In this document: piece by piece, positions 1 to 64,000 of the stretch
Position numbering within the stretch: position 1 is the first letter of the stretch
Layout of the letters: every line of letters begins with the position of its first letter
Assembly (NCBI GenBank): GCA_040767925.1
Contig: JAXGNN010000001.1
Coordinates: forward strand, 1,411,679-1,475,678
DNA length: 64,000 nucleotides
Origin: Christensenellales bacterium
Lineage (GTDB): Bacteria > Bacillota > Clostridia > Christensenellales > CAG-138
Direction: 5' to 3'
Made by a program: the position numbers and the translations under genes
Notes under the pieces: generated by a model
The model's database searches: none
What the model saw: the letters and a program-made list of their open reading frames with translations, nothing else
Told to the model about the DNA's origin: nothing

Positions 1-129
1 CGCGTGCTCGACGAGGAGGAGATCTACCTCGACATGACCAACAACATCAGCCCCTGCGTGGTCCGCCCCGTTCAAGGGGAGAGCTTCTATTACCTCATCC
101 TCCCGGTAAGGATCTTTTCGGGAATGTAG
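1..129 (+). CDS. dnaN: DNA polymerase III beta clamp, 3' end (partial)
   Basis: Frame 1 reads RVLDEEEIYLDMTNNISPCVVRPVQGESFYYLILPVRIFSGM*, the typical beta-clamp C-terminus (YLILPVR); recF/gyrB/gyrA nearby. Confidence 0.9.
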   Translation, partial: RVLDEEEIYLDMTNNISPCVVRPVQGESFYYLILPVRIFSGM

Positions 130-131
130 AT

Positions 132-163
132 CAATTGATAATTGACAATGGACAATTGAGAAT
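132..163 (+). repeat. Heptamer tandem array (CAATTGA-type) directly after the dnaN stop
   Basis: CAATTGA TAATTGA CAATGGA CAATTGA GAAT. Confidence 0.9.
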
Positions 164-190
164 CAAGACCGCTGCTGCGGCGGGAGTTTT

Positions 191-216
191 ATAAGGGCGG
201 ATTCCATATCCGCCCG
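191..216 (+). repeat. REP-like palindrome (GTAG-family variant)
   Basis: ATAAGGGCGGATTCCATATCCGCCCG; near-identical to the minus-strand copies at 4261-4286 and 22249-22274. Confidence 0.75.
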
Positions 217-254
217 GGATTCTTTTGATTGAAGATGAACCAATGCTGAAATAA

Positions 255-665
255 TTATTTATCGATATAAAGATCAATATCTATTTCCGTTCCAGTCAAA
301 TAGCAAAATTCAATTATTTCTCTGCCGGGCGCCAGGGCTGGCGTTGGTTCGCCGGCATAAATATGAGGGACCGCTTCCAATATGAATGAAACATCGTATT
401 TTTGCTTGATCTCCCGCAGCAATGAGACTTTTGATTTTAAATTTGAAATTGTAATCATCATTTGATTTTCGGTAATTACATCATAAATTTCGTTTCTGCC
501 ATATTCCCATAAAGCAAAATCATAATGGCCGTTTCCAAATTTGCGCTTGTCGCCGATTTTCCAGGTTTGAGAAGGAATCAATCCCAAAATCTCCGTAATT
601 TCATTCGGATTAAAGATCCCTTTGATTGCGAAATACGTATAACAGCGATTGACTTTCCTTCTCAT
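255..665 (-). CDS. DUF4279-like hypothetical protein, AT-rich
   Basis: 136 aa; YF.I.G..F.P.EIT..LG..P...W..GD start and EIDIDLY end recalled for DUF4279; far more AT-rich than flanking genes. Confidence 0.65.
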   Translation of the reverse strand: MRRKVNRCYTYFAIKGIFNPNEITEILGLIPSQTWKIGDKRKFGNGHYDFALWEYGRNEIYDVITENQMMITISNLKSKVSLLREIKQKYDVSFILEAVPHIYAGEPTPALAPGREIIEFCYLTGTEIDIDLYIDK

Positions 666-740
666 AATTTAATCATCGTCACCGAGAGTGTCCAATCAGC
701 ATAATATTATCTTTCATATCATTCGAAAATAGAGAAATAT

Positions 741-962
741 CTATTCGATTTTATTATCCCTGCGTTCTTCGTTCGCGCGTATGACGGCGCGGCAGGTGAT
801 CCCGGCGGCGCCGAACAGAACCGCCAGCGCGAGGTAAAACAGCCTGTACGCGAGCTGCTCCGCATCATAGGAATTCGGCATCATGAAGTTATACAGCTCC
901 ATGCAGAAAAACAGCCCGCAAAGGATGTTCCAGAAGAGCTTGAGCCTCTTGAGCGCTTTCAT
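741..962 (-). CDS. Small two-TM membrane protein
   Basis: 73 aa, two hydrophobic segments, AGGAGG RBS, TATAAT (minus strand) at 994-999. Confidence 0.65.
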   Translation of the reverse strand: MKALKRLKLFWNILCGLFFCMELYNFMMPNSYDAEQLAYRLFYLALAVLFGAAGITCRAVIRANEERRDNKIE

Positions 963-1300
963 TTCCGCCGCCTCCTGAAAAAAGGGATGGCTTATTATAG
1001 CACGGCTCTCCCTCCCCCGCGGCCTATAAAATCATTTTATGGTAAAAGCGCTCAGTAAATAGTTCCTATCAAATGATTGAATCGCGCGAAGAAAGGGCGT
1101 TCTTTGGCGTTTCTGGCGGACGGTTTTTCCCACGCGGGGCATCGTTAATTTCTATAGGCGTTGCCAAAAGGTATCATTTGATTTGATGGACGGTTTCTCC
1201 CGAAGGAAAAACGACCTTCCATTAAAACTGGAAGATCGTTTTCTCTCCTTGCGGCGCGCGGCCCTCGTCCGTACGGAACGCGCCGCGTCCGGAATGATCT

Positions 1301-3754
1301 TTACTGTTCCTCGCCTTCCGCTTCCTCCTCCTCGTGCGGCAGCAGCGCCACGCCGACCACGCGGCTGTCGTCGTCCACGCGCATGAGGCGTACGCCCTGC
1401 GTGTTTCTGGAGATGAGGCTGATCTGCTCGACCGGCACGCGGATGACGGTGCCGTCGTCGCGGATCATCATGACGTCCTCGTCCCCGCGGCAGATCTTCA
1501 TGCAGGCGAGAGGGCCCGTCTTCTCTGTGATGGCCATGGCGATGACGCCCTTGCCTCCCCTGCCCTGGAGGGGATACTGGTCTTCCGGCGTCCTCTTGCC
1601 CATGCCTCCCTCCGTGATGGAGAGCACGGTCGAGCCCTTCTCGATGAGGTTTACGTCCACGACCTCGTCGCCCTCGTCGAGCAAAATGCTCCTGACGCCC
1701 GTCGCCGTGCGGCCCATGGCGCGCACGTCGTCCTCGTGGAAGCGGATGCACTTGCCGTTTTTCGTGCCCACGAGGAACTCGTCGTTCCCGCGGGAGAGCA
1801 TGACGCCGATGAGCTCGTCCCCCTCGCGAAGGCCGAGCGCGATGATGCCGGTTTTCCTGATGTTGTCGAAGTCGCTCATGGGCGTCTTCTTGATGACGCC
1901 GTAGCGCGTGGCGAGCACGAGGTATTCGCCCTCCTCCTCGCGGCCTACGGGGAACATGGCGGTGATCTTCTCACCGCCCGCGAGCTGCAGCAGGTTCACG
2001 ATGGCCATGCCCTTTGCGGTGCGCCCCGCCTCCGGCAGGTTGTAGCACTTAATCTTGAAGGCGCGGCCGGTGTTCGTAAAGAACATGATGTTGTTGTGCG
2101 TGCTCGTCACGAACAGATGCTCCACGAAGTCCTCCTCGCGCGTCGCCTGCCCGATGATGCCCTTGCCTCCGCGGTTTTGCGCGCGGTAGGTGCCGGGCGT
2201 GATGCGCTTGACATAGCCGAGGTGGGTCATGGTGACGGCCATGTCCTCCTCCTGGATGATGTCGTCAAGGTCGATGTCGTCGCTCGCGGGCGCGATCTCC
2301 GTGCGGCGGGGGTCGGCGTACTTGCGGCGGATTTCCAGGATTTCCGCGCGGATGATGGCGAGGAGCTTGTTTTCGTCCGCCAGCACGCCCTCGTAGTATT
2401 CGACGGTCTTTTTCAGTTCGTCCCTCTCCTCGGTGATCTTGTCCCGCTCGAGACCCGTGAGCCGCGCGAGGCGCATGTCGAGGATCGCCTGCGCCTGCTT
2501 CTCGGAGAGGCCGAAGCGCGCGCAGAGCGCCTCCTTGGCGGCAGGCACGCTCGGGGAGCGCTTGATGAGCTCCACGACCTCGTCGATGTTGTCGAGCGCG
2601 ATGAGAAGGCCCTCGAGGATGTGGAGGCGCTCCTTGGCGCGGTCGAGGTCGTACTGCGTGCGCCGCGTGACGACCTGCCGCTGGAAACGCAGGTAATGAT
2701 GAAGCATTTCCCGCAGGTTCAATACCTTCGGCTCCCCGTCGACGAGGCAGAGCATGATGACGCCGAAGGTATCCTGCATCTGCGTGTGCTTGTAGAGCTG
2801 GTTTAAGATGACGTTGGCGTTGACGTCGCGCTTCAGTTCGACGACGATGCGCATTCCGTGGCGGTCGGTCTCGTCCCGGAGGGCCGCGATGCCCTCGACG
2901 CGCTTTTCGTGCACGAGCTCGGCGATCTTCTCAACAAGGCGCGCCTTGTTGACCTGATAGGGGATCTCCGTCACGACGATGCGGCTCCTGCCGCCGCCCA
3001 TCTCCTCGATTTCGGCCTTTGCGCGCACAATGACGCGCCCGCGCCCCGTGCGGTACGCCTGGCGGATGCCCGCGTTGCCCATGATGGTGGCGGCCGTGGG
3101 GAAGTCCGGGCCGGGAATGTAGGCCATCAGCTCCTCGACGGAAATGTCGCGGTTGTCGATCATGGCGACGTACGCGTCGATCACTTCGCCGAGGTTATGC
3201 GGCGGTATGTTGGTCGCCATGCCCACGGCGATGCCGCCCGAGCCGTTGACGAGGAGGTTCGGGTAGCGGCTGGGGAGCACCGAGGGCTGCATGAGCGTCT
3301 CGTCGAAGTTGGGGTAGAAGTCGACCGTGTTCTTGCCGATGTCCGCCATCATGTCGTCCGCGAGCTTCGAGAGGCGCGCCTCGGTATAGCGCATGGCGGC
3401 GGCGCTGTCCCCGTCGACGGAGCCGAAGTTGCCCTGTCCCTCGACGAGCATATAGCGCGTGTTGAAGTCCTGCGCGAGGCGCACCATGGCGTCGTACACG
3501 GAGGAATCGCCGTGCGGGTGGTATTTGCCCAGCACGTCGCCCACGATGCGCGCGCTCTTGTGGAAGGGCTTGTCGGCGGTGAAGCCCTGCTCGTCCATCG
3601 AGTAGAGGATGCGCCTGTGCACGGGCTTGAGGCCGTCGCGCACGTCGGGCAGCGCGCGGTCGATGATGACGGCCATGGCGTAGGAGATGAAGCTGCGCTT
3701 CATTTCCGCTTCGATGTCTAAGGGGAGTATACGGGATACCTGCTTTTCGTCCAT
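1301..3754 (-). CDS. gyrA: DNA gyrase subunit A
   Basis: [28 protein letters not shown], GyrA-box QNRGGKG; start reset to MDEKQ (ATG 3754, AGAGGT RBS). Confidence 0.98.
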
Positions 3755-3769
3755 TACATTACCTCTGGG

Positions 3770-3801
3770 TAATTGACAATTGACAATTGACAATTGACAA
3801 T
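3770..3801 (+). repeat. Heptamer tandem array (AATTGAC)x4
   Basis: TAATTGA CAATTGA CAATTGA CAATTGA CAAT, between the four-helix-bundle stop and the gyrA RBS. Confidence 0.95.
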
Positions 3802-4160
3802 CAAATTTTGTCCTTGGTTGATTTGACGATCGCCGTGAGCAACCTTACAAGCTCGTTGCAATCCGTCCATATGCCGCTGAATTCCTTATCCGTCAAATAA
3901 TCCGATTCATGGAGCAGCTCAAGCCAATATTCGGTCTCGACGGCCTCTTTGAGCGCGATGTTCATTTTGGAAAGGAAGTCCTTCCCGCTCTGACCCTGCA
4001 CCGCCTCGCGCACGTTCGCGCCGATGCTTGTGCCGCTCCTGACCAATTGCTTTGAGAGCACGAATTCATGCCGGTCTTTTAAAAGGAACTGATAGAGCTT
4101 GATCGTCCGCAGGGCAAACGTCTTGCTTTTCTCGACGATGACGTTGCTTCCTTCCTTCAT
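3801..4160 (-). CDS. Four helix bundle protein (23S rRNA-IVP / TIGR02436-like)
   Basis: KS..FA.R.IKLY..L....[22 protein letters not shown]...QS..DF.SKM.IALKEA.ET.YWLELL; GGAGG RBS before ATG 4160; lower GC than gyrB/gyrA. Confidence 0.92.
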
Positions 4161-4260
4161 GCTTCCTCCCAAATGCTCAATTGACCTTCGCCGGGCTTTT
4201 ATCCGATATGAATCGGTCCCTGCGGCGTCCCGCGTTTTATTGCTCCTTTTGCTTATATTG

Positions 4261-4286
4261 CGGGCCGATATGGAATCGGCCCCTAC
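4261..4286 (-). repeat. REP-like palindrome GTAGGGGCCGATTCCATATCGGCCCG
   Basis: GTAG followed by a GC-rich hairpin; degenerate second copy at 4201-4223. Confidence 0.8.
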
Positions 4287-4306
4287 AAGCCCCGCCGCGT
4301 TCTCCG

Positions 4307-4461
4307 ATTTTCAATTGTCCATTATCAATTGTCAATTGCCCAATCCCGCCGCAGCGGCCGGTCCCCGATTGTCAATTGTCCATTATCAATTGTCAATTGC
4401 CCAATCCCGCCGCAGCGGCCGGTCCCCGATTGTCAATTGTCAATTATCAATTGTCAATTGC
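4307..4461 (-). repeat. About 2.5 tandem copies of a 61-bp unit containing three heptamer arrays
   Basis: Unit CAATCCCGCCGCAGCGGCCGGTCCCCGATTGTCAATTGTCCATTATCAATTGTCAATTGCC at 4341-4401 and 4402-4462, partial copy at 4307-4340; abuts the gyrB stop. Confidence 0.95.
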
Positions 4462-7564
<3,103 letters not shown>

Positions 7565-7730
7565 TCCGCGCCCTTTCTCCTAGGTTACATTTTACCACGG
7601 GAAACACCCGTTTTCAAGAGATTGTTTATTATTATAAGAAGGAAGTACGGAAAAAGCGCCTTTTTGGCCGCGCCGCGCCCCGCTTTTGAAAGCGGTTGAC
7701 ATTTCGCGGGCGGAACATAATAATTAGGCT

Positions 7731-9134
7731 ATGAAAGAATTTCCCGTAAGCGAAAAACTGCGCGCGCTCGCCTTCGCGTTCAAGGCCGCGGGCAAGCCGC
7801 TCTACGCCGTGGGCGGCATGGTGCGAAACCCGCTCTTGGGCCTGCCCGTGAGCGACGCGGACGTCTGCTCCGCCATGACCCCGGACGGGGTCGCGGCGCT
7901 CTGCGCGCGCCTTAACATCGGCTGTTTCCCCAAGGGCGCGGCGTTCGGCACGCTCGACCTTGTCGTCGGCGAGGGCGCGGCGCGGGAGAAGTACGAATAC
8001 GCGTGCTTCCGGAGCGAGCGCTACGCGCGCGGCGGCGCGCACAGGCCGGAGCGCGTGGCCTATTCCGAATCCCTCGCGGAGGACGCCTTCCGCCGCGACT
8101 TCACGGTGAACGCCATCTATCTCGACATCGCGGAGAACCGCCTCGCCGACCCTACGGGCGGCCTCGCCGACCTTGAAAAGAAGCGCATCCGCGCCACCTC
8201 CCCCGACCCCAACGTCATCATGGGGGACGACGCGCTTCGCATCCTCCGCATGGCGCGCTTCGCGGCGCAGCTCAACTTCACGATCGACGAGGCGACCGTC
8301 GCCGCCGCGCGGGCAAACGCCCCGGGCCTTCGCGACATTTCCCCCGAGCGGATCTTCGACGAGCTGCATAAACTTCTCCTCGCGGACGCGCGCTACGGCG
8401 CGCCGAAGGAGAGCCTTTTCTACGGGCTTGAGGCGCTGTACCGCGCCGGCGCGTACGCGGTCTTCCTGCCGGAGCTCGAGGCCTGCGCGGGCGTCGCGCA
8501 GAAGAAACAGTATCACGCCCACGACGTGCTCCGCCACATCCTCCACGCGACGGCGGAGGCGCCGCCCGACCCCGCGATCCGCTTCGCGATGCTCCTGCAC
8601 GACGTCGGCAAGCCCGCGGCGCTCGCCGGCCACGGCAAGATGCACGGGCACGAGCTTCTGGGAGAGGAGATGGCGGATGAAATCCTAAAGCGCCTGCGCG
8701 CGCCCAACGCCCTCCGGCGGGAGGTCGCGACGCTCGTGCGCTGGCATATGTACGATCTCAACGGGGAGGCGCGCGAGTGCAAGGTGAAAAAGCGCTTCGT
8801 GGAGCTCGGGCGGGAGACGGCGCATAAGCTCTGCGCCGTGCGCGAGGCGGACGTCAACGGCAGCGGCCTGTACGAAGGCCCCGTCCGAACGGCCGAAAAA
8901 TGGCGCGAAATCCTCCGGTCGATGGAAAAGGAAAACGCGCCCTTCACCGAGGCGGAGCTCGCCTGTACGGGCGCGGACATCGCCGAGTGGCTCGGCATTC
9001 CGCCCGGCGCGCGCATCGGCGAGATCAAGCGCGCGCTCCTGATGCACTGCGCCTGCAAGCCTTCCGACAACGCGCGGGAGAAACTCAGGCTTCTCGCGCG
9101 CGACATGCACAGGGGAGGAGGCTTTCCCTCATGA
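7731..9134 (+). CDS. cca: CCA-adding tRNA nucleotidyltransferase with HD domain
   Basis: AVGG.VR, D.D, EDAFRRDFTVNA, DALRILR, LLHDVGK. Confidence 0.85.
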   Translation: MKEFPVSEKLRALAFAFKAAGKPLYAVGGMVRNPLLGLPVSDADVCSAMTPDGVAALCARLNIGCFPKGAAFGTLDLVVGEGAAREKYEYACFRSERYARGGAHRPERVAYSESLAEDAFRRDFTVNAIYLDIAENRLADPTGGLADLEKKRIRATSPDPNVIMGDDALRILRMARFAAQLNFTIDEATVAAARANAPGLRDISPERIFDELHKLLLADARYGAPKESLFYGLEALYRAGAYAVFLPELEACAGVAQKKQYHAHDVLRHILHATAEAPPDPAIRFAMLLHDVGKPAALAGHGKMHGHELLGEEMADEILKRLRAPNALRREVATLVRWHMYDLNGEARECKVKKRFVELGRETAHKLCAVREADVNGSGLYEGPVRTAEKWREILRSMEKENAPFTEAELACTGADIAEWLGIPPGARIGEIKRALLMHCACKPSDNAREKLRLLARDMHRGGGFPS

Positions 9135-10456
9135 CGGACACCATTTTCGCCCCGGCGACGCCCTTCGGCGGCGCGATCGCGATCATCCGCGTCAGCGGGC
9201 CGGGGGCGCTCCCCGCGCTGCAGGCGGTTTTTTCGGCAAAAGACGACGCTTTTATTCCCCGGGAAATAAAATACGGCCGTTTGATGGACGAGGGCGAGGC
9301 GATCGACGACGTCATGGCCTGCTTCTTCGAAGGACCGAAGAGCTACACGGGCGAGGACATGGCGGAGCTCTACCTCCACGGCTCGCAGGCGGTCGGCAGG
9401 CGCGCTCTCGCGCTTCTCGCGAAAAAGGGCCTCCGGCCCGCGGAGCCCGGAGAATTCACGAAAAGGGCCTTCCTCAACGGCAAGCTCTCCCTCTCCCGCG
9501 CGGAGGCCGTGATGGACATGATCAATTCCGTCACCGAGCGCGGATCGAAGAGCGCGCTCGAGCAGCTCGAGGGCAGCGTGGGCCGCGCCGTGGGCGCAAT
9601 CGAGGAGGAACTTCTCGACCTCATCGCGGGCGTGGACGCGGCGCTCGACTATCCCGACGAACTGGAGGAGGACACCGTAAGCGGCGCGCCGCCGCGCATT
9701 TTGGAAATCCAAAGAAAGCTCGACGCGTTCATCGTTTCGGGCGAGAAGGGGCGCTATATCCGCGAGGGCGCGCGCGTGGCCATACTCGGGCTGCCCAACG
9801 CGGGCAAATCCTCGCTCTTCAACGCGCTGCTCGGGCGCGAGCGGGCGATCGTCACCCCCGTGCCGGGCACCACGCGCGACACCATCGAGGAGATCCTCTC
9901 CATCGACGGCGTGCCCGTGCGCCTCGTCGACACGGCGGGGCTGCGGGAGGCGTTGGACGAGGCGGAGCGCGTCGGCGTTTCCCGCGCGAAGGACGCGGCT
10001 TCGTTCGCGGACGCGCTCGTCCTGGCGTTCGACGCGGCGGCGGCGCTCACAAACGACGATCTGGAGCTGATCCGATCGACCAAGGGCCGCCCGCGCGTCG
10101 CGGCGCTCTGCAAGGGGGACCTCCCCGCGCGGACCGACGCCGCCGCGCTCCAATCGCACGGCCTTGAAACGGTGACGGTGAGCTCGCTTACGGGCGAGGG
10201 CGTCGACGCGCTCCGGCGCGCGCTCGCCGCGCGCCTCATCCCCGAGGGGGAGAGCGCGCTCATCACCAACGCCCGCCACGTCGCGGCGCTCGTCCGCGCG
10301 CGCGAGGCGCTCGAGAGCGTCGACTTCGCGGACGGCGCGGATTGCGCGGCGGTCATCCTCCACACGGCCCTTTCGGCTTTGGGCGAAATCACGGGCCGCG
10401 ACGTTTCGGAGGACGTGATCGCGCGCATCTTCGAAAAGTTCTGCGTGGGAAAATAG
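9131..10456 (+). CDS. mnmE: tRNA modification GTPase MnmE (TrmE)
   Basis: SYTGED, GLPNAGKSS, PGTTRD, DTAG, C-terminal FCVGK; ATGA overlap with cca. Confidence 0.96.
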   Translation: MTDTIFAPATPFGGAIAIIRVSGPGALPALQAVFSAKDDAFIPREIKYGRLMDEGEAIDDVMACFFEGPKSYTGEDMAELYLHGSQAVGRRALALLAKKGLRPAEPGEFTKRAFLNGKLSLSRAEAVMDMINSVTERGSKSALEQLEGSVGRAVGAIEEELLDLIAGVDAALDYPDELEEDTVSGAPPRILEIQRKLDAFIVSGEKGRYIREGARVAILGLPNAGKSSLFNALLGRERAIVTPVPGTTRDTIEEILSIDGVPVRLVDTAGLREALDEAERVGVSRAKDAASFADALVLAFDAAAALTNDDLELIRSTKGRPRVAALCKGDLPARTDAAALQSHGLETVTVSSLTGEGVDALRRALAARLIPEGESALITNARHVAALVRAREALESVDFADGADCAAVILHTALSALGEITGRDVSEDVIARIFEKFCVGK

Positions 10457-10470
10457 GGACGGGGCGGGGA

Positions 10471-10707
10471 TAATTGACAATTGATAATTGACAATGGGTT
10501 TAGGATGAAACGGCTTCCGCTTGAACGGTGTTCTGCGGGGGCTGCTTTTCATATGGGCGAGGATTCGCATTCCCGTAGGGGCGAATTCCCTCCCAAAACA
10601 AAACGGCCTCCGCCGAACGTCGTTCAAGCGGAGGCTGTTTCTTAGTTCAGTTCATTGTCAATTGTCAATTATCAATTGTCAATTGCCTTAATTGCCTTAA
10701 TTGCCTT
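10471..10707. repeat. Mirror-symmetric intergenic element: heptamer array, hairpin, central hairpin, inverted hairpin, inverted heptamer array, (AATTGCCTT)x3
   Basis: Arrays at 10471-10498 (+) and 10651-10687 (-); hairpins at 10508-10549 and 10601-10640 are approximate reverse complements. Confidence 0.85.
10601..10640. terminator. Intrinsic terminator-like hairpin between convergent mnmE and sortase genes
   Basis: AAACGGCCTCCGC-CGAACGTCGTTCAA-GCGGAGGCTGTTT. Confidence 0.7.
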
Positions 10708-11791
10708 AGTTCGTCGCCTTGAGCAGCATGTACATCCTCTGGTAGCTGTCGCCGGAGCTGTCGGCGCAGGTGACGAGCACCATGATCTTGTCGCTGGAAC
10801 TCATGGAACCGAGCGTCGCGCCCTTGTAGGCCGAGGTGCAGTAGCTCATCATGGTGTCGATCCACTGCTGCTTTTCGGAGCCGGTGCGATAGGACTGCAT
10901 GGCCGCGAACAGCTCGAGGTTCTTGCGCGTGGTGGAGGACTTGACGGTCGAGGTCGTGGTTTCGAAGAAGCCGACAAGTTCCCATTTGGTGGAACCGTTG
11001 TAGCTGATGTTGAACACGCTCGTCCGCGCGCCCGAGCAGTCGCGCTTGCAGTATTCGCAGCTGGACTTGCCGAGCCACGCGTTCTGGACGTGGTGCAGCT
11101 CGTGGAAGCCGAGGTTGGTCGTCTGCTTGAGCGCGGACTTCCTCATGTTGTGGCCGTAGATGACCGCGATTGGGTTGGTGAGGTAGCTCAGCGCGTAGAT
11201 GTAGTTCTTGCTCGAGGAATACGCGTTGTAGTAGAAATTGCCCTTCTTGTCGATGGCGTTGCAATAGATGTAGGTGTTGATGTTGGTGCCGTCGATCTGG
11301 ATGGAGCCCCAGACGTCGGCGGAGGTGCCGGTGTACGACGCGTAGACGAGCTTGCCCGCGGTCGTTCCGCCGGAGCCGCTGCCGCCGCTCTGCATCTTGA
11401 CGTAGGAGGCGTAGATCCAGCCGACGTAGCCGTTATAGCCGACCTTCCAGTACTTGCTGCTCGAGGTGTTGTCGAGGATGGTCACCTGCTTGCCGGAGGG
11501 GATCTGCTTGCAGCCGGAAACCTGGGCGCTGCTCGTGTCCGGGCCAGTGCGGAAGTTGCACTTCGCGGTCGTGACGCCCCATACCGTTGAAGTCTGCGAG
11601 GAGCCGCCGGAGCTGTTTCCGCCGGAGAGGCCGCCGCCCGATGTGGAGGAGCCGCCGGAAGAATCCGAACCGGTGCCTCCGGTAATGGTGAGCCCGTTCA
11701 TCGTGTGCGCCGCGAGCGAGGATGCGGGAACGAGCGCGAAGAGCATCAGGAGCGTCAGCGCAACTGCCAATACGCGAGTGGTTTTTTTCAT
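10706..11791 (-). CDS. Secreted SH3b-domain / class B sortase-like fusion protein
   Basis: Signal peptide (MKKTTRVLAVAL...SLA), Gly/Ser linkers, SH3b (NFRTGP...WKVGYNGYVGWIYASYV), sortase motifs IYGHNM, LVTC and downstream R. Confidence 0.75.
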   Translation of the reverse strand: MKKTTRVLAVALTLLMLFALVPASSLAAHTMNGLTITGGTGSDSSGGSSTSGGGLSGGNSSGGSSQTSTVWGVTTAKCNFRTGPDTSSAQVSGCKQIPSGKQVTILDNTSSSKYWKVGYNGYVGWIYASYVKMQSGGSGSGGTTAGKLVYASYTGTSADVWGSIQIDGTNINTYIYCNAIDKKGNFYYNAYSSSKNYIYALSYLTNPIAVIYGHNMRKSALKQTTNLGFHELHHVQNAWLGKSSCEYCKRDCSGARTSVFNISYNGSTKWELVGFFETTTSTVKSSTTRKNLELFAAMQSYRTGSEKQQWIDTMMSYCTSAYKGATLGSMSSSDKIMVLVTCADSSGDSYQRMYMLLKATN

Positions 11792-11844
11792 ATCTGTCGT
11801 CCTTTCCTTTTGGGAGCAAAGTTTGGGAGCAAAGCTTACTCTGG

Positions 11845-12405
11845 TCAATCCTGACTGCTTCCGGATCCGCCGCCGCCCTCCTTGGGCGCCGCCGCGCCGT
11901 CCTTCTCATCCTCCTCGTCGAACACGAACGCCGCGCGCAGGCGGTCGCCGCCGCCGTGCCCGGAACGCGCCGCTTCCTGCTTTTTGCGCGCTTCCTCGAG
12001 CGCCTTGCGGTCGGTGAGGACGATGTTCACCACGATGAGCGCGAGCATCGCCACGAGGCCGATAGCCCAGAGTACGGTGTTGATCGTGGCGTACTGAGCC
12101 GCCGTCAGGGCAAGCGCTTCGCCGTAGGCCGTGTCCGCGAGGAACTCGAAGGCGCTGTTGGCGAGGATGACGATGGATGCGAACGCGCACAACAGGCGCA
12201 TCACGAGGCGGTAGGTCTCCGGCTTGCACTTGGGGAACTCGTTGTGGATGAGCCGGCCCTTGCCCCGGATCGCCCCCACCATCAGGTAGACGGCGATGAG
12301 GGCCTTGAAGAGCACCATCACCAGGTTGGTTGAGCCTGCGGCGGCCTCCTCTGCCGTTGTGGACGCCGCGTCCATCGCGAGCCATGCGGATGTCAGGTAT
12401 TCCAT
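11845..12405 (-). CDS. Hypothetical membrane protein (3 TM)
   Basis: GGAG RBS before MEYLT; three hydrophobic segments, charged C-terminal tail. Confidence 0.7.
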   Translation of the reverse strand: MEYLTSAWLAMDAASTTAEEAAAGSTNLVMVLFKALIAVYLMVGAIRGKGRLIHNEFPKCKPETYRLVMRLLCAFASIVILANSAFEFLADTAYGEALALTAAQYATINTVLWAIGLVAMLALIVVNIVLTDRKALEEARKKQEAARSGHGGGDRLRAAFVFDEEDEKDGAAAPKEGGGGSGSSQD

Positions 12406-12500
12406 ATTGCTTCTCCGTTTCCAAGTATTGATTATCATACCATTCCGGAGGGCTTAATAAACCCCCCGGCGGCAAAATTCAAACAATGTTAACCAGTCAT

Positions 12501-13898
12501 TCACAGGCGCTTGAGCTTCGCGCCTTCCTTGCCGTCCTCCACGGCGAAGCCCATGGCCTTGAGCGCCTCGCGGATCTCGTCCGCGCGCGCCCAGTTCTTC
12601 GCGGCGCGGGCCGCTTTCCTCTCCTCGAGAAGGTCGAGCGCCTCCTTCGGGAACGCCTCTTCCTTCTTATGCCGGAGGATGCCCATGACGGAGCAGACGT
12701 CCCGCAGGAGGGCGTCCGCCGCCCTGAGCGAAGCCTCGCCGCGCGGCTCGCTGATGAAGCCGTTCGCGGCGCGCGTAAAGTCGAACAGCACGCCGATGGC
12801 GTCCGCGGTGTTGAGGTCGTCCTCCATCGCCTCCTCCCAGCGCCCGCGGAACTCCGCGACGGAGGCGATGAACGCCTCGTCCTCCGCGGTGGACGAGGGC
12901 GCGGGTTTCGCGAGCGCCTCGTCGAGCCGCTCGCGCGCGTTGCGGATGCGCAGGAGCGCGGCGTCGGCCTGTTCCACGAGCTCGCGGGAGAAGTTGACGG
13001 GGTTCCTGTACTGCGCGCTCAAAAGGAAGAAGCGCACGGCCTCGAGGTCGAATTCCTTAGCGATGTCGCGCACGAGCATGAAGTTGCCGAGGGACTTGGA
13101 CATCTTCTCGTTGTTGATGTTGATGTAGCCGTTGTGCATCCAGTAGCGCGCGAAGGGTTTTCCGGTCGCGGCCTCGCTCTGCGCGATCTCGTTCTCGTGA
13201 TGCGGGAAGACGAGGTCCTGCCCGCCCGCGTGGATGTCGAAGGTTTCGCCCAGAATGTTCATGCTCATGGCGGAGCACTCGATGTGCCAGCCGGGGCGGC
13301 CGCGGCCCCAGGGCGTCTCCCAGCTCGGCTCGCCGGGCTTCGCGCCTTTCCAGAGGGCGAAGTCGAGCGGGTCGCGCTTGTGCTCGGTCGGGTCGATGCG
13401 CGCGCCGCTCTCGAGGTCCTCGATCGACTGGCCGGAGAGCTTGCCGTAGGCCGGGTAGCTCCTGACGGAGAAGTACACGTCCCCGTTGTCGGCGGCGTAG
13501 GCGTGGCCCTTGTCGATGAGGGTTTGGACGAGGGCGACGATCTCGCCGATGTGCTCCGTCGCGCGGGGGTTGACGCTCGAGCGCTCGACGCCCAGCGCGT
13601 CCGCGTCGGTATAGTATTCCTGAATGTAGCGCTCGGCGACCTCGGGGACGGTGATGCCCTCCTCGCCGGCGCGGCGGATGAGCTTGTCGTCGATGTCCGT
13701 GAAGTTCTGCGCGAAGACGACGTTGAAGCCCTTATACTCGAGGTAGCGGCGCAGCGTGTCGAACACCACGAAGGGGCGCGCGTTGCCGATGTGGAAGAAG
13801 TTATAGACCGTCGGCCCGCACACGTACATGCGGATCACGCCGGGGGTGAGGGGGACGAGCTCCTCCTTCCTGCGGGTCATGGTATTGTATATCTGCAT
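12501..13898 (-). CDS. cysS: Cysteine--tRNA ligase
   Basis: CGPTVY, HIGNAR, GRPGWHIEC, KMSKS. Confidence 0.98.
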   Translation of the reverse strand: MQIYNTMTRRKEELVPLTPGVIRMYVCGPTVYNFFHIGNARPFVVFDTLRRYLEYKGFNVVFAQNFTDIDDKLIRRAGEEGITVPEVAERYIQEYYTDADALGVERSSVNPRATEHIGEIVALVQTLIDKGHAYAADNGDVYFSVRSYPAYGKLSGQSIEDLESGARIDPTEHKRDPLDFALWKGAKPGEPSWETPWGRGRPGWHIECSAMSMNILGETFDIHAGGQDLVFPHHENEIAQSEAATGKPFARYWMHNGYININNEKMSKSLGNFMLVRDIAKEFDLEAVRFFLLSAQYRNPVNFSRELVEQADAALLRIRNARERLDEALAKPAPSSTAEDEAFIASVAEFRGRWEEAMEDDLNTADAIGVLFDFTRAANGFISEPRGEASLRAADALLRDVCSVMGILRHKKEEAFPKEALDLLEERKAARAAKNWARADEIREALKAMGFAVEDGKEGAKLKRL

Positions 13899-13916
13899 AA
13901 AGCTTAAAATCCTTTC

Positions 13917-15290
13917 TCAGTGCCTGTGCGAGGCCTTATATTGGTGGGCGAGGGTCACCGCGGCGGTCATGGTGAGCTTTTCGTGCGCGTCCACCTGGAA
14001 GTCGACGCACGCGTTTCTCACCTCCGTCCGCTCGAAGGGGACGTCCTCGGCCTCGAGCAGCTCGCACACGATGTCGATGAAATCCGCGATGCGCGGGTAT
14101 CTCATCTCGACCGTCAGGGGGAACACCCCGGGCGAGCCGGCATCCCTTGCGGTAGCGGCGAGCAGCACGTTCTGCGGCAGCCCGCCGCGACTACACGCGC
14201 ACAGGAGCACCTTCGATGCGTACGAGTCGGCCTCGACGCCGTCGAGCAGCAGCAAAAAGCGCAGCGGCTGGCGGCGGAGCGTTTCGATGAGACTTTGGAC
14301 GTCCGTCCCCTCCGGACGGGAAAAAACCACGACGCGCAGCTCGGGCAAATCCTCCGCGAGGTTGAGCGCGAGGGCGGTTTTTCCGCTGCCCTCCGGGCCG
14401 TAAATGAGCGCGTGGGAGGCGCTCTCCCCCCGCATGAAGGAGATGACGCTGTCGGTAAGCGCGGCCCTTTGTTCATCATAGTATGAGACGGGGCAAACGG
14501 AGGGCACGCTCTCGGTCGGGACGAGCGCGCCGCCCTCGGCGAAGAAGACGCGCGCGCGCAGGAAGGAGCCCGCGCCGTAGACCGCGAACAGGTTCCAGAT
14601 ATCCTCGAACGCGCCGCGCCAGTCCGGCGATTTCAAAAGGCGCAGGTAGATCTCCTCAAGCGCCTCGTCCGCGGCCCATTCGCCGCGAAGCGCCTGCTCC
14701 CCGTAATGCCAGGGCAGCCACTCGTGCTCCGGCGGAAGGGGAAGGATCGCGCCCTGCCCGTTCCCCGAGGCCGGGGCGGGCTTAACGTCCGCCGGGGGCG
14801 CGGGGCGCGGGGTCGAGCCGCTCCAGAGCGCCGTGGACATGAGGGAGATGTCGTCCTTCGCGTAGCGCGGGCGAAGCTGCAATTCGCGGTGCTTCTCCGT
14901 CGCCATGCGCACGAGGTCGGCGCTCGAGAGCGAGGCGAGCTCGCCCAGCGCCGCGAGGTCCGCCTTCATGGCGAGCTGCTCGGGCTCGTCGAGCCTGCCC
15001 GCGGCGGCCATGAGCGCGAAGGAATGCTCCCGCTCGAAGATGAGCGAGAGGAGATAATCCATAAAAAGGTCCCCGCTGACCCTGCGCGCGCCCGAACGGA
15101 GCAGCGCGCGGGCGAGGTCGTGGTAAATGCGGTAAGCCGCGTGCGTATCCCCCAAATAGAGCGCGAACGCATATTCGCGCAGCACGTCGAGCGGGCCCCC
15201 GGGCTCGTCGTAGAGCACCGTGAGCCGCGATGTGAGCACGGCGATTCGCTGCGCGCCTTCCGCGGCGCCGCAATCCCTGAAATCGCGCAT
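13917..15290 (-). CDS. DUF815-like AAA+/P-loop ATPase
   Basis: C-terminal Walker A GPEGSGKT, degenerate Walker B LLLLDG; GGAGG RBS before MRDF. Confidence 0.6.
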   Translation of the reverse strand: MRDFRDCGAAEGAQRIAVLTSRLTVLYDEPGGPLDVLREYAFALYLGDTHAAYRIYHDLARALLRSGARRVSGDLFMDYLLSLIFEREHSFALMAAAGRLDEPEQLAMKADLAALGELASLSSADLVRMATEKHRELQLRPRYAKDDISLMSTALWSGSTPRPAPPADVKPAPASGNGQGAILPLPPEHEWLPWHYGEQALRGEWAADEALEEIYLRLLKSPDWRGAFEDIWNLFAVYGAGSFLRARVFFAEGGALVPTESVPSVCPVSYYDEQRAALTDSVISFMRGESASHALIYGPEGSGKTALALNLAEDLPELRVVVFSRPEGTDVQSLIETLRRQPLRFLLLLDGVEADSYASKVLLCACSRGGLPQNVLLAATARDAGSPGVFPLTVEMRYPRIADFIDIVCELLEAEDVPFERTEVRNACVDFQVDAHEKLTMTAAVTLAHQYKASHRH

Positions 15291-15437
15291 CAAGACCTCC
15301 ATGAACCGGCGCAATCATTTCCAAAGCAGATTCCAACACGATAATAATAGCATAAAAGTATTCCAAGTGATATAATAATTTCCGCTTTATTGAGCTCAAA
15401 AAGCGGCGAAGCCGCGGTTGAACGCGAAGAGGTATTC

Positions 15438-16547
15438 ATGAGAAAAACGGTTCTGTTCACGGGCGGGGGCTCCGCCGGGCACGTCACGCCCAACGTCGCG
15501 CTCTTCCCCAGGCTTCTCGAAGAGGGCTGCGACATCCATTATATCGGCACGGCCGAGGGCATCGAGCGCGCCATCATCGAGGGGCGCGCGGGCATAACGT
15601 ACCACGCGATCTCCTCGGGGAAGCTCCGGCGCTACTTCTCGTGGAAAAACTTCACGGACCCCTTTCGCGTGCTCGCGGGCGTCGCGCAGGCGGAGAGGAT
15701 CATAAAGAACATCCGGCCCGACGCCGTGTTCAGCAAGGGCGGCTTCGTCAGCGTGCCCGTGGTGGTCGCGGCCAAACGGCTGAAAATCCCCGTCGTCACG
15801 CACGAGTCGGACTACAGCCCGGGCCTCGCCAACCGCATCAACGCGCGCTTCGCGGACAAGGTCTGCGTCACCTTCGAGGATACGCTCAAGCAAGTCGGCG
15901 AAAAGGGAATCCACACGGGCACGCCCATCCGCCCGGAACTCTATTTCGGCAAGCGAGAAAAAGGGCTTTCCTTCCTCGGCTTTTCGGGCGAAAAGCCCGT
16001 GCTGCTCGCCATGGGCGGCAGTCTCGGCGCGGCGGCCGTCAACGAGGCGCTGCGCGGCGCGCTGAGCGCTTTAATCGAAACCTTCGACGTCGTCCACCTC
16101 TGCGGCAAGGATAAATTGGACGAGGCGCTCCTCGACATCAAGGGCTACCGCCAGTTCGCGTACGTCGACCGGGAGCTGCCGGACGTTTTCGCCGCCGTCG
16201 ATCTGATCGTTTCCCGCGCGGGCGCGAACGCCGTGTTCGAGTTCCTCGCGCTCTCGAAGCCCGCGCTCCTGATCCCCTTGCCGCGCAGCGCGAGCCGGGG
16301 CGACCAGATATTGAACGCGGCGTATTTCGCGCGAAAAGGCTATTCGATGATGCTCGAGCAGGAGAACCTCTCCCCCGGGACGCTGCTCGAGGCCGTAAAC
16401 GAACTTTATGCCGGCAGGCAGTCCTATATTTCCACCATGGGCCGCGAGCCGCTCGCCGACGGCACGGAGGAGGTGCTCTGTGTCCTCCGCGGCGTCCTGT
16501 ACGAGGAGCGCAGGCGCAAGGCAAAGGAGAACGCGCGCGGCGATTGA
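15438..16547 (+). CDS. murG: Undecaprenyl-PP-MurNAc-pentapeptide GlcNAc transferase
   Basis: TGGGSAGHV, KGGFVS, GGSLGA, SRAGA, DQILNA. Confidence 0.93.
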   Translation: MRKTVLFTGGGSAGHVTPNVALFPRLLEEGCDIHYIGTAEGIERAIIEGRAGITYHAISSGKLRRYFSWKNFTDPFRVLAGVAQAERIIKNIRPDAVFSKGGFVSVPVVVAAKRLKIPVVTHESDYSPGLANRINARFADKVCVTFEDTLKQVGEKGIHTGTPIRPELYFGKREKGLSFLGFSGEKPVLLAMGGSLGAAAVNEALRGALSALIETFDVVHLCGKDKLDEALLDIKGYRQFAYVDRELPDVFAAVDLIVSRAGANAVFEFLALSKPALLIPLPRSASRGDQILNAAYFARKGYSMMLEQENLSPGTLLEAVNELYAGRQSYISTMGREPLADGTEEVLCVLRGVLYEERRRKAKENARGD

Positions 16548-16632
16548 TTTTTATTTTTCTCGTTTCTTGAAAACATACTAAAACATGCCCGCGCTTTTTG
16601 TGCGGGCATGAATTTCGTTTCGATCGTTTCGA

Positions 16633-17418
16633 TCAGTTTTTCGTAAAATGCAAAATCGCCTCGAGCACGGCGCCGCCGACGGCGCGCGCCTTGTCCGAGA
16701 CCGTGAAGCACGAAGCGGCGTTCCCGCGCGGGTCGATGTCCCCGCTCTTCATGCCGCGTTTGACGATCGCGCCGTCCGGCAGCAGGCCGCGCAGCACCCC
16801 CGCGATCCGGGCCGCGAGGGGCACGCCGTCCACCAGAGCGACAATCTCCCCCGCTTCGACGAAATCCCCGATCTGCTTTTTTCCGGTAAAGACGCCGTCC
16901 GCGGGCGCGCGCAGCAGCCGCTCGGGCCCTTTGCCCGCGATCTCGCCCGGCGTGCCGGTGTTCGCAAGCGGCGAGCCCGCGTAGTAGACCCGCCCGAGGT
17001 CGTGGCCGCGCATGGTTTCAATCGCCGCGTGGCAGTCCGCTCCCGCCGTGAAGCCGGGGCCGAGCGCGACGACGATGGGCGCGTCCGCGATGCGCGTGCC
17101 GGTGTTCCGTTTCGCCATGATGGCGTCGACGAGCGCGTCCGGGCGGAGCTCCTCCCGGCACGCCGCGTCCGGGTCGACGAGGAGCGCGATCGATCCCTCC
17201 CGCGCGAGGCGAAGCGCGTCCGAGGCGCCTTCGGCGAGCTTCGCCGTCACGCCCTCGACCGCCGTTTCCCCGAGCGTCACCGCCTCGGAGAAGGAAACCG
17301 TGCGGCGGATGGCCGTGGGGCGCGGGACGTCGGTCATCACGACCTCCATGCCCGCCAGGAACAGCCGCATGGCGACGCCCGTCGCAAGATCCCCCGCCCC
17401 GCGGATCAAAACGAGCAT
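16633..17418 (-). CDS. yqeB: Selenium-dependent molybdenum hydroxylase system protein YqeB
   Basis: IRGAGDLATG, IRRTVSF, DAIMAKRN.GT, ETMRGHDLGR, GDIDPR, SDKARAVGG. Confidence 0.9.
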   Translation of the reverse strand: MLVLIRGAGDLATGVAMRLFLAGMEVVMTDVPRPTAIRRTVSFSEAVTLGETAVEGVTAKLAEGASDALRLAREGSIALLVDPDAACREELRPDALVDAIMAKRNTGTRIADAPIVVALGPGFTAGADCHAAIETMRGHDLGRVYYAGSPLANTGTPGEIAGKGPERLLRAPADGVFTGKKQIGDFVEAGEIVALVDGVPLAARIAGVLRGLLPDGAIVKRGMKSGDIDPRGNAASCFTVSDKARAVGGAVLEAILHFTKN

Positions 17419-17419
17419 A

Positions 17420-18127
17420 TCATTCCCTCCAGATCGCCTTGACGGCGGATTCGTCCCTGAGCGCCGCGGCGACGACGGTGCCTGCGCCCCAGACAGAAGC
17501 GAAGCGCTCCGCCAAGGCGAGCGCGGCCGCGCAGTCGACCTGGTTGACGAGCACGGTCTTCGCGGGGAAGCGCGCTTTCATCGCTTGTGCGGCGAGCTCG
17601 GGCGTGACGAGGGCGTTGACGTCCGTTTCCAGCGCCCGGGCGTAGAGCTCCGGCCTGTGCGCGGCCTCGGCGATGGGGCGGTTGAAGCCCGACGCGCCGA
17701 CGACCGCGACGACCCGCGCGCCCTCAGGGACGACCGGCTCGTGCGCCGCGTGCGCTTTCAGGGGGAGCCCCTTGGCGCCGTCCGCCTCGACGAGCACGTA
17801 GTCCGCGAGCTCCGCGAGCCGCGGGAAGGCGACCTGCGGCGCGGCGAGCTTGCCGTCCTCGGCGTTTGTCCCCGCGCACACGAGCGGGGAGAGGATCAGC
17901 GCGGCCTCGATCGCCCCCGCGGTGCCCGCCACGAGGGGGATCCCTTCCGGCGGGTACATGCGCGTGGACGTCGAAACGACGACGCGGCCCTTTTTTACGA
18001 GCTCGCGCGCGAGCCGCAGCACGAGGGACGTCTTCCCGCCCGAACCGATGACGGCCGTGATCCCCGGCGCTACGCCAAGCGCCCGAAAGAGCGGAATATC
18101 GCTTGAAAAATCGATGCGTTTCATCAT
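17420..18127 (-). CDS. yqeC: Selenium cofactor biosynthesis protein YqeC
   Basis: GSGGKTS, VSTST, VEADGAKGLPLKAH..HEPV; directly upstream of yqeB. Confidence 0.88.
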   Translation of the reverse strand: MMKRIDFSSDIPLFRALGVAPGITAVIGSGGKTSLVLRLARELVKKGRVVVSTSTRMYPPEGIPLVAGTAGAIEAALILSPLVCAGTNAEDGKLAAPQVAFPRLAELADYVLVEADGAKGLPLKAHAAHEPVVPEGARVVAVVGASGFNRPIAEAAHRPELYARALETDVNALVTPELAAQAMKARFPAKTVLVNQVDCAAALALAERFASVWGAGTVVAAALRDESAVKAIWRE

Positions 18128-18134
18128 AAACCCC

Positions 18135-18158
18135 CGTTATTCCAGAATGAGTATAACA
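18135..18158. promoter_or_regulatory. Candidate ModE-type operator over the yqeC -10 region
   Basis: CGTTAT-N12-ATAACA, one mismatch to a CGTTAT-N12-ATAACG palindrome; minus-strand TTGACA 18172-18177 and TATACT 18150-18155. Confidence 0.5.
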
Positions 18159-18197
18159 CATGCGCCCGCCGTGTCAACCGCGCCGAAAGTATGATAT

Positions 18198-18252
18198 AAT
18201 AACCGCAATAACCGCAATAACCGCAATAACCGCAATAACCGCAAATAACCGC
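18198..18252 (+). repeat. 9-bp tandem repeat (AATAACCGC)x6
   Basis: Five perfect units at 18198-18242, one extra A, sixth unit at 18244-18252. Confidence 0.95.
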
Positions 18253-18286
18253 GAGGATAAGCCGGAGGTGCGTCGTGGAGGGGAAC

Positions 18287-18613
18287 ATGAGCTATAAGCT
18301 GAACCTGCGCCTGTTTCGGGAGGGGAAGTGCTTCGGGCCGGGCATCGCGGAGCTGCTGCGCCGCGTGGAGGGCACGCATTCGCTGCGCGCGGCGGCCGCG
18401 GGGATGGAAATGGCCTATTCGAAGGCCTGGCGCATCATGAAGGAGACCGAGGCCGCGCTGGGCTTCCGCCTCATCCACTCCACGACGGGCGGGCACGGCG
18501 GCGGCGGCGCGGAGCTGACCCCCGAGGGGCGGGACATGCTCCGGAAATACGACGCCATGGTCGCCGCGCTGCACAAAGAGGCGGACAGGCTGCTTTCGGA
18601 ATTATATAACTAA
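18287..18613 (+). CDS. ModE-like winged-helix regulator (DNA-binding domain only)
   Basis: FGPGIAELL....THSLRAAA..M.MAYSKAW...GG.GGGGAELT; no TOBE domain. Confidence 0.85.
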   Translation: MSYKLNLRLFREGKCFGPGIAELLRRVEGTHSLRAAAAGMEMAYSKAWRIMKETEAALGFRLIHSTTGGHGGGGAELTPEGRDMLRKYDAMVAALHKEADRLLSELYN

Positions 18614-18705
18614 CAAGTAAGAGTGAATCGCGCATAACTGCTGCACGAAGGGATTCCACATTGCGGAATCGCTGATTTTATTCGCTTTTTCCGCCGCGGC
18701 GGAAA

Positions 18706-18745
18706 GCGATTCATTATTACTTATTCCCTAATTACTTATTCCCTA
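18706..18745 (-). repeat. Second short-period array after the tatD stop
   Basis: Minus strand TAGGGAA TAAGTAA TTAGGGAA TAAGTAA TAATGAA TCGC (15-bp direct repeat x2). Confidence 0.7.
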
Positions 18746-19513
18746 TTGGCTGATATGAAAGAGCCTCTTCGCGTTCTCCAGCGTGAGGGAGGCGATGCGC
18801 TCGGGATCGTCGTTCCGAAGCGCGGCGAGGCGGCGGACGATGTGGGGGATGTTCGAGGGGTCGTTGCGGCGGCCGCGCACGGGCACGGGCGCGAGGTACG
18901 GGCAGTCCGTTTCGACGAGGAGGCGGTCGTCCGGTACGTATTTGGCGACGTCGAGGAGCCGCCTGGCGTTCTCGAAGGTGACCGCGCCGCCGAGCGCGAT
19001 GTAGAGGCCGAGGTCCAGGCATTCCCGCACCGTCTCGACCGAGCCGGAATAGCAGTGCATCTCGCCCGAAAGGCCGTCCCTGTGCGCGCGAAGGATGTCG
19101 AGGGCGTCCCCGAACGCCTCGCGCACGTGCAGCTGCACGGGGAGGTTCCCTTCCCTCGCCATCTCGAGCTGGCGGATGAACACGCGCTTCTGATCGGGCT
19201 TTTCCGAAAAATCATAGTGGTAGTCGAGGCCGATCTCCCCGAGGGAGACGGCCTTTTCGTCCGCGAGCGCGCGAAAGAGCTTCCCCTCCCAATCCGCGCC
19301 GGGGCTGGAGGCGACGTGCGGGTGGATGCCGTAGGCGGCGTAGATGAAGGGATAGCGCCGCGTCATCTCGCGCGTGACGTCGAACTCGTCCGCCTCGCAG
19401 GCGACGTTGATGACATACGAAAGCCCTTTGCCGGGCAGGGAGGCGATGAGCGCCTCGCGGTCGGAATCGAATTTTTCATCGCACAGATGCGCGTGCGTGT
19501 CGAAGCAGTTCAC
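18743..19513 (-). CDS. tatD: TatD family deoxyribonuclease
   Basis: DTHAHL, GIHPH, GEIGLDY, HVREA, HCYSG, ETDCPYL. Confidence 0.93.
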   Translation of the reverse strand: MNCFDTHAHLCDEKFDSDREALIASLPGKGLSYVINVACEADEFDVTREMTRRYPFIYAAYGIHPHVASSPGADWEGKLFRALADEKAVSLGEIGLDYHYDFSEKPDQKRVFIRQLEMAREGNLPVQLHVREAFGDALDILRAHRDGLSGEMHCYSGSVETVRECLDLGLYIALGGAVTFENARRLLDVAKYVPDDRLLVETDCPYLAPVPVRGRRNDPSNIPHIVRRLAALRNDDPERIASLTLENAKRLFHISQ

Positions 19514-20043
19514 AGCATCAGCTCCATGAGGATTTCGTCATAGTATTGCCCGCGGATGCACATATGCTCCCTGCGCCGCCCGCATTCCGTGAAGCCGAAG
19601 CGGCGGTACAGCGCGAGCGCCCGCGCATTGTCGGCGCGCGCCTCGAGCATGAGCTTATGGTAGCCCCATTCCCGCGCCATGTCGACGGCGAGCGTCATCG
19701 CGACGGAGCCGATGCCGAGATGCCAGCAGCTCTCGCGCAAGGCGATGCCGAAGACGGCGTTGTGCCTGATGCGCTGCCGGGTGGAGAAGGGATTCACGGA
19801 GAACATCCCCGCGATCTCGCTGTCGACCAGCGCGAGGAACGTGCCCTGCCTCGGATTGATGAGCGAGGCCGCGAGCTTCTCAGCCTCCTCCTCGGCGGTG
19901 ACCTGCCAGCCGCTTTCATCGGTGTTGAGGAAATCCGTCTCCCGCCCGACGATTTTGGAAAACGCGATTAAGGCGGCGGAGTCTTCCGGCTCCGCCTCCC
20001 TGACGACGAGCAGTTTTCCGTTTTTGAGGGGGACGCGCTCCAT
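19510..20043 (-). CDS. GNAT family N-acetyltransferase
   Basis: W.LGIG motif A, N.RA..LY.RFGF. Confidence 0.85.
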   Translation of the reverse strand: MERVPLKNGKLLVVREAEPEDSAALIAFSKIVGRETDFLNTDESGWQVTAEEEAEKLAASLINPRQGTFLALVDSEIAGMFSVNPFSTRQRIRHNAVFGIALRESCWHLGIGSVAMTLAVDMAREWGYHKLMLEARADNARALALYRRFGFTECGRRREHMCIRGQYYDEILMELML

Positions 20044-22052
20044 CAGCAGACCTCGCTGCCCCCGGGCATCCCCTCTCCCGTTTCCAACAGGCAGAGCTTT
20101 TCGCCCTCATCCGTTTCCGTGACGGCGGAGAGCAGCATGCCGCAGCTCTCCACGCCGCACATCTTGCGGGGCTTGAGGTTGACGCAGGCGATGAGGCGGC
20201 GGCCGACGAGCTTCTCCGGCTCGGGATACCAGCCGCGGATGCCCGAGAGGATCACGCGGTCCTCTCCCTCGCCCGTGTCGAGCGTGAACTTCAGGAGCTT
20301 GTCGCTCTTGGGCACGAACTCGCAGCTCTTCACGACCGCGACGCGCAGCTTGACCTTCTCAAATTCATCGAACCCGATATAGGAAGGCGCGGCGGGCTTT
20401 TCCTCCGCGGCGGACGCTTCCCCGGCGGGCTCTGCGGGGGTAGCGGCGCACGCCTGCGCCGTCGCTTCCTTTTCGGCCTGCATGGCCTCGAGTTCGGCGA
20501 GCTCCTTCTTAAGGTCGATGCGCGGGAAGAGCGCGTCTCCCTTTGAGACCTTCGCGCATTCGGGCAGCGCGCCCCACTCGCCCGCCCTCTCCCACGCGCC
20601 GAGCGCGCCCGCGGCGCCGATCTGCGAAAAGCCCTTATCGCAGGATTCGGGCATGAAGGGCACGAGCAGCGAGAGCGCGATGCGCAGCACCTCGAGCAGG
20701 TTGTAGAGGACGCTCGCGAGGCGGGGCCTGTCCTCGATGGCTTTGGCGAGCACCCAGGGCGCCGTCTCGTCGATATACTTGTTGGCACGGGAGACGACGC
20801 GGAAGATTTCCTCCAGCGCGGATTGCGTGTTGTAGGAATCCATCTGCTTCTCGTACTTGCCCTTCAGGGCCGAGGCGAGCGCGACGAGCTCCGCGTCCAT
20901 GGGTTCCGCCCGGCGCTCGGGGATGAGCGTTCCCTCAAAGTATTTTTCAACCATCGCGACCGTGCGGGAAAGCAGGTTCCCAAGGTCGTTGGCAAGGTCG
21001 GTATTGATGCGGGAAATCAGAAGCTCGTTGGAGAAGCTGCCGTCCGTGCCGAGCGGGAACTCCCGCATGAGGTAGAAGCGCAGCGCGTCCACGCCGTACC
21101 GGTTGGCGAGGATGACGGGGTCCACCACGTTGCCCTTCGACTTGCTCATCTTGCCGCCGCCTAACAAAAGCCAGCCGTGGCCGAACACCTTTTTGGGGAC
21201 GGGCTCGTCGAGGGACATGAGCATCGCGGGCCAGATGATCGAATGGAAGCGGACGATCTCCTTGCCCACCATGTGCACGTCCGCGGGCCAGTACCGATGA
21301 TAATCGCCATAGCGGTCATTTTCGTAGCCGAGGGCCGTAATGTAGTTGGAGAGCGCGTCGATCCACACGTAGACCACGTGGCCGGGGTCGAAATCGACCG
21401 GCACGCCCCAGGTGAAGGACGTGCGCGACACGCATAAATCCTCGAGGCCGGGGTCGATGAAGTTCTTGACCATCTCGTTGACGCGGGAGGCGGGCTCGAG
21501 GAATTCGCCCGTAAGCAGCAGCGCGCGCACCTTGTTTGCGTATTTCGAGAGGCGGAAGAAATACGCCTCCTCCTCCGCGTAGCGCACCTCGCGCCCGCAG
21601 TCGGGGCACTTGCCCTCGACGAGCTGGCTCTCCGTCCAGAAGCTCTCGCACGGCGTGCAGTACATGCCGGCGTATTTGCCCTTGTAGATATCCCCGTTCT
21701 CATACATCTTCTTGAAGATGCGCTGTATGGCCGAAACGTGGTAATCGTCCGTCGTGCGGATGAAGCGGTCGTTCGAGATGTTCATCAGCTTCCACAGATC
21801 GCGGATGCCGTCCTTCCCGTCCACGATATTGTCCACAAAGCGCTGCGGGGAAACGCCCGCGGCCTTCGCCTTCTCCTCTATCTTCTGGCCGTGCTCGTCG
21901 GTTCCCGTGAGGAACATGACGTCGTAGCCGCACATCCTCTTGTAGCGGGCGATGACGTCGGTGGCGACGGTGCAGTACGTGTGGCCGATGTGCAGCTTGT
22001 CGCTCGGGTAATAGATGGGGGTCGTGATGTAAAAGGTTTTCCGCTCCTGCAT
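20043..22052 (-). CDS. metG: Methionine--tRNA ligase with C-terminal tRNA-binding domain
   Basis: ITTPIYY, HIGH, KMSKS, Zn knuckle, Trbp111-like tail. Confidence 0.97.
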   Translation of the reverse strand: MQERKTFYITTPIYYPSDKLHIGHTYCTVATDVIARYKRMCGYDVMFLTGTDEHGQKIEEKAKAAGVSPQRFVDNIVDGKDGIRDLWKLMNISNDRFIRTTDDYHVSAIQRIFKKMYENGDIYKGKYAGMYCTPCESFWTESQLVEGKCPDCGREVRYAEEEAYFFRLSKYANKVRALLLTGEFLEPASRVNEMVKNFIDPGLEDLCVSRTSFTWGVPVDFDPGHVVYVWIDALSNYITALGYENDRYGDYHRYWPADVHMVGKEIVRFHSIIWPAMLMSLDEPVPKKVFGHGWLLLGGGKMSKSKGNVVDPVILANRYGVDALRFYLMREFPLGTDGSFSNELLISRINTDLANDLGNLLSRTVAMVEKYFEGTLIPERRAEPMDAELVALASALKGKYEKQMDSYNTQSALEEIFRVVSRANKYIDETAPWVLAKAIEDRPRLASVLYNLLEVLRIALSLLVPFMPESCDKGFSQIGAAGALGAWERAGEWGALPECAKVSKGDALFPRIDLKKELAELEAMQAEKEATAQACAATPAEPAGEASAAEEKPAAPSYIGFDEFEKVKLRVAVVKSCEFVPKSDKLLKFTLDTGEGEDRVILSGIRGWYPEPEKLVGRRLIACVNLKPRKMCGVESCGMLLSAVTETDEGEKLCLLETGEGMPGGSEVC

Positions 22053-22160
22053 TCCTAACTCCTTAAGGGGCCTTCCCCTCCTAATTAATAATAGAAAGTG
22101 TACTTTCGCAGGGTGTTTTTGTCAACTGCGGATTGTGGTAGAATAGTCAGGGACGAGGGG

Positions 22161-22195
22161 CAATTGACAATTGGGAATTGACAATTGACAATGAA
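22161..22195 (+). repeat. Heptamer tandem array (CAATTGA-type)
   Basis: CAATTGA CAATTGG GAATTGA CAATTGA CAATGAA. Confidence 0.9.
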
Positions 22196-22248
22196 AGGCG
22201 GCGTTCGGAGGCGGGGATCGCCCGGCCCGAGGCGCCCGGCCGACGTTC

Positions 22249-22274
22249 CGGGCGGATATGGAATCCGCCCCTAC
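22249..22274 (-). repeat. REP-like palindrome GTAGGGGCGGATTCCATATCCGCCCG
   Basis: Same family as 191-216 and 4261-4286. Confidence 0.8.
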
Positions 22275-22294
22275 AACATTCTAAGAAGGTTTCT

Positions 22295-22966
22295 ATGCCC
22301 ATCGTGACCGACGACCTGCAATATGACGGCCTCGTGATCCTGCGGGATACGGAGCGCTTCGCCTACGGGCACGACGCTGTGCTGCTCGCGAACTTCGTGC
22401 GCATGAAGCGCGGCGAGAAGCTTTGCGACCTCGGCACGGGCACGGGGATCATCGCGATACTCGCCCACGCTAAAACGGGCGCGGACGTGCTCGCCGTGGA
22501 CATCGACCCGGACTGCTGCGCGCTCGCGAAACAAAGCGTGGAGCTGAACGGCCTTTCCCCGCGCATCGAGGTGCTCCGCGCGGACATGCGGGAGATGCGC
22601 ATTGCGCAATACGGGACGTTCGACGCCGCCGTCTGCAACCCGCCCTACCGCGCGGGGGGAACCGAAAGCGCCGACCCCTCGCGCAGGCGCAGCGCGTTCC
22701 AGGAGGACTGCACGCTCCACGACGCGGTTTCCGCCGCGGGGAGGCTTTTGAAAAACGGGGGCAGGTTCTTCGTCTGCTATCCGGCGGAATTGGTCGCGCC
22801 GCTGTGCGCCGCGCTCGACCGGGAACGCCTCGCGGTGAAGCGGCTTTGCTTCGTCCGTTCCAAAGCGGACAGGCCCCCCTACCTCGCGCTCGTCGAGGCG
22901 AAAAAGAACGCGCGGCACGGCGCCGTCATCGAGGAAATCACGCTGGAGGACAGCCATGGAAATTGA
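22295..22966 (+). CDS. tRNA1(Val) adenine(37)-N6 methyltransferase-like (YabB family)
   Basis: DAVLLA.F, DLGTGTG, CNPPY; upstream of rsmI as in B. subtilis. Confidence 0.85.
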   Translation: MPIVTDDLQYDGLVILRDTERFAYGHDAVLLANFVRMKRGEKLCDLGTGTGIIAILAHAKTGADVLAVDIDPDCCALAKQSVELNGLSPRIEVLRADMREMRIAQYGTFDAAVCNPPYRAGGTESADPSRRRSAFQEDCTLHDAVSAAGRLLKNGGRFFVCYPAELVAPLCAALDRERLAVKRLCFVRSKADRPPYLALVEAKKNARHGAVIEEITLEDSHGN

Positions 22967-23804
22967 AGAAAGCGCCCCTCTTTCTCCCATGCTCTACCTG
23001 TGCGCCACGCCCATCGGCAACATGGAGGACATCACCCTTCGCGCCGTCCGCGTGCTCGGCGCGGTGTCCGCCGTCTACTGCGAGGACACGCGAAGGACGG
23101 GCGCGCTTCTCTCGAGGCTCGGCATCAAAAAGCCCCTCGTGAGCTGCCGCGCGCAGAACGAGAACGCGCGGGCGGCGGAGATCGTCTCCCGCGTAAAAGC
23201 CGGCGAAGCCGTGGCCTACGCGAGCGACGCGGGCATGCCCGGCATCAGCGACCCCGGGGAGCGGCTCGTCGCCGCGTGCGTCGCGGCGGGGGTCCCCTAC
23301 ACGGTCGTCCCCGGCGCGTCCGCCCTGACGACGGCGCTCGTCCTCTCCGGCTTTCCTTCAAAGAACGCGTGCTTCGTCGGCTTCCTTCCGCGCGAGGGGA
23401 AGGAGAGGCGCGAGGCGATCGGCGCCGTCAAAAGCCACAGGGGGACGCTCGTTTTTTACGAAAGCCCGCTTCGCGTGTCCGCCACGGCGAAGGAGCTTGC
23501 CGAAGAGCTGGGCGAGCGGGACTGCGCGCTCTGCCGGGAGCTCACCAAGCTCCACGAGCAGGTCGTGCGCGGGACGCTCTCCTCCCTCGCGGAACGGTAC
23601 GCCGAAACCCCGCCCAAAGGGGAATGCGCGCTCGTCGTCGCGGGCGCGGGGGAGGAAGCGGCCATGCCCGATGAGGATGCGCGCGCTCTTGCCCAAGCGC
23701 TTGTGAGGGAAGGGCTGAGCGCGAAGGACGCGGCGCGAGAGCTCGCGGAGCGCGCGGGAATGTCAAAAAACGAGGCGTACGCCATCGTGAAAACGCTGCT
23801 ATAA
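22956..23804 (+). CDS. rsmI: 16S rRNA (cytidine1402-2'-O)-methyltransferase
   Basis: ATPIGN.EDIT.RA, EDTR, SDAGMPGISDPG, YESP.R, RELTKLHE, KGE. Confidence 0.95.
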   Translation: MEIEESAPLSPMLYLCATPIGNMEDITLRAVRVLGAVSAVYCEDTRRTGALLSRLGIKKPLVSCRAQNENARAAEIVSRVKAGEAVAYASDAGMPGISDPGERLVAACVAAGVPYTVVPGASALTTALVLSGFPSKNACFVGFLPREGKERREAIGAVKSHRGTLVFYESPLRVSATAKELAEELGERDCALCRELTKLHEQVVRGTLSSLAERYAETPPKGECALVVAGAGEEAAMPDEDARALAQALVREGLSAKDAARELAERAGMSKNEAYAIVKTLL

Positions 23805-23823
23805 CGCTTTTAAGGAGATATGT

Positions 23824-24336
23824 ATGGGAGAATTCAGGAAATATGCGGACATGGCGCTTGAACTGGGCGCGCCGCACGCGGTGGAGTTCACGACCGGCCA
23901 GATCGCGTTCGACACGAGGACGCTTCTCAAGTGCATGTTCGGCTGCGACGACTGGGGGCAGAACCACACCTGCCCCTCGCGCGCGAACAACGCGCGCATT
24001 TCGGAATATCATGAGATGCTCTCGCGCTACCGCGGCGGGGTCATCATCCACGCCAACGACAAGGCGCTCTCGCAGAAGGTCTCCCTCGCCATAGAGGGAA
24101 GCGCGTTTCGCGACGGGTATTATTTCGCCTTCTCCCTCTCGGACTGCGGGCTCTGCCGCTCCTGCGCCGCAAAGGAGTGCGATCATTGCCGGTTTCCCAA
24201 AAAGGCGCGCCCCGCGTTCCACAGCGTGGGCATCGACGTGTTTAAGACCGTGCGCGGCTTCGGCCTGCCCATCTCCACCCTCTCGGACCCGGAGCACGAG
24301 GAGCAGAACTGGTACAGCGCCGTGTTCATCGACTGA
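23824..24336 (+). CDS. DUF2284-like Cys-rich metal-binding protein
   Basis: C..GC...G.N..CP, C.LC..C....C..C.FP..ARP....GIDV. Confidence 0.75.
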   Translation: MGEFRKYADMALELGAPHAVEFTTGQIAFDTRTLLKCMFGCDDWGQNHTCPSRANNARISEYHEMLSRYRGGVIIHANDKALSQKVSLAIEGSAFRDGYYFAFSLSDCGLCRSCAAKECDHCRFPKKARPAFHSVGIDVFKTVRGFGLPISTLSDPEHEEQNWYSAVFID

Positions 24337-24343
24337 GGATTCT

Positions 24344-25405
24344 GTGGACAACATGTCGGAAACCCGCGCATATCTCGCCGCGCACGCAACAAAGCATCCC
24401 GCCATGCGGCCGCAGGACGTCGTAAAGCTGTGCTATCAGGCGGCGTTCGGCGCGGAGCATCTTCTCCCGGATATCCCCGCCGCGCGCGCGTGCTTCATGG
24501 AGGAGTTCGACGCGGCCGGGGCGGAACGCGGGGAACGGATGGAGCCCGTGTCGGACGCGTTCTGCCGGGTGGATTTTCGCGCGTGGAAGACCGATGGGCT
24601 CCCTTCGGAATGGCTGTTCAACTGCTTCGCGCTTTCCGCAAAGGCGGAGCCGGGCGCGGAAGAAGCTCTCCTGCAAAGCCTCGCCGCGGCGCAAACGCTC
24701 GCGAATGAGGGCGCGTTTTCGTTTTCATCGGGCGAGTTTCGGGCGTATGTCGAGCGCTATCTGAAAGAGGGTGCGCGCCCCGTGCGCCACAGCCCGGAAT
24801 TTCGGGCGGCGGAGCGCCCCTCCTACCGGCTCGTGCGCCGGGAGCTCGCGCGGCTCTTCCCGCTGTTTGTACGCATGGCTGCTTTTTCCGAAACCGGGGA
24901 GGCGAAGGTTGTCGCCGTAGACGGGCGCGCGGCCTCGGGAAAAACAACCCTTGCGGCGCGGCTCGCCGCCGTCGCGGGCGCGGGCGTCGCGCACATGGAC
25001 GATTTCTTCCTGCCGCCGGAGCTTCGCACGAAGGAGCGCCTCGCCCTGCCCGGAGGCAACGCGCATTACGAGCGCTTCCTCGCGGAGGTGCTCCCGCGCC
25101 TCCGCTCCAAAGAGGCGTTCTCCTACGGCGTGTTCGACTGCGGGAAGATGGCGCTTTCGGGCAGGCGGGAGGTCGCCACCTCGCCCTGGCGCGTCGTCGA
25201 GGGCGCGTACTGCTGCCACCCGAGGCTCGGCGATTACGCGGACATCCGGGTTTTCTCAGACATAGATAAGGAAGAGCAGCTTGCGCGCGTCCGCGCGCGG
25301 GAGGGCAAGGAGGGCGCGCTTGCGTATCTTTCCCGCTGGATCCCGCTGGAGGAAGCGTATTTCGCGGCCTTCGGCATCCGGGAGAGGGCGGATATCGTCC
25401 TCTAG
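24344..25405 (+). CDS. Uncharacterised N-terminal domain fused to a uridine-kinase-like P-loop domain
   Basis: DGRAASGKTT, HMDDF, VEGAY, RWIPLEEAYF in the C-terminal half. Confidence 0.7.
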   Translation: MDNMSETRAYLAAHATKHPAMRPQDVVKLCYQAAFGAEHLLPDIPAARACFMEEFDAAGAERGERMEPVSDAFCRVDFRAWKTDGLPSEWLFNCFALSAKAEPGAEEALLQSLAAAQTLANEGAFSFSSGEFRAYVERYLKEGARPVRHSPEFRAAERPSYRLVRRELARLFPLFVRMAAFSETGEAKVVAVDGRAASGKTTLAARLAAVAGAGVAHMDDFFLPPELRTKERLALPGGNAHYERFLAEVLPRLRSKEAFSYGVFDCGKMALSGRREVATSPWRVVEGAYCCHPRLGDYADIRVFSDIDKEEQLARVRAREGKEGALAYLSRWIPLEEAYFAAFGIRERADIVL

Positions 25406-25469
25406 TTCCGGCGAAGCTTACCCTATCACGAGACGAAAGGCGAAACGCATCCATGGAGAAGCCCGATCG

Positions 25470-27488
25470 ATGAAGCGCGGCGCGGTATCGCTGATCCTTT
25501 CCTTCCTCCTGACGCTCGGCGCGTTCACGCTGGGCGCGGCTTCGGGCCTCGACGCGCGGGACGCCAAAACGGCGGCGCTGCTGCTTTCGGGCGCGCTCGG
25601 CCTCTGCGCCGCCGGGAGCGCGCTTTTGTATCTTTATGAAAAGCGGCGGCTCGCGCGCATGAGGGTCGCGGAAGCCAACGCGCTGGCGCTCGCGGCGGGG
25701 CGGCGCGCCGAGGAAGACCTCGACGCCGAGGTTGCCTCCCTGATAAAAAAGCTCCTGCCGGTCCGCATCTGGCTCTGGCTCCTGGCCGCGGCGCTAATCT
25801 TCGCCGCTTTCCTCTGCGGCGCGGCGAGCCCCGTTTTCGAATATATCCCCGTGCTGCTGCTTGCGCTCTACGCGCTCTGGGGGATCGTCCACATCAGGCT
25901 CCAGCCCTTCTTTATGGAAAAGCCCGAGGGCGTTCTGCCAAGGGAGGAATTCCCCGAGTTCTACGCGCTCGCAGGCGAAGCGCAGCGCGCCGCGGGCGGG
26001 AAAAGGCGCGTGCTCGTCGCTTTGCGGGAGGACGGCAACGTCGGCGTGTCCGCGCTCCGGTCCGGGGACTGCATCGCGCTCGACGCGCGGCTCGCGAAAC
26101 TTCTGACGCGCGGGGAACTGTATCAGGTGCTGCTGCACGAGTTCGCGCACCTCTATATGGGCGTCGCGCGCAAAATCGCCGTTGTGCAGCGGTGGGACGG
26201 CCTCCTTCGCGGCATCGACCTTCGCGCTTTGCGGCTGCCCGGAGCCGCGCTGATGCTGTATCCCGCCTTTTGCGCGTTGTGCCGCTACGACCTCTTCGAG
26301 GCGGCCGCGGCGCGCGAGGTGGAGAAGCGCGCGGACGCGTTCGCCATGGAACGCGGGGACGCGCGGGCCTACGCGGACGCGCTGGGCAAAATCAAAATGC
26401 TCTACCTGTTCAATACGGAGCGCTGCCCCGAACTGAGCGTAGACGCGTACGCCGGGGAAGCGTTTACGCGGCGCTATTATACGGAGTCCGTTTCGCTGTT
26501 CGAACGGTATCTCGCCCGCGAGGAAGCCCGCTGGCGGGAGCTCGCGGCGCGCGAAATCACGGCGCAGATCGATTCCCACCCGACGCTCAAAACGCGGCTT
26601 GCCGCCCTCGGCGCCGCGGAATACGGCGTTTGCTCCCGCGAGGCGGGCACGCCCTTCGCCCTCGAGCAGGACAGGCTCCTCGCCCGTGCCGACGGCGAGA
26701 TATATAAGAGGGTTTCGCCCGATTACGAGCGCATGCGCGGGGAAATTTATGTGGACCGGCTTGCCGCCATAGAGGCTTACGAGGCGGCGGCGGACGTTCG
26801 CGCGCTTTCCGCGAAGGCGCGCCTCGACGCGGCCCACGCCTACGCCGACGTCGACAACGCTAAGGCGCTCGCCGCCTATCGAAGTCTCGCCGCGGACGAG
26901 CCGGAGAACTGCTACGCGCATTTCGCTCTGGGCGAATTTCTCCTCTCCCTCTACCGCGACGAAGGGATCGGGTCGCTCTATCGCGCGGCGGAGCTCAACG
27001 GCAGCATGGCCGAGCAGGCGTGTGAACGCATCGGCTCGTACTGCGTGAGAACGGGCAACGAGGCGGAGCTCGCGCGCTACCGCGCGCGCGTCGCGGACGC
27101 CATGCAGTCCGCGGCGGACAGGAGCCGCGCGCTTCGCGCGGCGCTTTCCAAGGGTGCGCTCGCGCCGAGCCCGCTTCCGGAGGCGGTTCGGGAGGAGGCT
27201 GTCCGCGCGGTCGCCGAACGCTGCGGCGAGGTCTGCGCGCGCGTCTATCTCGCGGCGCGGCGAGTCCCCGGCGGCGGGGAGACGAACGTGTTTCTGCTCT
27301 CGGCGAAGGAAGGCGCCGACCCCGAGGAATTCGAGGCGGCCGCGCAGAGCGCGTTCGAGTATCTCGACATGCGCCCGGAGCAGTTTGCGCTCGTCCCGGC
27401 CGCGGGAAGGCGGGCGAAGCGGCAGGAGAGGCTCTTTTTGAAGCGTGTGCCGGACAGCCTCGTCTGGCGCGCGGAGCCCCGGGCTTGA
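25470..27488 (+). CDS. Membrane M48-family metallopeptidase with TPR-like C-terminal region
   Basis: N-terminal TMs, HEFAH, E..AD, SHPT...RL. Confidence 0.75.
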   Translation: MKRGAVSLILSFLLTLGAFTLGAASGLDARDAKTAALLLSGALGLCAAGSALLYLYEKRRLARMRVAEANALALAAGRRAEEDLDAEVASLIKKLLPVRIWLWLLAAALIFAAFLCGAASPVFEYIPVLLLALYALWGIVHIRLQPFFMEKPEGVLPREEFPEFYALAGEAQRAAGGKRRVLVALREDGNVGVSALRSGDCIALDARLAKLLTRGELYQVLLHEFAHLYMGVARKIAVVQRWDGLLRGIDLRALRLPGAALMLYPAFCALCRYDLFEAAAAREVEKRADAFAMERGDARAYADALGKIKMLYLFNTERCPELSVDAYAGEAFTRRYYTESVSLFERYLAREEARWRELAAREITAQIDSHPTLKTRLAALGAAEYGVCSREAGTPFALEQDRLLARADGEIYKRVSPDYERMRGEIYVDRLAAIEAYEAAADVRALSAKARLDAAHAYADVDNAKALAAYRSLAADEPENCYAHFALGEFLLSLYRDEGIGSLYRAAELNGSMAEQACERIGSYCVRTGNEAELARYRARVADAMQSAADRSRALRAALSKGALAPSPLPEAVREEAVRAVAERCGEVCARVYLAARRVPGGGETNVFLLSAKEGADPEEFEAAAQSAFEYLDMRPEQFALVPAAGRRAKRQERLFLKRVPDSLVWRAEPRA

Positions 27489-27513
27489 ACGGCGCGCCCC
27501 GACGGCCTATAAT
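27485..27513 (+). promoter_or_regulatory. Sigma-A promoter, probably leaderless
   Basis: TTGAAC-N17-TATAAT, ATG 6 nt after the -10 box, no SD. Confidence 0.6.
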
Positions 27514-27519
27514 ACGCAT

Positions 27520-28308
27520 ATGATCTACCTGACGCGCTTTGAAAAGCAAAAAACGCCCGAATTTTTGGAATATCCCTTCACGGTGCCGCTCATCGCGTCC
27601 TTCGAGGCGGTGCCCTTCGCGGCGCCCGTCACGATCTTCGCGGGGGATAACGGCAGCGGCAAGACGACGCTCATCGAGCTCATGGCCGCGAAGCTTTCCG
27701 CCGTGCGCATCGGCTCCGGCAACCGGGGCGAGAGGCGCGCGCGCATCGAGCGGGCGGCGAAATACTTCCTCGCGGTGCGCGCGCGCACGCAAAGGCTCTG
27801 CTTTTATTTCACGGCGGAGGATTTCAGCCGCGAGATCGAGGCGCGCACGGCCATGCGCGAGGACGCGGAAACGGCGCTGCGGGGGATCGAGCGGGAGTAT
27901 GAACACCGCTCGGCCGCCGCGAAAGGGCTCGCATCGATGCCCTTCGCGCGCACCATCGGCGAGATGGACGGGCAGTACAGGACGGAATTGACCGAGCGGA
28001 GCCACGGGGAGGGCTTCCTCGACTTCTTCGGGCGGCGGCTCGTGCCCGGCGGGCTCTACTTCCTCGACGAGCCGGAGGCGGCGCTGACGTACTTCAACCA
28101 GCTCGTGCTGCTCAACATGATCCGGGACGCGGCGGAAAAGGGCTGCCAGTTCATCCTCTCCACCCACTCCCCCGTGCTGTGCGCCTGCCCGGGAGCGGAG
28201 ATCTACGAGCTCACGGAGGACGGGCCGAAACGGACGGAATATGACGCGCTTTCCAACGTGCAGTTTTTGAAGATGTTCCTTTCCGAGCGGGAGAGGCTTT
28301 TGCGATAG
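27520..28308 (+). CDS. ABC/AAA-type ATPase (COG3910-like)
   Basis: GDNGSGKTT, SHGEGFL, LDEPEAAL, STHSP. Confidence 0.85.
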   Translation: MIYLTRFEKQKTPEFLEYPFTVPLIASFEAVPFAAPVTIFAGDNGSGKTTLIELMAAKLSAVRIGSGNRGERRARIERAAKYFLAVRARTQRLCFYFTAEDFSREIEARTAMREDAETALRGIEREYEHRSAAAKGLASMPFARTIGEMDGQYRTELTERSHGEGFLDFFGRRLVPGGLYFLDEPEAALTYFNQLVLLNMIRDAAEKGCQFILSTHSPVLCACPGAEIYELTEDGPKRTEYDALSNVQFLKMFLSERERLLR

Positions 28309-28312
28309 GAGG

Positions 28313-29260
28313 ATGGCTATGGGATACGTCGCGGGCGTGGGCGCGCTCAACGCGGACCTCGTGGGCAGGAGCCGCGCCCCCCTCGTCATGCGGGATTCGA
28401 ACCCCGGCTTCGCGCGCCTCGGCGCGGGCGGCGTGACGCGCAACATCCTCGAGAACGCCGCGCGCATGGGGCTTGCCTGCCGCCTCCTCTCCGCCGTCGG
28501 GGACGACGCGTTGGGGAAAATGACGCTCTCCATGACCGCGGAGTCCGGCGTGGACGTTTCCCGCGTGCGCGTGCTTCCGGGTGTGGCGACCTCCTCCTAC
28601 TGCGCGATCCTCGAGCCGGAGGGCGACATGCTGCTCGCCCTCTCCGACATGCGCATCCTCGGGGAGGTGACGGACGAATACCTTGAGGAACACGCGGCGC
28701 TCCTCTCGGGGGCGGACGCGGTCGTGCTCGACCCGAGCCTGCCCGAGCGCGCGATCGACAAAGTCCTCGCGCTCGCCTCGGATGTCCCTGTGTTCGCCGA
28801 CCCGGTGTCGACGACCTACGCGAAAAAGCTCCTCGGCCGCGCGGGGAGGTTCTTTGCCCTGAAGCCCAACCGCATGGAGCTCGAGATCCTCTCCGGCATG
28901 CGGGCCGACACCGAAGAAAGCCTTCGCCTCGCCGCCGAAAAGCTCGTCGCGCAGGGCTGCCAAAGGGTGTATGTGACGCTCGGCGGCCGGGGCTGCGCCT
29001 ACGCGGACGGCGAAGGGCGCTACGTTCGCATGATGCTCTCCCGCCCCGCCGCGCAAATGGAGAACGCCACCGGCGCGGGGGACGCGTTCACGGCGGCGAC
29101 GGTGTTCGGTTTCGTCCAAGGCTATTCCCCGGAGCGGACGCTTTCTTTCGCGCTCGCCGCGGGGCTTGCGGCAATCCTTTCGCCGGCGACCGTCGAGCCG
29201 CGCGTCGGCGAGGCTTTCCTCGAAGGAATCCTGGCTGAAAACCCGCCCGTTTTCTGTTGA
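28313..29260 (+). CDS. PfkB family carbohydrate kinase (pseudouridine kinase-like)
   Basis: SNPG....GGV.RNI.EN, KPN..E, NATGAGDAF. Confidence 0.85.
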   Translation: MAMGYVAGVGALNADLVGRSRAPLVMRDSNPGFARLGAGGVTRNILENAARMGLACRLLSAVGDDALGKMTLSMTAESGVDVSRVRVLPGVATSSYCAILEPEGDMLLALSDMRILGEVTDEYLEEHAALLSGADAVVLDPSLPERAIDKVLALASDVPVFADPVSTTYAKKLLGRAGRFFALKPNRMELEILSGMRADTEESLRLAAEKLVAQGCQRVYVTLGGRGCAYADGEGRYVRMMLSRPAAQMENATGAGDAFTAATVFGFVQGYSPERTLSFALAAGLAAILSPATVEPRVGEAFLEGILAENPPVFC

Positions 29261-29312
29261 CAAGCGGTTGAACTTGCGTTAAAATAACGGAGCGTCTTTA
29301 AACGGGACGCAT

Positions 29313-29388
29313 GCGCCCATAGCTCAGCGGATAGAGTGCCCGGCTACGAACCGGTAGGTCGCAGGTTCAAATCCTGCTGGGCGCGCCA
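29313..29388 (+). tRNA. tRNA-Arg (anticodon ACG)
   Basis: GCGCCCA/TGGGCGC acceptor stem, CCGG-CT-ACG-AA-CCGG anticodon arm, GGTTCAAATCC T-arm, encoded CCA. Confidence 0.96.
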
Positions 29389-29389
29389 A

Positions 29390-29427
29390 GGAAAAGCGCA
29401 GTCAATCCTGAATGACTGCGCTTTTCC
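29390..29427 (+). terminator. Hairpin terminator after tRNA-Arg
   Basis: GGAAAAGCGCAGTCA-ATCCTGAA-TGACTGCGCTTTTCC. Confidence 0.8.
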
Positions 29428-29637
29428 AATGATGTTTGGCTGCGCCGGATGCCGCACCGGCGCGAGGCGTGCTCCGCAAACGATCGCTCATGAAGATTGA
29501 CTTCAATCCGGCGCGTGATATTATAATTGTAATATTCATGTCTTGCGCGGGGTTCCTGAACGCTTGCCGCTTGGATTTGATAACGTGTATTAGCTGCTAT
29601 TAGCTGCTATTGGCTGCACGAAAGGAAGGCGGAAAAA

Positions 29638-30006
29638 ATGAGATTGGCGATGGCTCCATGCGGAATAGACTGCAACGATTGCGAATTATACAGGGCGGCG
29701 TTCGACATGGACCAGGCGGCGTCGCTGGTCCCGTGGTTTAAAAGCAAAGGATGGATCAAAGCCGGGGAAGGGGCCGGGGAAATCATGGCGAAAGCCCCTT
29801 TCTGCATGGGGTGCTGCGGAGACCGCGCCGTGCAATGGAGCGGGGACTGCGCCATCAGGCTCTGCTGCGCGGATGAAAAAGGCCTCGCGCATTGCGGGGC
29901 GTGCGCGGATTTTCCGTGCGCGCAGCTGAACGACTGGGCGCTGGACGCGGAGCATCACGCCGCGGCGCTGAAGAAGCTCAGGGAGATCAGAGCGCAGGAA
30001 GAATAG
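29638..30006 (+). CDS. DUF3795-like Cys-rich protein
   Basis: APCGIDCNDC, C.GC, CAIRLCC, HCGAC.DFPC. Confidence 0.8.
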   Translation: MRLAMAPCGIDCNDCELYRAAFDMDQAASLVPWFKSKGWIKAGEGAGEIMAKAPFCMGCCGDRAVQWSGDCAIRLCCADEKGLAHCGACADFPCAQLNDWALDAEHHAAALKKLREIRAQEE

Positions 30007-30030
30007 GATTACGGAAGGCGGCGCAGCCTT

Positions 30031-30549
30031 ATGGCGATCGAACTCGTTTTGCCGGATATGGAACATAAAGCGCTTTATGAAGCCATGATGGACGAATGGC
30101 TCTCCTTCGGCGGCCGGTTGAACCCGGGTGCCCTGCGCAGCCACGGGGAGCCTTATGAAACCTGGCTTCAGTGGATGCGGGATGACCGGGACCCGCTTAC
30201 CTGCCCGGAAGGGTCTCCCCCGCAGACCTTATATTTTTTAATGGAAAACGGGGAATTGATCGGGGCCGTTACCGTGCGGCACTGCCTGAACGGGAGGACC
30301 TTGATCGACGGCGGGCACATCGGCCTTGGGATCAGGCCGTCGAAGCGCCGCATGGGCAAGGGGGCGGAAGCGCTGGCCCTCGCCGTGGGGAAGGCGCGCG
30401 AAATGGGCGCCGGCGCGGTCCTCCTGACGTGCGCGGAAGACAACATGGCGTCCGAAAAAACGATGCTGAAACTCGGCGCCGTTTATGAAAACACGCTGCC
30501 TAACGAGGACGGCGAACCCGTCAAGCGCTTCTGGATCCGGGGCGAATGA
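30031..30549 (+). CDS. GNAT family N-acetyltransferase
   Basis: GGHIGLGIRPS.RRMGKG, TC..DN.AS. Confidence 0.85.
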   Translation: MAIELVLPDMEHKALYEAMMDEWLSFGGRLNPGALRSHGEPYETWLQWMRDDRDPLTCPEGSPPQTLYFLMENGELIGAVTVRHCLNGRTLIDGGHIGLGIRPSKRRMGKGAEALALAVGKAREMGAGAVLLTCAEDNMASEKTMLKLGAVYENTLPNEDGEPVKRFWIRGE

Positions 30550-30639
30550 CGCGGTTGCGGCCTTCCCCTCATAATCCCTCCTGCTATATCATCATTCCGG
30601 CGCGACACGAACGATTTTTGAAGATGAGGAGCAAAACGC

Positions 30640-31371
30640 ATGACAAACGCGATATTCTCCGGCGTGCGGGCGAAATGGCTGCCGCTGTACGAGCGGCTTT
30701 ACGGTATGGCGCGAGAAAAACTCGGCGCGTTCGATGTGAAGGAGACGCCGGGCGCGGTCCTTTGGCGGCACAATTCAACGTTCGCCGAGATCGGCGCGAG
30801 GAAGGACTGCATGGTGGTCGCCTTCGCCTCAAACGCCGCGCACGACGCGTGGGAGCCCGCGAAGGTGCTGCGGACCTCAAAAAACCGCGTGGTCCATTAT
30901 TTTGAGGCGACGGACGACGCGCGCTTTTCGGAGCTCGTCGCGCGCATCGCGGAGGCGTACGCCCTGACCCAATCGAACCGCGCGCCGAAAAAGCCCGCGG
31001 AAAAGCCGGGCTACGCCACCGTCGACGAATATATCGCGCTCTTCCCGCCCGAGGCGCGGGCCGTCATGGAAAAGGCCAGGGCGGCCATCCGCGAGGCCGC
31101 GCCCGACGCGGCGGAGAAGATCAGCTGGGGGATGCCGACGTTCTACCTCAACGGCAACCTCGTGCATTTCGCCGCGGCGCAAAAGCACCTCGGCTTCTAC
31201 CCGGGCGAGAGCGGCATCAGCGCTTTTGCCGGAAAGCTCGGCGGCTATCGGTTCTCCAAGGGGGCGGCGCAGTTCCCGTTCGACAAGCCGGTTCCGTACG
31301 AGCTGATCGCGGAAATCACGCGTTTCCGCGCGCAGGAGCAGAGAGCCGTCCGCGACCGCGCGCGCGGATGA
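30640..31371 (+). CDS. DUF5655-like + DUF1801/YdhG-like fusion protein
   Basis: C-terminal TVDEYI..F...A.EKISWGMPTF...HFAA..KHLGFYP; N-terminal domain call tentative. Confidence 0.7.
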   Translation: MTNAIFSGVRAKWLPLYERLYGMAREKLGAFDVKETPGAVLWRHNSTFAEIGARKDCMVVAFASNAAHDAWEPAKVLRTSKNRVVHYFEATDDARFSELVARIAEAYALTQSNRAPKKPAEKPGYATVDEYIALFPPEARAVMEKARAAIREAAPDAAEKISWGMPTFYLNGNLVHFAAAQKHLGFYPGESGISAFAGKLGGYRFSKGAAQFPFDKPVPYELIAEITRFRAQEQRAVRDRARG

Positions 31372-31394
31372 CGCGATCGAGGAAGGGAGTGCAG

Positions 31395-32315
31395 ATGGAA
31401 GCAGTATTTGAAAAAGCGCGGGGATTCGTCTGCCGCAACGCGCGCCCGCTGGACCTCGCGCGCTGGCAATGCCACTTCGAGGGCGGCGGCAAGGAGGCGG
31501 TCCTCCAAGCGCTCGCCCACTATCAGAATGGGGACGGCGGCTTCGGCCACGCGCTGGAGCCGGACGCGTGGAACCCGGCGTCCGCGCCGATACAGACCTG
31601 GGCGGCGACGGAAATCCTGCGCGAAATCGATTTTGCCGACGGGGAGCATCCGCTGATCCGGGGCATCCTTCGCTATCTTGCGAGCGGGCGGGATTTCGAG
31701 GGGCATTTCTGGTATAACACCGTCAGGAGCAACAACGATCATCCGCACGCGCCCTGGTGGCACACCGAGAGCGACAGCACCTGCCACAACGATTATAACC
31801 CCACCGCCTGCCTCGCGGGCTTTATCCTCCGCTTTGCGGATGAAAAAAGCGAGTTATATGGTTTGGGCCGCCGCGTCGCGGGGGAGGCTTTCGACGCGTA
31901 TATGGGACAAGGGCTGTTGGGCGACATGCACACGGCGTTCTGCTTCGTACGCCTGCTGCAATACTGCGAGGAGGCGGGCGCGCGCGGCGCAATCGACCTC
32001 CCCGCGCTCCGGGAAAAGCTCCGCCTGCAGGTTAGCGCCAGCATCACGCGGAACACCGCGGAATGGGAAACAGGCTATGTCTGCAAGCCCTCGCAGTTTT
32101 TCAACGCGCCGGAGAGCATGTTCTATCCCGACAACCGGGACATCGCCGCATACGAGTGCGAATACATCCTAAGGACGCAACTGGACGACGGCGCGTGGAA
32201 CATCCCCTGGAACTGGAAGGAGTATCCCGCGGAATGGGCCATCAGCAAAAACTGGTGGAAATCGAACGGCGCCATCCTGAACCTGCTCTATCTCAGGGGA
32301 TTCGGGCGGTTGTGA
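31395..32315 (+). CDS. Hypothetical protein with prenyltransferase/squalene-cyclase-like repeats
   Basis: NARPLD, YQNGDGGFGHALEPD, HAPWW, Q.DDG.W. Confidence 0.7.
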   Translation: MEAVFEKARGFVCRNARPLDLARWQCHFEGGGKEAVLQALAHYQNGDGGFGHALEPDAWNPASAPIQTWAATEILREIDFADGEHPLIRGILRYLASGRDFEGHFWYNTVRSNNDHPHAPWWHTESDSTCHNDYNPTACLAGFILRFADEKSELYGLGRRVAGEAFDAYMGQGLLGDMHTAFCFVRLLQYCEEAGARGAIDLPALREKLRLQVSASITRNTAEWETGYVCKPSQFFNAPESMFYPDNRDIAAYECEYILRTQLDDGAWNIPWNWKEYPAEWAISKNWWKSNGAILNLLYLRGFGRL

Positions 32316-32377
32316 GAAACAGGGCGAGCGGACGCCTTCCGGGTTTGATTTATTCTAAATATCTCATGAGGTAACGC

Positions 32378-33340
32378 ATGTATCAGGACATGAAATCCCG
32401 CTTCACGCAGGAAGCGGTTTCTCTCGCCGCCGCGCGCTTCGGCGTCGGGGCGGAGGAGCTTGAACCCCTGGGATTTTGGCAAAACGCCGTGTTCGGCTTT
32501 GAGAAGGACGGCGAGAAACGCATCCTCCGCGTCGCGCACGACTCCCACCGCGGCGAAAAGCTCATCGCGGACGAAATCGACTTCCTTTTATATTTGAGCG
32601 AACGCGGCGCGCGCGTGAGCCCGCCTCTCCCCTCCCCCTCGGGCCGGTATGTGGAGAGCATACGGATGGGCGGGGACATCTTCCACGCGGCCTGCTTCCG
32701 CCGCGCCTTCGGGCGGGAGTGGGAGTTCAGCGAGAAAAGCACCGAGGCCATCGGGGAGGCGACGGGGCTCATCCACAGCCTCTCGCGGCAATACGGGCGC
32801 CCCGCGCGCTACCACTGGTTTGACAACGGGTACATCAAAGCGCGCGCGCTGTATATTCCCCAAAGATACGGCCCCGTTTTGGAGAACGCGCGGAAGCTGC
32901 TCCGGGAAATCCATGCGCTGCCGCGGACGGAGGAAGACTACGGCCTCATCCACGGGGACATCAACGGCAGAAACTACCTGGTCGGCGACGACGACGAGGT
33001 GACCCTCTTCGACTTCGACGAGTGCCAGATGGACTGGTACGCGAACGACGTCGCCATACAGCTTTTCTACTATACTTATGTGTTCGAGGACGTCGCGGAA
33101 AGGGCGGAGTTCTTCCTGCAAAATTTCCTTCGGGGATATCGGAAGCACGCCGAACTTTCCGCGGCGGATTTCGACCGGCTGCCCCTCTTTCTCCGGCTGC
33201 GCGAATTGATCGTATTCACGGGCGTGTGCCGCGGGCTCGACCTTGAGAATCTTAACCCGTATACGCGGCGCTTCGTCGACCGGCTGAGCCTGATGGGGAA
33301 GCCGCTCTATCTCGATGTGGAAAAGCTCAGGGGACTTTAA
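32378..33340 (+). CDS. APH-family phosphotransferase (YerI/homoserine kinase type II-like)
   Basis: YGLIHGD...N, LFDFDEC...WY.ND. Confidence 0.85.
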   Translation: MYQDMKSRFTQEAVSLAAARFGVGAEELEPLGFWQNAVFGFEKDGEKRILRVAHDSHRGEKLIADEIDFLLYLSERGARVSPPLPSPSGRYVESIRMGGDIFHAACFRRAFGREWEFSEKSTEAIGEATGLIHSLSRQYGRPARYHWFDNGYIKARALYIPQRYGPVLENARKLLREIHALPRTEEDYGLIHGDINGRNYLVGDDDEVTLFDFDECQMDWYANDVAIQLFYYTYVFEDVAERAEFFLQNFLRGYRKHAELSAADFDRLPLFLRLRELIVFTGVCRGLDLENLNPYTRRFVDRLSLMGKPLYLDVEKLRGL

Positions 33341-33381
33341 GCGCACAAAGGGCGGAGTGCCCACTTCATTGAGCATCAAAC

Positions 33382-33420
33382 ACCGCCGGCCCGTTGAAGG
33401 GCCCGGCGGTTTTTTCTTTT
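33382..33420 (+). terminator. Intrinsic terminator
   Basis: ACCGCCGGCCC-GTTGAA-GGGCCCGGCGGT followed by a T-run. Confidence 0.8.
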
Positions 33421-33446
33421 CTTTCTATTCCTTTCTTTCTATATCC

Positions 33447-34430
33447 TTATGGGCGCATCCCGGCGACGGGCGCGTGGTGGCACGCCGCCTTATGGCCGGG
33501 GAAAACCTCGCGAAGCGGGGGCGCCTCCTTTTCGCACAGCGCCGTCCTGTAGGGGCAGCGCGGGTGGAGCGGGCAGCCCTCCGGCACGCGGATGGCGCTG
33601 GGCGGCTCCCCGGGGAGGAGGAACTTTTCCAAGTTTCGAAGCCGCGGGGAGAGCACGGGCGCGGCGGAGATCAGCCCGTAGGTATACGGGTGGAGCGGGC
33701 GCCGATAAACTTCGTCCGCCGGGCCGACCTCGACGATGCGGCCGAGGTACATCACGCCGATCCTGTCGCTGATGTAGCGCACCACGTGCAGGTTGTGGGT
33801 GATGAAGAAGTAGGTCAGGCGATACGCCTGCTGGATGTCGAGGAGGAGGTTCAGTATCTGCGCCTGGATGGATACGTCCAAGGCCGAGGTCGGCTCGTCG
33901 AGGATGAGGAAGTCCGGCTTGAGCAATATGGCGCGCGCGATGCTCGCCCGCTGCTGCTCGCCCCCGCTGAGCTGGTGCGGATAGCGCGAAAGGTAGGTTT
34001 CGTCGAGGCCGATGTCGCGCATGGCCTCGCGCAGCCGCTTTTCCGTTTCCTCGCGCGGGACGCCGTTCACCTTGAGCTGCCGCGCCAGCGCTTGGCCGAC
34101 GGTGAAGCGCGGGTTCAAAGAGAGCGCCGGGTCCTGAAACACCATGGCGGCCTTCCTGCGGTAGCTGAGAAGCTCCGCGGGGGACATGGAGAAAATATCC
34201 CGCCCGCGGTAGAGGATGCGGTTTTCCGTGGGCTCCTCGAGGCGCATCAGGAGTCGCGCGAGCGTGCTTTTGCCGCAGCCGCTCTCGCCCACGATGCCGA
34301 ACACCTCGCCCTGCCCAACGGCGAGATTGACGTCGTCCACGGCCTTGATCCGGTATTTCCGCGTGCCGAGGATCCCCCTCTGGAAGGAGTAATACTTCTT
34401 CAGCCCGTCGATCTTGATCAGCTCTTCCAT
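33447..34430 (-). CDS. Oligopeptide/dipeptide ABC transporter ATP-binding protein (DppF/OppF-like)
   Basis: [29 protein letters not shown]; start MEELIK. Confidence 0.92.
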
Positions 34431-35407
34431 GCGCCCTCCCCTTCCCCCGCCCGCACGCGGGCGCACGCGGCGAAATGGCCAGGCCCGACCTCGGCGAGCG
34501 CGGGAATCCCCTCCCGGCACGCGTCGCTTTTTTCGGGGCAGCGCGCGAAGAACTTGCAGCAGCCCGGGGGAGAGCCCGCGTGGACGCTGCCCGGTATGGA
34601 CTGCAATTTTCCCTCGCGCTTGGTGATGGTGGGCAGCGCCGCGAGCAGCAGGCGCGTATAGGGGTGCCGCGGGTTTTCGAAGATGTCGAACACGCCGCCG
34701 ACTTCCACGATGCTCCCCGCGTACATGATGGCCACGCGGTCGGCCATCTCCGCCACGACGCCGAAATCGTGCGTGATGAGGAGCATGGAATTGTCGAGCC
34801 GCTGCTGCTCCTCGCGAAGCAGCCGCAGGATCTGCGCCTGTATGGTCACGTCGAGCGCGGTCGTCGGCTCGTCCGCGATGAGGAGCTTCGGGTTTCGAAG
34901 GCTCATCATGGCGATCATGGCGCGCTGGCGCATGCCCCCGCTGTACTCGAAGGGATAGTCGCGCGCGCGCTGCTGCGCGTCCTGTATCTTCACCTCGCGA
35001 AGCCGGTTCACCGCTTCCTTCCACGCCCTTTGCCGGGGCACGCGGTCGAGCATGGCGGCCTCGGCGAGCTGCTTGCCGACCCGCTGCACGGGGTTGAACG
35101 AGTCGAGCGGGTTCTGGAACACCATCCCGATCTCCCTGCCACGCACCCGCTCGACCTCCCTGCGGCCCATTTTGATCAGATCCCTGCCCTCGAGGAGGAC
35201 GCTGCCCCCCGCGATTGTGCCGGGCGCGCGCACGAGCCGCATGACGGCGGCCGCCACGGTGGACTTCCCGCAGCCGGATTCCCCGACGAGCGCGAAGATC
35301 TCGCCCCGGCGGATGTCGAAGCTGATCCCGTCGACCGCGGTCACGCCGCCGCCTGTCCGGTATTCGACGCGAAGGTCGCGCGCCTCGATGAGAGTTTCCC
35401 TTGCCAT
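34418..35407 (-). CDS. Oligopeptide/dipeptide ABC transporter ATP-binding protein (DppD/OppD-like)
   Basis: [29 protein letters not shown]. Confidence 0.92.
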
Positions 35408-35419
35408 ATGCCTCCCCTC

Positions 35420-36247
35420 CTATACCCGGAGCGTCGGGTCCAGCACGTCCCGGAGCCCTTCGCCGAGGAGATTGAAACCGATGATGGTGTACGACAGCAC
35501 CGCGCCCGGGAAGAGGCTGATCCACGGATGGGTCACGATGGCGTCGAGCCCGGCGGAGACCATGGCCCCCCATTCGGGCTCCGGAATCTGCGCGCCGATG
35601 CCCATGAAGCTGACGGCGGAGGCGAGAAGGAGCGAGGCCGGCATTGCCATGAACATCAGGATGATGATGATGGGCGAGATGTTCGGCAGAATATAGCGGA
35701 AGATGATGGCGGCGTCGCTCTCGCCGAAGGCCTTGGCGGCCTCGACGTAGGGCAGGCTCCTGACGGCCATGGTCTTGACGGTCACAAGCCGCGTCATGCC
35801 CGCCCAGGCGACGAGCGAGATGGCGATGATGGCGTTCGCGAGGCTCGGGCCGAGCAGCGTGATGAGCGCGATGATGACGACCAGCGCCGGCAGCGAGAGG
35901 ACGAGGTATGTGAAAAAGCTGATGATTTTCTCAACCGTTTTGCCGAAGTAGCCCGCGACAAGGCCGAGGCCGATGCCGATGGCACACTGGATGGCCATGG
36001 CGACGAACGCGACGGCGAGCGCGAGGCGCGTGCCGTGCAGCACGCGCGAGAAGATATCCCGCCCCATGTTGTCCGTGCCGAACAGGTGCGCGGCGCTCGG
36101 CGGCAGAAGCCGGTCCGGAACGTTGACCGCGTCGTAGGGATAGGGGGCGAGCCAGCCCGCGAAGGCCGCGGCGAAGAGCACGGAGAGCACCATGACGAGC
36201 CCCACCGCGAACGTTTTATATTTGAAGATGCGCCGGAATATCTTCAC
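35420..36247 (-). CDS. Peptide ABC transporter permease (DppC/OppC-like)
   Basis: HLFGTDNMGRD, EAA loop, GEGLRD.LDP; GTG start. Confidence 0.9.
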   Translation of the reverse strand: MKIFRRIFKYKTFAVGLVMVLSVLFAAAFAGWLAPYPYDAVNVPDRLLPPSAAHLFGTDNMGRDIFSRVLHGTRLALAVAFVAMAIQCAIGIGLGLVAGYFGKTVEKIISFFTYLVLSLPALVVIIALITLLGPSLANAIIAISLVAWAGMTRLVTVKTMAVRSLPYVEAAKAFGESDAAIIFRYILPNISPIIIILMFMAMPASLLLASAVSFMGIGAQIPEPEWGAMVSAGLDAIVTHPWISLFPGAVLSYTIIGFNLLGEGLRDVLDPTLRV

Positions 36248-37185
36248 GGGCGGCCTCCCTTCATGGCGAGCTTGATGCGCGGGTCCAGCGCGGCCGAGGC
36301 GAGCTCGCCCAATACGTTGCACACGGTTGTCAGCGCCGCGATGATGAGGAAGATGCCCTGCACGACCGGGTAGTCGTGCCCCATGACGGAGCTTAATACG
36401 AGCGAGCCCATGCCGGGCAGCGCGAAGAGGATTTCGATGATGACGGCGCCCGTGATAAGGCCGGGCAGTTGGAGGAAGATCCGGATCGTCACGGGGATGA
36501 GGGAATTGCGCAGCACGTGCCGGAAGAGCACCTGGGAGGTGCTGAGGCCCTTGGCGTACGCGGTCTCCACGAAGCGCGAGGAGGTCACCTCCAGCACCTC
36601 GGAGCGCACGAGGCGCAAAATCGAGGCCACCTCGATGACGACGAGCACCGCGACGGGCAGCACGAGCGAGAGCGGGCCGGAAAAGCCCGAAATGGGGAGC
36701 CAGCCGAGCTTGATGCTGAACAGGCGGATGAGGAAGACGCCGAGTATGAAGTTCGGGATGGAAAAGAGGATGAGCGAGAGCGTGACGATGCCCTTGTCGA
36801 TATAGGTGCTTTTCTTATACGCGGTCAGAAGCCCGAGCGGGACCGAGATCGTGTAGGAAAGGAACATCGCGGGCAGCATCAAGAGGAGCGTATACGGCAA
36901 CCGCTCCGCGATGAGGCGGGAGACGGGCGCGCCCAGCGAGATGGAGGTGCCGAGGTCGCCCTTTAGGAGGTTGGACGCCCACACGAAGAACCGGACGGGC
37001 GCGGGCTTGTCGAGCCCCCACTTGGCGCGAAGCTCCGCCTTGACGTCCTCCGTCACCATGGGGTTGGTGATGAGGCTGATGGGATCCCCCCCGGGCAGCA
37101 CCTGCAGGAGGATGAAGAGGATCACGGTGGACAGGACGATGATCGCCAGCCCCGTTATGAGCCTGCGGATCGCATATCGTAGCAT
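36244..37185 (-). CDS. Peptide ABC transporter permease (DppB/OppB-like)
   Basis: GDLGTS, AKGLS, HVLRNSL, DYPVVQG, LDPRI. Confidence 0.9.
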   Translation of the reverse strand: MLRYAIRRLITGLAIIVLSTVILFILLQVLPGGDPISLITNPMVTEDVKAELRAKWGLDKPAPVRFFVWASNLLKGDLGTSISLGAPVSRLIAERLPYTLLLMLPAMFLSYTISVPLGLLTAYKKSTYIDKGIVTLSLILFSIPNFILGVFLIRLFSIKLGWLPISGFSGPLSLVLPVAVLVVIEVASILRLVRSEVLEVTSSRFVETAYAKGLSTSQVLFRHVLRNSLIPVTIRIFLQLPGLITGAVIIEILFALPGMGSLVLSSVMGHDYPVVQGIFLIIAALTTVCNVLGELASAALDPRIKLAMKGGRP

Positions 37186-37303
37186 GCGGCTTCTCCAAAT
37201 ATAGAAAGATGTGCCTCGCGGTACGACGGCGGCGGGACCGGTATCGACCCAGTCCCGCCGACCCTCGTGTAGAGTATAAGGGGGATGCGCTTTCGCGTAA
37301 AGC

Positions 37304-38899
37304 CTATTTCGATTTCGTCGCGTCGTTGAGGTAGATGACGCCGTTGACGAACTTGATGCCCGTGACGGCGTTGCGGTAGGCGAGGTACGCCGTCGGGTTG
37401 TAGAGGCTGATCATGGGCACGAAGCCGTACACGAGGTCCGCGGCGGCGGCGTATTTCGCCTGGCGCGTGGGGATGTCGTTGTTGAAGTCGGCCTCGGCGG
37501 TCAATTGCAGGAGCTGCTGGTAATCCGGGCTGTTGTCCATCATGCGGAAGGGCTCCTGCGTGAAGGTGAATGTGAATATGTTGGCGTCGGACCAGCCGCA
37601 GCTCCAGATGAACAGGTCGTATTCGCCCTTCTGCTGGATCTCGACCGCCATGGCGATGTCGATGCTCTTGACGACGAGCTCGACGCCCGCCTTCTTGTAC
37701 TGCGCCTGCAGCACGGTCGCGGCGGTCTCGACGTCGGGCTGCCCGCTCACGATGCACAGCGTGAGCGAGAGGGGCGCGCCGTCCTTTTCGAGCATGCCGT
37801 CCCCGTTCGCGTCTGCGTAGCCCGCGCCGGCGAGCAGCGCTTTCGCCTTTTCAAGGTCGTAGGAGAACGCGGCTTTGAACTTGTCCTCCACCGCCTGCGT
37901 GCCGCCGACCCATTGGGGGAGCAGCGGGCCGTAGACCGGCTGGGCCGCGCCGCTGAGCGCCGCCACGATCTCGTCCCTGTCCGTGATGAGGTTGAGCGCC
38001 GTCCTCACGTTGACGTCGGGGATGGTGTTGGAGTTGAGCGCCGCGTAGAACATGGCGGTCGTCCTGTTCTCCTCCACCGTGACGTCCGGGTTGGCGCGGA
38101 GGCTCTCGAGGCTTTCCGTGGGCACGTCGAAGATGAGGTCCACGTTCCCGGCCTCAAGCTCGCTCACGCGCGTGAAGGCGCTGGGGATATAGCGGATGCG
38201 GATGGTGTCGAAGTCATACGCGCCGTGGTTCTGGACGAGGGGGTTGTTGGTTTTGAAGTCCTCGTTCGCCTTGAGGAGCATGAAGTTGCCGCGGTTCCAT
38301 TCGGCGACGGTATAGGGGCCGTAGCCGACGGGGCTCGTCATGAAGGCCGCGTCCCCCGCGGAGGAGGCCGCCGCCGCGTTCATGATCGCCGAGAGCGGGC
38401 TCGCGATCACGGACATCATGGCGCTGGGCTGCATCATGCAGTTGAAGACGACGGTCTTACTGTCGGGCGCCTCGATGCTCATGATGGCCATGTAGAGGAA
38501 CTTCAGGGGCGCGATTTCCCGAAGCCGCTCGAAGGAGGCCTTGACGGCCGCGGCGTCGAGCGGATCCCCGTTGGGGAAGGTGAGCCCTTCGGGCAAGGTG
38601 AAAGTGATGGTCTTTCCGTCCTCAGAATAGGAGAGGCCTTCGCACAGCGCGGGCACGTAGGCGGAGTTGTCCGCGTTGGCGACGATCAGGGGCTCGTAGA
38701 GCATGTTCACGTCGAAGCCGAAGCCCGGCATCTGCTGGGGGTCGAGGCCGAGCGAGTCCCCCGTGATGCCCACGACCAGCTCGATTGGCTCGTCGGGCGC
38801 GCCGCCCTGCTTCGAGCCGGTGCAGCCCGCAAAGAGCGCCAGGAGCATCGCGGCGCACAGCAGAAGAGAGATCTTTTTGCGCATAAATGATCTTGACAT
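37304..38899 (-). CDS. Peptide ABC transporter substrate-binding lipoprotein (family 5)
   Basis: Lipobox LFAGC, LYEPL, F.NG.PL.A..V..S, PVGYGPY; start may be 38884. Confidence 0.9.
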   Translation of the reverse strand: MSRSFMRKKISLLLCAAMLLALFAGCTGSKQGGAPDEPIELVVGITGDSLGLDPQQMPGFGFDVNMLYEPLIVANADNSAYVPALCEGLSYSEDGKTITFTLPEGLTFPNGDPLDAAAVKASFERLREIAPLKFLYMAIMSIEAPDSKTVVFNCMMQPSAMMSVIASPLSAIMNAAAASSAGDAAFMTSPVGYGPYTVAEWNRGNFMLLKANEDFKTNNPLVQNHGAYDFDTIRIRYIPSAFTRVSELEAGNVDLIFDVPTESLESLRANPDVTVEENRTTAMFYAALNSNTIPDVNVRTALNLITDRDEIVAALSGAAQPVYGPLLPQWVGGTQAVEDKFKAAFSYDLEKAKALLAGAGYADANGDGMLEKDGAPLSLTLCIVSGQPDVETAATVLQAQYKKAGVELVVKSIDIAMAVEIQQKGEYDLFIWSCGWSDANIFTFTFTQEPFRMMDNSPDYQQLLQLTAEADFNNDIPTRQAKYAAAADLVYGFVPMISLYNPTAYLAYRNAVTGIKFVNGVIYLNDATKSK

Positions 38900-38930
38900 T
38901 TCAGCATCTCCTCATTACTATTTACTTGTG

Positions 38931-38940
38931 GTTAATTAAC
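38931..38940. promoter_or_regulatory. Palindromic operator candidate GTTAATTAAC (copy 1)
   Basis: Just downstream of minus-strand TTGACA(38984-38989)/TATAAT(38962-38967); same palindrome at 43995-44004. Confidence 0.6.
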
Positions 38941-39044
38941 TTACAGTGAACTTACGGTATCATTATATAATAAACAGCCTATTTGTCAACGGCATTTTTT
39001 CGGCGTTTTGCCCGATAAACCGCCGGGTTTCCACCCGGCCGGCG

Positions 39045-39093
39045 ACGCGGGGAACCGCATGCCGCACGCGGGGAGCCGCAGGCCGCACGCGGG
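39045..39093 (+). repeat. GC-rich heptamer-period tandem repeat (21-bp unit x2.3)
   Basis: ACGCGGG GAACCGC ATGCCGC ACGCGGG GAGCCGC AGGCCGC ACGCGGG. Confidence 0.75.
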
Positions 39094-39111
39094 GGAGGAT
39101 TGGGGGAATCT

Positions 39112-40242
39112 ATGGAATATAAAATCGGAAGGCACATCCGGGAGCTGCCCAAGATCAGCTATATCAAGGAGAGCGGGGACGAGGCCGCACCTGCGCCCGC
39201 CCCTGTCCCCGCCCCGGAGAAATTCATCGACTGCGCGCTGGGCGTAAACCCGTTCGGCTGTCCGCCGGCGGCGGCGCGGGCCGTGCAAAGCCTCTCCGCT
39301 TCGGAGCTGGCGCGCTACCCCGCGTTCCCCTACGCGGCGCTTCGCGGGCGGATCGCCGATCTCTGGCGCGAAACGGCGGACGTTCCCGCGGAATGCGTCC
39401 GCCTCGGCAGCGGCGCCATGTGCATCCTCAACCACATCAACAAGCTCTTCCTCGGCGCGGGCAGCCGCGTGCTCGGCTACTGTCCGCAGTTCACGGATTA
39501 CGTCACCAACGTCTACGGGTACGGCGGAAGCTATGACTTCTACCTGCTGCCGCGGGAGAAGAATTACGCGTTCGACCCGGAGGCCTTCCTCGCCCTCATG
39601 AAGCGCGGGCACGCGCTCGTCTACCTCGACAACCCCAACAACCCCACGGGGCAGGTGATCCCCGTGGACGCCGTACGCGCGATCGCCGCGCGCGCGCGAA
39701 AGCTCGGCGCCTGCGTGATCGTCGACGAGGCCTACGGGGACTATATGCCGCCCGCCAACTCCGCGGCGACGCTCGTGCCGGAATTCGACAACCTCTTCGT
39801 CGTGAAAAGCTTCTCCAAGGGCTACGGCCTCGCGGGGCTGCGCGCGGGCTACCTTATTGCATGCGGGCGGCTGATGGAGTATTATCAGAGGGTGGACATC
39901 CCCTTTAGCATCGGCGCCTGCGCCGAGGCGGCGCTCGGCGCGGCGCTTTCGGACGGCGCGTTCCTCGCGGAGTCCGTCCGGCGCATCGGGGAAATCAAGG
40001 CGGAGGTGATGCGCGCGTGCGAAAAGCTCGCCTGCGCGGCCACCGGAAAGACGACCTCGATTTTGCTTCTCAGCCACCCGGAGGAAACCGCGGACCTGTT
40101 CGCGCTCTTCCTCGCGCGCGGCGTCGTCACGGAGGCGGGCGACGGGTTTTTCGGCCTCTCGCGCAGCGCGGTGCGGCTTCGCGTGCCCGCGGATCCCGCG
40201 CCGCTGATCGACGCCATCCGGGGGATCGAGCATGCTCTATAA
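39112..40242 (+). CDS. PLP-dependent class I/II aminotransferase (HisC/CobD-like)
   Basis: NPNNPTG, VDEAY, SFSKGYGLAGLRAGY. Confidence 0.88.
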   Translation: MEYKIGRHIRELPKISYIKESGDEAAPAPAPVPAPEKFIDCALGVNPFGCPPAAARAVQSLSASELARYPAFPYAALRGRIADLWRETADVPAECVRLGSGAMCILNHINKLFLGAGSRVLGYCPQFTDYVTNVYGYGGSYDFYLLPREKNYAFDPEAFLALMKRGHALVYLDNPNNPTGQVIPVDAVRAIAARARKLGACVIVDEAYGDYMPPANSAATLVPEFDNLFVVKSFSKGYGLAGLRAGYLIACGRLMEYYQRVDIPFSIGACAEAALGAALSDGAFLAESVRRIGEIKAEVMRACEKLACAATGKTTSILLLSHPEETADLFALFLARGVVTEAGDGFFGLSRSAVRLRVPADPAPLIDAIRGIEHAL

Positions 40243-40834
40243 CCTGAAGGAGGACGGATATTTGAATCCGGACATCATCAAGAAGAAGCGGCTGGAAAAG
40301 GGCTATACGCTGGCCCATATGAGCCGTGAACTGGGCTTTACGGCGAGCTTCCTCTCCCAATTGGAGCGCGGGCTGAAAAAGCCCTCGCTGGATTCGCTGC
40401 GCAAGATCTCCGACTTCCTCGAGCTGCCCATGATCTACTTTTTCTTCGACGAGCACAGGGAGCAGGCGGCTGAGGCGGAAAACGCCGGCGGCGCGTGCCA
40501 TGTCATACGAAGGGGCGAGCGCCAGAAGATCGTTCTGCCCGAGATACAGACCGAGTACGAGATGCTCACCCCCTCCTCCGCCGACGTGGCGACGGAGCTC
40601 AACGGGAGCTATTGCGAGATCCGCCCCGGCTCCTCCATGTCTGAAAAAATGGTCACGCACAACTGCGACGAGAGCCTCGTCGTGCTCAGCGGCCAGATGC
40701 GCGCCTTCGTGGGCGACGCCGTCTACGAGCTTTCGGACGGGGACAGCATCTATATCGAAAAGCGCGTGCCGCACAACATCTGGAACGCCGGACAGGAGAA
40801 ACTCCGCGTCATCACCTATATGATCAACGCGTAA
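40232..40834 (+). CDS. XRE-family HTH + cupin transcriptional regulator
   Basis: SFLSQLERG.K.PSLDSL HTH; cupin H..DE...VLSG...GDSIY....PH. Confidence 0.9.
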   Translation: MLYNLKEDGYLNPDIIKKKRLEKGYTLAHMSRELGFTASFLSQLERGLKKPSLDSLRKISDFLELPMIYFFFDEHREQAAEAENAGGACHVIRRGERQKIVLPEIQTEYEMLTPSSADVATELNGSYCEIRPGSSMSEKMVTHNCDESLVVLSGQMRAFVGDAVYELSDGDSIYIEKRVPHNIWNAGQEKLRVITYMINA

Positions 40835-40850
40835 TCAGCGCGCGCAAATC

Positions 40851-40877
40851 AAAAAGGAGCGGCGGCTCCTTTTTTTG
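40851..40877. terminator. Bidirectional intrinsic terminator
   Basis: AAAAAGGAGC-GGCG-GCTCCTTTTTTT. Confidence 0.85.
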
Positions 40878-40902
40878 ACGGTCGTTCATTTTACTTCGAA
40901 CG

Positions 40903-42333
40903 CTATAATTTCGCGTACCGGATCATCGCGCCCGTCGCGGGCTCGAAGTCGACGTCCGCATAAACGACGCGCCCGCGCGCGTCGCGCCCGAACTGCACGG
41001 GCACGGCGAGGAACTTCTCCTCGTCGAGCAGGAGGAAGTTGCCGTGGCCGAGGGGGCGAAGCGGAACCTTCAGCTTGCGCGCCTCGAAAAAGAGTTCGAC
41101 GCCCTCTAAGCTGAAATCGATCTTCCCGTAGCCCGCGTGCGCGTAAGCGCCCGCGTATTCCGCGAGCTCCCCGGTCGAGGGGTGCGCGGCCCGCCCGGCG
41201 GGGTTGAAGGATTCCACGTGCTTTTGAAACTGCGCCTTCCCCGCCGCCCGCATTTCGCGGAAGCGCCCCGCCCAGTCTGCGGGCTCGCAGTCAAGGAGCA
41301 TGTCGATGAGCGTCAACTGCACGATGGCGGGCGCGAAGTTGCCATCGAGGTTCGATAAAATCACGACGCCCGCGTCCAGTTCGGGGAGCATGGCCATCTC
41401 GGCGATGAAGCCGTCGATGCCGCCCCCGTGGCGGACGACCTGATGCCCGCGGTAGAACTCGGCGAACCAGCCGAGGCCGTAGGACTGGAACTGCATTTCC
41501 CCGCGGAAAATGGGCGCGCGCTCCGGGATGACGATGTGCGGGCTGTGGCAGTCCCGCAGGCGGGCGGCGGAGACGAGCCGGCTCTCCCCCGCGCGTCCCT
41601 CCTCGAGGTGGAAGCGGAGATAGCGGAGCATATCCGTCACGGTGGAGTTCATCGCGCCCGCGGGCGACGCGGCCTTGATGTCCTCCGGCGGCATTCGGAT
41701 GATTTTGTCCTTCTCAAAGCAATAGGGCAGAGCCCTGTTCTCAAGCAATTGGTTCTCGGCGACGGAGAAGTTCGTCCTTTTCATGCCGAGCGGCCCGAGG
41801 AACCGCGCCCGGATGAAATCATCCCACTTTTCCCCGCAAACGCGCTCGAGAAGGTACCCCGCCAGCGTGAACATCAGGTTGGAATACTGCATCTTCGCGC
41901 GCACGGGCGCGCCCGCCTTGAGGTAGCGCAGCCTCCGGACATATTCCGCGGCGTCGAACGCGTCGATGTTGAGCTGCATCATGAATTCGTGCCGCGCGAG
42001 GCCCGTCCTGTGGCTGAGCATGTCGCGGACGCTCAGCGTCTCCGTAAGATACCCGTCCTCCATGGCGAATTCCGGGATATAGTCGCGGATGGGCCGGTCG
42101 AAATCGAGGCGGCCCTCGTCGGCAAGCAGCGCCAGCGCCGTGGAGACGAAGCTCTTCGTCTGCGAGCCGATGGCGAAGGTCGTGCTTTCATCGGCGGGGA
42201 GGCCGTTTTCCACATCCCGAAGGCCCGAGCCGCCGAGGTAGACGGTCTCTCCCCCGCGCACGACGCCGATGCGGATCGCGGGCACATGATATTCCTCGCG
42301 CAGAATTTCGATGAGGGGTTCGATCGCTTTCAT
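40903..42333 (-). CDS. Serine hydrolase, beta-lactamase/D-peptidase (S12) family, DUF3471-like C-terminus
   Basis: SQTK (SxxK), YSN, HGG; no signal peptide. Confidence 0.88.
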   Translation of the reverse strand: MKAIEPLIEILREEYHVPAIRIGVVRGGETVYLGGSGLRDVENGLPADESTTFAIGSQTKSFVSTALALLADEGRLDFDRPIRDYIPEFAMEDGYLTETLSVRDMLSHRTGLARHEFMMQLNIDAFDAAEYVRRLRYLKAGAPVRAKMQYSNLMFTLAGYLLERVCGEKWDDFIRARFLGPLGMKRTNFSVAENQLLENRALPYCFEKDKIIRMPPEDIKAASPAGAMNSTVTDMLRYLRFHLEEGRAGESRLVSAARLRDCHSPHIVIPERAPIFRGEMQFQSYGLGWFAEFYRGHQVVRHGGGIDGFIAEMAMLPELDAGVVILSNLDGNFAPAIVQLTLIDMLLDCEPADWAGRFREMRAAGKAQFQKHVESFNPAGRAAHPSTGELAEYAGAYAHAGYGKIDFSLEGVELFFEARKLKVPLRPLGHGNFLLLDEEKFLAVPVQFGRDARGRVVYADVDFEPATGAMIRYAKL

Positions 42334-42362
42334 GGCAGATCCTTTCTAAGGCTTAAGACTGT

Positions 42363-43952
42363 TCAGCGCCTTTTGAGCAGTTTTCCCGCGCGCGCGCCGG
42401 TGACGGCGTCGTCCTTGAGCGCAATCATACCATGGACGAGCACGTATTTCACGCCCTCGTTGGGCGCGAGCGGGCGGACGAAGTCCGAGGTGGCGCAAAG
42501 CCTGCCGTAATCGAAGAGCACGATGTCCGCGTCGAACCCCGCGGCGAGCCTTCCCTTGGACGCGAGGCCGAACATGTCCGCGGGGAGCGAGGTGAGCTTT
42601 CGCACGGCCTCGGGCAGGGAAAGCGCCTTTTTATCCCGCGCGTACTCGGCGAGGATCTTGATGAAAGACCCCATGAAGCGCGGGTGGTCGGCGGAAACAT
42701 AGTCGTTTACGAAGTACGAGTCCGTGCCGCCCATGGCGTACGGGCTCTGCATGATGCGGCGGATGTCCTCCTCCCCCATCGAGAAGAAGGCCGAAGGGAC
42801 GCTGCCGTCGTTTTCAACGAGAAGGTCGAAGACGACCTCGTCCGGCTCCGCGCCGCGCTCCGTTGCGATTTCCTCGATGGTCTTCCCCCGCGCGTTTGGG
42901 GTCATGGGCGCGGCGAGCACGAGCGCGCCGCCGTAGCCGCAGGAGCGGATGAGGTTGTCGAACCCCGCGTCGTCGCGGGCAAGCTGCGCGCGAATCTCGC
43001 GCCGTATGCCGCGATCCCGGAGCTTTTTGACGTATTCGAGCTGGCCGTTTGCGGCGAACGCGGGCGGCAGCGCGCTTAAGAGGTTGGTCGCGCCCGCCTG
43101 GTAGGGATACTGGTCGAGGCGCACCTTCAACCCCCTGCGGTTCGCCTCGTCGATCTGCGCGAGTGTCGCCCGCGACTTGCCCCAGTTCTTCCTGCCCGCG
43201 ATCTTGTGGTGCGAGACGACGGCGGGGAGCCCCGCCCGTTCCGCGACGCGTATGGTTTCCGCGACGGAATCTTCCACATAATCGGACTCGTTGCGCATAT
43301 GCGAGGCGTAGACGCCGCCCCGCGCCGCGACGGTTTTGCACAACTCGGTCAGTTCCTCCTCCCCCGCGTATACGCCGGGGGGATAGATCAGGCCCGACGT
43401 CAGGCCGAACGCGCCCGCCTCCATCGCCTCCGCGAGCAGCGCCTTCATCGCGTCCATCTCTCGGGCAGTCGGCGGCCGGTCGTCGTACCCCATGACCGCG
43501 TAGCGGAGGGTGCCGTGGCCCGCCATCAGCGCCACGTTGACGCCGAGGGCGATTTTTTCGATATGCTCCGTCATGGAGCCGGGATCCCTTTTCAATTTGG
43601 AGATTTCCTCATAGGTTTCCGCGGGGAGGAACGATTTCATGTCCGCGAGCGCCGCGTCCGTGAGGGGCGCGATCGAATCCCCGCAGTTGCCCGCGATTTG
43701 CGTCGTGATGCCCTGGGAGAGCATGTTGACGCCCCGATGCTCAAAGAGCAGCACAATATCGCTGTGGCTGTGGGTGTCGATGAAGCCGGGGGCGGCGTAC
43801 AGGCCGGCGGCGTCGATGACTTCCCCGGCGCGGGCGTCCGTGAGCGCGCCGACCGCCTCGATTTTGCCGTCCCTGACGCCGATGCTCGCGGGATAGGCGT
43901 CCTCGCCCGTGCCGTCGAGAATAAGCGCGTCCCGAATCAGTAAGTCGAACAT
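42363..43952 (-). CDS. N-acyl-D-amino-acid deacylase (D-aminoacylase)
   Basis: PGFIDTHSHSD, GNCG, GLIYPPG, SHMRNE, SHHK, DQYPY, HPR. Confidence 0.9.
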   Translation of the reverse strand: MFDLLIRDALILDGTGEDAYPASIGVRDGKIEAVGALTDARAGEVIDAAGLYAAPGFIDTHSHSDIVLLFEHRGVNMLSQGITTQIAGNCGDSIAPLTDAALADMKSFLPAETYEEISKLKRDPGSMTEHIEKIALGVNVALMAGHGTLRYAVMGYDDRPPTAREMDAMKALLAEAMEAGAFGLTSGLIYPPGVYAGEEELTELCKTVAARGGVYASHMRNESDYVEDSVAETIRVAERAGLPAVVSHHKIAGRKNWGKSRATLAQIDEANRRGLKVRLDQYPYQAGATNLLSALPPAFAANGQLEYVKKLRDRGIRREIRAQLARDDAGFDNLIRSCGYGGALVLAAPMTPNARGKTIEEIATERGAEPDEVVFDLLVENDGSVPSAFFSMGEEDIRRIMQSPYAMGGTDSYFVNDYVSADHPRFMGSFIKILAEYARDKKALSLPEAVRKLTSLPADMFGLASKGRLAAGFDADIVLFDYGRLCATSDFVRPLAPNEGVKYVLVHGMIALKDDAVTGARAGKLLKRR

Positions 43953-43994
43953 TTCAACCTCGTATCATGATGGCGGATGATTGTTTTACGCAAA

Positions 43995-44024
43995 GTTAAT
44001 TAACTGTGGGTTAATCATGATTAA
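43995..44024. promoter_or_regulatory. Palindromes GTTAATTAAC (copy 2) and TTAATCATGATTAA in the D-aminoacylase promoter
   Basis: 43995-44004 and 44011-44024; minus-strand TTGACA(44047-44052)-N17-TATATT(44024-44029). Confidence 0.6.
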
Positions 44025-44116
44025 ATATATGCCATCGCGAGGGATCTGTCAAGGCTCGGCGGACGGGCGGGACCGGGCGAATTCGGCCGATTTTTTTCCC
44101 GGTCGCGCGCACATGC

Positions 44117-44170
44117 TTGACATATATAGGGTTCCTATATATAATTCATATATAGAATGCCGATATATGA
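44117..44170 (+). promoter_or_regulatory. Consensus sigma-A promoter overlapped by two ATATAT-N9-ATATAT palindromes (likely PadR operators)
   Basis: TTGACA(44117)-N17-TATAAT(44140); ATATATAGG-GTT-CCTATATAT 44122-44142; TCATATAT-N9-ATATATGA 44146-44170. Confidence 0.75.
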
Positions 44171-44185
44171 AAGGAGGAACGCGGT

Positions 44186-44533
44186 TTGGGCATCGACAAA
44201 AGCCTGGTGACGCGCAGCACATCCCTTCTTCTCCTGCATCTTCTCGAGGAGGAGGACATGTACGGCTACCGGATGATCGAGGAGCTCGCCAAGCGCTCCG
44301 ACGAGACGTTTCGCCTGAAGGCGGGCACGCTCTATCCGCTCCTGCACGATTTGCAGGCGGCGGGCATGGTCGAAGTGTATGAAAAAGTCGCGGAAACGGG
44401 GCGCCTTCGCAAGTATTACAGCCTGACCAAGGACGGGCGCGGCGCCCTTGGGGAGAAGCGCTCCGAGTGGCGGGAATTCTACCTTGCCGTCAATAAGGTG
44501 CTGGAAGGGGGTGCGCGCCTTGCAGCCGAATAA
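44186..44533 (+). CDS. PadR family transcriptional regulator
   Basis: MYGY....L......F.LKAGTLYPLLH.L...G.V......RKYYSLT..G; TTG start with AGGAGG. Confidence 0.92.
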   Translation: MGIDKSLVTRSTSLLLLHLLEEEDMYGYRMIEELAKRSDETFRLKAGTLYPLLHDLQAAGMVEVYEKVAETGRLRKYYSLTKDGRGALGEKRSEWREFYLAVNKVLEGGARLAAE

Positions 44534-45869
44534 AGAGGCCGCCGCTTACCTCGACGCGGTGCTTTCCCACGTGCGCTGGAAGCAGGCGCATGGAACCATC
44601 CGCGCCGATCTTTCGGCGCATATCGAGGACCTGGCGGAGGCTTCCGCTTCGCGGGGCGACTCGCCCGACGAGGCGTATGCGCGCGCCGTTTTGGAAATGG
44701 GCGATTCCGCGGAGGTCGGCATGCGGCTGGACGCTTCCTACCGCCCGCGCCTTGCGGGCGGCGTGCTGGCCCCGCTCGGCGTGCTGGTTCTGCTGGGCGT
44801 CCTGTGCCGCGTTTTCCTGTATAACATGAACGACGGCGAGCAGGAATGGCTGCGTTTCGCCGCGGCCGTCCTGCTGGGCGGCGGGTGCTTCGCCCTGCTG
44901 TATCATATGAACCTGTACGCGCTGATCCGCTGGTCGCCCGCGCTCTACGGCGTTTGCATGGCCGTTTTGACGGCGCTTCTGGCGCTGCAGGTACTCTGGG
45001 CGCTGGACGCCGCGCTGTACCTGTCCCCCTTCCTGCCGGCCCTTCTCGCGGGCACCGTGTACGCGGCGCGCAAGAGGGGAACGGCGGCGCTTCTGCTGTG
45101 CGCGGCGTCCTTCCTCCCCGCCGTCGCACTGCTGTTTTATTATCTGCAGAACGACAGCGCGCTCGCTCTGGCGATCGCGCTGTCCGCCGTGCCCGCGGCG
45201 GCGGCGCTCATGGGCGCATACGGAAAGCGCAGGCTGCCGCTGTTTGCCGCAACCCTCCTGCCGGCCGCGGGCGCCGCCCTCTGGAGCGCGCTCTTCGGGC
45301 AGCCCTACCTTGAGAAGCTCCTTTCCGGCGAAATCCGCGCGGCCGATTTTATTGCGCGGAGGGGCCACGATCAGGGCATCATCATTCTATGGAAAAACGT
45401 GCGGCCTTTCGGCCGGGACGAGCTGGCGGGCGCGGTGGGCAGGATGCTGCCCGACGGCAGGCTGAATTTCAATTACAACTTCGGGGTGAACAACTATATG
45501 CTCGTGGCCTTGGCGCAGAAGTACGGCTGGGTGCCCGTCGCCCTCGTCGCGCTCGTGTTTTTCGCGTTCCTCGCGCTGGGGTTTCGCCGCGCGCTGCGCC
45601 TCACTAGCGCCTTTGGCCGCCTCGCGGGCTTCGCGGCCATGGCGGGCTTCGCGGTGCAAACCGTTGTTTACCTGCTCGCGAACCTCGGGGTGGCCGCGGG
45701 CGGCAGAGGGCTGCCCCTGCCCTTCGTTTCCTATGGGAATACGGCCCTTGTGCTGAACCTCGCGCTGGCGGGACTGCTGTTTTCGCTCTTCCGCACGGAC
45801 GGCCTCCACGCGGACGGAGCGACTGGAAAAATCCCGAAATTGCGCGGCCGTTTCGATTGGGCGCGGTAA
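44520..45869 (+). CDS. FtsW/RodA/SpoVE (SEDS)-like membrane protein with N-terminal HAAS/permease-prefix domain
   Basis: YL..V...VR....H..I...L..HIED......A...MG prefix; GLPLPFVSYG; TTG start overlapping padR. Confidence 0.8.
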   Translation: MQPNKEAAAYLDAVLSHVRWKQAHGTIRADLSAHIEDLAEASASRGDSPDEAYARAVLEMGDSAEVGMRLDASYRPRLAGGVLAPLGVLVLLGVLCRVFLYNMNDGEQEWLRFAAAVLLGGGCFALLYHMNLYALIRWSPALYGVCMAVLTALLALQVLWALDAALYLSPFLPALLAGTVYAARKRGTAALLLCAASFLPAVALLFYYLQNDSALALAIALSAVPAAAALMGAYGKRRLPLFAATLLPAAGAALWSALFGQPYLEKLLSGEIRAADFIARRGHDQGIIILWKNVRPFGRDELAGAVGRMLPDGRLNFNYNFGVNNYMLVALAQKYGWVPVALVALVFFAFLALGFRRALRLTSAFGRLAGFAAMAGFAVQTVVYLLANLGVAAGGRGLPLPFVSYGNTALVLNLALAGLLFSLFRTDGLHADGATGKIPKLRGRFDWAR

Positions 45870-45879
45870 ACGGCGTCGA

Positions 45880-45920
45880 GGGGGGCTGTCTCAGGTTTTT
45901 TCCTGCTGGGACAGCCCCTT
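45880..45920 (+). terminator. Terminator-like hairpin
   Basis: GGGGCTGTCTCAG...CTGGGACAGCCCC followed by TTATT. Confidence 0.65.
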
Positions 45921-46035
45921 ATTGTTCACAAAGCTTCCCCGGCGCTTTTGGCGCCGTTTACTATTATTTACATTTATGTTCCATAAAGAGTATAATAACC
46001 GTGTTAACCCCTATTAAGCATTGGAGGTAAATACT

Positions 46036-47571
46036 ATGAAAAAGACAATCGCAGTAAGCATCGTCGTATTTCAATTGCTGTTGTTTGCATCATGTAGCCC
46101 TCTTTCCGGGGGAGCACAGGGAGCGGCATTGCCGTATTATTCTCAAACGGGCGAGGATTATGACGAGCCGGAGTATAACACGGAAGAATACAATTACATT
46201 CTGGAAAACGAATTTCTTTCCGCAACCAACCGGCCGCTTTCCACCTTCGCGGCGGATGTGGACACGGCTTCTTACGCAAACGTGCGTCGCATGCTGAATG
46301 AAGGAAAAACACCCCCGGCGGATGCGGTGCGCATCGAGGAGATGATCAACTACTTCTATTATGATTATCCCGCGCCGCGGGAAGGCGAGCCGTTCTCGGT
46401 TACGCTGGAAATTGCCCCCTGCCCCTGGAATTCGAAAACCAAACTGCTTTTGATCGGTTTGCAGGCCGCAAAGATAGACGCCGAGCATCTGCCCGCGTCG
46501 AATCTCGTATTTCTGATCGACGTATCCGGCTCCATGGATTCGCCGAATAAGCTGCCTCTCGTCCAGCGGGCGTTTTTGCTGCTCTGCGAGAGTTTGACGG
46601 AAAACGACACCGTATCCATCGTCACTTACGCCTCTTCCGATCGCGTGGTGATCGACGGCGCCCGCGGCGACCAAAAGGAAAAGATCATGGCCGCGATCGA
46701 GGATTTGCGCGCGGGCGGCAGCACCGCGGGCTCCAAGGGGATCGAAACCGCGTATAGCCTCGCGCAAGAACACTTCATCCCCGGGGGCAACAACAGGGTC
46801 ATCCTGGCCACGGACGGCGACCTCAACGTGGGGGTGACCAGCGAGGGCGAATTGACGAGGCTCATTGAAAAAAAGCGCGAGGAAGGGGTATTCCTTTCCG
46901 TCATGGGCTTTGGGACGGGCAACATCAAGGACAATAAAATGGAAGCGCTGGCCGACCACGGAAACGGCAACTATTCCTATATCGACAGCATACAGGAAGC
47001 GCGCCGCGTGCTGGTGGAAGAAATGGGAGGGACGCTGTTTACCGTGGCGAAGGACGTGAAATTCCAGGTCGAATTCAACCCGGCGAAAATCAAAGGCTAC
47101 CGGTTGATCGGCTATGAGAACAGGCGCATGGAAGACGCGGACTTTGACGACGACACGAAGGACGGCGGGGAGATCGGCGCCGGGCACCGGGTCACCGTGC
47201 TGTACGAGATTGCGGAATTGACTTCCGAGCAGGAAATAGAGGGCGCCCCGCTGAAATATCAGCAAACGGAATCCACCGGCAGCGACGAATGGCTTACGGT
47301 CAATATCCGATATAAACAGCCCGACGGGAACAAGAGCATCTTGCTGAGCTATCCCGTGGATGATTCCGCGGTTTTGGAAACCATGTCTTCCAACATGGCT
47401 TTTTCGTCCGCGGTCGCGCAGGTGGGGATGCTTCTGCGCGAATCGGCATACGCCGGCTCCGCGAGCTATGCGGATGTTGTAAAACAGCTTCAGGGGATTC
47501 CCGGGATCGCCGACGACCCGTACAAAGACGAATTTCTCTATCTGGTGAAGAAGCTGGCAAGAAACGGTTAA
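46036..47571 (+). CDS. vWA-domain lipoprotein (YfbK/DUF3520-like)
   Basis: Lipobox FASC, STFAADVDTASY, VRIEEMINYF, MIDAS DVSGSM, ATDGD. Confidence 0.88.
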   Translation: MKKTIAVSIVVFQLLLFASCSPLSGGAQGAALPYYSQTGEDYDEPEYNTEEYNYILENEFLSATNRPLSTFAADVDTASYANVRRMLNEGKTPPADAVRIEEMINYFYYDYPAPREGEPFSVTLEIAPCPWNSKTKLLLIGLQAAKIDAEHLPASNLVFLIDVSGSMDSPNKLPLVQRAFLLLCESLTENDTVSIVTYASSDRVVIDGARGDQKEKIMAAIEDLRAGGSTAGSKGIETAYSLAQEHFIPGGNNRVILATDGDLNVGVTSEGELTRLIEKKREEGVFLSVMGFGTGNIKDNKMEALADHGNGNYSYIDSIQEARRVLVEEMGGTLFTVAKDVKFQVEFNPAKIKGYRLIGYENRRMEDADFDDDTKDGGEIGAGHRVTVLYEIAELTSEQEIEGAPLKYQQTESTGSDEWLTVNIRYKQPDGNKSILLSYPVDDSAVLETMSSNMAFSSAVAQVGMLLRESAYAGSASYADVVKQLQGIPGIADDPYKDEFLYLVKKLARNG

Positions 47572-47644
47572 AAGACGCGGGGATAATTCCGCGGCGAACA
47601 ACATACTTCGGGAAAAGGGCTGTCGCCTAGCGCGGCAGCCCGCG

Positions 47645-48529
47645 CTATGTTTGTCCCTTTCGCGCGGCCGCGCGCTCGAGGAGCACGTCCGCCGCGAGGC
47701 CCGCGGCGACGAGCGCGCCGCCGACGAGGAGGCGCAAAGAGAACAGGCCGAGCAGCAGGACGTCGATGAGCATGCCGGCGAACACCTGCCCGATGAAGAG
47801 CGAGAGCGACAGGCTGAACGCGGACACCCGCGCGACGGTGTAGTTCAACAGCAGCACCACGCACACGCCCACCATGCCGCCGAAATAAATATAGACGCGC
47901 GGCGAGAAGGCGAAGGAGGCGAGCGCGGGCTCGTTCCGTCCCAACAGCAGGCAGACGGGGACCGCCACCGCGAGGCCGATGAGATAGTTGAAAAGCGTGC
48001 TCGCGCGAAGGCTCGTCGCCTCGGCGAGGCGCGCGTTCAGCGTGCGCGCGATGAGAAGCAGCAGCCCCGCGAACAGGGACGCGGAGACGGCGAGGGCGTC
48101 GAACCCGTCGAGCATGGCGGCAATGCCCGCGAGCGTGAGCGTGATGCCGACGAGCTTATATCTGTGAAACGGCCTCCTGGGGAGGCCGAACAGGCCGTAA
48201 TGGTCCATAGCGGCGCCGCCGACGCTCTGCGCGAAAAGGCCGAGCGCGAGGAGGGCCGACACGCTGATGCGCCCGAAGGAGAGGTTATTGCAGACGGTGA
48301 GGACCACGCCCAGCGCGCCGCCTAGATAGAGGTACCACGGCGCGCGCTTTAAAAAGGGCTTTTCCTTCGCCAGAAGACAGATCACGCCGATGAGCAGCAG
48401 CCCCGCCACATGGATCAGGGCCGTGGAGGAATAAACGCCGTACTCCTCCATCAGCGCGCCGTTGAGCGCCACCATCCCGGCGATCAGGACGCCCGTGAAC
48501 AGGGCTAAAAGGGAATGCAACTCGCCCAC
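47645..48529 (-). CDS. DMT family transporter (duplicated YdcZ-like)
   Basis: About 10 TMs, repeated NG.L/NA.L and GG..GV motifs. Confidence 0.8.
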   Translation of the reverse strand: MGELHSLLALFTGVLIAGMVALNGALMEEYGVYSSTALIHVAGLLLIGVICLLAKEKPFLKRAPWYLYLGGALGVVLTVCNNLSFGRISVSALLALGLFAQSVGGAAMDHYGLFGLPRRPFHRYKLVGITLTLAGIAAMLDGFDALAVSASLFAGLLLLIARTLNARLAEATSLRASTLFNYLIGLAVAVPVCLLLGRNEPALASFAFSPRVYIYFGGMVGVCVVLLLNYTVARVSAFSLSLSLFIGQVFAGMLIDVLLLGLFSLRLLVGGALVAAGLAADVLLERAAARKGQT

Positions 48530-48685
48530 CTCCCGCTTCTATTATAGCATATCCCCCGGTATGGCATATCTTCCGGCTCGGAGCGCGCATGCCCGTTCGG
48601 GGAGGAACGGCCCGCCCGCCGCTTCCTGAAAAGAAAGCCCCCGCGATAACACGGGGGCGGCCTTGCCGGTTTACCGTCAAACGGA

Positions 48686-49126
48686 TTACTTGATGATCTC
48701 GATCTTGCCGATGATGGGCAGGGGCTTCATCTGGCCGTTGCAGACCGCGATGAGCGCCATGATCCAGAACACGAGCTCCACGACATAGAGCAGGAAGCCG
48801 ATGATGATGGCGGTGGTGACGCCCGCGAGGATTCCCAAGAGGAACAGGAGCAGCGCCTGGTTGGCCCAGAACTTGTCAAACTCCGTCTTGTCGCCCGCGA
48901 CGAGCGGGAGGAAGAACAGCACCGGGAACACGACCGCGAGTATCGCCATCGTCTTGTTGCCGGCGGCGGCGTTCGCCTGGGGCTGAGCCTGCTGGTAGGT
49001 CGTCTGCTGCTGATAGGCGTTCGCCTGATACTCCTGCTGGACGGGCGGTTCGCTCGGAGCGCCGCAGGAGGGGCAGAACCTTACGCCTTCGTCATACTGC
49101 TGGCCGCATTTGGCGCAAAAAGGCAT
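48686..49126 (-). CDS. Zinc-ribbon membrane protein (DUF4870-like)
   Basis: FCAKCG...FCPSCG, Q-rich linker, F.ANQ, LPIIG. Confidence 0.8.
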   Translation of the reverse strand: MPFCAKCGQQYDEGVRFCPSCGAPSEPPVQQEYQANAYQQQTTYQQAQPQANAAAGNKTMAILAVVFPVLFFLPLVAGDKTEFDKFWANQALLLFLLGILAGVTTAIIIGFLLYVVELVFWIMALIAVCNGQMKPLPIIGKIEIIK

Positions 49127-49279
49127 GATGGAATCCTCCTATAATAATATATGTGCACATGGAATGCAGATTTATTATACAGCACCGCCGCCCTTTTGAC
49201 AATGCGCGAAGCCGCAAAACCTCAGGGATAATTCTAATTAATTAACGGGGTACACCGGTTTCCCCGCCCGAGGAAAACG

Positions 49280-50206
49280 TCACACGCTGCCCCGCGCCGT
49301 GTAGTACGCGTCGCTCAGATAGCATTTGGAGAAACGCGCCGCGGTTTTGTTGCCCTTGCAGACGGCGAGGGTCAGGTCGATCGTGTACCACCGGTCGGTT
49401 TTGGAATCGTACACGCTGTTCCACGCGTGGTAGCCGTTTATTTTGGTGCTGTAGCCCTTGACCAGCTTGCACGGGATGCCCTGCGCGCGGCACATCGCCG
49501 CGAAGAGCGAGGCGAAGTCGTAGCAGACGCCCTTCTTGTTGGACAGGATGCTCGCGGGGTTCGGCGTGTAGCTCGTGATCTGGCCCGAGATGACCTTGTT
49601 GGCGAAGTCGTAATCGTATTTGAAGTTCTTGGCGACGTAGTTGTAGAGGGCGAGTATCTTCGCCTGGTCGCTCCGAAGGTCCTTGCACAGGGAGGCCGCC
49701 TTTTTGGAGACGGAGTCGTTCGCGCTGAAGGAAATCTCCCCGACGCTGCGCAGGTACTGCGGATACGCCGCCCCGGCCGCGCCCGCGGCCGGGCCCGCCG
49801 GCGTCGCGGGGCCGATCATCGCCGTGAAGGACGCCTGCGCGACGGTTACATAGCTGCCGCCCGCCTTCTTGAACAGCGCCGCCGTATATGAGCCGCTGCC
49901 CCCGGAAAGCTCGAGCGTGAGGGTTTTGCCCATGGTGTAGCTGTAGTAGGACCAGCTCCCGCCGTTGAAGCAGATTCCCGCGCGCATCGCGGCGGACGTG
50001 CCGTCGCTGTACCGGAGGGTGATGTATCCCTGGGAGGCCGTCGCGTAGTCGATGTAGTTTCCGCCGCTGCCGCTTCCGCTCCCGGCTCCCGAAGCTTCCC
50101 CGCCCGAGACCGTGAGGTTCGCGGCCAGCGCGCCCTGCGGCGCGGCGAGCGAGAGCGTGAGGACGAGCGCGAGCAGCAGCGCGCTTCTTTTGATGAGTTT
50201 TTTCAC
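49280..50206 (-). CDS. Secreted transglutaminase-like (Cys-His-Asp) domain protein
   Basis: GTG start after GGAGAAAGG, signal peptide (..ALA-A), GVCYDFASLFAAMCRAQGIP, HAWN, IDLT. Confidence 0.88.
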   Translation of the reverse strand: MKKLIKRSALLLALVLTLSLAAPQGALAANLTVSGGEASGAGSGSGSGGNYIDYATASQGYITLRYSDGTSAAMRAGICFNGGSWSYYSYTMGKTLTLELSGGSGSYTAALFKKAGGSYVTVAQASFTAMIGPATPAGPAAGAAGAAYPQYLRSVGEISFSANDSVSKKAASLCKDLRSDQAKILALYNYVAKNFKYDYDFANKVISGQITSYTPNPASILSNKKGVCYDFASLFAAMCRAQGIPCKLVKGYSTKINGYHAWNSVYDSKTDRWYTIDLTLAVCKGNKTAARFSKCYLSDAYYTARGSV

Positions 50207-50228
50207 AGGGTAAATTCCTTTCTCCAAA

Positions 50229-50312
50229 TTCGGCAGCTGGCTGTCCTGCGCCCTAAGGCGTTTAGACCCTGTAGCTTTGCGGCGCCGCCTTTCGGCGGCT
50301 GTGCCCTTTCGT
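50229..50312 (-). ncRNA. c-di-GMP-I (GEMM) riboswitch, proximal copy
   Basis: GGGCACAGCCGCC-GAAA-GGCGGCGCCGCAAAGCTACAGGGTCTAAACG...GACAGCCAGCTGCC. Confidence 0.9.
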
Positions 50313-50376
50313 CCGGGGAAATCCCCCGCGCTGTCCGGAACCTTCCTTAATTTTGAGATAACAAAAAGGACCTCGT

Positions 50377-50461
50377 TTCGGCAACTGGCTGTCCTGCGCA
50401 CTAAGGCGTTTAGACCCTGTAGCTTTGCGACGCCGCCTTTCGGCGGGTGTGCCGGTTCGTC
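50377..50461 (-). ncRNA. c-di-GMP-I (GEMM) riboswitch, distal copy
   Basis: CCGGCACACCCGCC-GAAA-GGCGGCGTCGCAAAGCTACAGGGTCTAAACG...GACAGCCAGTTGCC. Confidence 0.9.
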
Positions 50462-50495
50462 GGGCTTCTCCGAACGGTTCGTTTATTCCAATCAC

Positions 50496-50525
50496 ATTAT
50501 AGTTACATTCTCCATTATTTGTCAA
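50496..50525 (-). promoter_or_regulatory. Sigma-A promoter for the riboswitch-transglutaminase transcript
   Basis: TTGACA-N18-TATAAT on the minus strand. Confidence 0.7.
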
Positions 50526-50633
50526 CATATATTATGTAATATTATAGGAAATGTGTGGAAAAACGGCGATAAGTTTAAAAAAAACGCGCCGGTTTTAAAA
50601 AAGCCGAAAAAAAATCCGTTCGGGGGGTATTTT

Positions 50634-50666
50634 TGTAACTGCGGTGTAACTCGGCCTTGTTATAAT
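50634..50666 (+). promoter_or_regulatory. TGTAAC-N5-TGTAAC direct repeat (WalR/OmpR-type box) plus extended -10
   Basis: TGTAAC TGCGG TGTAAC-N10-TATAAT; same layout at 54494-54526. Confidence 0.65.
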
Positions 50667-50749
50667 CTGAGCATAAAGTACGGGAAAAATGGTTTAACGC
50701 GTAAAACAAGAACCAAAGACATGTGCAAATCTAGCAAGGGGGATAGAAT

Positions 50750-53700
50750 ATGAACACCAGGAGCTTTTCTACGAAACTGCTCGCGCTCGTCATCGCCTTT
50801 TTAATGGTGATGTCGGTTGCGAGTGTTGCGTTTGCGGAGCGGTCAGAGACCACCACGGACGTTCGATATTTTCTTACGGATGACGCTTACGACGACGGGG
50901 ACGGGAGCCCATACGGTTCTGCCCAGATCCAGTTGGCGGACGAGGGAACCAGCATAACGCGTACGATAACCATGCCCGCCGCGCCCACGAGAAGCGGGTA
51001 TGCGTTTAACGGCTTCCATGTTTATATGAATGGAAGCCGGCAGCACAGCAACGTGCCGGCGGGAGCCAGCGTAAGCGTTACGATCACAAGAAGGTACACC
51101 AGCAGCGATTGGCGCTATGTCGATGCCGTCGCCCAATGGACGCAACTGCCTGCCGTGGACACCACGGCTTCGGTCAGCTTCTACAACAACGGCACGTCGT
51201 CCTCCCCGTATACCACCGGCGGCGGCACGTCGTCCGTCACCCCCGGCACCGGCACGAGCGCGACGGTGAGCGTCACGATGAAATCGGCACCTAGCCGCAG
51301 CGGGTATACGTTCAGGGGATTCAACGTGTATCTCGGCAGCAAGACGGGCACGCAAGTCGCGGCTCTCGTGGCCGCCGGCGCAACCATTCAGGTGACGCTG
51401 ACCAGGAGCAGCACGAGCGTCAATTGGCCGGACATTTTTGTGGTCGGCCAGTGGCTCTACAACAGCTACGATCATATCGATATCCGCATCAACGGAAACT
51501 TCAGCGTGACTGTCGGCGGAAGTCAGATGAACATCCGCGGCGAGGTGCAGACGCCGATTTCGGTCACGCATCCCGGCGGGACGATCAGCATCTCCGGCTC
51601 GGCGAGCAGCACGAGCGGCGAGTATGAATACAGAAGGACGAATTATAACATTTCCAATTCTTATTCGCCCTCCCAGTTCAAGATCACCGCGACCGTCGTT
51701 CTGAACGCTGCGGACCTCGCCGCCGTATGTACGGCTGCGGGCATCACGCTCGAGCAGCTCGTCGCGGCGAATACCAACCTCACGCTCACTTCCTCGCGGT
51801 ATGTGCTGAGCGTGCAGAATTATATCCCCACCGCCAACGTCTGCACGGGCGGCCAGGGCGCGGGCGGCACCGCGACTGGCTACGACTTCGAGATCAGCTC
51901 GACCGACGTGCTCAACGTTCTCACGCATGATGTGATCTTCCATACCGTGCTTGACGGCGAAGGCAAGGGCGGCAAGCTTGCCAAGGCGGGCGACCCCTTT
52001 GTTGGTTATGAGAATGTCGAATACCTACATAACCTCCCCTCCGTCGCCTTCCCCGCGCGTCCCTCGACGAGCGCGGATGCGGGCTACACCTTCCGCGGGT
52101 GGTCTTCCTCGGAGACCGTATTTACCCCGGTAACCACGTGGCCTTCGACGATCAATCAGGACTACCACTTCTATGCGTGGTGGACGAAGAACACTTCGGC
52201 CGTCACACACTATACCGTCAACTACAGCGTGACGAACACGTTCGGCGCGACGCTCGGCACGTTTGACGCCCAGCAAACGGGAAGCGCTCCGCTAAACGCG
52301 CAGAACCTGCCCAGCGTACCTGCGGGTTACACGATCACCGGATGGACGGTCGGCAGCTCGAACTACGCGGGCGGCGCGGCGCTGCCTTGGGGCACGGAGC
52401 CCGACAGCAGCGAGGAGAAGCTCGAGGGTGGGGTGTATGTGACCCATAGCTACTACACGCTCAGCGCGAGCGCAGTGGTGGCGAAGAACGGCTCCGTCAC
52501 CACCTATGTCTTCAACGTGGATTACTATGTTGACGGCGTCAAGAGCGGCGCTACGGACACCCAGGCCTTGACCAGCAACAATCCCACGCTGGAACTTCGC
52601 GGCAATCCCACCGTCGATTCCGGCCGTGAATTCCTCGGATGGGATGCAACGACCCTGGACTGGGCGAACCCCGACGCGACCGGGTCTGCAGGCCCGTTCG
52701 TGAACGCCCAGGGACTGTGGGAGACCCGCATCACAAAGAATCTGCGCATCGACGGCGAAACCGCGCGGATTGAAGAAGTAAACGTCTACACGCTGACCTT
52801 CGAAAAAGGTTCCTATGCGGCTGCTTCCGTGCCCGGTCCGATAACGCTGACCGGCGCCGAACCGGCGGTTGGAACCAACGTGGCGACGCTTGCGGATTAT
52901 CACTTCACCGGCTGGACGCCGAGCACCCTCGTTTATGAAAAAGTGGGCGCGCCCGCGCGTGTCGTTTCCGGCACAACCGGGAACAAAGTTGTGACCTATA
53001 CCCAGCAGTGGGCCGAGTCGGTTACGCCGCTGTTTATCCCCGTCGAGAACAGGTACCTGTTCAACGTGACCTATACGGTGGACGGCACTGATCAGCTTGA
53101 TCTGAAACAGGAGAACGTATCGGGCAGCAGCGCCAACGACGGTCCGGCGATCGCGGCGAAGCTCGCAAACACTGCGAGCGCGATCTTCTTCGGATGGTAT
53201 AAGGACAGCGCTTTGGTCAGCAGCATCGACTGGAGCGCGGTGACCGGCAGCACCGACAGCGGCGCGCTGATCGACGGCAAGTGGGTGATCACCACCACCA
53301 AGAGCGTGGCGCTCACGGGCAGCTTCTCCACAATCCGGTACGCGAACGTCTACAAGTACAATCTCTCCTTCGTGAGCCCCATCCCCGGCGCGACGCTGCC
53401 CTTCAGCATCGTCAGAGCGGATGCCGCGCCCGGCATCCCCGGAGCGGGCAGCGTAACCGCGCCTTCGGGCTACCGGTTCACGGGGTGGAACCCGTCGACC
53501 ATCGACTGGGGCACCGCGGTGCTGTACGATACGGTCACCTCGGAAGACGGAACGCTGGTCACCTCCTATTATGAGTACACGGCGATCCTGACCGCCCAGT
53601 TCGTCCAGACCGACACCGCGTCGGTGTACACGCTGCACTATGACATCACCCCCGCGGTCGACGGCCAGCCCGAAGATCCGGCGGATCAGACCGGCAGCGC

Positions 53701-54316
53701 GGAGATTATCCCGAACGCCGTCGTCTCCCTCGAGAACTACAACTTCTCCGGCTGGACGCTCGCGGGCCAAGGCTGGGTGAAGGTCAACGAGGCGACCAAC
53801 ACGGTCGACGGCATTGAGGTCACGACTTCCTACTACGAAGCCACGGCGGTCGGCTATTTCACCCAGATGCAGATCAACGAGACGACGCTCTACAGCCTCA
53901 TCTACGAGGGCTATGTCAGCGGCTGCATCTTCTGGCCGGACAACGTGATCGGATCCGGGACGCAGCCCACCCTCGCGGGCGCGCCTTACCTCTCCGGCTA
54001 CCTCTTCACGGGCTGGACTCCCGGCACGCTGGATTGGAGCAAGGGCACCGTAACCGTGGTCGATGTGGTCATCACTCCCGAGGAGGGTGCGCCCTACATC
54101 CAGAGGACCATCACCAACACGATCACTGTCCGAGGCAGCTTCGTACCGGAGAACGTGCCCATCCCGACCCCGACCCCCGAGATCCCGCTGGGTTCCCCCT
54201 CGACGGGCGGGAACGACCTTGCCGGCTTTGCGGCGGTGCTCGCGGCCCTCGGCGCGGTGATCGGAACCGCTGCGGCAGGCCTGAAGCGCAGGAGCCGCCG
54301 GCAGGAGGAAGAATAA
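50750..54316 (+). CDS. Large sortase-anchored surface protein with InlB B-repeat/Flg_new-like repeats
   Basis: Signal peptide (AFA-E), many P...GY.F.GW repeats, SPSTG + TM + basic tail KRRSRR. Confidence 0.88.
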   Translation: MNTRSFSTKLLALVIAFLMVMSVASVAFAERSETTTDVRYFLTDDAYDDGDGSPYGSAQIQLADEGTSITRTITMPAAPTRSGYAFNGFHVYMNGSRQHSNVPAGASVSVTITRRYTSSDWRYVDAVAQWTQLPAVDTTASVSFYNNGTSSSPYTTGGGTSSVTPGTGTSATVSVTMKSAPSRSGYTFRGFNVYLGSKTGTQVAALVAAGATIQVTLTRSSTSVNWPDIFVVGQWLYNSYDHIDIRINGNFSVTVGGSQMNIRGEVQTPISVTHPGGTISISGSASSTSGEYEYRRTNYNISNSYSPSQFKITATVVLNAADLAAVCTAAGITLEQLVAANTNLTLTSSRYVLSVQNYIPTANVCTGGQGAGGTATGYDFEISSTDVLNVLTHDVIFHTVLDGEGKGGKLAKAGDPFVGYENVEYLHNLPSVAFPARPSTSADAGYTFRGWSSSETVFTPVTTWPSTINQDYHFYAWWTKNTSAVTHYTVNYSVTNTFGATLGTFDAQQTGSAPLNAQNLPSVPAGYTITGWTVGSSNYAGGAALPWGTEPDSSEEKLEGGVYVTHSYYTLSASAVVAKNGSVTTYVFNVDYYVDGVKSGATDTQALTSNNPTLELRGNPTVDSGREFLGWDATTLDWANPDATGSAGPFVNAQGLWETRITKNLRIDGETARIEEVNVYTLTFEKGSYAAASVPGPITLTGAEPAVGTNVATLADYHFTGWTPSTLVYEKVGAPARVVSGTTGNKVVTYTQQWAESVTPLFIPVENRYLFNVTYTVDGTDQLDLKQENVSGSSANDGPAIAAKLANTASAIFFGWYKDSALVSSIDWSAVTGSTDSGALIDGKWVITTTKSVALTGSFSTIRYANVYKYNLSFVSPIPGATLPFSIVRADAAPGIPGAGSVTAPSGYRFTGWNPSTIDWGTAVLYDTVTSEDGTLVTSYYEYTAILTAQFVQTDTASVYTLHYDITPAVDGQPEDPADQTGSAEIIPNAVVSLENYNFSGWTLAGQGWVKVNEATNTVDGIEVTTSYYEATAVGYFTQMQINETTLYSLIYEGYVSGCIFWPDNVIGSGTQPTLAGAPYLSGYLFTGWTPGTLDWSKGTVTVVDVVITPEEGAPYIQRTITNTITVRGSFVPENVPIPTPTPEIPLGSPSTGGNDLAGFAAVLAALGAVIGTAAAGLKRRSRRQEEE

Positions 54317-54343
54317 ACTTCTAAAAGCAACTCAACAGCAGAT

Positions 54344-54374
54344 GGGAGCGGCCGAAAGGTCGCTCCCCCTTTTT
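54344..54374 (+). terminator. Intrinsic terminator
   Basis: GGGAGCGGCC-GAAA-GGTCGCTCCC-CCTTTTT. Confidence 0.85.
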
Positions 54375-54493
54375 CCGCGAAGGAATGCACTGCCGCGCAA
54401 CAAAACAAGGTCACCACCCGGAAGAAAGCCGCATGCGGCGGCCTTCCCTGAAAATATTACGTTTGGAATAAAAAAGCGAAAAATAAGCCGTTT

Positions 54494-54526
54494 TGTAACC
54501 GTCGCGTAACTGCCAGCTGCTATACT
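54494..54526 (+). promoter_or_regulatory. TGTAAC-N5-CGTAAC direct repeat plus extended -10
   Basis: TGTAAC CGTCG CGTAAC-N10-TATACT, same spacing as 50634-50666. Confidence 0.6.
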
Positions 54527-54637
54527 TGCGCTGTAGCGTTTGAAAACGATTGATACGAACTTTTCTCAACTGCCTTTCCCGGCCGACCTGACAGGCGCAT
54601 GCCTGAAGACAGAAAACACAAAAGGGGGAACAGAATT

Positions 54638-55960
54638 ATGAGATCGAGGAGCATCATTACCAAGATTGCCGCGCTTGCCGTCATCTTTATCCTGATGATG
54701 TCCATAGCGGGGGTGGCGCTTGCCGCCGGTACGCAGTCGACCGTACATTACCTGCTGGACGGCGGGACCCTGGCGGGCGACGACAGCCAGGATATCGCCG
54801 TGGAAAACATCAAGACTGCCGCTCCGTTTACGCAATCGGGTACGATCACGTTCACGCTGCCCGGCTCCGGCTCCGTGACGAAGCACGGCTTCGCCCTTTC
54901 GGGATGGCTGATCGGCGATGAGGTTTACCCGGCCGGCACGACCGTCACGATCACCGTATACAGGATCTGGGCGCTCCAGTGGACCGACTGGAACGACGTC
55001 CTCGCGCTCGCGGTGTGGCTGCCCGCTTCAAGCAGCTATAAGTACAGCCTCTCCTTCTCGAGCGCCGTCCCCGGCGCGACGCTTCCCGCCGACATCGTCC
55101 GGGCCGATTCCGCGCCCGGCATCCCGGATGCGGCGGACGTGAGCGCGCCCGAGAACTATCTATTTAGCGGCTGGGGAGTCGAGAGCATCGACTGGGGTTC
55201 GCCGGTCTGGTACGAAACCGCAATCGCGCCGGACTACCGCTCCGCCACCTTATACTATGAGTACAGCGCGACGCTGGTTGCGCAGTTCTTGCCGATCCAG
55301 AGCAGGGCGGTCTATACGCTGCACTACGATATCCTAGACGAGTCCGACGATCCCGCCTCCGAGGGGCCGAGCGACAGCCCGATCATCCCGAGCGCTTCCG
55401 TATTTTGCCCCGACGACTGCTATTTTTCCGGCTGGAGCCTGAGAGAGCCCGGCTGGGAAAAGGTCGATGAAAAGAATGAAACCATCGAGGGCGTTGTGGT
55501 TGTCACCTCCTACTATGAGGCCACGGCCGAAGGCTTTTTCTCCGACATACCGGTCGAGACGAGGGCGCTCTACAACCTTCGCTATGTGGGCTATTATGCC
55601 GACGGCGCGCTCTTCTGGCCCGATGACGTGGTTGATTCCGGAACGCAGCCTGCGCTCGCGGGCACACCTTATCGCGAGGGATACGTCTTTAGCGGCTGGA
55701 AGCCCGGCACGCTCGACTGGTCCAAGGCCGTCGTCCAGGTAAGCTCCGAGACGATCGGGGAAGGGAGCCAGGCTTACATCCTTCTCACCACGCGTTATAC
55801 GATCACGGTCGAGGGGAGCTTCTCGCCGGAGGGTGAGCTTCCGGTCGGAGCGCCCCAGACGGGCGGGGAAAGCCTTGCCGGCTTCGCGGCTGCGCTCGCG
55901 CTTCTCGGCGCGGCGGCAGCGGCCTGCGCGGCCTTCAGGCGCAGGACGACCGGCAGGTAA
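54638..55960 (+). CDS. Sortase-anchored surface protein, short paralog of 50750..54316
   Basis: Signal peptide, four repeats, APQTG + TM + RRR; C-terminal three repeats align by eye with the upstream protein. Confidence 0.88.
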   Translation: MRSRSIITKIAALAVIFILMMSIAGVALAAGTQSTVHYLLDGGTLAGDDSQDIAVENIKTAAPFTQSGTITFTLPGSGSVTKHGFALSGWLIGDEVYPAGTTVTITVYRIWALQWTDWNDVLALAVWLPASSSYKYSLSFSSAVPGATLPADIVRADSAPGIPDAADVSAPENYLFSGWGVESIDWGSPVWYETAIAPDYRSATLYYEYSATLVAQFLPIQSRAVYTLHYDILDESDDPASEGPSDSPIIPSASVFCPDDCYFSGWSLREPGWEKVDEKNETIEGVVVVTSYYEATAEGFFSDIPVETRALYNLRYVGYYADGALFWPDDVVDSGTQPALAGTPYREGYVFSGWKPGTLDWSKAVVQVSSETIGEGSQAYILLTTRYTITVEGSFSPEGELPVGAPQTGGESLAGFAAALALLGAAAAACAAFRRRTTGR

Positions 55961-55980
55961 ACATCGTGAAACAGCAACGC

Positions 55981-56009
55981 GGGAGCGGCCGAAAGGCCGC
56001 TCCCTTTTT
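55981..56009 (+). terminator. Intrinsic terminator (near-duplicate of 54344-54374)
   Basis: GGGAGCGGCC-GAAA-GGCCGCTCCC-TTTTT. Confidence 0.85.
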
Positions 56010-56210
56010 ATCCGGATTTGCTCCCAGCCTGCCGCGTGTGCCGCAAAAAAACTAGTTCTGTCGAATCCTAACATATTATTAAAAAGCCGTAATAATTTTA
56101 ATAGCATGAGAAATACTCAATGCTGTGATGTGGCTGTTTGGAAACCGACGGCGGCGTCACCCGCCGGGGAATGCCCGGCGAACACGCGTGAACTGAAAGG
56201 AGTTAGGAAA

Positions 56211-57290
56211 ATGAAGAAACTGTTTGCACTCGTCATGGTATGCGCGATGGCGCTCGCCCTCGCGGCGCCGACTCTGGCTGCCACCGGCTGGGATAAACCC
56301 CAGACGACGCCGCCGAACTACGGCGATTTCGCGATGACCGCCGAGAAGTATGAGTGGTATTCCGCCACGGTGGGCGGATACGGCGCCAACGGCATCTACT
56401 TCCCCGTCTGGAACGACAGCAGGGGCGTCGTGCAGGATACCCTCGGCCGCGTTTACTTCACGGCGACCCTCCCCACCGCTGCCGACGCCGCGGCGCTCTA
56501 TCCGGGCGTCAGCTTCCAGAACCTCACCATCAACATCAAGATCACCAACGTGAAAGCCGTCCGCGAGGTGGACCTCGAAACCAGCCCCGTCGTGTATGAT
56601 CCCATGCTCGGCACGAGCGGCGTCGACAACAAGAACGTGTTCACCGACTCGAAGTCCGTCGCGCTCGGCGCGTCCGCGCAGACCCTGAAGTACATGTTCG
56701 TGTTCCGCGCAGCCAGCGCGGGCGACATCGTCGCCTCCATCAACATCTCCGCCGGCGCGACCGCTCTGCCCACGACCTTCCTTTATAAGGGCTATCAGGT
56801 GACGGCCGGCGCGGACGCGTCCACGCTCGGCGACTGGGCGTTCAGCTACAGCGGCGGCGCGATCGTATTCGACACCGACGGAGCGGATAAGATCCAGCGC
56901 GTCTTCCTCTACAACGGCGCGAACTATTATCAGGTTTTCCTTGATCTGAACAACAACATCGCTTTCAAGGACGGCCTCGCCTCCACCCAGTACGGAGATC
57001 CGGGCTACGCCGCGCTCAAAACGCTCTTCGACTTCTTCATGGGTGCGCTCGGCTTCGCCTGGGACGGCAGCACGAAGTACATGAACGCGAAGCTCATCAT
57101 CGACAACCTGATCAAGAGCGCCTCCGGCACCGTCTCCACCGTTCTGCCGGGCGGCTATCAGTCGATCGTGCAGCCCGGCCCGGTCCAGCCTCCGCAGACC
57201 GGCGACGCTTCCACCGTGATCGGCTTCGCGATGATCGCGATCGCCTTCATCGCAGCCGCCGCCGCGACCGTCAGGAAGGTCCGCGCGTAA
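56211..57290 (+). CDS. Sortase-anchored secreted protein of unknown function
   Basis: AAAGGAG RBS, signal peptide (TLA-A), PPQTG + TM + RKVRA. Confidence 0.88.
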   Translation: MKKLFALVMVCAMALALAAPTLAATGWDKPQTTPPNYGDFAMTAEKYEWYSATVGGYGANGIYFPVWNDSRGVVQDTLGRVYFTATLPTAADAAALYPGVSFQNLTINIKITNVKAVREVDLETSPVVYDPMLGTSGVDNKNVFTDSKSVALGASAQTLKYMFVFRAASAGDIVASINISAGATALPTTFLYKGYQVTAGADASTLGDWAFSYSGGAIVFDTDGADKIQRVFLYNGANYYQVFLDLNNNIAFKDGLASTQYGDPGYAALKTLFDFFMGALGFAWDGSTKYMNAKLIIDNLIKSASGTVSTVLPGGYQSIVQPGPVQPPQTGDASTVIGFAMIAIAFIAAAAATVRKVRA

Positions 57291-57312
57291 TCGATTTTAC
57301 CGATCCTGATCG

Positions 57313-57353
57313 GCGCGAACGGCCCTCGTGGAAGCGAGGGCCGTTCGCGCTTT
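57313..57353 (+). terminator. Terminator hairpin
   Basis: GCGCGAACGGCCCTCG-TGGAAG-CGAGGGCCGTTCGCGC-TTT. Confidence 0.75.
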
Positions 57354-57419
57354 CCCGGATGGACGTCTTCCTCCGTTCGATGGTATACTCAGAAAAAAGA
57401 AGATTCCGGAGGGAACGTT

Positions 57420-58241
57420 ATGGCGTATGCGTATGAGGATTATGTCCGCGCGGCGGAAGCCGTCCGCGCCAGGACGGATGTGGAGCCGGAGTTTCTCCTG
57501 ATACTCGGCTCGGGACTCGGCTTCATCGGAGAGCTTGTAAAGGACGCAACGGTCGTCCCGTATGCGGACATCCCGGGCTTCAAGGCATCGACCGCGCCGG
57601 GCCACAAGGGGATGCTCGTGCTCGGCGCGCTTTGCGGAAAGCGGGTCATGATCATGCAGGGGCGCATGCACCGTTACGAGGGCTATGAGCCCGCGGAGAT
57701 CGGCTTCCCGGTGCGCGTGGCGAGGCTGCTTGGCGCGAGTTCCATGCTCGTCACCAACGCCGCGGGCATACTCAACACGGAGTTCAACATCGGCGAGTTG
57801 ATGCTCCTTTCGGATTTCCTCAATTTCTCGCAGGCAAGCCCGCTCGCGGGGCCCAACATCCCCGAGTTCGGCGTGCGCTTCCCCGACGTGGGGAACGTTT
57901 TCGACAAAAGTTACCGCGCGCTCGCGAAGGAAGCGGCGGCGGCGCTCGACCTTACCCTGCGCGAAGGCGTCTACTGCCACGCGCTCGGCCCGCAATACGA
58001 ATCCCACGCGGAAATCCGCGCCTTTCGCATGCTCGGCGGGGACGCGGTGGGCATGTCCACCGTGCCCGAGAGCATCACGGCCGCGCACTGCGGCATGAGG
58101 ACGCTCGGCATATCCCTTCTTTGCAACTACGCCGCGGGCATCACGGAAAACCCCGTCACCGAGGAGGAGGTGCTCGAGGCCGCGGAGCGCGCCAAACCCT
58201 ATTTCTCGGCGCTCGTCATGGAATTTTTAAAGCTGGCGTAA
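57420..58241 (+). CDS. punA: Purine nucleoside phosphorylase (trimeric type)
   Basis: ILGSGLG, GRMHRYEGY, TNAAG, GPQYE, DAVGMSTVPE. Confidence 0.92.
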   Translation: MAYAYEDYVRAAEAVRARTDVEPEFLLILGSGLGFIGELVKDATVVPYADIPGFKASTAPGHKGMLVLGALCGKRVMIMQGRMHRYEGYEPAEIGFPVRVARLLGASSMLVTNAAGILNTEFNIGELMLLSDFLNFSQASPLAGPNIPEFGVRFPDVGNVFDKSYRALAKEAAAALDLTLREGVYCHALGPQYESHAEIRAFRMLGGDAVGMSTVPESITAAHCGMRTLGISLLCNYAAGITENPVTEEEVLEAAERAKPYFSALVMEFLKLA

Positions 58242-59265
58242 AGGGCGCTCTTTTTGGAACGAACCCTTCGATGAACGTTTCGCCGCGCGCGAGGGGGAGG
58301 AATACGTCCCGCGTCCACCCGTCGAGCGCGTCGGGGAACCAGTCCCATTCCTTCGCGGCGGGGTAGCGCTGCGATAGGAAAAGCATGATGACGAGGGCGC
58401 AGTAAGGCTCCGCGAGCCGAAGCAGCGCCCTTTTGCCATACCCGTCCTCCCAGCCCGCGCATAGGCCGTCCCGCACGCGTCCCCGCGTGAAGTTCGTGAG
58501 CAGGGAGGCGAGGTCGAGGTACGGGCTCGCAATCCCCGCGAGCGAGAAGTCGATGAGCGTCGCCGCATCCCCGTCCCAGACGAGGTTGCCGGCGGAGATG
58601 TCCGCGTGGCAGAGGGAAAGGCCCGTTTCAGCCTCCGCCCCGCGCATCAGCGGCCCCATGCGCCCAAGTGCGGCGCGCATGACGATAAGCTGCTCCCGAT
58701 TGACCACCTCCGCGTCATGCGCCGCGCGGAGCCTCTCATCGACGATGGGAAGCACCCCTTTCCCGTAACGCGGGCGGAAACGGGCGAAGTTTTGCGTTGT
58801 TCCGCGCGCCAGCGCGTTGAGCCTGCCCGCTGCGAAGCCCGCGGCATAGGCGGCGCTTTCCGGCAGGTCCGCGTCGCCCCAGAGCGCGTCGTAGCTGTCC
58901 CCCGCGGCCCATTCGAGCAGCGTCGCGGGGGTCCCGTCGTCGAGGCGCTGCACGGCATCGCCGTCGAGCCCCGGGACGGGCGTTTGCGCGCGAAGGCCGC
59001 CTTCTTTGAGGAAGCGGAGCAGATCCATCTCGGCTTTGCGCTGCCGGAGGGAATCCGCATCGCACAGCGGCAGCGGCTCGAAGCCGGGCGCAGGCGCGTG
59101 GATGCGAAGGACGTACCGTTTCCCATCCGCGCGCACGTCGTAGACGGCGTTTTCGTTGTGGCGGATAAGCGAAAAATCCGCGCCCGAAAGCGCGAAGCGC
59201 GCGAGCGCGGATTGTCCCCTCAAAACAGCCTCCGGCGCGGGTGCGCCCTGTCCCGGCACGGTCAC
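58216..59265 (-). CDS. APH-family phosphotransferase (homoserine kinase type II-like)
   Basis: ENAVY, LRIH, HADISAGN, IDFS. Confidence 0.8.
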   Translation of the reverse strand: MTVPGQGAPAPEAVLRGQSALARFALSGADFSLIRHNENAVYDVRADGKRYVLRIHAPAPGFEPLPLCDADSLRQRKAEMDLLRFLKEGGLRAQTPVPGLDGDAVQRLDDGTPATLLEWAAGDSYDALWGDADLPESAAYAAGFAAGRLNALARGTTQNFARFRPRYGKGVLPIVDERLRAAHDAEVVNREQLIVMRAALGRMGPLMRGAEAETGLSLCHADISAGNLVWDGDAATLIDFSLAGIASPYLDLASLLTNFTRGRVRDGLCAGWEDGYGKRALLRLAEPYCALVIMLFLSQRYPAAKEWDWFPDALDGWTRDVFLPLARGETFIEGFVPKRAPFTPALKIP

Positions 59266-61139
59266 AGCCCCTCGCCGCCGATGACGAAGCGGTCCTTGCC
59301 CGCGCTCTTGGCGCGGTACAGCGCGTGGTCGGCCTCGGCGTAGATCTGCTCGAAACCGCGCCCGTCCCCGCGATAGATCGCGACGCCCACGCTCGCCGAA
59401 ACCGGCGCGGAGGCGTCCCCAGCCCCGCAGGGGAAGCGCAGCGCGTCGACGAGCTCGCGCGCCTTTTTATCCACAAAGCCCATATCGGGCACGTTCTTCA
59501 CCAGCACCATGAATTCGTCCCCGCCCACGCGGCCCACGATGTCGCTCGCGCGGAACGCGCCGCGGATGGCGGAGGCGATCCCCCGGATGGCGGCGTCGCC
59601 CATCTGGTGGCCGAGCGTGTCGTTGACCTGCTTAAAGTCGTCGATGTCGATCATGAACAGAGCGTGCGTGTCGGCCGCGCCCTCGCCTCTCAGATAGCGC
59701 TTGATGTGGCTGAAGGTCGCGGCGTGGTTGAGGAGCCCCGTCATCGAATCGCTCTCCGCCCGGATGGAGAGTTCGTCGAGCCTGCGCTTGTCGGCGTATT
59801 CCGCGGTGACGTCCTCCCCCATGCCGATGGCGAGATAGGGCGCGCCCTTCTCGTCGAACAGGTTCGTGTAGCGGATGTGCTCGTAGCGCCACGTTTCGCG
59901 GCCGGCGTCGCTTAAAAGGATCACGCCCTCCGTCGTCGGATCGCCCGCGGCGAGCCGAGCGTGCAGCGCGCGCAGTTCCTCCGCGCTGTCCGGATGCACA
60001 TAGCCCGAGGAGATGAGCGACTCCGGCACATCCTCGAGGATTTCCGCGTCCGCGCCGAGCAATTTCATCGAGCGCGCGTCCAGCGTGATGCGGCGGCGCG
60101 CGATGTCATAATCCCAGATGGCGACGGTCGTGTTCTCGATGGCCATGCGGTAGCGCGCGTCGCTCTCGGTTAAAAGCGCCTGGTCGTGCAGCATGCGCAG
60201 CGTGCCCTGCCGGGACACCCACGCGAAGAGCAGCACGAACGCCGCCGAGATGATCATGATCGACGTGATGATGAGATAGCCCGAGCGCACGGTCTGCGTG
60301 ACCTCCGCGCTGATGCTTGCCGCGGGCACGGCGGAAGAGACCATCCAGCCGTTCAGGCCGAGCGGGGCGTAGGCGACGTAGGTTTCGCCGTCCTCCGCCG
60401 CCGTGTAGCGCGCGACGCCCGGGCGGCCGCTTCTAAAGTCTTCCCGCACGGCCTCAAGCGCGCCCCCGTCCATGGCGCCCTCGAACGCGCTGAACAGGTT
60501 TTCTAAGGGAGCGGAGCCGCTGCCGTAGCCCGCGAGGATGCGCGTGCCGTCCGCTTCGCAGAGGATCGTGTAGCTGTGCCCGCCGCCCGCGCCCGCGCGC
60601 AGAAGGTCCGCGAGCGCCTCCTCGTTGCAGGCGGCGAAAAGCACGTAGGCGACCTCTCCGTCCCGCATGACCGGCACGGAGATGATGAAGCGGCGCGCGC
60701 CGTCTATGCGGCTCACGACGGATTCGACCCCGCGGCTTCCCCGGAGCGCGGTTTGGAAATACCGCCTGTCGGAAACATCGATGGCTTCTCCGTCGTCCGC
60801 GACGGCGCCGCCGTCGGGATAGGCGAGGTAGAGGCGCATATAATCCGTCTGCTCCGCGAGCGGGCGCAGCGCCGCAAGCAGGGCTTCCGCCTCGTCGCCG
60901 TCCTTTCCCGACAGGCCCGCGGCGACGGTTTCGAGCGAAAGGTACTGCCACTCGAGCGCGGCGAGGAAAATTTCCCGCTCCTTCCCGACGCTCTCGACGA
61001 GCGCGTTGTACGCCTTTGTGCGGATGCGCGTGACCGACGCGTGCTGGTAGAGGAACATGGAGAACAGCGTCGCCGCCACGAGCAGCACGATCATGGCGGT
61101 GAGCACGAGATTGTCGCGCCTGTTCTGCGGCAGCGCCAT
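59262..61139 (-). CDS. Membrane diguanylate cyclase (TM-Cache-like sensor-TM-PAS-GGDEF)
   Basis: DSMTGLLN, DIDDFKQVNDTLGH.MGD, RASD I-site, GRVGGDEF; start reset to MALPQ after GGAAGGGGG. Confidence 0.92.
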   Translation of the reverse strand: MALPQNRRDNLVLTAMIVLLVAATLFSMFLYQHASVTRIRTKAYNALVESVGKEREIFLAALEWQYLSLETVAAGLSGKDGDEAEALLAALRPLAEQTDYMRLYLAYPDGGAVADDGEAIDVSDRRYFQTALRGSRGVESVVSRIDGARRFIISVPVMRDGEVAYVLFAACNEEALADLLRAGAGGGHSYTILCEADGTRILAGYGSGSAPLENLFSAFEGAMDGGALEAVREDFRSGRPGVARYTAAEDGETYVAYAPLGLNGWMVSSAVPAASISAEVTQTVRSGYLIITSIMIISAAFVLLFAWVSRQGTLRMLHDQALLTESDARYRMAIENTTVAIWDYDIARRRITLDARSMKLLGADAEILEDVPESLISSGYVHPDSAEELRALHARLAAGDPTTEGVILLSDAGRETWRYEHIRYTNLFDEKGAPYLAIGMGEDVTAEYADKRRLDELSIRAESDSMTGLLNHAATFSHIKRYLRGEGAADTHALFMIDIDDFKQVNDTLGHQMGDAAIRGIASAIRGAFRASDIVGRVGGDEFMVLVKNVPDMGFVDKKARELVDALRFPCGAGDASAPVSASVGVAIYRGDGRGFEQIYAEADHALYRAKSAGKDRFVIGGEGL

Positions 61140-61247
61140 AAGCGCCGTTCCCCCTTCCCTGGCGCCGCTATGCGGCGCTTTTGCATTTATTACGGTCATT
61201 ATATTGCAATCCGGTTGCGAAATACAACAGATTACAATGTAACCTGG

Positions 61248-61838
61248 CTACTTTTCCTGCTTTTTCGGCCCAAAAAACTCTTTTTTGAACAATTTTGACA
61301 CCGGTTTATAAATAAGATACGTCACAACGGAGTTGATGCCCGCCTTCGCGGCGTTGAAGGCGACGAAGCTCCAGATGATGCCCCAGATCATCTCCTGCGC
61401 CTGCCGGTAGCCGATCGCGTCGCTCATTAAAAAAAGCGGCGAGAGGAAATAGTTGAGCGGCACCATGATGAGGATCATCGCGGCGGAGCCGAAGATCAGC
61501 CCCTCGATGGCTCCCTTGAGGTCATGCCTCCTGCGGTAGAGGATGCCCGCCACGGCGGCGTACGCGCCCGTGGCGAAAAAGTGCATCATGCCGCCGATCC
61601 AGCCCGACCCGGCGGAGACCGTCACCGCCTGCAGGAAGCTCACGATCGCCGTGAGCGCGAGCCCCGCGAGCGGGCCGTAGAGGAACGTGCCGATCAAAAT
61701 GGGCACGTCCGCCATGTCGTACTCGAGGTACGGCAGTATCAGCGGGAAACGCACGACGTACATCAGCGCGAGCGACATGGCGCACAGCAGCGCCATCTTG
61801 ACGAGCTTTTCAACCTTTGGATTTCTCATTCCGTTCAC
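61248..61838 (-). CDS. ribU: ECF transporter S component, riboflavin (RibU-like)
   Basis: FP...YLEYD.ADVP..IG...YGP, FN..K; preceded by an FMN riboswitch. Confidence 0.85.
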   Translation of the reverse strand: MNGMRNPKVEKLVKMALLCAMSLALMYVVRFPLILPYLEYDMADVPILIGTFLYGPLAGLALTAIVSFLQAVTVSAGSGWIGGMMHFFATGAYAAVAGILYRRRHDLKGAIEGLIFGSAAMILIMVPLNYFLSPLFLMSDAIGYRQAQEMIWGIIWSFVAFNAAKAGINSVVTYLIYKPVSKLFKKEFFGPKKQEK

Positions 61839-61844
61839 CCCACA

Positions 61845-61876
61845 TAAAAAAATACCCCCGCCTCAAAGCGGGGGGA
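61845..61876 (-). terminator. Riboswitch-controlled terminator
   Basis: Minus strand CCCCCGC-TTTGAG-GCGGGGG-TATTTTTTT between aptamer and start codon. Confidence 0.75.
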
Positions 61877-61893
61877 CGCAGCAAAAAGCCCTG

Positions 61894-62024
61894 CCTCTCT
61901 CATCCGGACTGTACCGTCGGCCCCGGGATCTCACCGGCTCGGCCGGCGCGAAAGCGCCGGTTCGCGGGCTCGTCGGCTCTCGCCGCATCACCGCCGGTGT
62001 GGAATCGCACCACCCCCCGAAGCG
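61894..62024 (-). ncRNA. FMN riboswitch (RFN element)
   Basis: CTTCGGGG..GGTG..ATTCC..ACCGGCGGT...AGCCCGCGA...CCGGTGAGAT.CCGG.GCCGACGGTA.AGTCCGGATG.GAGA. Confidence 0.95.
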
Positions 62025-62067
62025 ATATTATTATATGTCGAGCGCGCGGGATATGCAAGCCCCGCCT

Positions 62068-62883
62068 TTACGCGCCGTAGGAAAAGGGCTCCGTGCAGGC
62101 GAAGCGATAGGTTCCCTCCTGCAGCGCGTCGTACGCGCGCGCGAAATCCTCGAGGATGCGCGCGAGGATGTCCTCCACGCTCTCGCGGCAGGGCCCCGCG
62201 GGCGAGAGCCATTCCTCCCGCCTGTCGTTCATGACGCGCGCGTCGGCCTTGGGCCTGAAATGCGCGAGGGCGGCCTCCGGCTTTCCGGCGAGCTTTCCGA
62301 TGCGCGCCGCAAACTTCACCGTGCCGGGCTTCGCGCGGGAAAAAACCTTCGTCAGATAGGCCATAGTGTCGAGGCAGCGCCGCACGTAGGAAAGGCGCAG
62401 CGCGCCGCCCAGACGCCTGCTCCAGAAATCGCGCGCGGCAAGGGCGAGCGCGCGGTCGCGCCGGAACGCCGCGTCGTAATTGAATTGCCAGATGGGCGCG
62501 CCGAACTCGCGCTCGTACACGCACGCGTCGATGGCGCTTTCAAAGAACGCGTGGACGTAGGGCGAGGGGTTTTTTCTGCAATGGTCGCCCACGTAGGGGT
62601 GGATGTTCCGATCGCCGAAATAATGCAGCAGCACGCCCAGCGCGTAGCCCCGGTAAAGCTCGCTCTCGTTTGCGATGTCCTCCATGAGGTCGGAAAACAG
62701 CGCCGCGGGGCTGCCGTCGTGTATGGCGCAGGCGAACACATAGCTCTTGCGCGTGCCGCCGAAAAAGAAGAGGTCCGGCCCCTGCGAGCCGAACAGAAGC
62801 CCCCGCGCGAAATCGCGCGGAAAACCCGGGCGCGCCTTTAAGAAGCGCAGCGCCGTGATGTAATGCGTGATGACGTCCGCCAT
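62068..62883 (-). CDS. Zinc-dependent phospholipase C-like family protein
   Basis: TH, GSQGPDLFF, HYFGD..IHPYV, H..FE..ID. Confidence 0.75.
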   Translation of the reverse strand: MADVITHYITALRFLKARPGFPRDFARGLLFGSQGPDLFFFGGTRKSYVFACAIHDGSPAALFSDLMEDIANESELYRGYALGVLLHYFGDRNIHPYVGDHCRKNPSPYVHAFFESAIDACVYEREFGAPIWQFNYDAAFRRDRALALAARDFWSRRLGGALRLSYVRRCLDTMAYLTKVFSRAKPGTVKFAARIGKLAGKPEAALAHFRPKADARVMNDRREEWLSPAGPCRESVEDILARILEDFARAYDALQEGTYRFACTEPFSYGA

Positions 62884-62916
62884 GCTATTAGATTGACGCC
62901 TGCGGGCGCAAATATG

Positions 62917-63750
62917 CTAGCGAAGCGCCCGGAGCTTTTCGTCTAATTTCGCGATATACTTCGGGTTCGTGCCGCAGCAGCCGCCCACGTAGGTCGCGCC
63001 CGCCTCCGCGGCGGCGAGAACGTCCGCGGCGAAGGTCTCCGCGTCGAACTCCGCGTTCCCCTCCTCCGAGGGCAGGCCCGCGTTGGGCTTGAAGATGAGC
63101 GGCAGGTCCGTGCATTCGGCGAAGCGGCGGATGACGGGCAGCGCCGCGTCCGGCCCGAGGGAGCAGTTGAGCCCCACGGCGAACGCGCCCCCGGCCTTGA
63201 GCCGTTCGGAGATCTTTTCGACGGAATTGCCCATCATGGTTTTGCCGAACTTCGTAAAGCTCATCGAGCAGAAGACGGGCAGGTCGTACCGCCGCGCCTG
63301 TGCGAGCGCGAGGGAGATCATCTCGAGGTCCATGAAGGTCTCGAGGAAAACGCAGTCGGGTTTTTCTTGCATGCCCGCCTCGATCTGCTCGGCGAACAGC
63401 GCCGAGGCTTCCTCGCGCGACACTTCGCCAAAAGGCTGAAGCAGCGCCGTGAGCGGCCCCACGTCGAGCGCAACCTTGACGTCCTTCCCCGAGGCGGCCT
63501 CTTTGGCGAGGCGTACGCCCGCGGATACGACCTCCTTGGCGGCGTAGCCCGAGGATTTTACGGCCATCTCGTTGGCGCAGAAGGTGTTGGACTGGATAAT
63601 CCGCGCGCCCGCCGCGACGTATTCCTCGTGCAGCTCCCTAACGATTTCCGGCTTCTCGAGGTTGTAGAGCCACACGGGCCTCGAATCGCCCGCCTTCTCC
63701 CACAGGCCCGTTCCCATAGCGCCGTCCAGGAGCACGATTTCCCGCGCCAT
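62917..63750 (-). CDS. Stand-alone homocysteine S-methyltransferase family protein
   Basis: LLDGAMGT, NTF, ETF, GLNC, KPNAG, GGCCGT. Confidence 0.9.
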   Translation of the reverse strand: MAREIVLLDGAMGTGLWEKAGDSRPVWLYNLEKPEIVRELHEEYVAAGARIIQSNTFCANEMAVKSSGYAAKEVVSAGVRLAKEAASGKDVKVALDVGPLTALLQPFGEVSREEASALFAEQIEAGMQEKPDCVFLETFMDLEMISLALAQARRYDLPVFCSMSFTKFGKTMMGNSVEKISERLKAGGAFAVGLNCSLGPDAALPVIRRFAECTDLPLIFKPNAGLPSEEGNAEFDAETFAADVLAAAEAGATYVGGCCGTNPKYIAKLDEKLRALR

Positions 63751-63909
63751 ACGTCCACCTCCCTGTTGAAATTACGTTCATTATAATATCGGCCCGCCGC
63801 CTTGGCAAGCGCGGCCATAAAGCGGAATTCCCGGCGAAAGCCGTGCCGAATCTCCTCGATTTGGTGTATAATAGTCTATGTAAAACAACGAGGAATTTGG
63901 AGAAGTAAA

Positions 63910-64000
63910 ATGAGCGAAAACTGCAGCCACGATTGTTCCTCCTGCACGCTGAACTGCCCCTCGCGGGAGAAGACGGACTTTCTCGAGAAACCGCACCGGA
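63910..64000 (+). CDS. Mrp/NBP35 (ApbC) Fe-S carrier ATPase, 5' end (partial)
   Basis: GGAG RBS then MSENCSHDCSSCTLNCPSREKTDFLEKPH, a Cys-rich N-terminus typical of clostridial Mrp/NBP35; runs off the window before the P-loop. Confidence 0.65.
   Translation, partial: MSENCSHDCSSCTLNCPSREKTDFLEKPHR

Follow-up and report, generated by a model that had tools for sequence, protein, structure and literature searches.

Short arrays of the heptamer CAATTGA that follow stop codons in this Christensenellales genome are, on balance, probably derived from a heptamer-armed cassette, as solo arms or as pairs of arms without the gene; this presumably mobile element encodes a four-helix-bundle protein and seems to insert at stop codons. 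We consider the arrays likely to be stray arms because they match the two arms that bracket the four-helix gene. The window, which is the whole 64,000-nt stretch of DNA that we analysed, contains eight arrays over six loci, and a three-core pattern matched it 21 times, against 0 matches in each of 100 shuffles. All six loci named in a preliminary description are present in our array calls, in the orientations given there. The array at 10471 has four cores. The labels dnaN, gyrB and mnmE were confirmed, as were gyrA and a TIGR02436 four-helix gene. An Rfam search of positions 1-23000 gave no match. The following features lie outside the cassette.

132..163, plus strand: five-core array, 2 nt 3' of the dnaN stop (TAG 127-129)
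169..215, plus strand: tail B, a small GC hairpin (169-183) and then a REP-like hairpin (195-215)
10471..10495, plus strand: four-core array, 14 nt 3' of the mnmE stop (10454-10456)
10505..10552, plus strand: tail A, terminator-like hairpin of mnmE
10600..10640, minus strand: tail A, terminator-like hairpin of the SH3-domain gene
10654..10685, minus strand: five-core array 3' of the SH3-domain gene stop
10681..10708, minus strand: three copies of a 9-nt unit made of the stop codon and the start of the first heptamer
22161..22192, plus strand: five-core array in the leader of a methyltransferase gene
22250..22271, minus strand: REP-like hairpin in the same leader

The SH3-domain gene had been called a sortase, a label that did not hold: Pfam gives SH3_3 alone, and a PDB search returned no useful match. 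The YGHNM and LVTC motifs of the protein resemble class B sortases. The leader array at 22161 begins 16 nt past an extended -10-like element (22136-22144, from reading the sequence) and occupies the same place in two related genomes, G010 and G013.

The spacer between gyrB and gyrA measures 707 nt here and 12-21 nt in 12 congeners. Judged against these empty spacers, the 707-nt cassette was inserted at the stop of gyrB. It lies in the mRNA junction between the two genes and not within a 23S rRNA gene. The copy after the four-helix gene had been reported as the one reversed array, and its orientation was given correctly; what had been missed is that this copy and those after gyrB are the two arms of one inserted cassette, with the following parts.

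3770..3801, plus strand: right arm, touching the four-helix stop (3801-3803), antisense to the gyrB-gene-gyrA transcript
3801..4160, minus strand: four-helix-bundle gene, 119 aa, profile match to TIGR02436/PF05635
4262..4286, minus strand: GTAG-tagged REP-like hairpin within the cassette
4307..4338, minus strand: left arm, third copy
4368..4399, minus strand: left arm, second copy
4429..4460, minus strand: left arm, 1 nt 3' of the gyrB stop (TAG 4462-4464)

The arms consist of the same heptamer in inverted order, and the purine-rich arm comes first on the transcript. On the left, three tandem copies of a 61-nt unit each combine an array with a small hairpin; on the right, a single arm lies between the four-helix stop and the gyrA Shine-Dalgarno sequence. 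The left arm at 4429..4460 is predicted to pair with the right arm over its full length (-42.6 kcal/mol). The four-helix gene has a GC content of about 53%, compared with 61-67% for gyrA and gyrB, and no transposase gene is found inside the cassette. The divergence of the congeners at this spacer would mask any target-site duplication. Contigs of a related strain (runs X2 and X5) show a 1-nt deletion within the four-helix gene at 4121. Among the matches listed for strain contigs (four runs on positions 1-12000 and four on a 19.9-kb stretch), no joint cleanly skipped the cassette or an array.

We scanned the genome using our own gene calls and found 74 arrays, from which we kept the 66 that scored at least 17, at 52 loci, and dropped 8 weaker ones. 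The array start falls within ±22 nt of a same-strand stop at 48 of the 52 loci (null 5.5%, p 5e-56), and an opposite-strand stop adjoins the array at 1 of 52, a polarity of 48 to 1. The orientation rule suggested from the window therefore extends to the genome, where orientation and position are far from random. Right arms make up two of the four exceptions, namely that of the cassette itself and that of a second, gene-less element:

C1:1355235-1355505: gene-less inverted arm pair

Terminal inverted repeats like those of MITEs and insertion sequences are present in the cassette and in this pair, and solo arms have none. Copies cluster near dnaA, with 38 of the 46 on contig C1 inside 17% of its length. 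The genes that bear arrays (dnaN, gyrB, mnmE, prfA and the SH3-domain protein among them) share no evident function. As a universal feature we rejected a strict stop rule, which is specific to the genus: by crude ORF calls across 7 distant genomes, a sense stop marks the start of 13 of 56 arrays and an antisense stop that of 2 of 56. On viral contigs, 72 arrays were scored from 119 loci, and a crude test found a sense frame ending nearby in 33 and an antisense frame in 14; we do not count these arrays as support.

Of the 48 stop-linked arrays, 21 supply the gene's own stop through the TGA of their first, second or third unit and 4 more through the TAA that opens unit 1, as would be expected if arrays had been selected as read-through guards, with a stop in each frame downstream of a gene. 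Three units would suffice for that purpose, yet five cores are kept; the GAATGCA and CAATTCA/CAATGCA families are free of stops, and one copy sits in a leader. We regard a guard function as extremely improbable. The three-frame TGA pattern pointed out in the preliminary description looks incidental, as GAATGCA-type arms carry no stop in any frame.

The internal structure of the arrays bears on how they are maintained. Runs with 3, 4, 5 and 6 cores number 13, 18, 36 and 3, so that the mode is five cores, or 32 nt, of an AT-rich unit in a 60% GC background. The 36 five-core copies comprise 29 variants, and with equal-weight detection the mismatch at unit positions 1-7 is 33, 2, 2, 3, 10, 2 and 3%. 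For comparison, the third-position difference to the sister genome G010 is 26%. This position-specific conservation and the five-core length lend indirect support to a putative reader that would recognize the site by sequence. Five cores are not a universal optimum, an idea we rejected: GGGAATC-type runs most often have four (45 of 121; five cores in 19 of 121), although the length over which they stay periodic is still most often 28-35 nt.

A proposal cited in PMC4692102 attributes heptamers to polymerase slippage, and in this genome slippage would have been seeded at unit-like gene ends and filtered by selection against coding insertions. Traces of such a process are visible: strain contigs (runs X2 and X5) lack 7 nt at 133, a variation in unit number, some joints use the gene's own last codons, and the 9-nt triplication at 10681-10708 probably arose by slippage. 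Neutral slippage as the source of the arrays is nonetheless very unlikely and largely refuted by the length and position spectra, since lengths peak at five cores with a sharp cap and no decay, and mismatch differs more than tenfold among unit positions. The shared tails and the 48 to 1 polarity count against it as well.

A further reading takes each array as a sigma-70-type promoter (TTGACA-17-GACAAT, positions 4-32) for a small hairpin RNA or for the gene that follows. Six of the seven arrays in positions 1-11000 were called promoter-like, with 9-10 of 12 matches, and five of the calls end at the array's last base. The 17-nt spacing fits, and conservation is highest at the first TTGACA junction (C in 33 of 36, versus 22 of 36 and 16 of 36). 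The -10 hexamer, however, shows no optimization: it opens with G in 36 of 36 copies, and T at its third place (position 29) occurs in 0 of 36, versus 10 of 36 and 15 of 36 at the corresponding places inside the array. TTGACA is also missing from other families that follow this grammar, and we judge a promoter role highly improbable. One of these is a second family in the same genome, TAGTGAA/TAGCGAA, which follows the same rule and has neither the palindrome nor TTGACA. Because this family obeys the rule without either element, both look incidental in CAATTGA arrays. The palindrome CAATTG, said to be held by each unit, is broken by the common variants TAATTGA, AAATTGA and CAATGGA.

A hairpin tail drawn from a small shared set comes after every solo array, a feature overlooked in the earlier reading, which missed both hairpin and REP tails. 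The hairpins start within about 20 nt past the arrays, and an array alone is predicted to fold weakly (-2.6 kcal/mol). A GTAG-tagged short palindrome with 51 matches in the genome belongs to the tail and not to the heptamer array. GTAG-type REPs, BIME-like mosaics and RAYTs have familiar class features, and some of these are shared here: REP-like hairpins form part of 21 of the 66 tails and, together with the array, are tandemly amplified as array-hairpin-REP units. The array could accordingly be a passenger, that is, a module of a BIME-like mosaic moved by a RAYT, with the link to the four-helix protein secondary. An array lies directly upstream of 26 of the 53 REP-like hairpins, lone REPs also occur at stops, and REPs and arrays are found in a nearly identical set of congeners. 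At prfA-sua5 in G006, an array and a REP accompany a RAYT-like gene that scores 69.4 bits, below the cut-off of 80. Against this, 45 of the 66 arrays have no REP in their tails, REPs do not feature a heptamer module, and we found no PF01797 match for a RAYT or Y1 transposase in this genome (G000, 93% complete; NF047646 was also searched). The armed cassette, moreover, recurs across phyla with its own arm sequences. We think the passenger reading quite improbable. The distance between a REP and the stop reportedly avoids ribosome stalling, and an array might act as a spacer. A route through reverse transcriptase was unsupported, with no PF00078 match in five genomes (G000, G006, G007, G010 and G013).

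We compared the distribution of the arrays with that of the four-helix gene. In a sample of the phylum, at least 10 pattern matches occur in 20 of 53 genomes with the gene and 8 of 247 without it, a correlation anticipated in the preliminary description and one in which kin are not independent. Within the genus, the CAATTGA and TAGTGAA families are confined to one shared set of 6 genomes out of 16, and 4 of those 6 carry an armed gene. TAGTGAA-type units form the arms of a prfA-sua5 cassette in G005, G007 and G013, and 8 of the 11 non-CAATTGA matches in our genome hug sense stops. On a gyrB tree, the four array-bearing genomes that have a gyrB locus fall on one weakly supported side (72/80; G005 and G013 missing), and a single origin of the family in the genus is possible. 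Two results count against a cassette origin: solo arrays lie near four-helix genes at 0 of 40, 0 of 90 and 0 of 119 loci, compared with 29 of 29 in the control, and G006 yielded no four-helix gene.

Regardless of how they arose, the arrays might now be maintained by the host as a 3' UTR signal that controls mRNA stability or the release of ribosomes, acting as a binding site or as an unstructured stretch that separates stop and terminator. Their strong position-specific conservation would suit such a role, as would the nearby hairpins and the weak fold of the array itself. Perfect copies peak at stops (23 genes at the top score, with a trough of 2), array genes have a codon-model score of 0.335 versus 0.304, and the leader copy is common to three species. 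G010 (92% complete) has the most arrays, with 88 matches, yet no four-helix gene was found in it. Conservation of the sites themselves argues the other way. Among genes with an array in G010 or G013, the orthologue here lacks a full array in 34 of 45. The CAATTGA family is absent from 10 of 15 congeners, and no evident common function unites the genes. We consider a host signal unlikely.

The origin that we favour, from a four-helix cassette, draws further support from homologues of its protein. The cassette protein scores 108.7 bits against a cut-off of 24 and 95.2 against 33.8 (TIGR02436/PF05635). Its closest solved structure is 2RLD (E 5e-37, five chains), and the protein is predicted to be five-membered. 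We examined 60 homologous loci and kept 47 that were full-length, dropping 13 that were cut or partial. All 47 are flanked by a heptamer arm on one side or both, with five cores as the mode. The arm is upstream in 44 of 47 and downstream in 38 of 47, and the two form a matching inverted pair in 28 of 47; the count for control windows is 36 of 467. Among 45 loci examined, 29 have a four-core arm, and in 22 of these the upstream arm is at the preceding stop. Over many unit sequences, arms of 3, 4, 5, 6 and at least 7 cores number 13, 13, 32, 8 and 6. Unit sequence fits the protein tree loosely (13 changes versus 19.9 when shuffled), with one clean clade of kin. The genome's second four-helix gene (C1:491340) has no heptamer arms. 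Decayed remnants are present at some orthologues, and single gene ends may have either gained or lost an array.

A cassette of this kind could produce the observed pattern in a few steps. If it lacks a promoter, it would be expressed only after landing in sense orientation, downstream of a stop and ahead of the next gene or terminator, and its polarity would therefore be fixed. Units of arm and hairpin would be copied to other gene ends by the same process; some would join inside the last codons, so that the array would now supply the stop. The protein would read the array as single-stranded RNA or DNA, in the simplest case through the cassette's own pentamer, each subunit contacting one core; this reading would be what preserves the length of five cores and the fixed A-A-T-x-G-A positions. 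In the cassette transcript, the arms would pair as a 32-bp stem, which RNase III, whose gene is present in the genome, could cut as in 23S rRNA intervening sequences. Tentatively, and with considerable doubt, we extend this to the family: PF05635/TIGR02436 pentamers may be readers of heptamer arrays, one core per subunit, the two together forming a transposase-free mobile system that lands on stops. The antisense right arm could then pair in trans with about fifty mRNA ends (median predicted duplex with other arrays, -37 kcal/mol).

Polar heptamer repeats have been described but not explained, and PF05635 has a solved structure and no assigned function. If the pentamer does read the arrays, the abundance of heptamers in bacteria and the job of the intervening-sequence protein would be explained in one step; if it does not bind them, CAATTGA is a lineage-specific repeat of a known kind. 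The present system offers a clean case: a quadruplex-incapable, AT-rich unit that follows the Xanthomonas grammar, with a sharp five-core cap and conservation resolved by position; congeners show the site of the cassette empty, and a second family is present whose own cassette is found in sister species. A vague repeat class thus becomes open to direct binding and specificity-swap experiments. In a search of openly accessible main texts we found no paper that ties heptamer repeats to the four-helix family; the accessible parts of PMC3936711 and PMC5524665 name the family in passing only.

An orientation rule has been published for the GGGAATC and GGGGA(C/T)T heptameric repeats of Xanthomonas and Nostoc (Rehm et al. 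2015, PMC4692102). In the accessible part of that paper, these repeats are likewise intergenic, with a purine-rich coding strand at most 50 nt past the stop, and there they also occur inverted before the start; inverted pairs, the lack of a functional gene class and a preferred length of about four units are further likenesses. Our arrays resemble polar intergenic heptamer repeats in dispersion, purine-rich coding strand and four-to-five-unit length. The Rehm repeats are explained by a G-quadruplex (PMC4692102), which CAATTGA cannot form; it falls outside the Xanthomonas/Nostoc quadruplex subfamily because its consensus unit has a single G. Distinct from what the accessible text describes (PMC4692102) are the 48 of 52 stop-type loci, the five-core cap, the dnaA clustering and the four-helix link.

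The TAACTGA direct repeats of Beggiatoaceae, cyanobacteria and Bacteroidetes (MacGregor 2015, PMC4679880) have the same type of unit, three-frame stops, forward polarity and overlap with gene ends. According to the available text, they occur in 2-6 copies, and an RNA-binding protein was proposed, with S1, Csp and CsrA as candidates; the terms "four helix" and "IVS" are absent from that text. Unlike our arrays, most TAACTGA sets end just before a start codon. Avd of diversity-generating retroelements is a homologous RNA-binding, pentameric four-helix barrel (bioRxiv 10.1101/2023.10.23.563531; PMC10053308), and the accessible text of the former describes RNA bases that flip out into the crevices between protomers, with all five protomers taking part. 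Avd binds a stem-loop, in contrast to the tandem-repeat arrays here, and our genome has no reverse transcriptase. The 23S rRNA intervening sequences (S23p/PF05635), as described for Coxiella in the accessible part of PMC4990558, share the protein family and an ORF looped by a terminal stem; they are patchy and horizontally acquired, and their ORF is prone to decay. Our cassette likewise has a terminal stem (predicted, at the energy given above) that encloses an ORF. It differs from these sequences in its site at an mRNA junction instead of within 23S rRNA, in a stem built of heptamers and in its about fifty solo arms.

The window comes from a genome of 2.7 Mb and 60% GC and is located at its dnaA region. 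The six intergenic CAATTGA loci claimed for it in a preliminary description are real and together hold eight tandem heptamer arrays. A pattern of three AAT cores matched the window 21 times and none of 100 shuffles. The arrays are flanked by dnaN, gyrA, gyrB, mnmE and a TIGR02436/PF05635 four-helix-bundle gene; one further neighbor, previously called a sortase, was confirmed as an SH3-domain protein, but the sortase label was not. Separately, a 9-nt unit (AATAACCGC) is repeated six times between divergent genes at 18198-18252, and one heptamer unit after dnaN (window 133) is missing in strain variants from sequencing runs X2 and X5.

We extended the analysis to the whole genome (2361 genes from our own gene caller) with an equal-weight periodic scan, which detected 74 arrays. 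Keeping scores of at least 17 left 66 arrays in 52 loci. The proposed orientation rule at gene boundaries holds for 48 of these 52 loci, which begin no more than 22 nt from a stop on the same strand; one locus lies at an opposite-strand stop, and the null for stop adjacency under random intergenic placement is 5.5%. In 21 of the 48 stop-linked arrays the gene terminates at the TGA in unit 1, 2 or 3, and in 4 others at a TAA opening unit 1. Because array units supply these stops, the proteins terminate in ...IDN or ...LTIDN. The four exceptions are the right arm of the gyrB-gyrA cassette, that of an inverted pair lacking a gene (contig C1:1355235-1355505), a lone, degenerate antisense copy and a leader copy at window 22161. 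Upstream of this last copy is an extended -10-like element; the copy also occurs in two congeners, the sister genome G010 and G013. Array tails also recur: 20 of the 66 belong to a terminator-like hairpin family, 25 have a small GC hairpin, joined by a REP in 17 of them, and 21 have other sequences. The arrays are concentrated around the origin: of the 46 on C1, 38 fall inside 17% of that contig. Two lone REP-like hairpins (C2:113439 and C2:336254) have a GTAG tag that provides the gene upstream with its stop codon.

Array length and sequence are constrained. Strict runs of 3, 4, 5 and 6 cores number 13, 18, 36 and 3, and mismatch frequencies across the seven unit positions are 33, 2, 2, 3, 10, 2 and 3%. 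The 36 five-core copies comprise 29 variants and are therefore not fresh copies of a single master. Between this genome and G010, gyrB shows a 26% difference at third codon positions. Array scores over all stops are bimodal, with a perfect score at 23 genes. We infer that N-AAT-K-GA, five times over, is selected or renewed by something, presumably protein recognition.

The four-helix gene lies in an insert between gyrB and gyrA. This spacer measures 707 nt here versus 12-21 nt in 12 congeners (one further locus is truncated, and two genomes are without a gyrB locus). The insert opens at the gyrB stop, where three array-hairpin copies and a REP come first. The four-helix gene follows, provided with a Shine-Dalgarno of its own, and an inverted array closes the insert immediately ahead of the native gyrA Shine-Dalgarno. 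Full pairing is predicted between the first and last arms, with the gene looped out. A related strain (X2 and X5) has a 1-nt deletion in the gene at window 4121. Between dnaN and gyrA, window 255-1200 is low in GC (39-48%) and contains a DUF4279 gene, most of which is omitted by an X5 joint (319 to 689), and a small ORF. Usually, recF-gyrB-gyrA follow dnaA-dnaN; here (window 1-7564) they occupy the minus strand and point towards dnaA-dnaN.

We collected 60 homologous four-helix loci and counted arms at the 47 that are full-length. Arms were present upstream at 44, downstream at 38 and as a matching inverted pair at 28, compared with 36 of 467 control windows. Five cores is the most frequent arm length (32 of 72 arms), and the upstream arm begins at the preceding stop in 22 of 29 scorable loci. 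Arm units vary (CAATTGA, GAATTGA, GAATGCA, GAATTAA, TAGTGAA) around a common N-A-R-Y-K-N-R consensus. The palindrome, the TTGACA (-35) and the three-frame stops had each been highlighted in the preliminary description; we judge them incidental because other families with the same grammar are without them. The protein is spread across phyla, and unit type only loosely follows its tree. The median pI of the homologues is 8.9, against 7.8 for the cassette protein, and the closest solved structure is 2RLD (E 5e-37), with five chains. Judging from flanks, Oscillospiraceae-type genomes (loci L033, L034, L035, L040) appear to have an armed four-helix gene behind a gyrB-like gene end. A second four-helix gene in the studied genome (C1:491340-491651, L021) has no heptamer arms. 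It sits behind a tRNA-like stretch, and ahead of it lies another repeat system, in which GTGAAAT units occur together with small GC hairpins; several relatives are of this type.

Within the genus, the CAATTGA pattern occurs in 6 of 16 genomes (65, 88, 34, 6, 3 and 1 matches), and the same six carry a second, TAGTGAA-type family. REPs occur in nearly the same genomes. In the studied genome the second family keeps the stop rule (8 of 11 non-CAATTGA matches), as at the following sites.

C1:1157178, C1:1289710, C1:694616, C2:179519, C2:180091, C2:497643: second family (TAGTGAA/TAGCGAA/TAACGAA), sense after stops, four to five cores and then hairpins

TAGTGAA-type units also form the arms of a prfA-sua5 four-helix cassette in congeners G005, G007 and G013. 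Inserts at prfA-sua5 vary by sister species (L248 in G006; L250-L252 in G005, G013 and G007; C1:1372245 in the studied genome) and are of three kinds: a four-helix cassette, an array with a REP and a RAYT-like gene, or an array and REP alone. In 40 stretches (30 from G010, 10 from G013), a sense gene end precedes 45 of 55 arrays; only 11 of 45 orthologues in the studied genome have a full array, with remnants at some others. The suggested correlation between arrays and four-helix genes was borne out among 300 genomes of the phylum, where at least 10 matches occur in 20 of 53 genomes with the gene versus 8 of 247 without it, related genomes not being independent. On contig C1 of G245, arrays often face each other in pairs at distances of 50-100 nt with no gene between them (for example 853252/853336 and 953064/953165), and a frequent arm there reads TTGACA-17-TACAAT, a near-consensus promoter.

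These results demonstrate stop-site insertion, inverted arms, common polarity and tails, length and position constraint, and gene co-occurrence. Solo arrays probably descend from the cassette left arm; their polarity would reflect the need of a promoterless cassette for transcription, and RNase III, whose gene is present, would cleave the cassette stem. The five chains of 2RLD and the report that Avd contacts RNA via all five protomers (bioRxiv 10.1101/2023.10.23.563531) suggest that a pentamer could read five cores. However, the four-helix gene was not detected in G010, which has the most arrays of all, and solo arrays show no proximity to four-helix genes. Of 56 arrays in seven distant genomes, just 13 begin at a sense stop, and many are gene-less facing pairs. 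GGGAATC-type runs favor four cores, with a modal periodic length of 28-35 nt. Neither a RAYT nor a reverse transcriptase was found in the studied genome, and the 1-nt deletion in the related strain also counts against this reading. A bolder proposal, in which the pentamer recognizes the arrays and powers an element directed to stops, we regard as tentative and rather unlikely.

A search of literature open without subscription found no paper tying heptamer repeats to a four-helix protein. The arrays are real, strongly non-random, and belong to a known but unexplained repeat class. For Xanthomonas and Nostoc heptamer repeats, the same orientation rule has already been published together with a preference for four units, both being ascribed to quadruplexes (PMC4692102), and TAACTGA repeats with three-frame stops are reported from Beggiatoaceae (PMC4679880). 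The cassette itself is like the ORF-bearing intervening sequences described in 23S genes (PMC4990558).

Follow-up and report, generated by a model that had tools for sequence, protein, structure and literature searches.

An exported SH3b protein with a class B sortase-like domain in Christensenellales-type Clostridia

In the sections consulted of two papers, sortases appear as enzymes held at the membrane, from where they pass proteins on to lipid II (PMC5148588, PMC12445088). What, then, is the role of a protein that resembles a class B sortase, carries an SH3b domain and is likely to leave the membrane? Its gene lies at 10706-11791 on the minus strand of the window (the whole stretch of 64,000 nucleotides that was analysed, from a Christensenellales bacterium), and encodes an exported 361-aa protein (P0001) for which relatives were found. 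The initial annotation had proposed a released, wall-targeted sortase that could anchor, re-link or shed three proteins with sorting signals encoded at 50.7-57.3 kb.

Protein layout and fold of the enzyme domain

The 361-aa frame is single and open and is closely preceded by a purine-rich ribosome site; a search for promoter-like sites immediately upstream of the gene gave none. In one study, the metatranscriptome contigs of two runs span almost all of the gene; in another, a single run contributes a 242-base piece of it. This is a weak hint of expression, as the contigs carry neither level nor strand and DNA may be present.

The protein begins with a predicted type I signal peptide (residues 1-27; 11711-11791, minus strand like all parts of this gene), with a basic start, a hydrophobic core, Pro22 and SLA-A at 25-28, and no lipobox cysteine. 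Judged from sequence and hydropathy, it is likely cut after Ser-Leu-Ala and the protein freed from the membrane. Consistent with the supposed release, no membrane anchor is visible past the signal peptide: the sole hydrophobic stretch is N-terminal (best 19-residue mean 2.28), and past residue 28 the best value is 0.95. A Gly/Ser-rich linker follows at about residues 37-68 (11588-11683), then an SH3b domain at residues 79-132 (11396-11557; Pfam SH3_3, E 9.5e-9, 35.7 bits, cut-off 27), a short Gly/Ser linker at residues 134-145 (11357-11392) and the class B sortase-like domain at residues 146-361 (P0121; 10709-11356). The signal peptide, linkers and SH3b domain listed in the initial annotation are thus all present in the translation, as are its motifs WGSIQIDGTNI, IYGHNM (with His214), CEYCKRDC (Cys245, Cys248 and Cys252), LVTC (Cys342) and Arg352.

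SH3_3 is listed as peptidoglycan-binding in the part of the source consulted (PMC5817068). From this family function and the domains that accompany SH3b in the same genome, we predict that the SH3b domain binds peptidoglycan and holds the enzyme on the wall. The seven other SH3b proteins of the genome carry SpoIID (two), YkuD, Hydrolase_2, GH18 or PG_binding_1 (one each) or SH3b only (one), and four of them (both SpoIID proteins and those with YkuD and Hydrolase_2) have known peptidoglycan-acting domains.

The enzyme domain is hard to recognize from a single sequence. Pfam Sortase stays below its cut-off (E 0.22 for the whole protein, 0.052 for the domain alone), so that of the two family models named in the initial annotation, SH3_3 scores over its cut-off and Sortase does not; NCBIfam gives no match to the domain at E<=0.1, a PDB search with the 361-aa protein returns SH3 domains only, and full-length single-sequence fold prediction reaches a pLDDT of 34. 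A profile built from an alignment of 26 enzyme domains from related genomes (A1) matched 15 class B sortase sequences in the PDB, with E-values from 3e-19 to 4e-8. Seventeen of the 26 relatives match the class B family model TIGR03064 (cut-off 153.75 bits), at best with E 1.5e-24; an RCC1-type paralog scores 41.7 bits. The predicted model of the domain built from the A1 alignment has a pLDDT of 92. Searched with Foldseek, it has class B sortases in each of the top 18 rows, the best at E 2.2e-9; in a wide structural search the best match is C. perfringens SrtB (5b23; Z 16.4, rmsd 2.9, 165 aligned residues), and all 18 rows with Z of at least 8.0 are sortases. A language-model atlas search with the domain likewise returned sortase clusters.

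His214, Thr341, Cys342 and Arg352 are intact, and in the alignment they fall on the triad positions of ordinary sortases. Class B enzymes place these residues at the ends of strands 4 and 7 and the beginning of strand 8; here they lie within predicted strands or after them. On its predicted structure the enzyme domain has a class B sortase fold, as the initial annotation had claimed, and by all structural tests of this model it would be a sortase-type cysteine transpeptidase. We nevertheless do not file the protein as an ordinary SrtB, because it misses the family score and probably lacks a membrane anchor. YkuD-type L,D-transpeptidases (PF03734), which carry an HxX14-17C motif, were considered and are very unlikely: sortase is the best match, His and Cys here are 128 residues apart, and neither YkuD nor NlpC/P60 catalytic folds appear among the Pfam and fold search matches.

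We compared the protein with class B structures from C. perfringens, C. difficile (6kyc, 5gyj, 4ux7), S. aureus (1ng5, 4lfd), B. anthracis (2oqz) and S. pyogenes (Spy0129, 3psq), and with TIGR03064. It shares with them the fold and the His-Thr-Cys-Arg set, and most of its relatives also have the N-terminal class B motif. Unlike them, it is only about 12-21% identical in sequence, falls below the family cut-off, has no anchor past the signal and is fused to SH3b. Its relatives further differ from class B sortases in an invariant Arg217, an HxLHHxQ helix, an optional His/Cys insert, loss of the triad arginine in several lineages, and the lack of a linked substrate gene.

Range and conserved residues of the subfamily

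Searched alone, the enzyme domain matched 11 of 301 genomes of the order: the source genome and 10 of the 14 others of its family, with none among 286 from other families. Profile A1 matched 105 of 150 family genomes at E<=1e-10; nine with best E between 1e-10 and 1e-17, the range of ordinary SrtB, were removed, leaving 96. At E<=1e-22 none of 400 genomes from elsewhere in the phylum matched. The domain defines a subfamily that has no name and, among the genomes searched, occurs in a single bacterial family. The names that relatives bear at the source point to uncultured Christensenellales-type Clostridia, and near-identical DNA was found in digester and sludge runs. A genome-wide survey of sortase domains is said to have appeared in J Microbiol in 2019. 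In the full-text literature, outside which most subscription journals lie, we found no paper on SH3b-fused or Christensenellales class B sortases, and this conserved variant of the class is real and apparently undescribed.

For a closer view, 126 loci were picked from the higher-scoring matches, and 118 distinct domains taken from them; architectures were called by hydropathy and a lipobox rule, with 10 hand corrections. Forty-eight members start with a type I-like signal and 65 were called as lipoproteins, one of them uncertain; the remaining five are incomplete. The combination of signal peptide, SH3b and sortase-like domain recurs in dozens of genomes: one to six SH3b copies occur in 46 of the 48 signal-peptide members, and in only four lipoproteins. 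A small-x-Ala pattern follows the hydrophobic core in 47 of 47 signal-peptide members, preceded by Pro in 34, and the same pattern is seen in the exported sorting-signal proteins of the genome. Since members are either lipoproteins or carry a signal peptide and SH3b, the distribution suggests that SH3b replaced a lipid anchor within a sortase lineage. The four SH3b-bearing lipoproteins all branch beside the signal-peptide clade (support 89), and three share the membrane-gene locus of the SH3b form described below. Tentatively, SH3b may have been gained first and the lipid anchor dropped afterwards; the order is tentative because it was read from a fast tree whose outgroup is long.

In a Pfam scan of 61 representatives, most of the long lipoprotein members had RCC1-like repeats, in many cases together with a dockerin-like segment. 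The source genome encodes one such paralog (G000:C2:476655-478790; L026, L140), in which the same enzyme domain is preceded by a lipoprotein signal, RCC1-like repeats and a dockerin-like segment; it lies downstream of greA- and lysS-like genes, and the long form is widespread in the family. Four tandem lipoprotein paralogs, each beside an intact copy, lack the catalytic His and Cys (L029:377-1360, L053:2334-3302, L056:2336-3265, L084:3430-4368) and are possible pseudo-enzyme partners. One further signal-peptide and SH3b protein (L124:3483-4361) has an ordinary-type sortase B motif and does not belong to the subfamily; its gene comes immediately after that of a member.

The subfamily has a signature of its own, set just after the catalytic histidine. 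His214 is present in 113 of 118 members, and the following Asn215 and Arg217 (the three within 11141-11152) in all 118; His230, His233 and Gln236 occur in 114, 115 and 116. Three ordinary-type sortases aligned with them share Asn215 and lack both Arg217 and Gln236. The helix with His230, His233 and His234 and the insert with Cys245, Cys248 and Cys252 (together 11036-11104) form a predicted metal site. His234 is present in all 82 members with at least two insert cysteines and in none of the 36 others, and all 82 bearers of the insert retain His230. On the tree, this His234-Cys trait changes five times, and its three independent pairs are all concordant, numbers too small to reach significance (p 0.25). 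A His-x3-His next to a Cys-x2-4-Cys is a known zinc-site pattern, and because the helix here adjoins such a loop, the sequence suggests a zinc site. The insert itself is unlikely to be catalytic, being optional among members.

The triad arginine varies among near relatives. Thr341 and the catalytic Cys342 (10766-10771) are found in 116 and 114 of 118 members, and Arg352 (10736-10738) in 105. The arginine is kept in 64 of 65 lipoproteins as against 37 of 48 signal-peptide members, all of which retain the catalytic His and Cys. Within the 22-row clade nearest to and including the 361-aa protein, half of the rows (11/22) have Lys, Ser or Gly instead, and His and Cys are present in 22/22; the 361-aa protein keeps its arginine despite these losses in near relatives. 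Among 120 listed database homologs, a redundant set, 108 have Ser at this position. In B. anthracis SrtB the arginine is reported to stabilise the sorting peptide in its bound state, the oxyanion being stabilised instead by the Thr before Cys and by backbone amides, and the Ser before Thr-Cys touches the motif (PMC11987632). With the arginine variable, His and Cys constant, and a sorting-peptide binder at this position in B. anthracis, the SH3b clade looks as if it conserved the catalytic chemistry and relaxed its hold on the sorting motif. Just before Thr-Cys, the three aligned ordinary-type sortases have Ser, whereas most subfamily members have a hydrophobic residue; in the PDB alignment, C. 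perfringens SrtB shows Ile at this place.

Gene neighbourhood and candidate substrates

In all six long loci the order is murG (divergent), an ATPase gene, cysS, a small membrane-protein gene and the SH3b-sortase gene. The small membrane-protein gene (11845-12438, minus strand) is a conserved upstream neighbour, found upstream of 40 of the 48 SH3b-type members. Its product has a conserved acidic C-terminal motif, with no convincing Pfam or NCBIfam name. We considered it as an obligate partner of the enzyme and rejected this, as the gene occurs in 140 of 150 family genomes, including 53 of the 54 that lack the enzyme; for the same reason it is family-wide with a role of its own, which leaves room for a facultative interaction. 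No such gene was seen upstream of the long lipoprotein members (upstream DNA was sufficient for 13 of them and insufficient for 21).

Immediately downstream of the gene, at 10469-10684, an inner 42-base inverted repeat is flanked by inverted arms that consist of 7-base repeat runs. The 7-base repeats recur at 133-156, 3771-3801, 4314-4459 and 22176-22192, with 19 pattern matches against 0.01 expected in the window, and one cluster flanks a four-helix-bundle gene (3801-4172, TIGR02436). Four-helix-bundle genes of this kind are associated with 7-mer repeats.

Can the substrates be named? The three sorting-signal proteins at 50.7-57.3 kb do exist, with SPSTG, APQTG and PPQTG tails, and an exported transglutaminase-like protein (49280-50401, minus strand; Pfam E 7e-22) is transcribed away from them. 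The specific tie to these proteins drawn in the initial annotation finds no support: they lie 39-46 kb away and are three of 15 xPxTG-tail proteins, mostly PPQTG/APQTG, spread over all three contigs of a genome that also has five ordinary sortases. A profile of 14 of these tails found no sorting-signal gene in the 126 loci, with flanks of 0.1-6 kb. In one relative, about 18 neighbouring genes with sorting-signal tails, most of them 350-420 codons long, stand together (G305:C11:10846-34139).

The five ordinary sortases comprise two of class B, one class F-like and two class D-like (one of these two was scanned). The class B pair, in tandem at G000:C1:840031-842047 (L003, L139), scores 160 and 154 bits with TIGR03064, over and at the cut-off, and has lipobox-type signals with no transmembrane anchor, and Pro/Thr stalks, like the lipoprotein members of the subfamily. 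Neither has SH3b or the signature of the subfamily, and the tree places both outside it. The initial annotation had taken an uncleaved N-terminal anchor as the rule for sortases. That premise fails in this genome, where ordinary class B enzymes carry lipobox signals, and signal cleavage itself is thus not odd; what does remain odd in the 361-aa protein is the probable loss of the membrane anchor.

We also asked if the subfamily is the sole sortase of some genomes. This was rejected: all 39 candidates (subfamily present, no strong TIGR03064 match) have another sortase over the Pfam cut-off, class F-like in 10 of the 11 tested. The tail profile from the source genome matched 64 of 96 subfamily-bearing genomes and 8 of 54 without the subfamily, a difference that by itself favours a link. 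This co-occurrence is confounded by kinship: TIGR01167 matches 127 of 150 family genomes, among them every one of the 19 from genus g165, in which no subfamily member was found. TIGR03063 is too insensitive to help, matching 17 of 150 genomes and missing the source genome. The data neither require nor exclude xPxTG-tail proteins as substrates.

Possible functions in the wall

The reading that we put first, tentatively and at somewhat less than an even chance, is that the 361-aa protein is a released, SH3b-held cysteine enzyme derived from sortase B, which attaches, re-links or cuts loose xPxTG proteins at stem peptides of the finished wall. Freed from the membrane and predicted to be held on the wall by SH3b, the enzyme could act on two kinds of bond: the sorting motifs of precursors at the membrane face, which its long linker would bring within reach, and the Thr-to-wall bonds that hold previously anchored proteins. 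The outcomes would be attachment, re-linking or shedding at the mature wall. Class B sortases as a rule cut a sorting motif after Thr and link it to a wall amine or a pilin lysine. In the sections consulted, C. difficile SrtB, whose (S/P)PxTG motif is akin to the tails of the source genome, cuts SPKTG and joins it to meso-DAP, and hydrolyses even with an acceptor present; SH3 is mentioned there for substrates, not for the enzyme (PMC4371152). As that enzyme both ligates and hydrolyses SPKTG, all three outcomes would be known chemistry. The lipoprotein members, with their near-constant arginine, are built like the ordinary lipid-anchored SrtBs of the genome, and the place of the SH3b lipoproteins next to the signal-peptide clade fits an anchor swap within a sortase lineage. 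The predicted fold, the intact catalytic set and the 15 xPxTG-tail proteins of the genome also speak for this reading. Against it stand the arginine replaced in 11 of 48 signal-peptide members, the mostly hydrophobic residue before Thr-Cys, the absence of sorting-signal genes from the 126 loci, and the ordinary sortases at hand.

The same observations can be read in another way, which we consider rather unlikely: a sortase fold repurposed for peptidoglycan itself, in a secreted enzyme that SH3b directs to the wall and that acts as transpeptidase or peptidase on stem peptides and cross-links, with no protein cargo. Signal peptide, one to six SH3b domains and one catalytic domain is the plan of the wall enzymes of this genome, and the protein resembles other secreted SH3b wall enzymes (SpoIID/LytB-like, YkuD and Hydrolase_2 proteins, and NlpC/P60 in C. 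difficile) in its signal, SH3_3, linker and single catalytic domain. It differs from them in that this domain is a predicted sortase barrel, with no Pfam match to those families at E<=1. Repeated loss of the arginine with His and Cys constant in the 22 nearest relatives, the new conserved patch after the catalytic His, and a housekeeping locus with divergent murG and no substrate gene all speak for a peptidoglycan enzyme. Here too there are counterweights: murG is about 3.6 kb off, past the membrane gene, cysS and the ATPase gene; most members keep the arginine; the genome already has a SH3b-bearing YkuD L,D-transpeptidase; and the literature searched, with most subscription journals outside it, gave no precedent for a sortase fold acting on peptidoglycan alone. 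A bolder history of this kind, also unlikely in our estimate, is a lineage of gut and digester Clostridia that swapped its lipid anchor for SH3b, gained a zinc insert and a new pocket, shed the arginine, and came to cross-link or cut peptidoglycan as a sortase-fold transpeptidase or autolysin.

We think it improbable that the enzyme serves other cargo, such as secreted or surface-layer proteins with no membrane tail, or itself, cross-linking them to the wall or to each other. A released enzyme would meet released proteins more easily than membrane-held ones, loss of the arginine and of the motif-contacting Ser would imply a changed donor pocket, and the RCC1-like propellers and dockerin-like segments of the paralogs could select cargo; set against this, we found no candidate cargo or motif, and no linked gene family besides the membrane gene. 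More doubtful still is an ordinary, membrane-held accessory class B sortase, with its N-terminal helix uncut and SH3b only helping to find the wall. Small-x-Ala is frequent by chance, cleavage is read from the sequence, and some subfamily members are named "class B sortase" at the source. The pattern is, however, found in every signal-peptide member assessed, mostly with its preceding Pro; scores lie far below the TIGR03064 cut-off, and in a separate search near-full matches of the subfamily reach about 170 bits or more, against 85 or less for ordinary SrtB. Finally, a non-catalytic wall-binding or scaffold protein using the sortase fold as a ligand binder is very improbable, for although the four tandem paralogs without His and Cys keep most of the subfamily patch, the 361-aa protein and all 48 signal-peptide members keep both residues.

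With and without arginine, with and without metal insert, lipid-held and SH3b-held, and with dead paralogs, the subfamily offers a set of natural controls, and a naturally soluble sortase of new specificity may find use in protein ligation. Should the peptidoglycan reading prove true, these bacteria would possess a new kind of wall cross-linking enzyme. If, as we tentatively prefer, the protein is a soluble, wall-tethered sortase, sortase chemistry would take place in the finished wall, where anchored proteins could be edited or shed without a dedicated protease.
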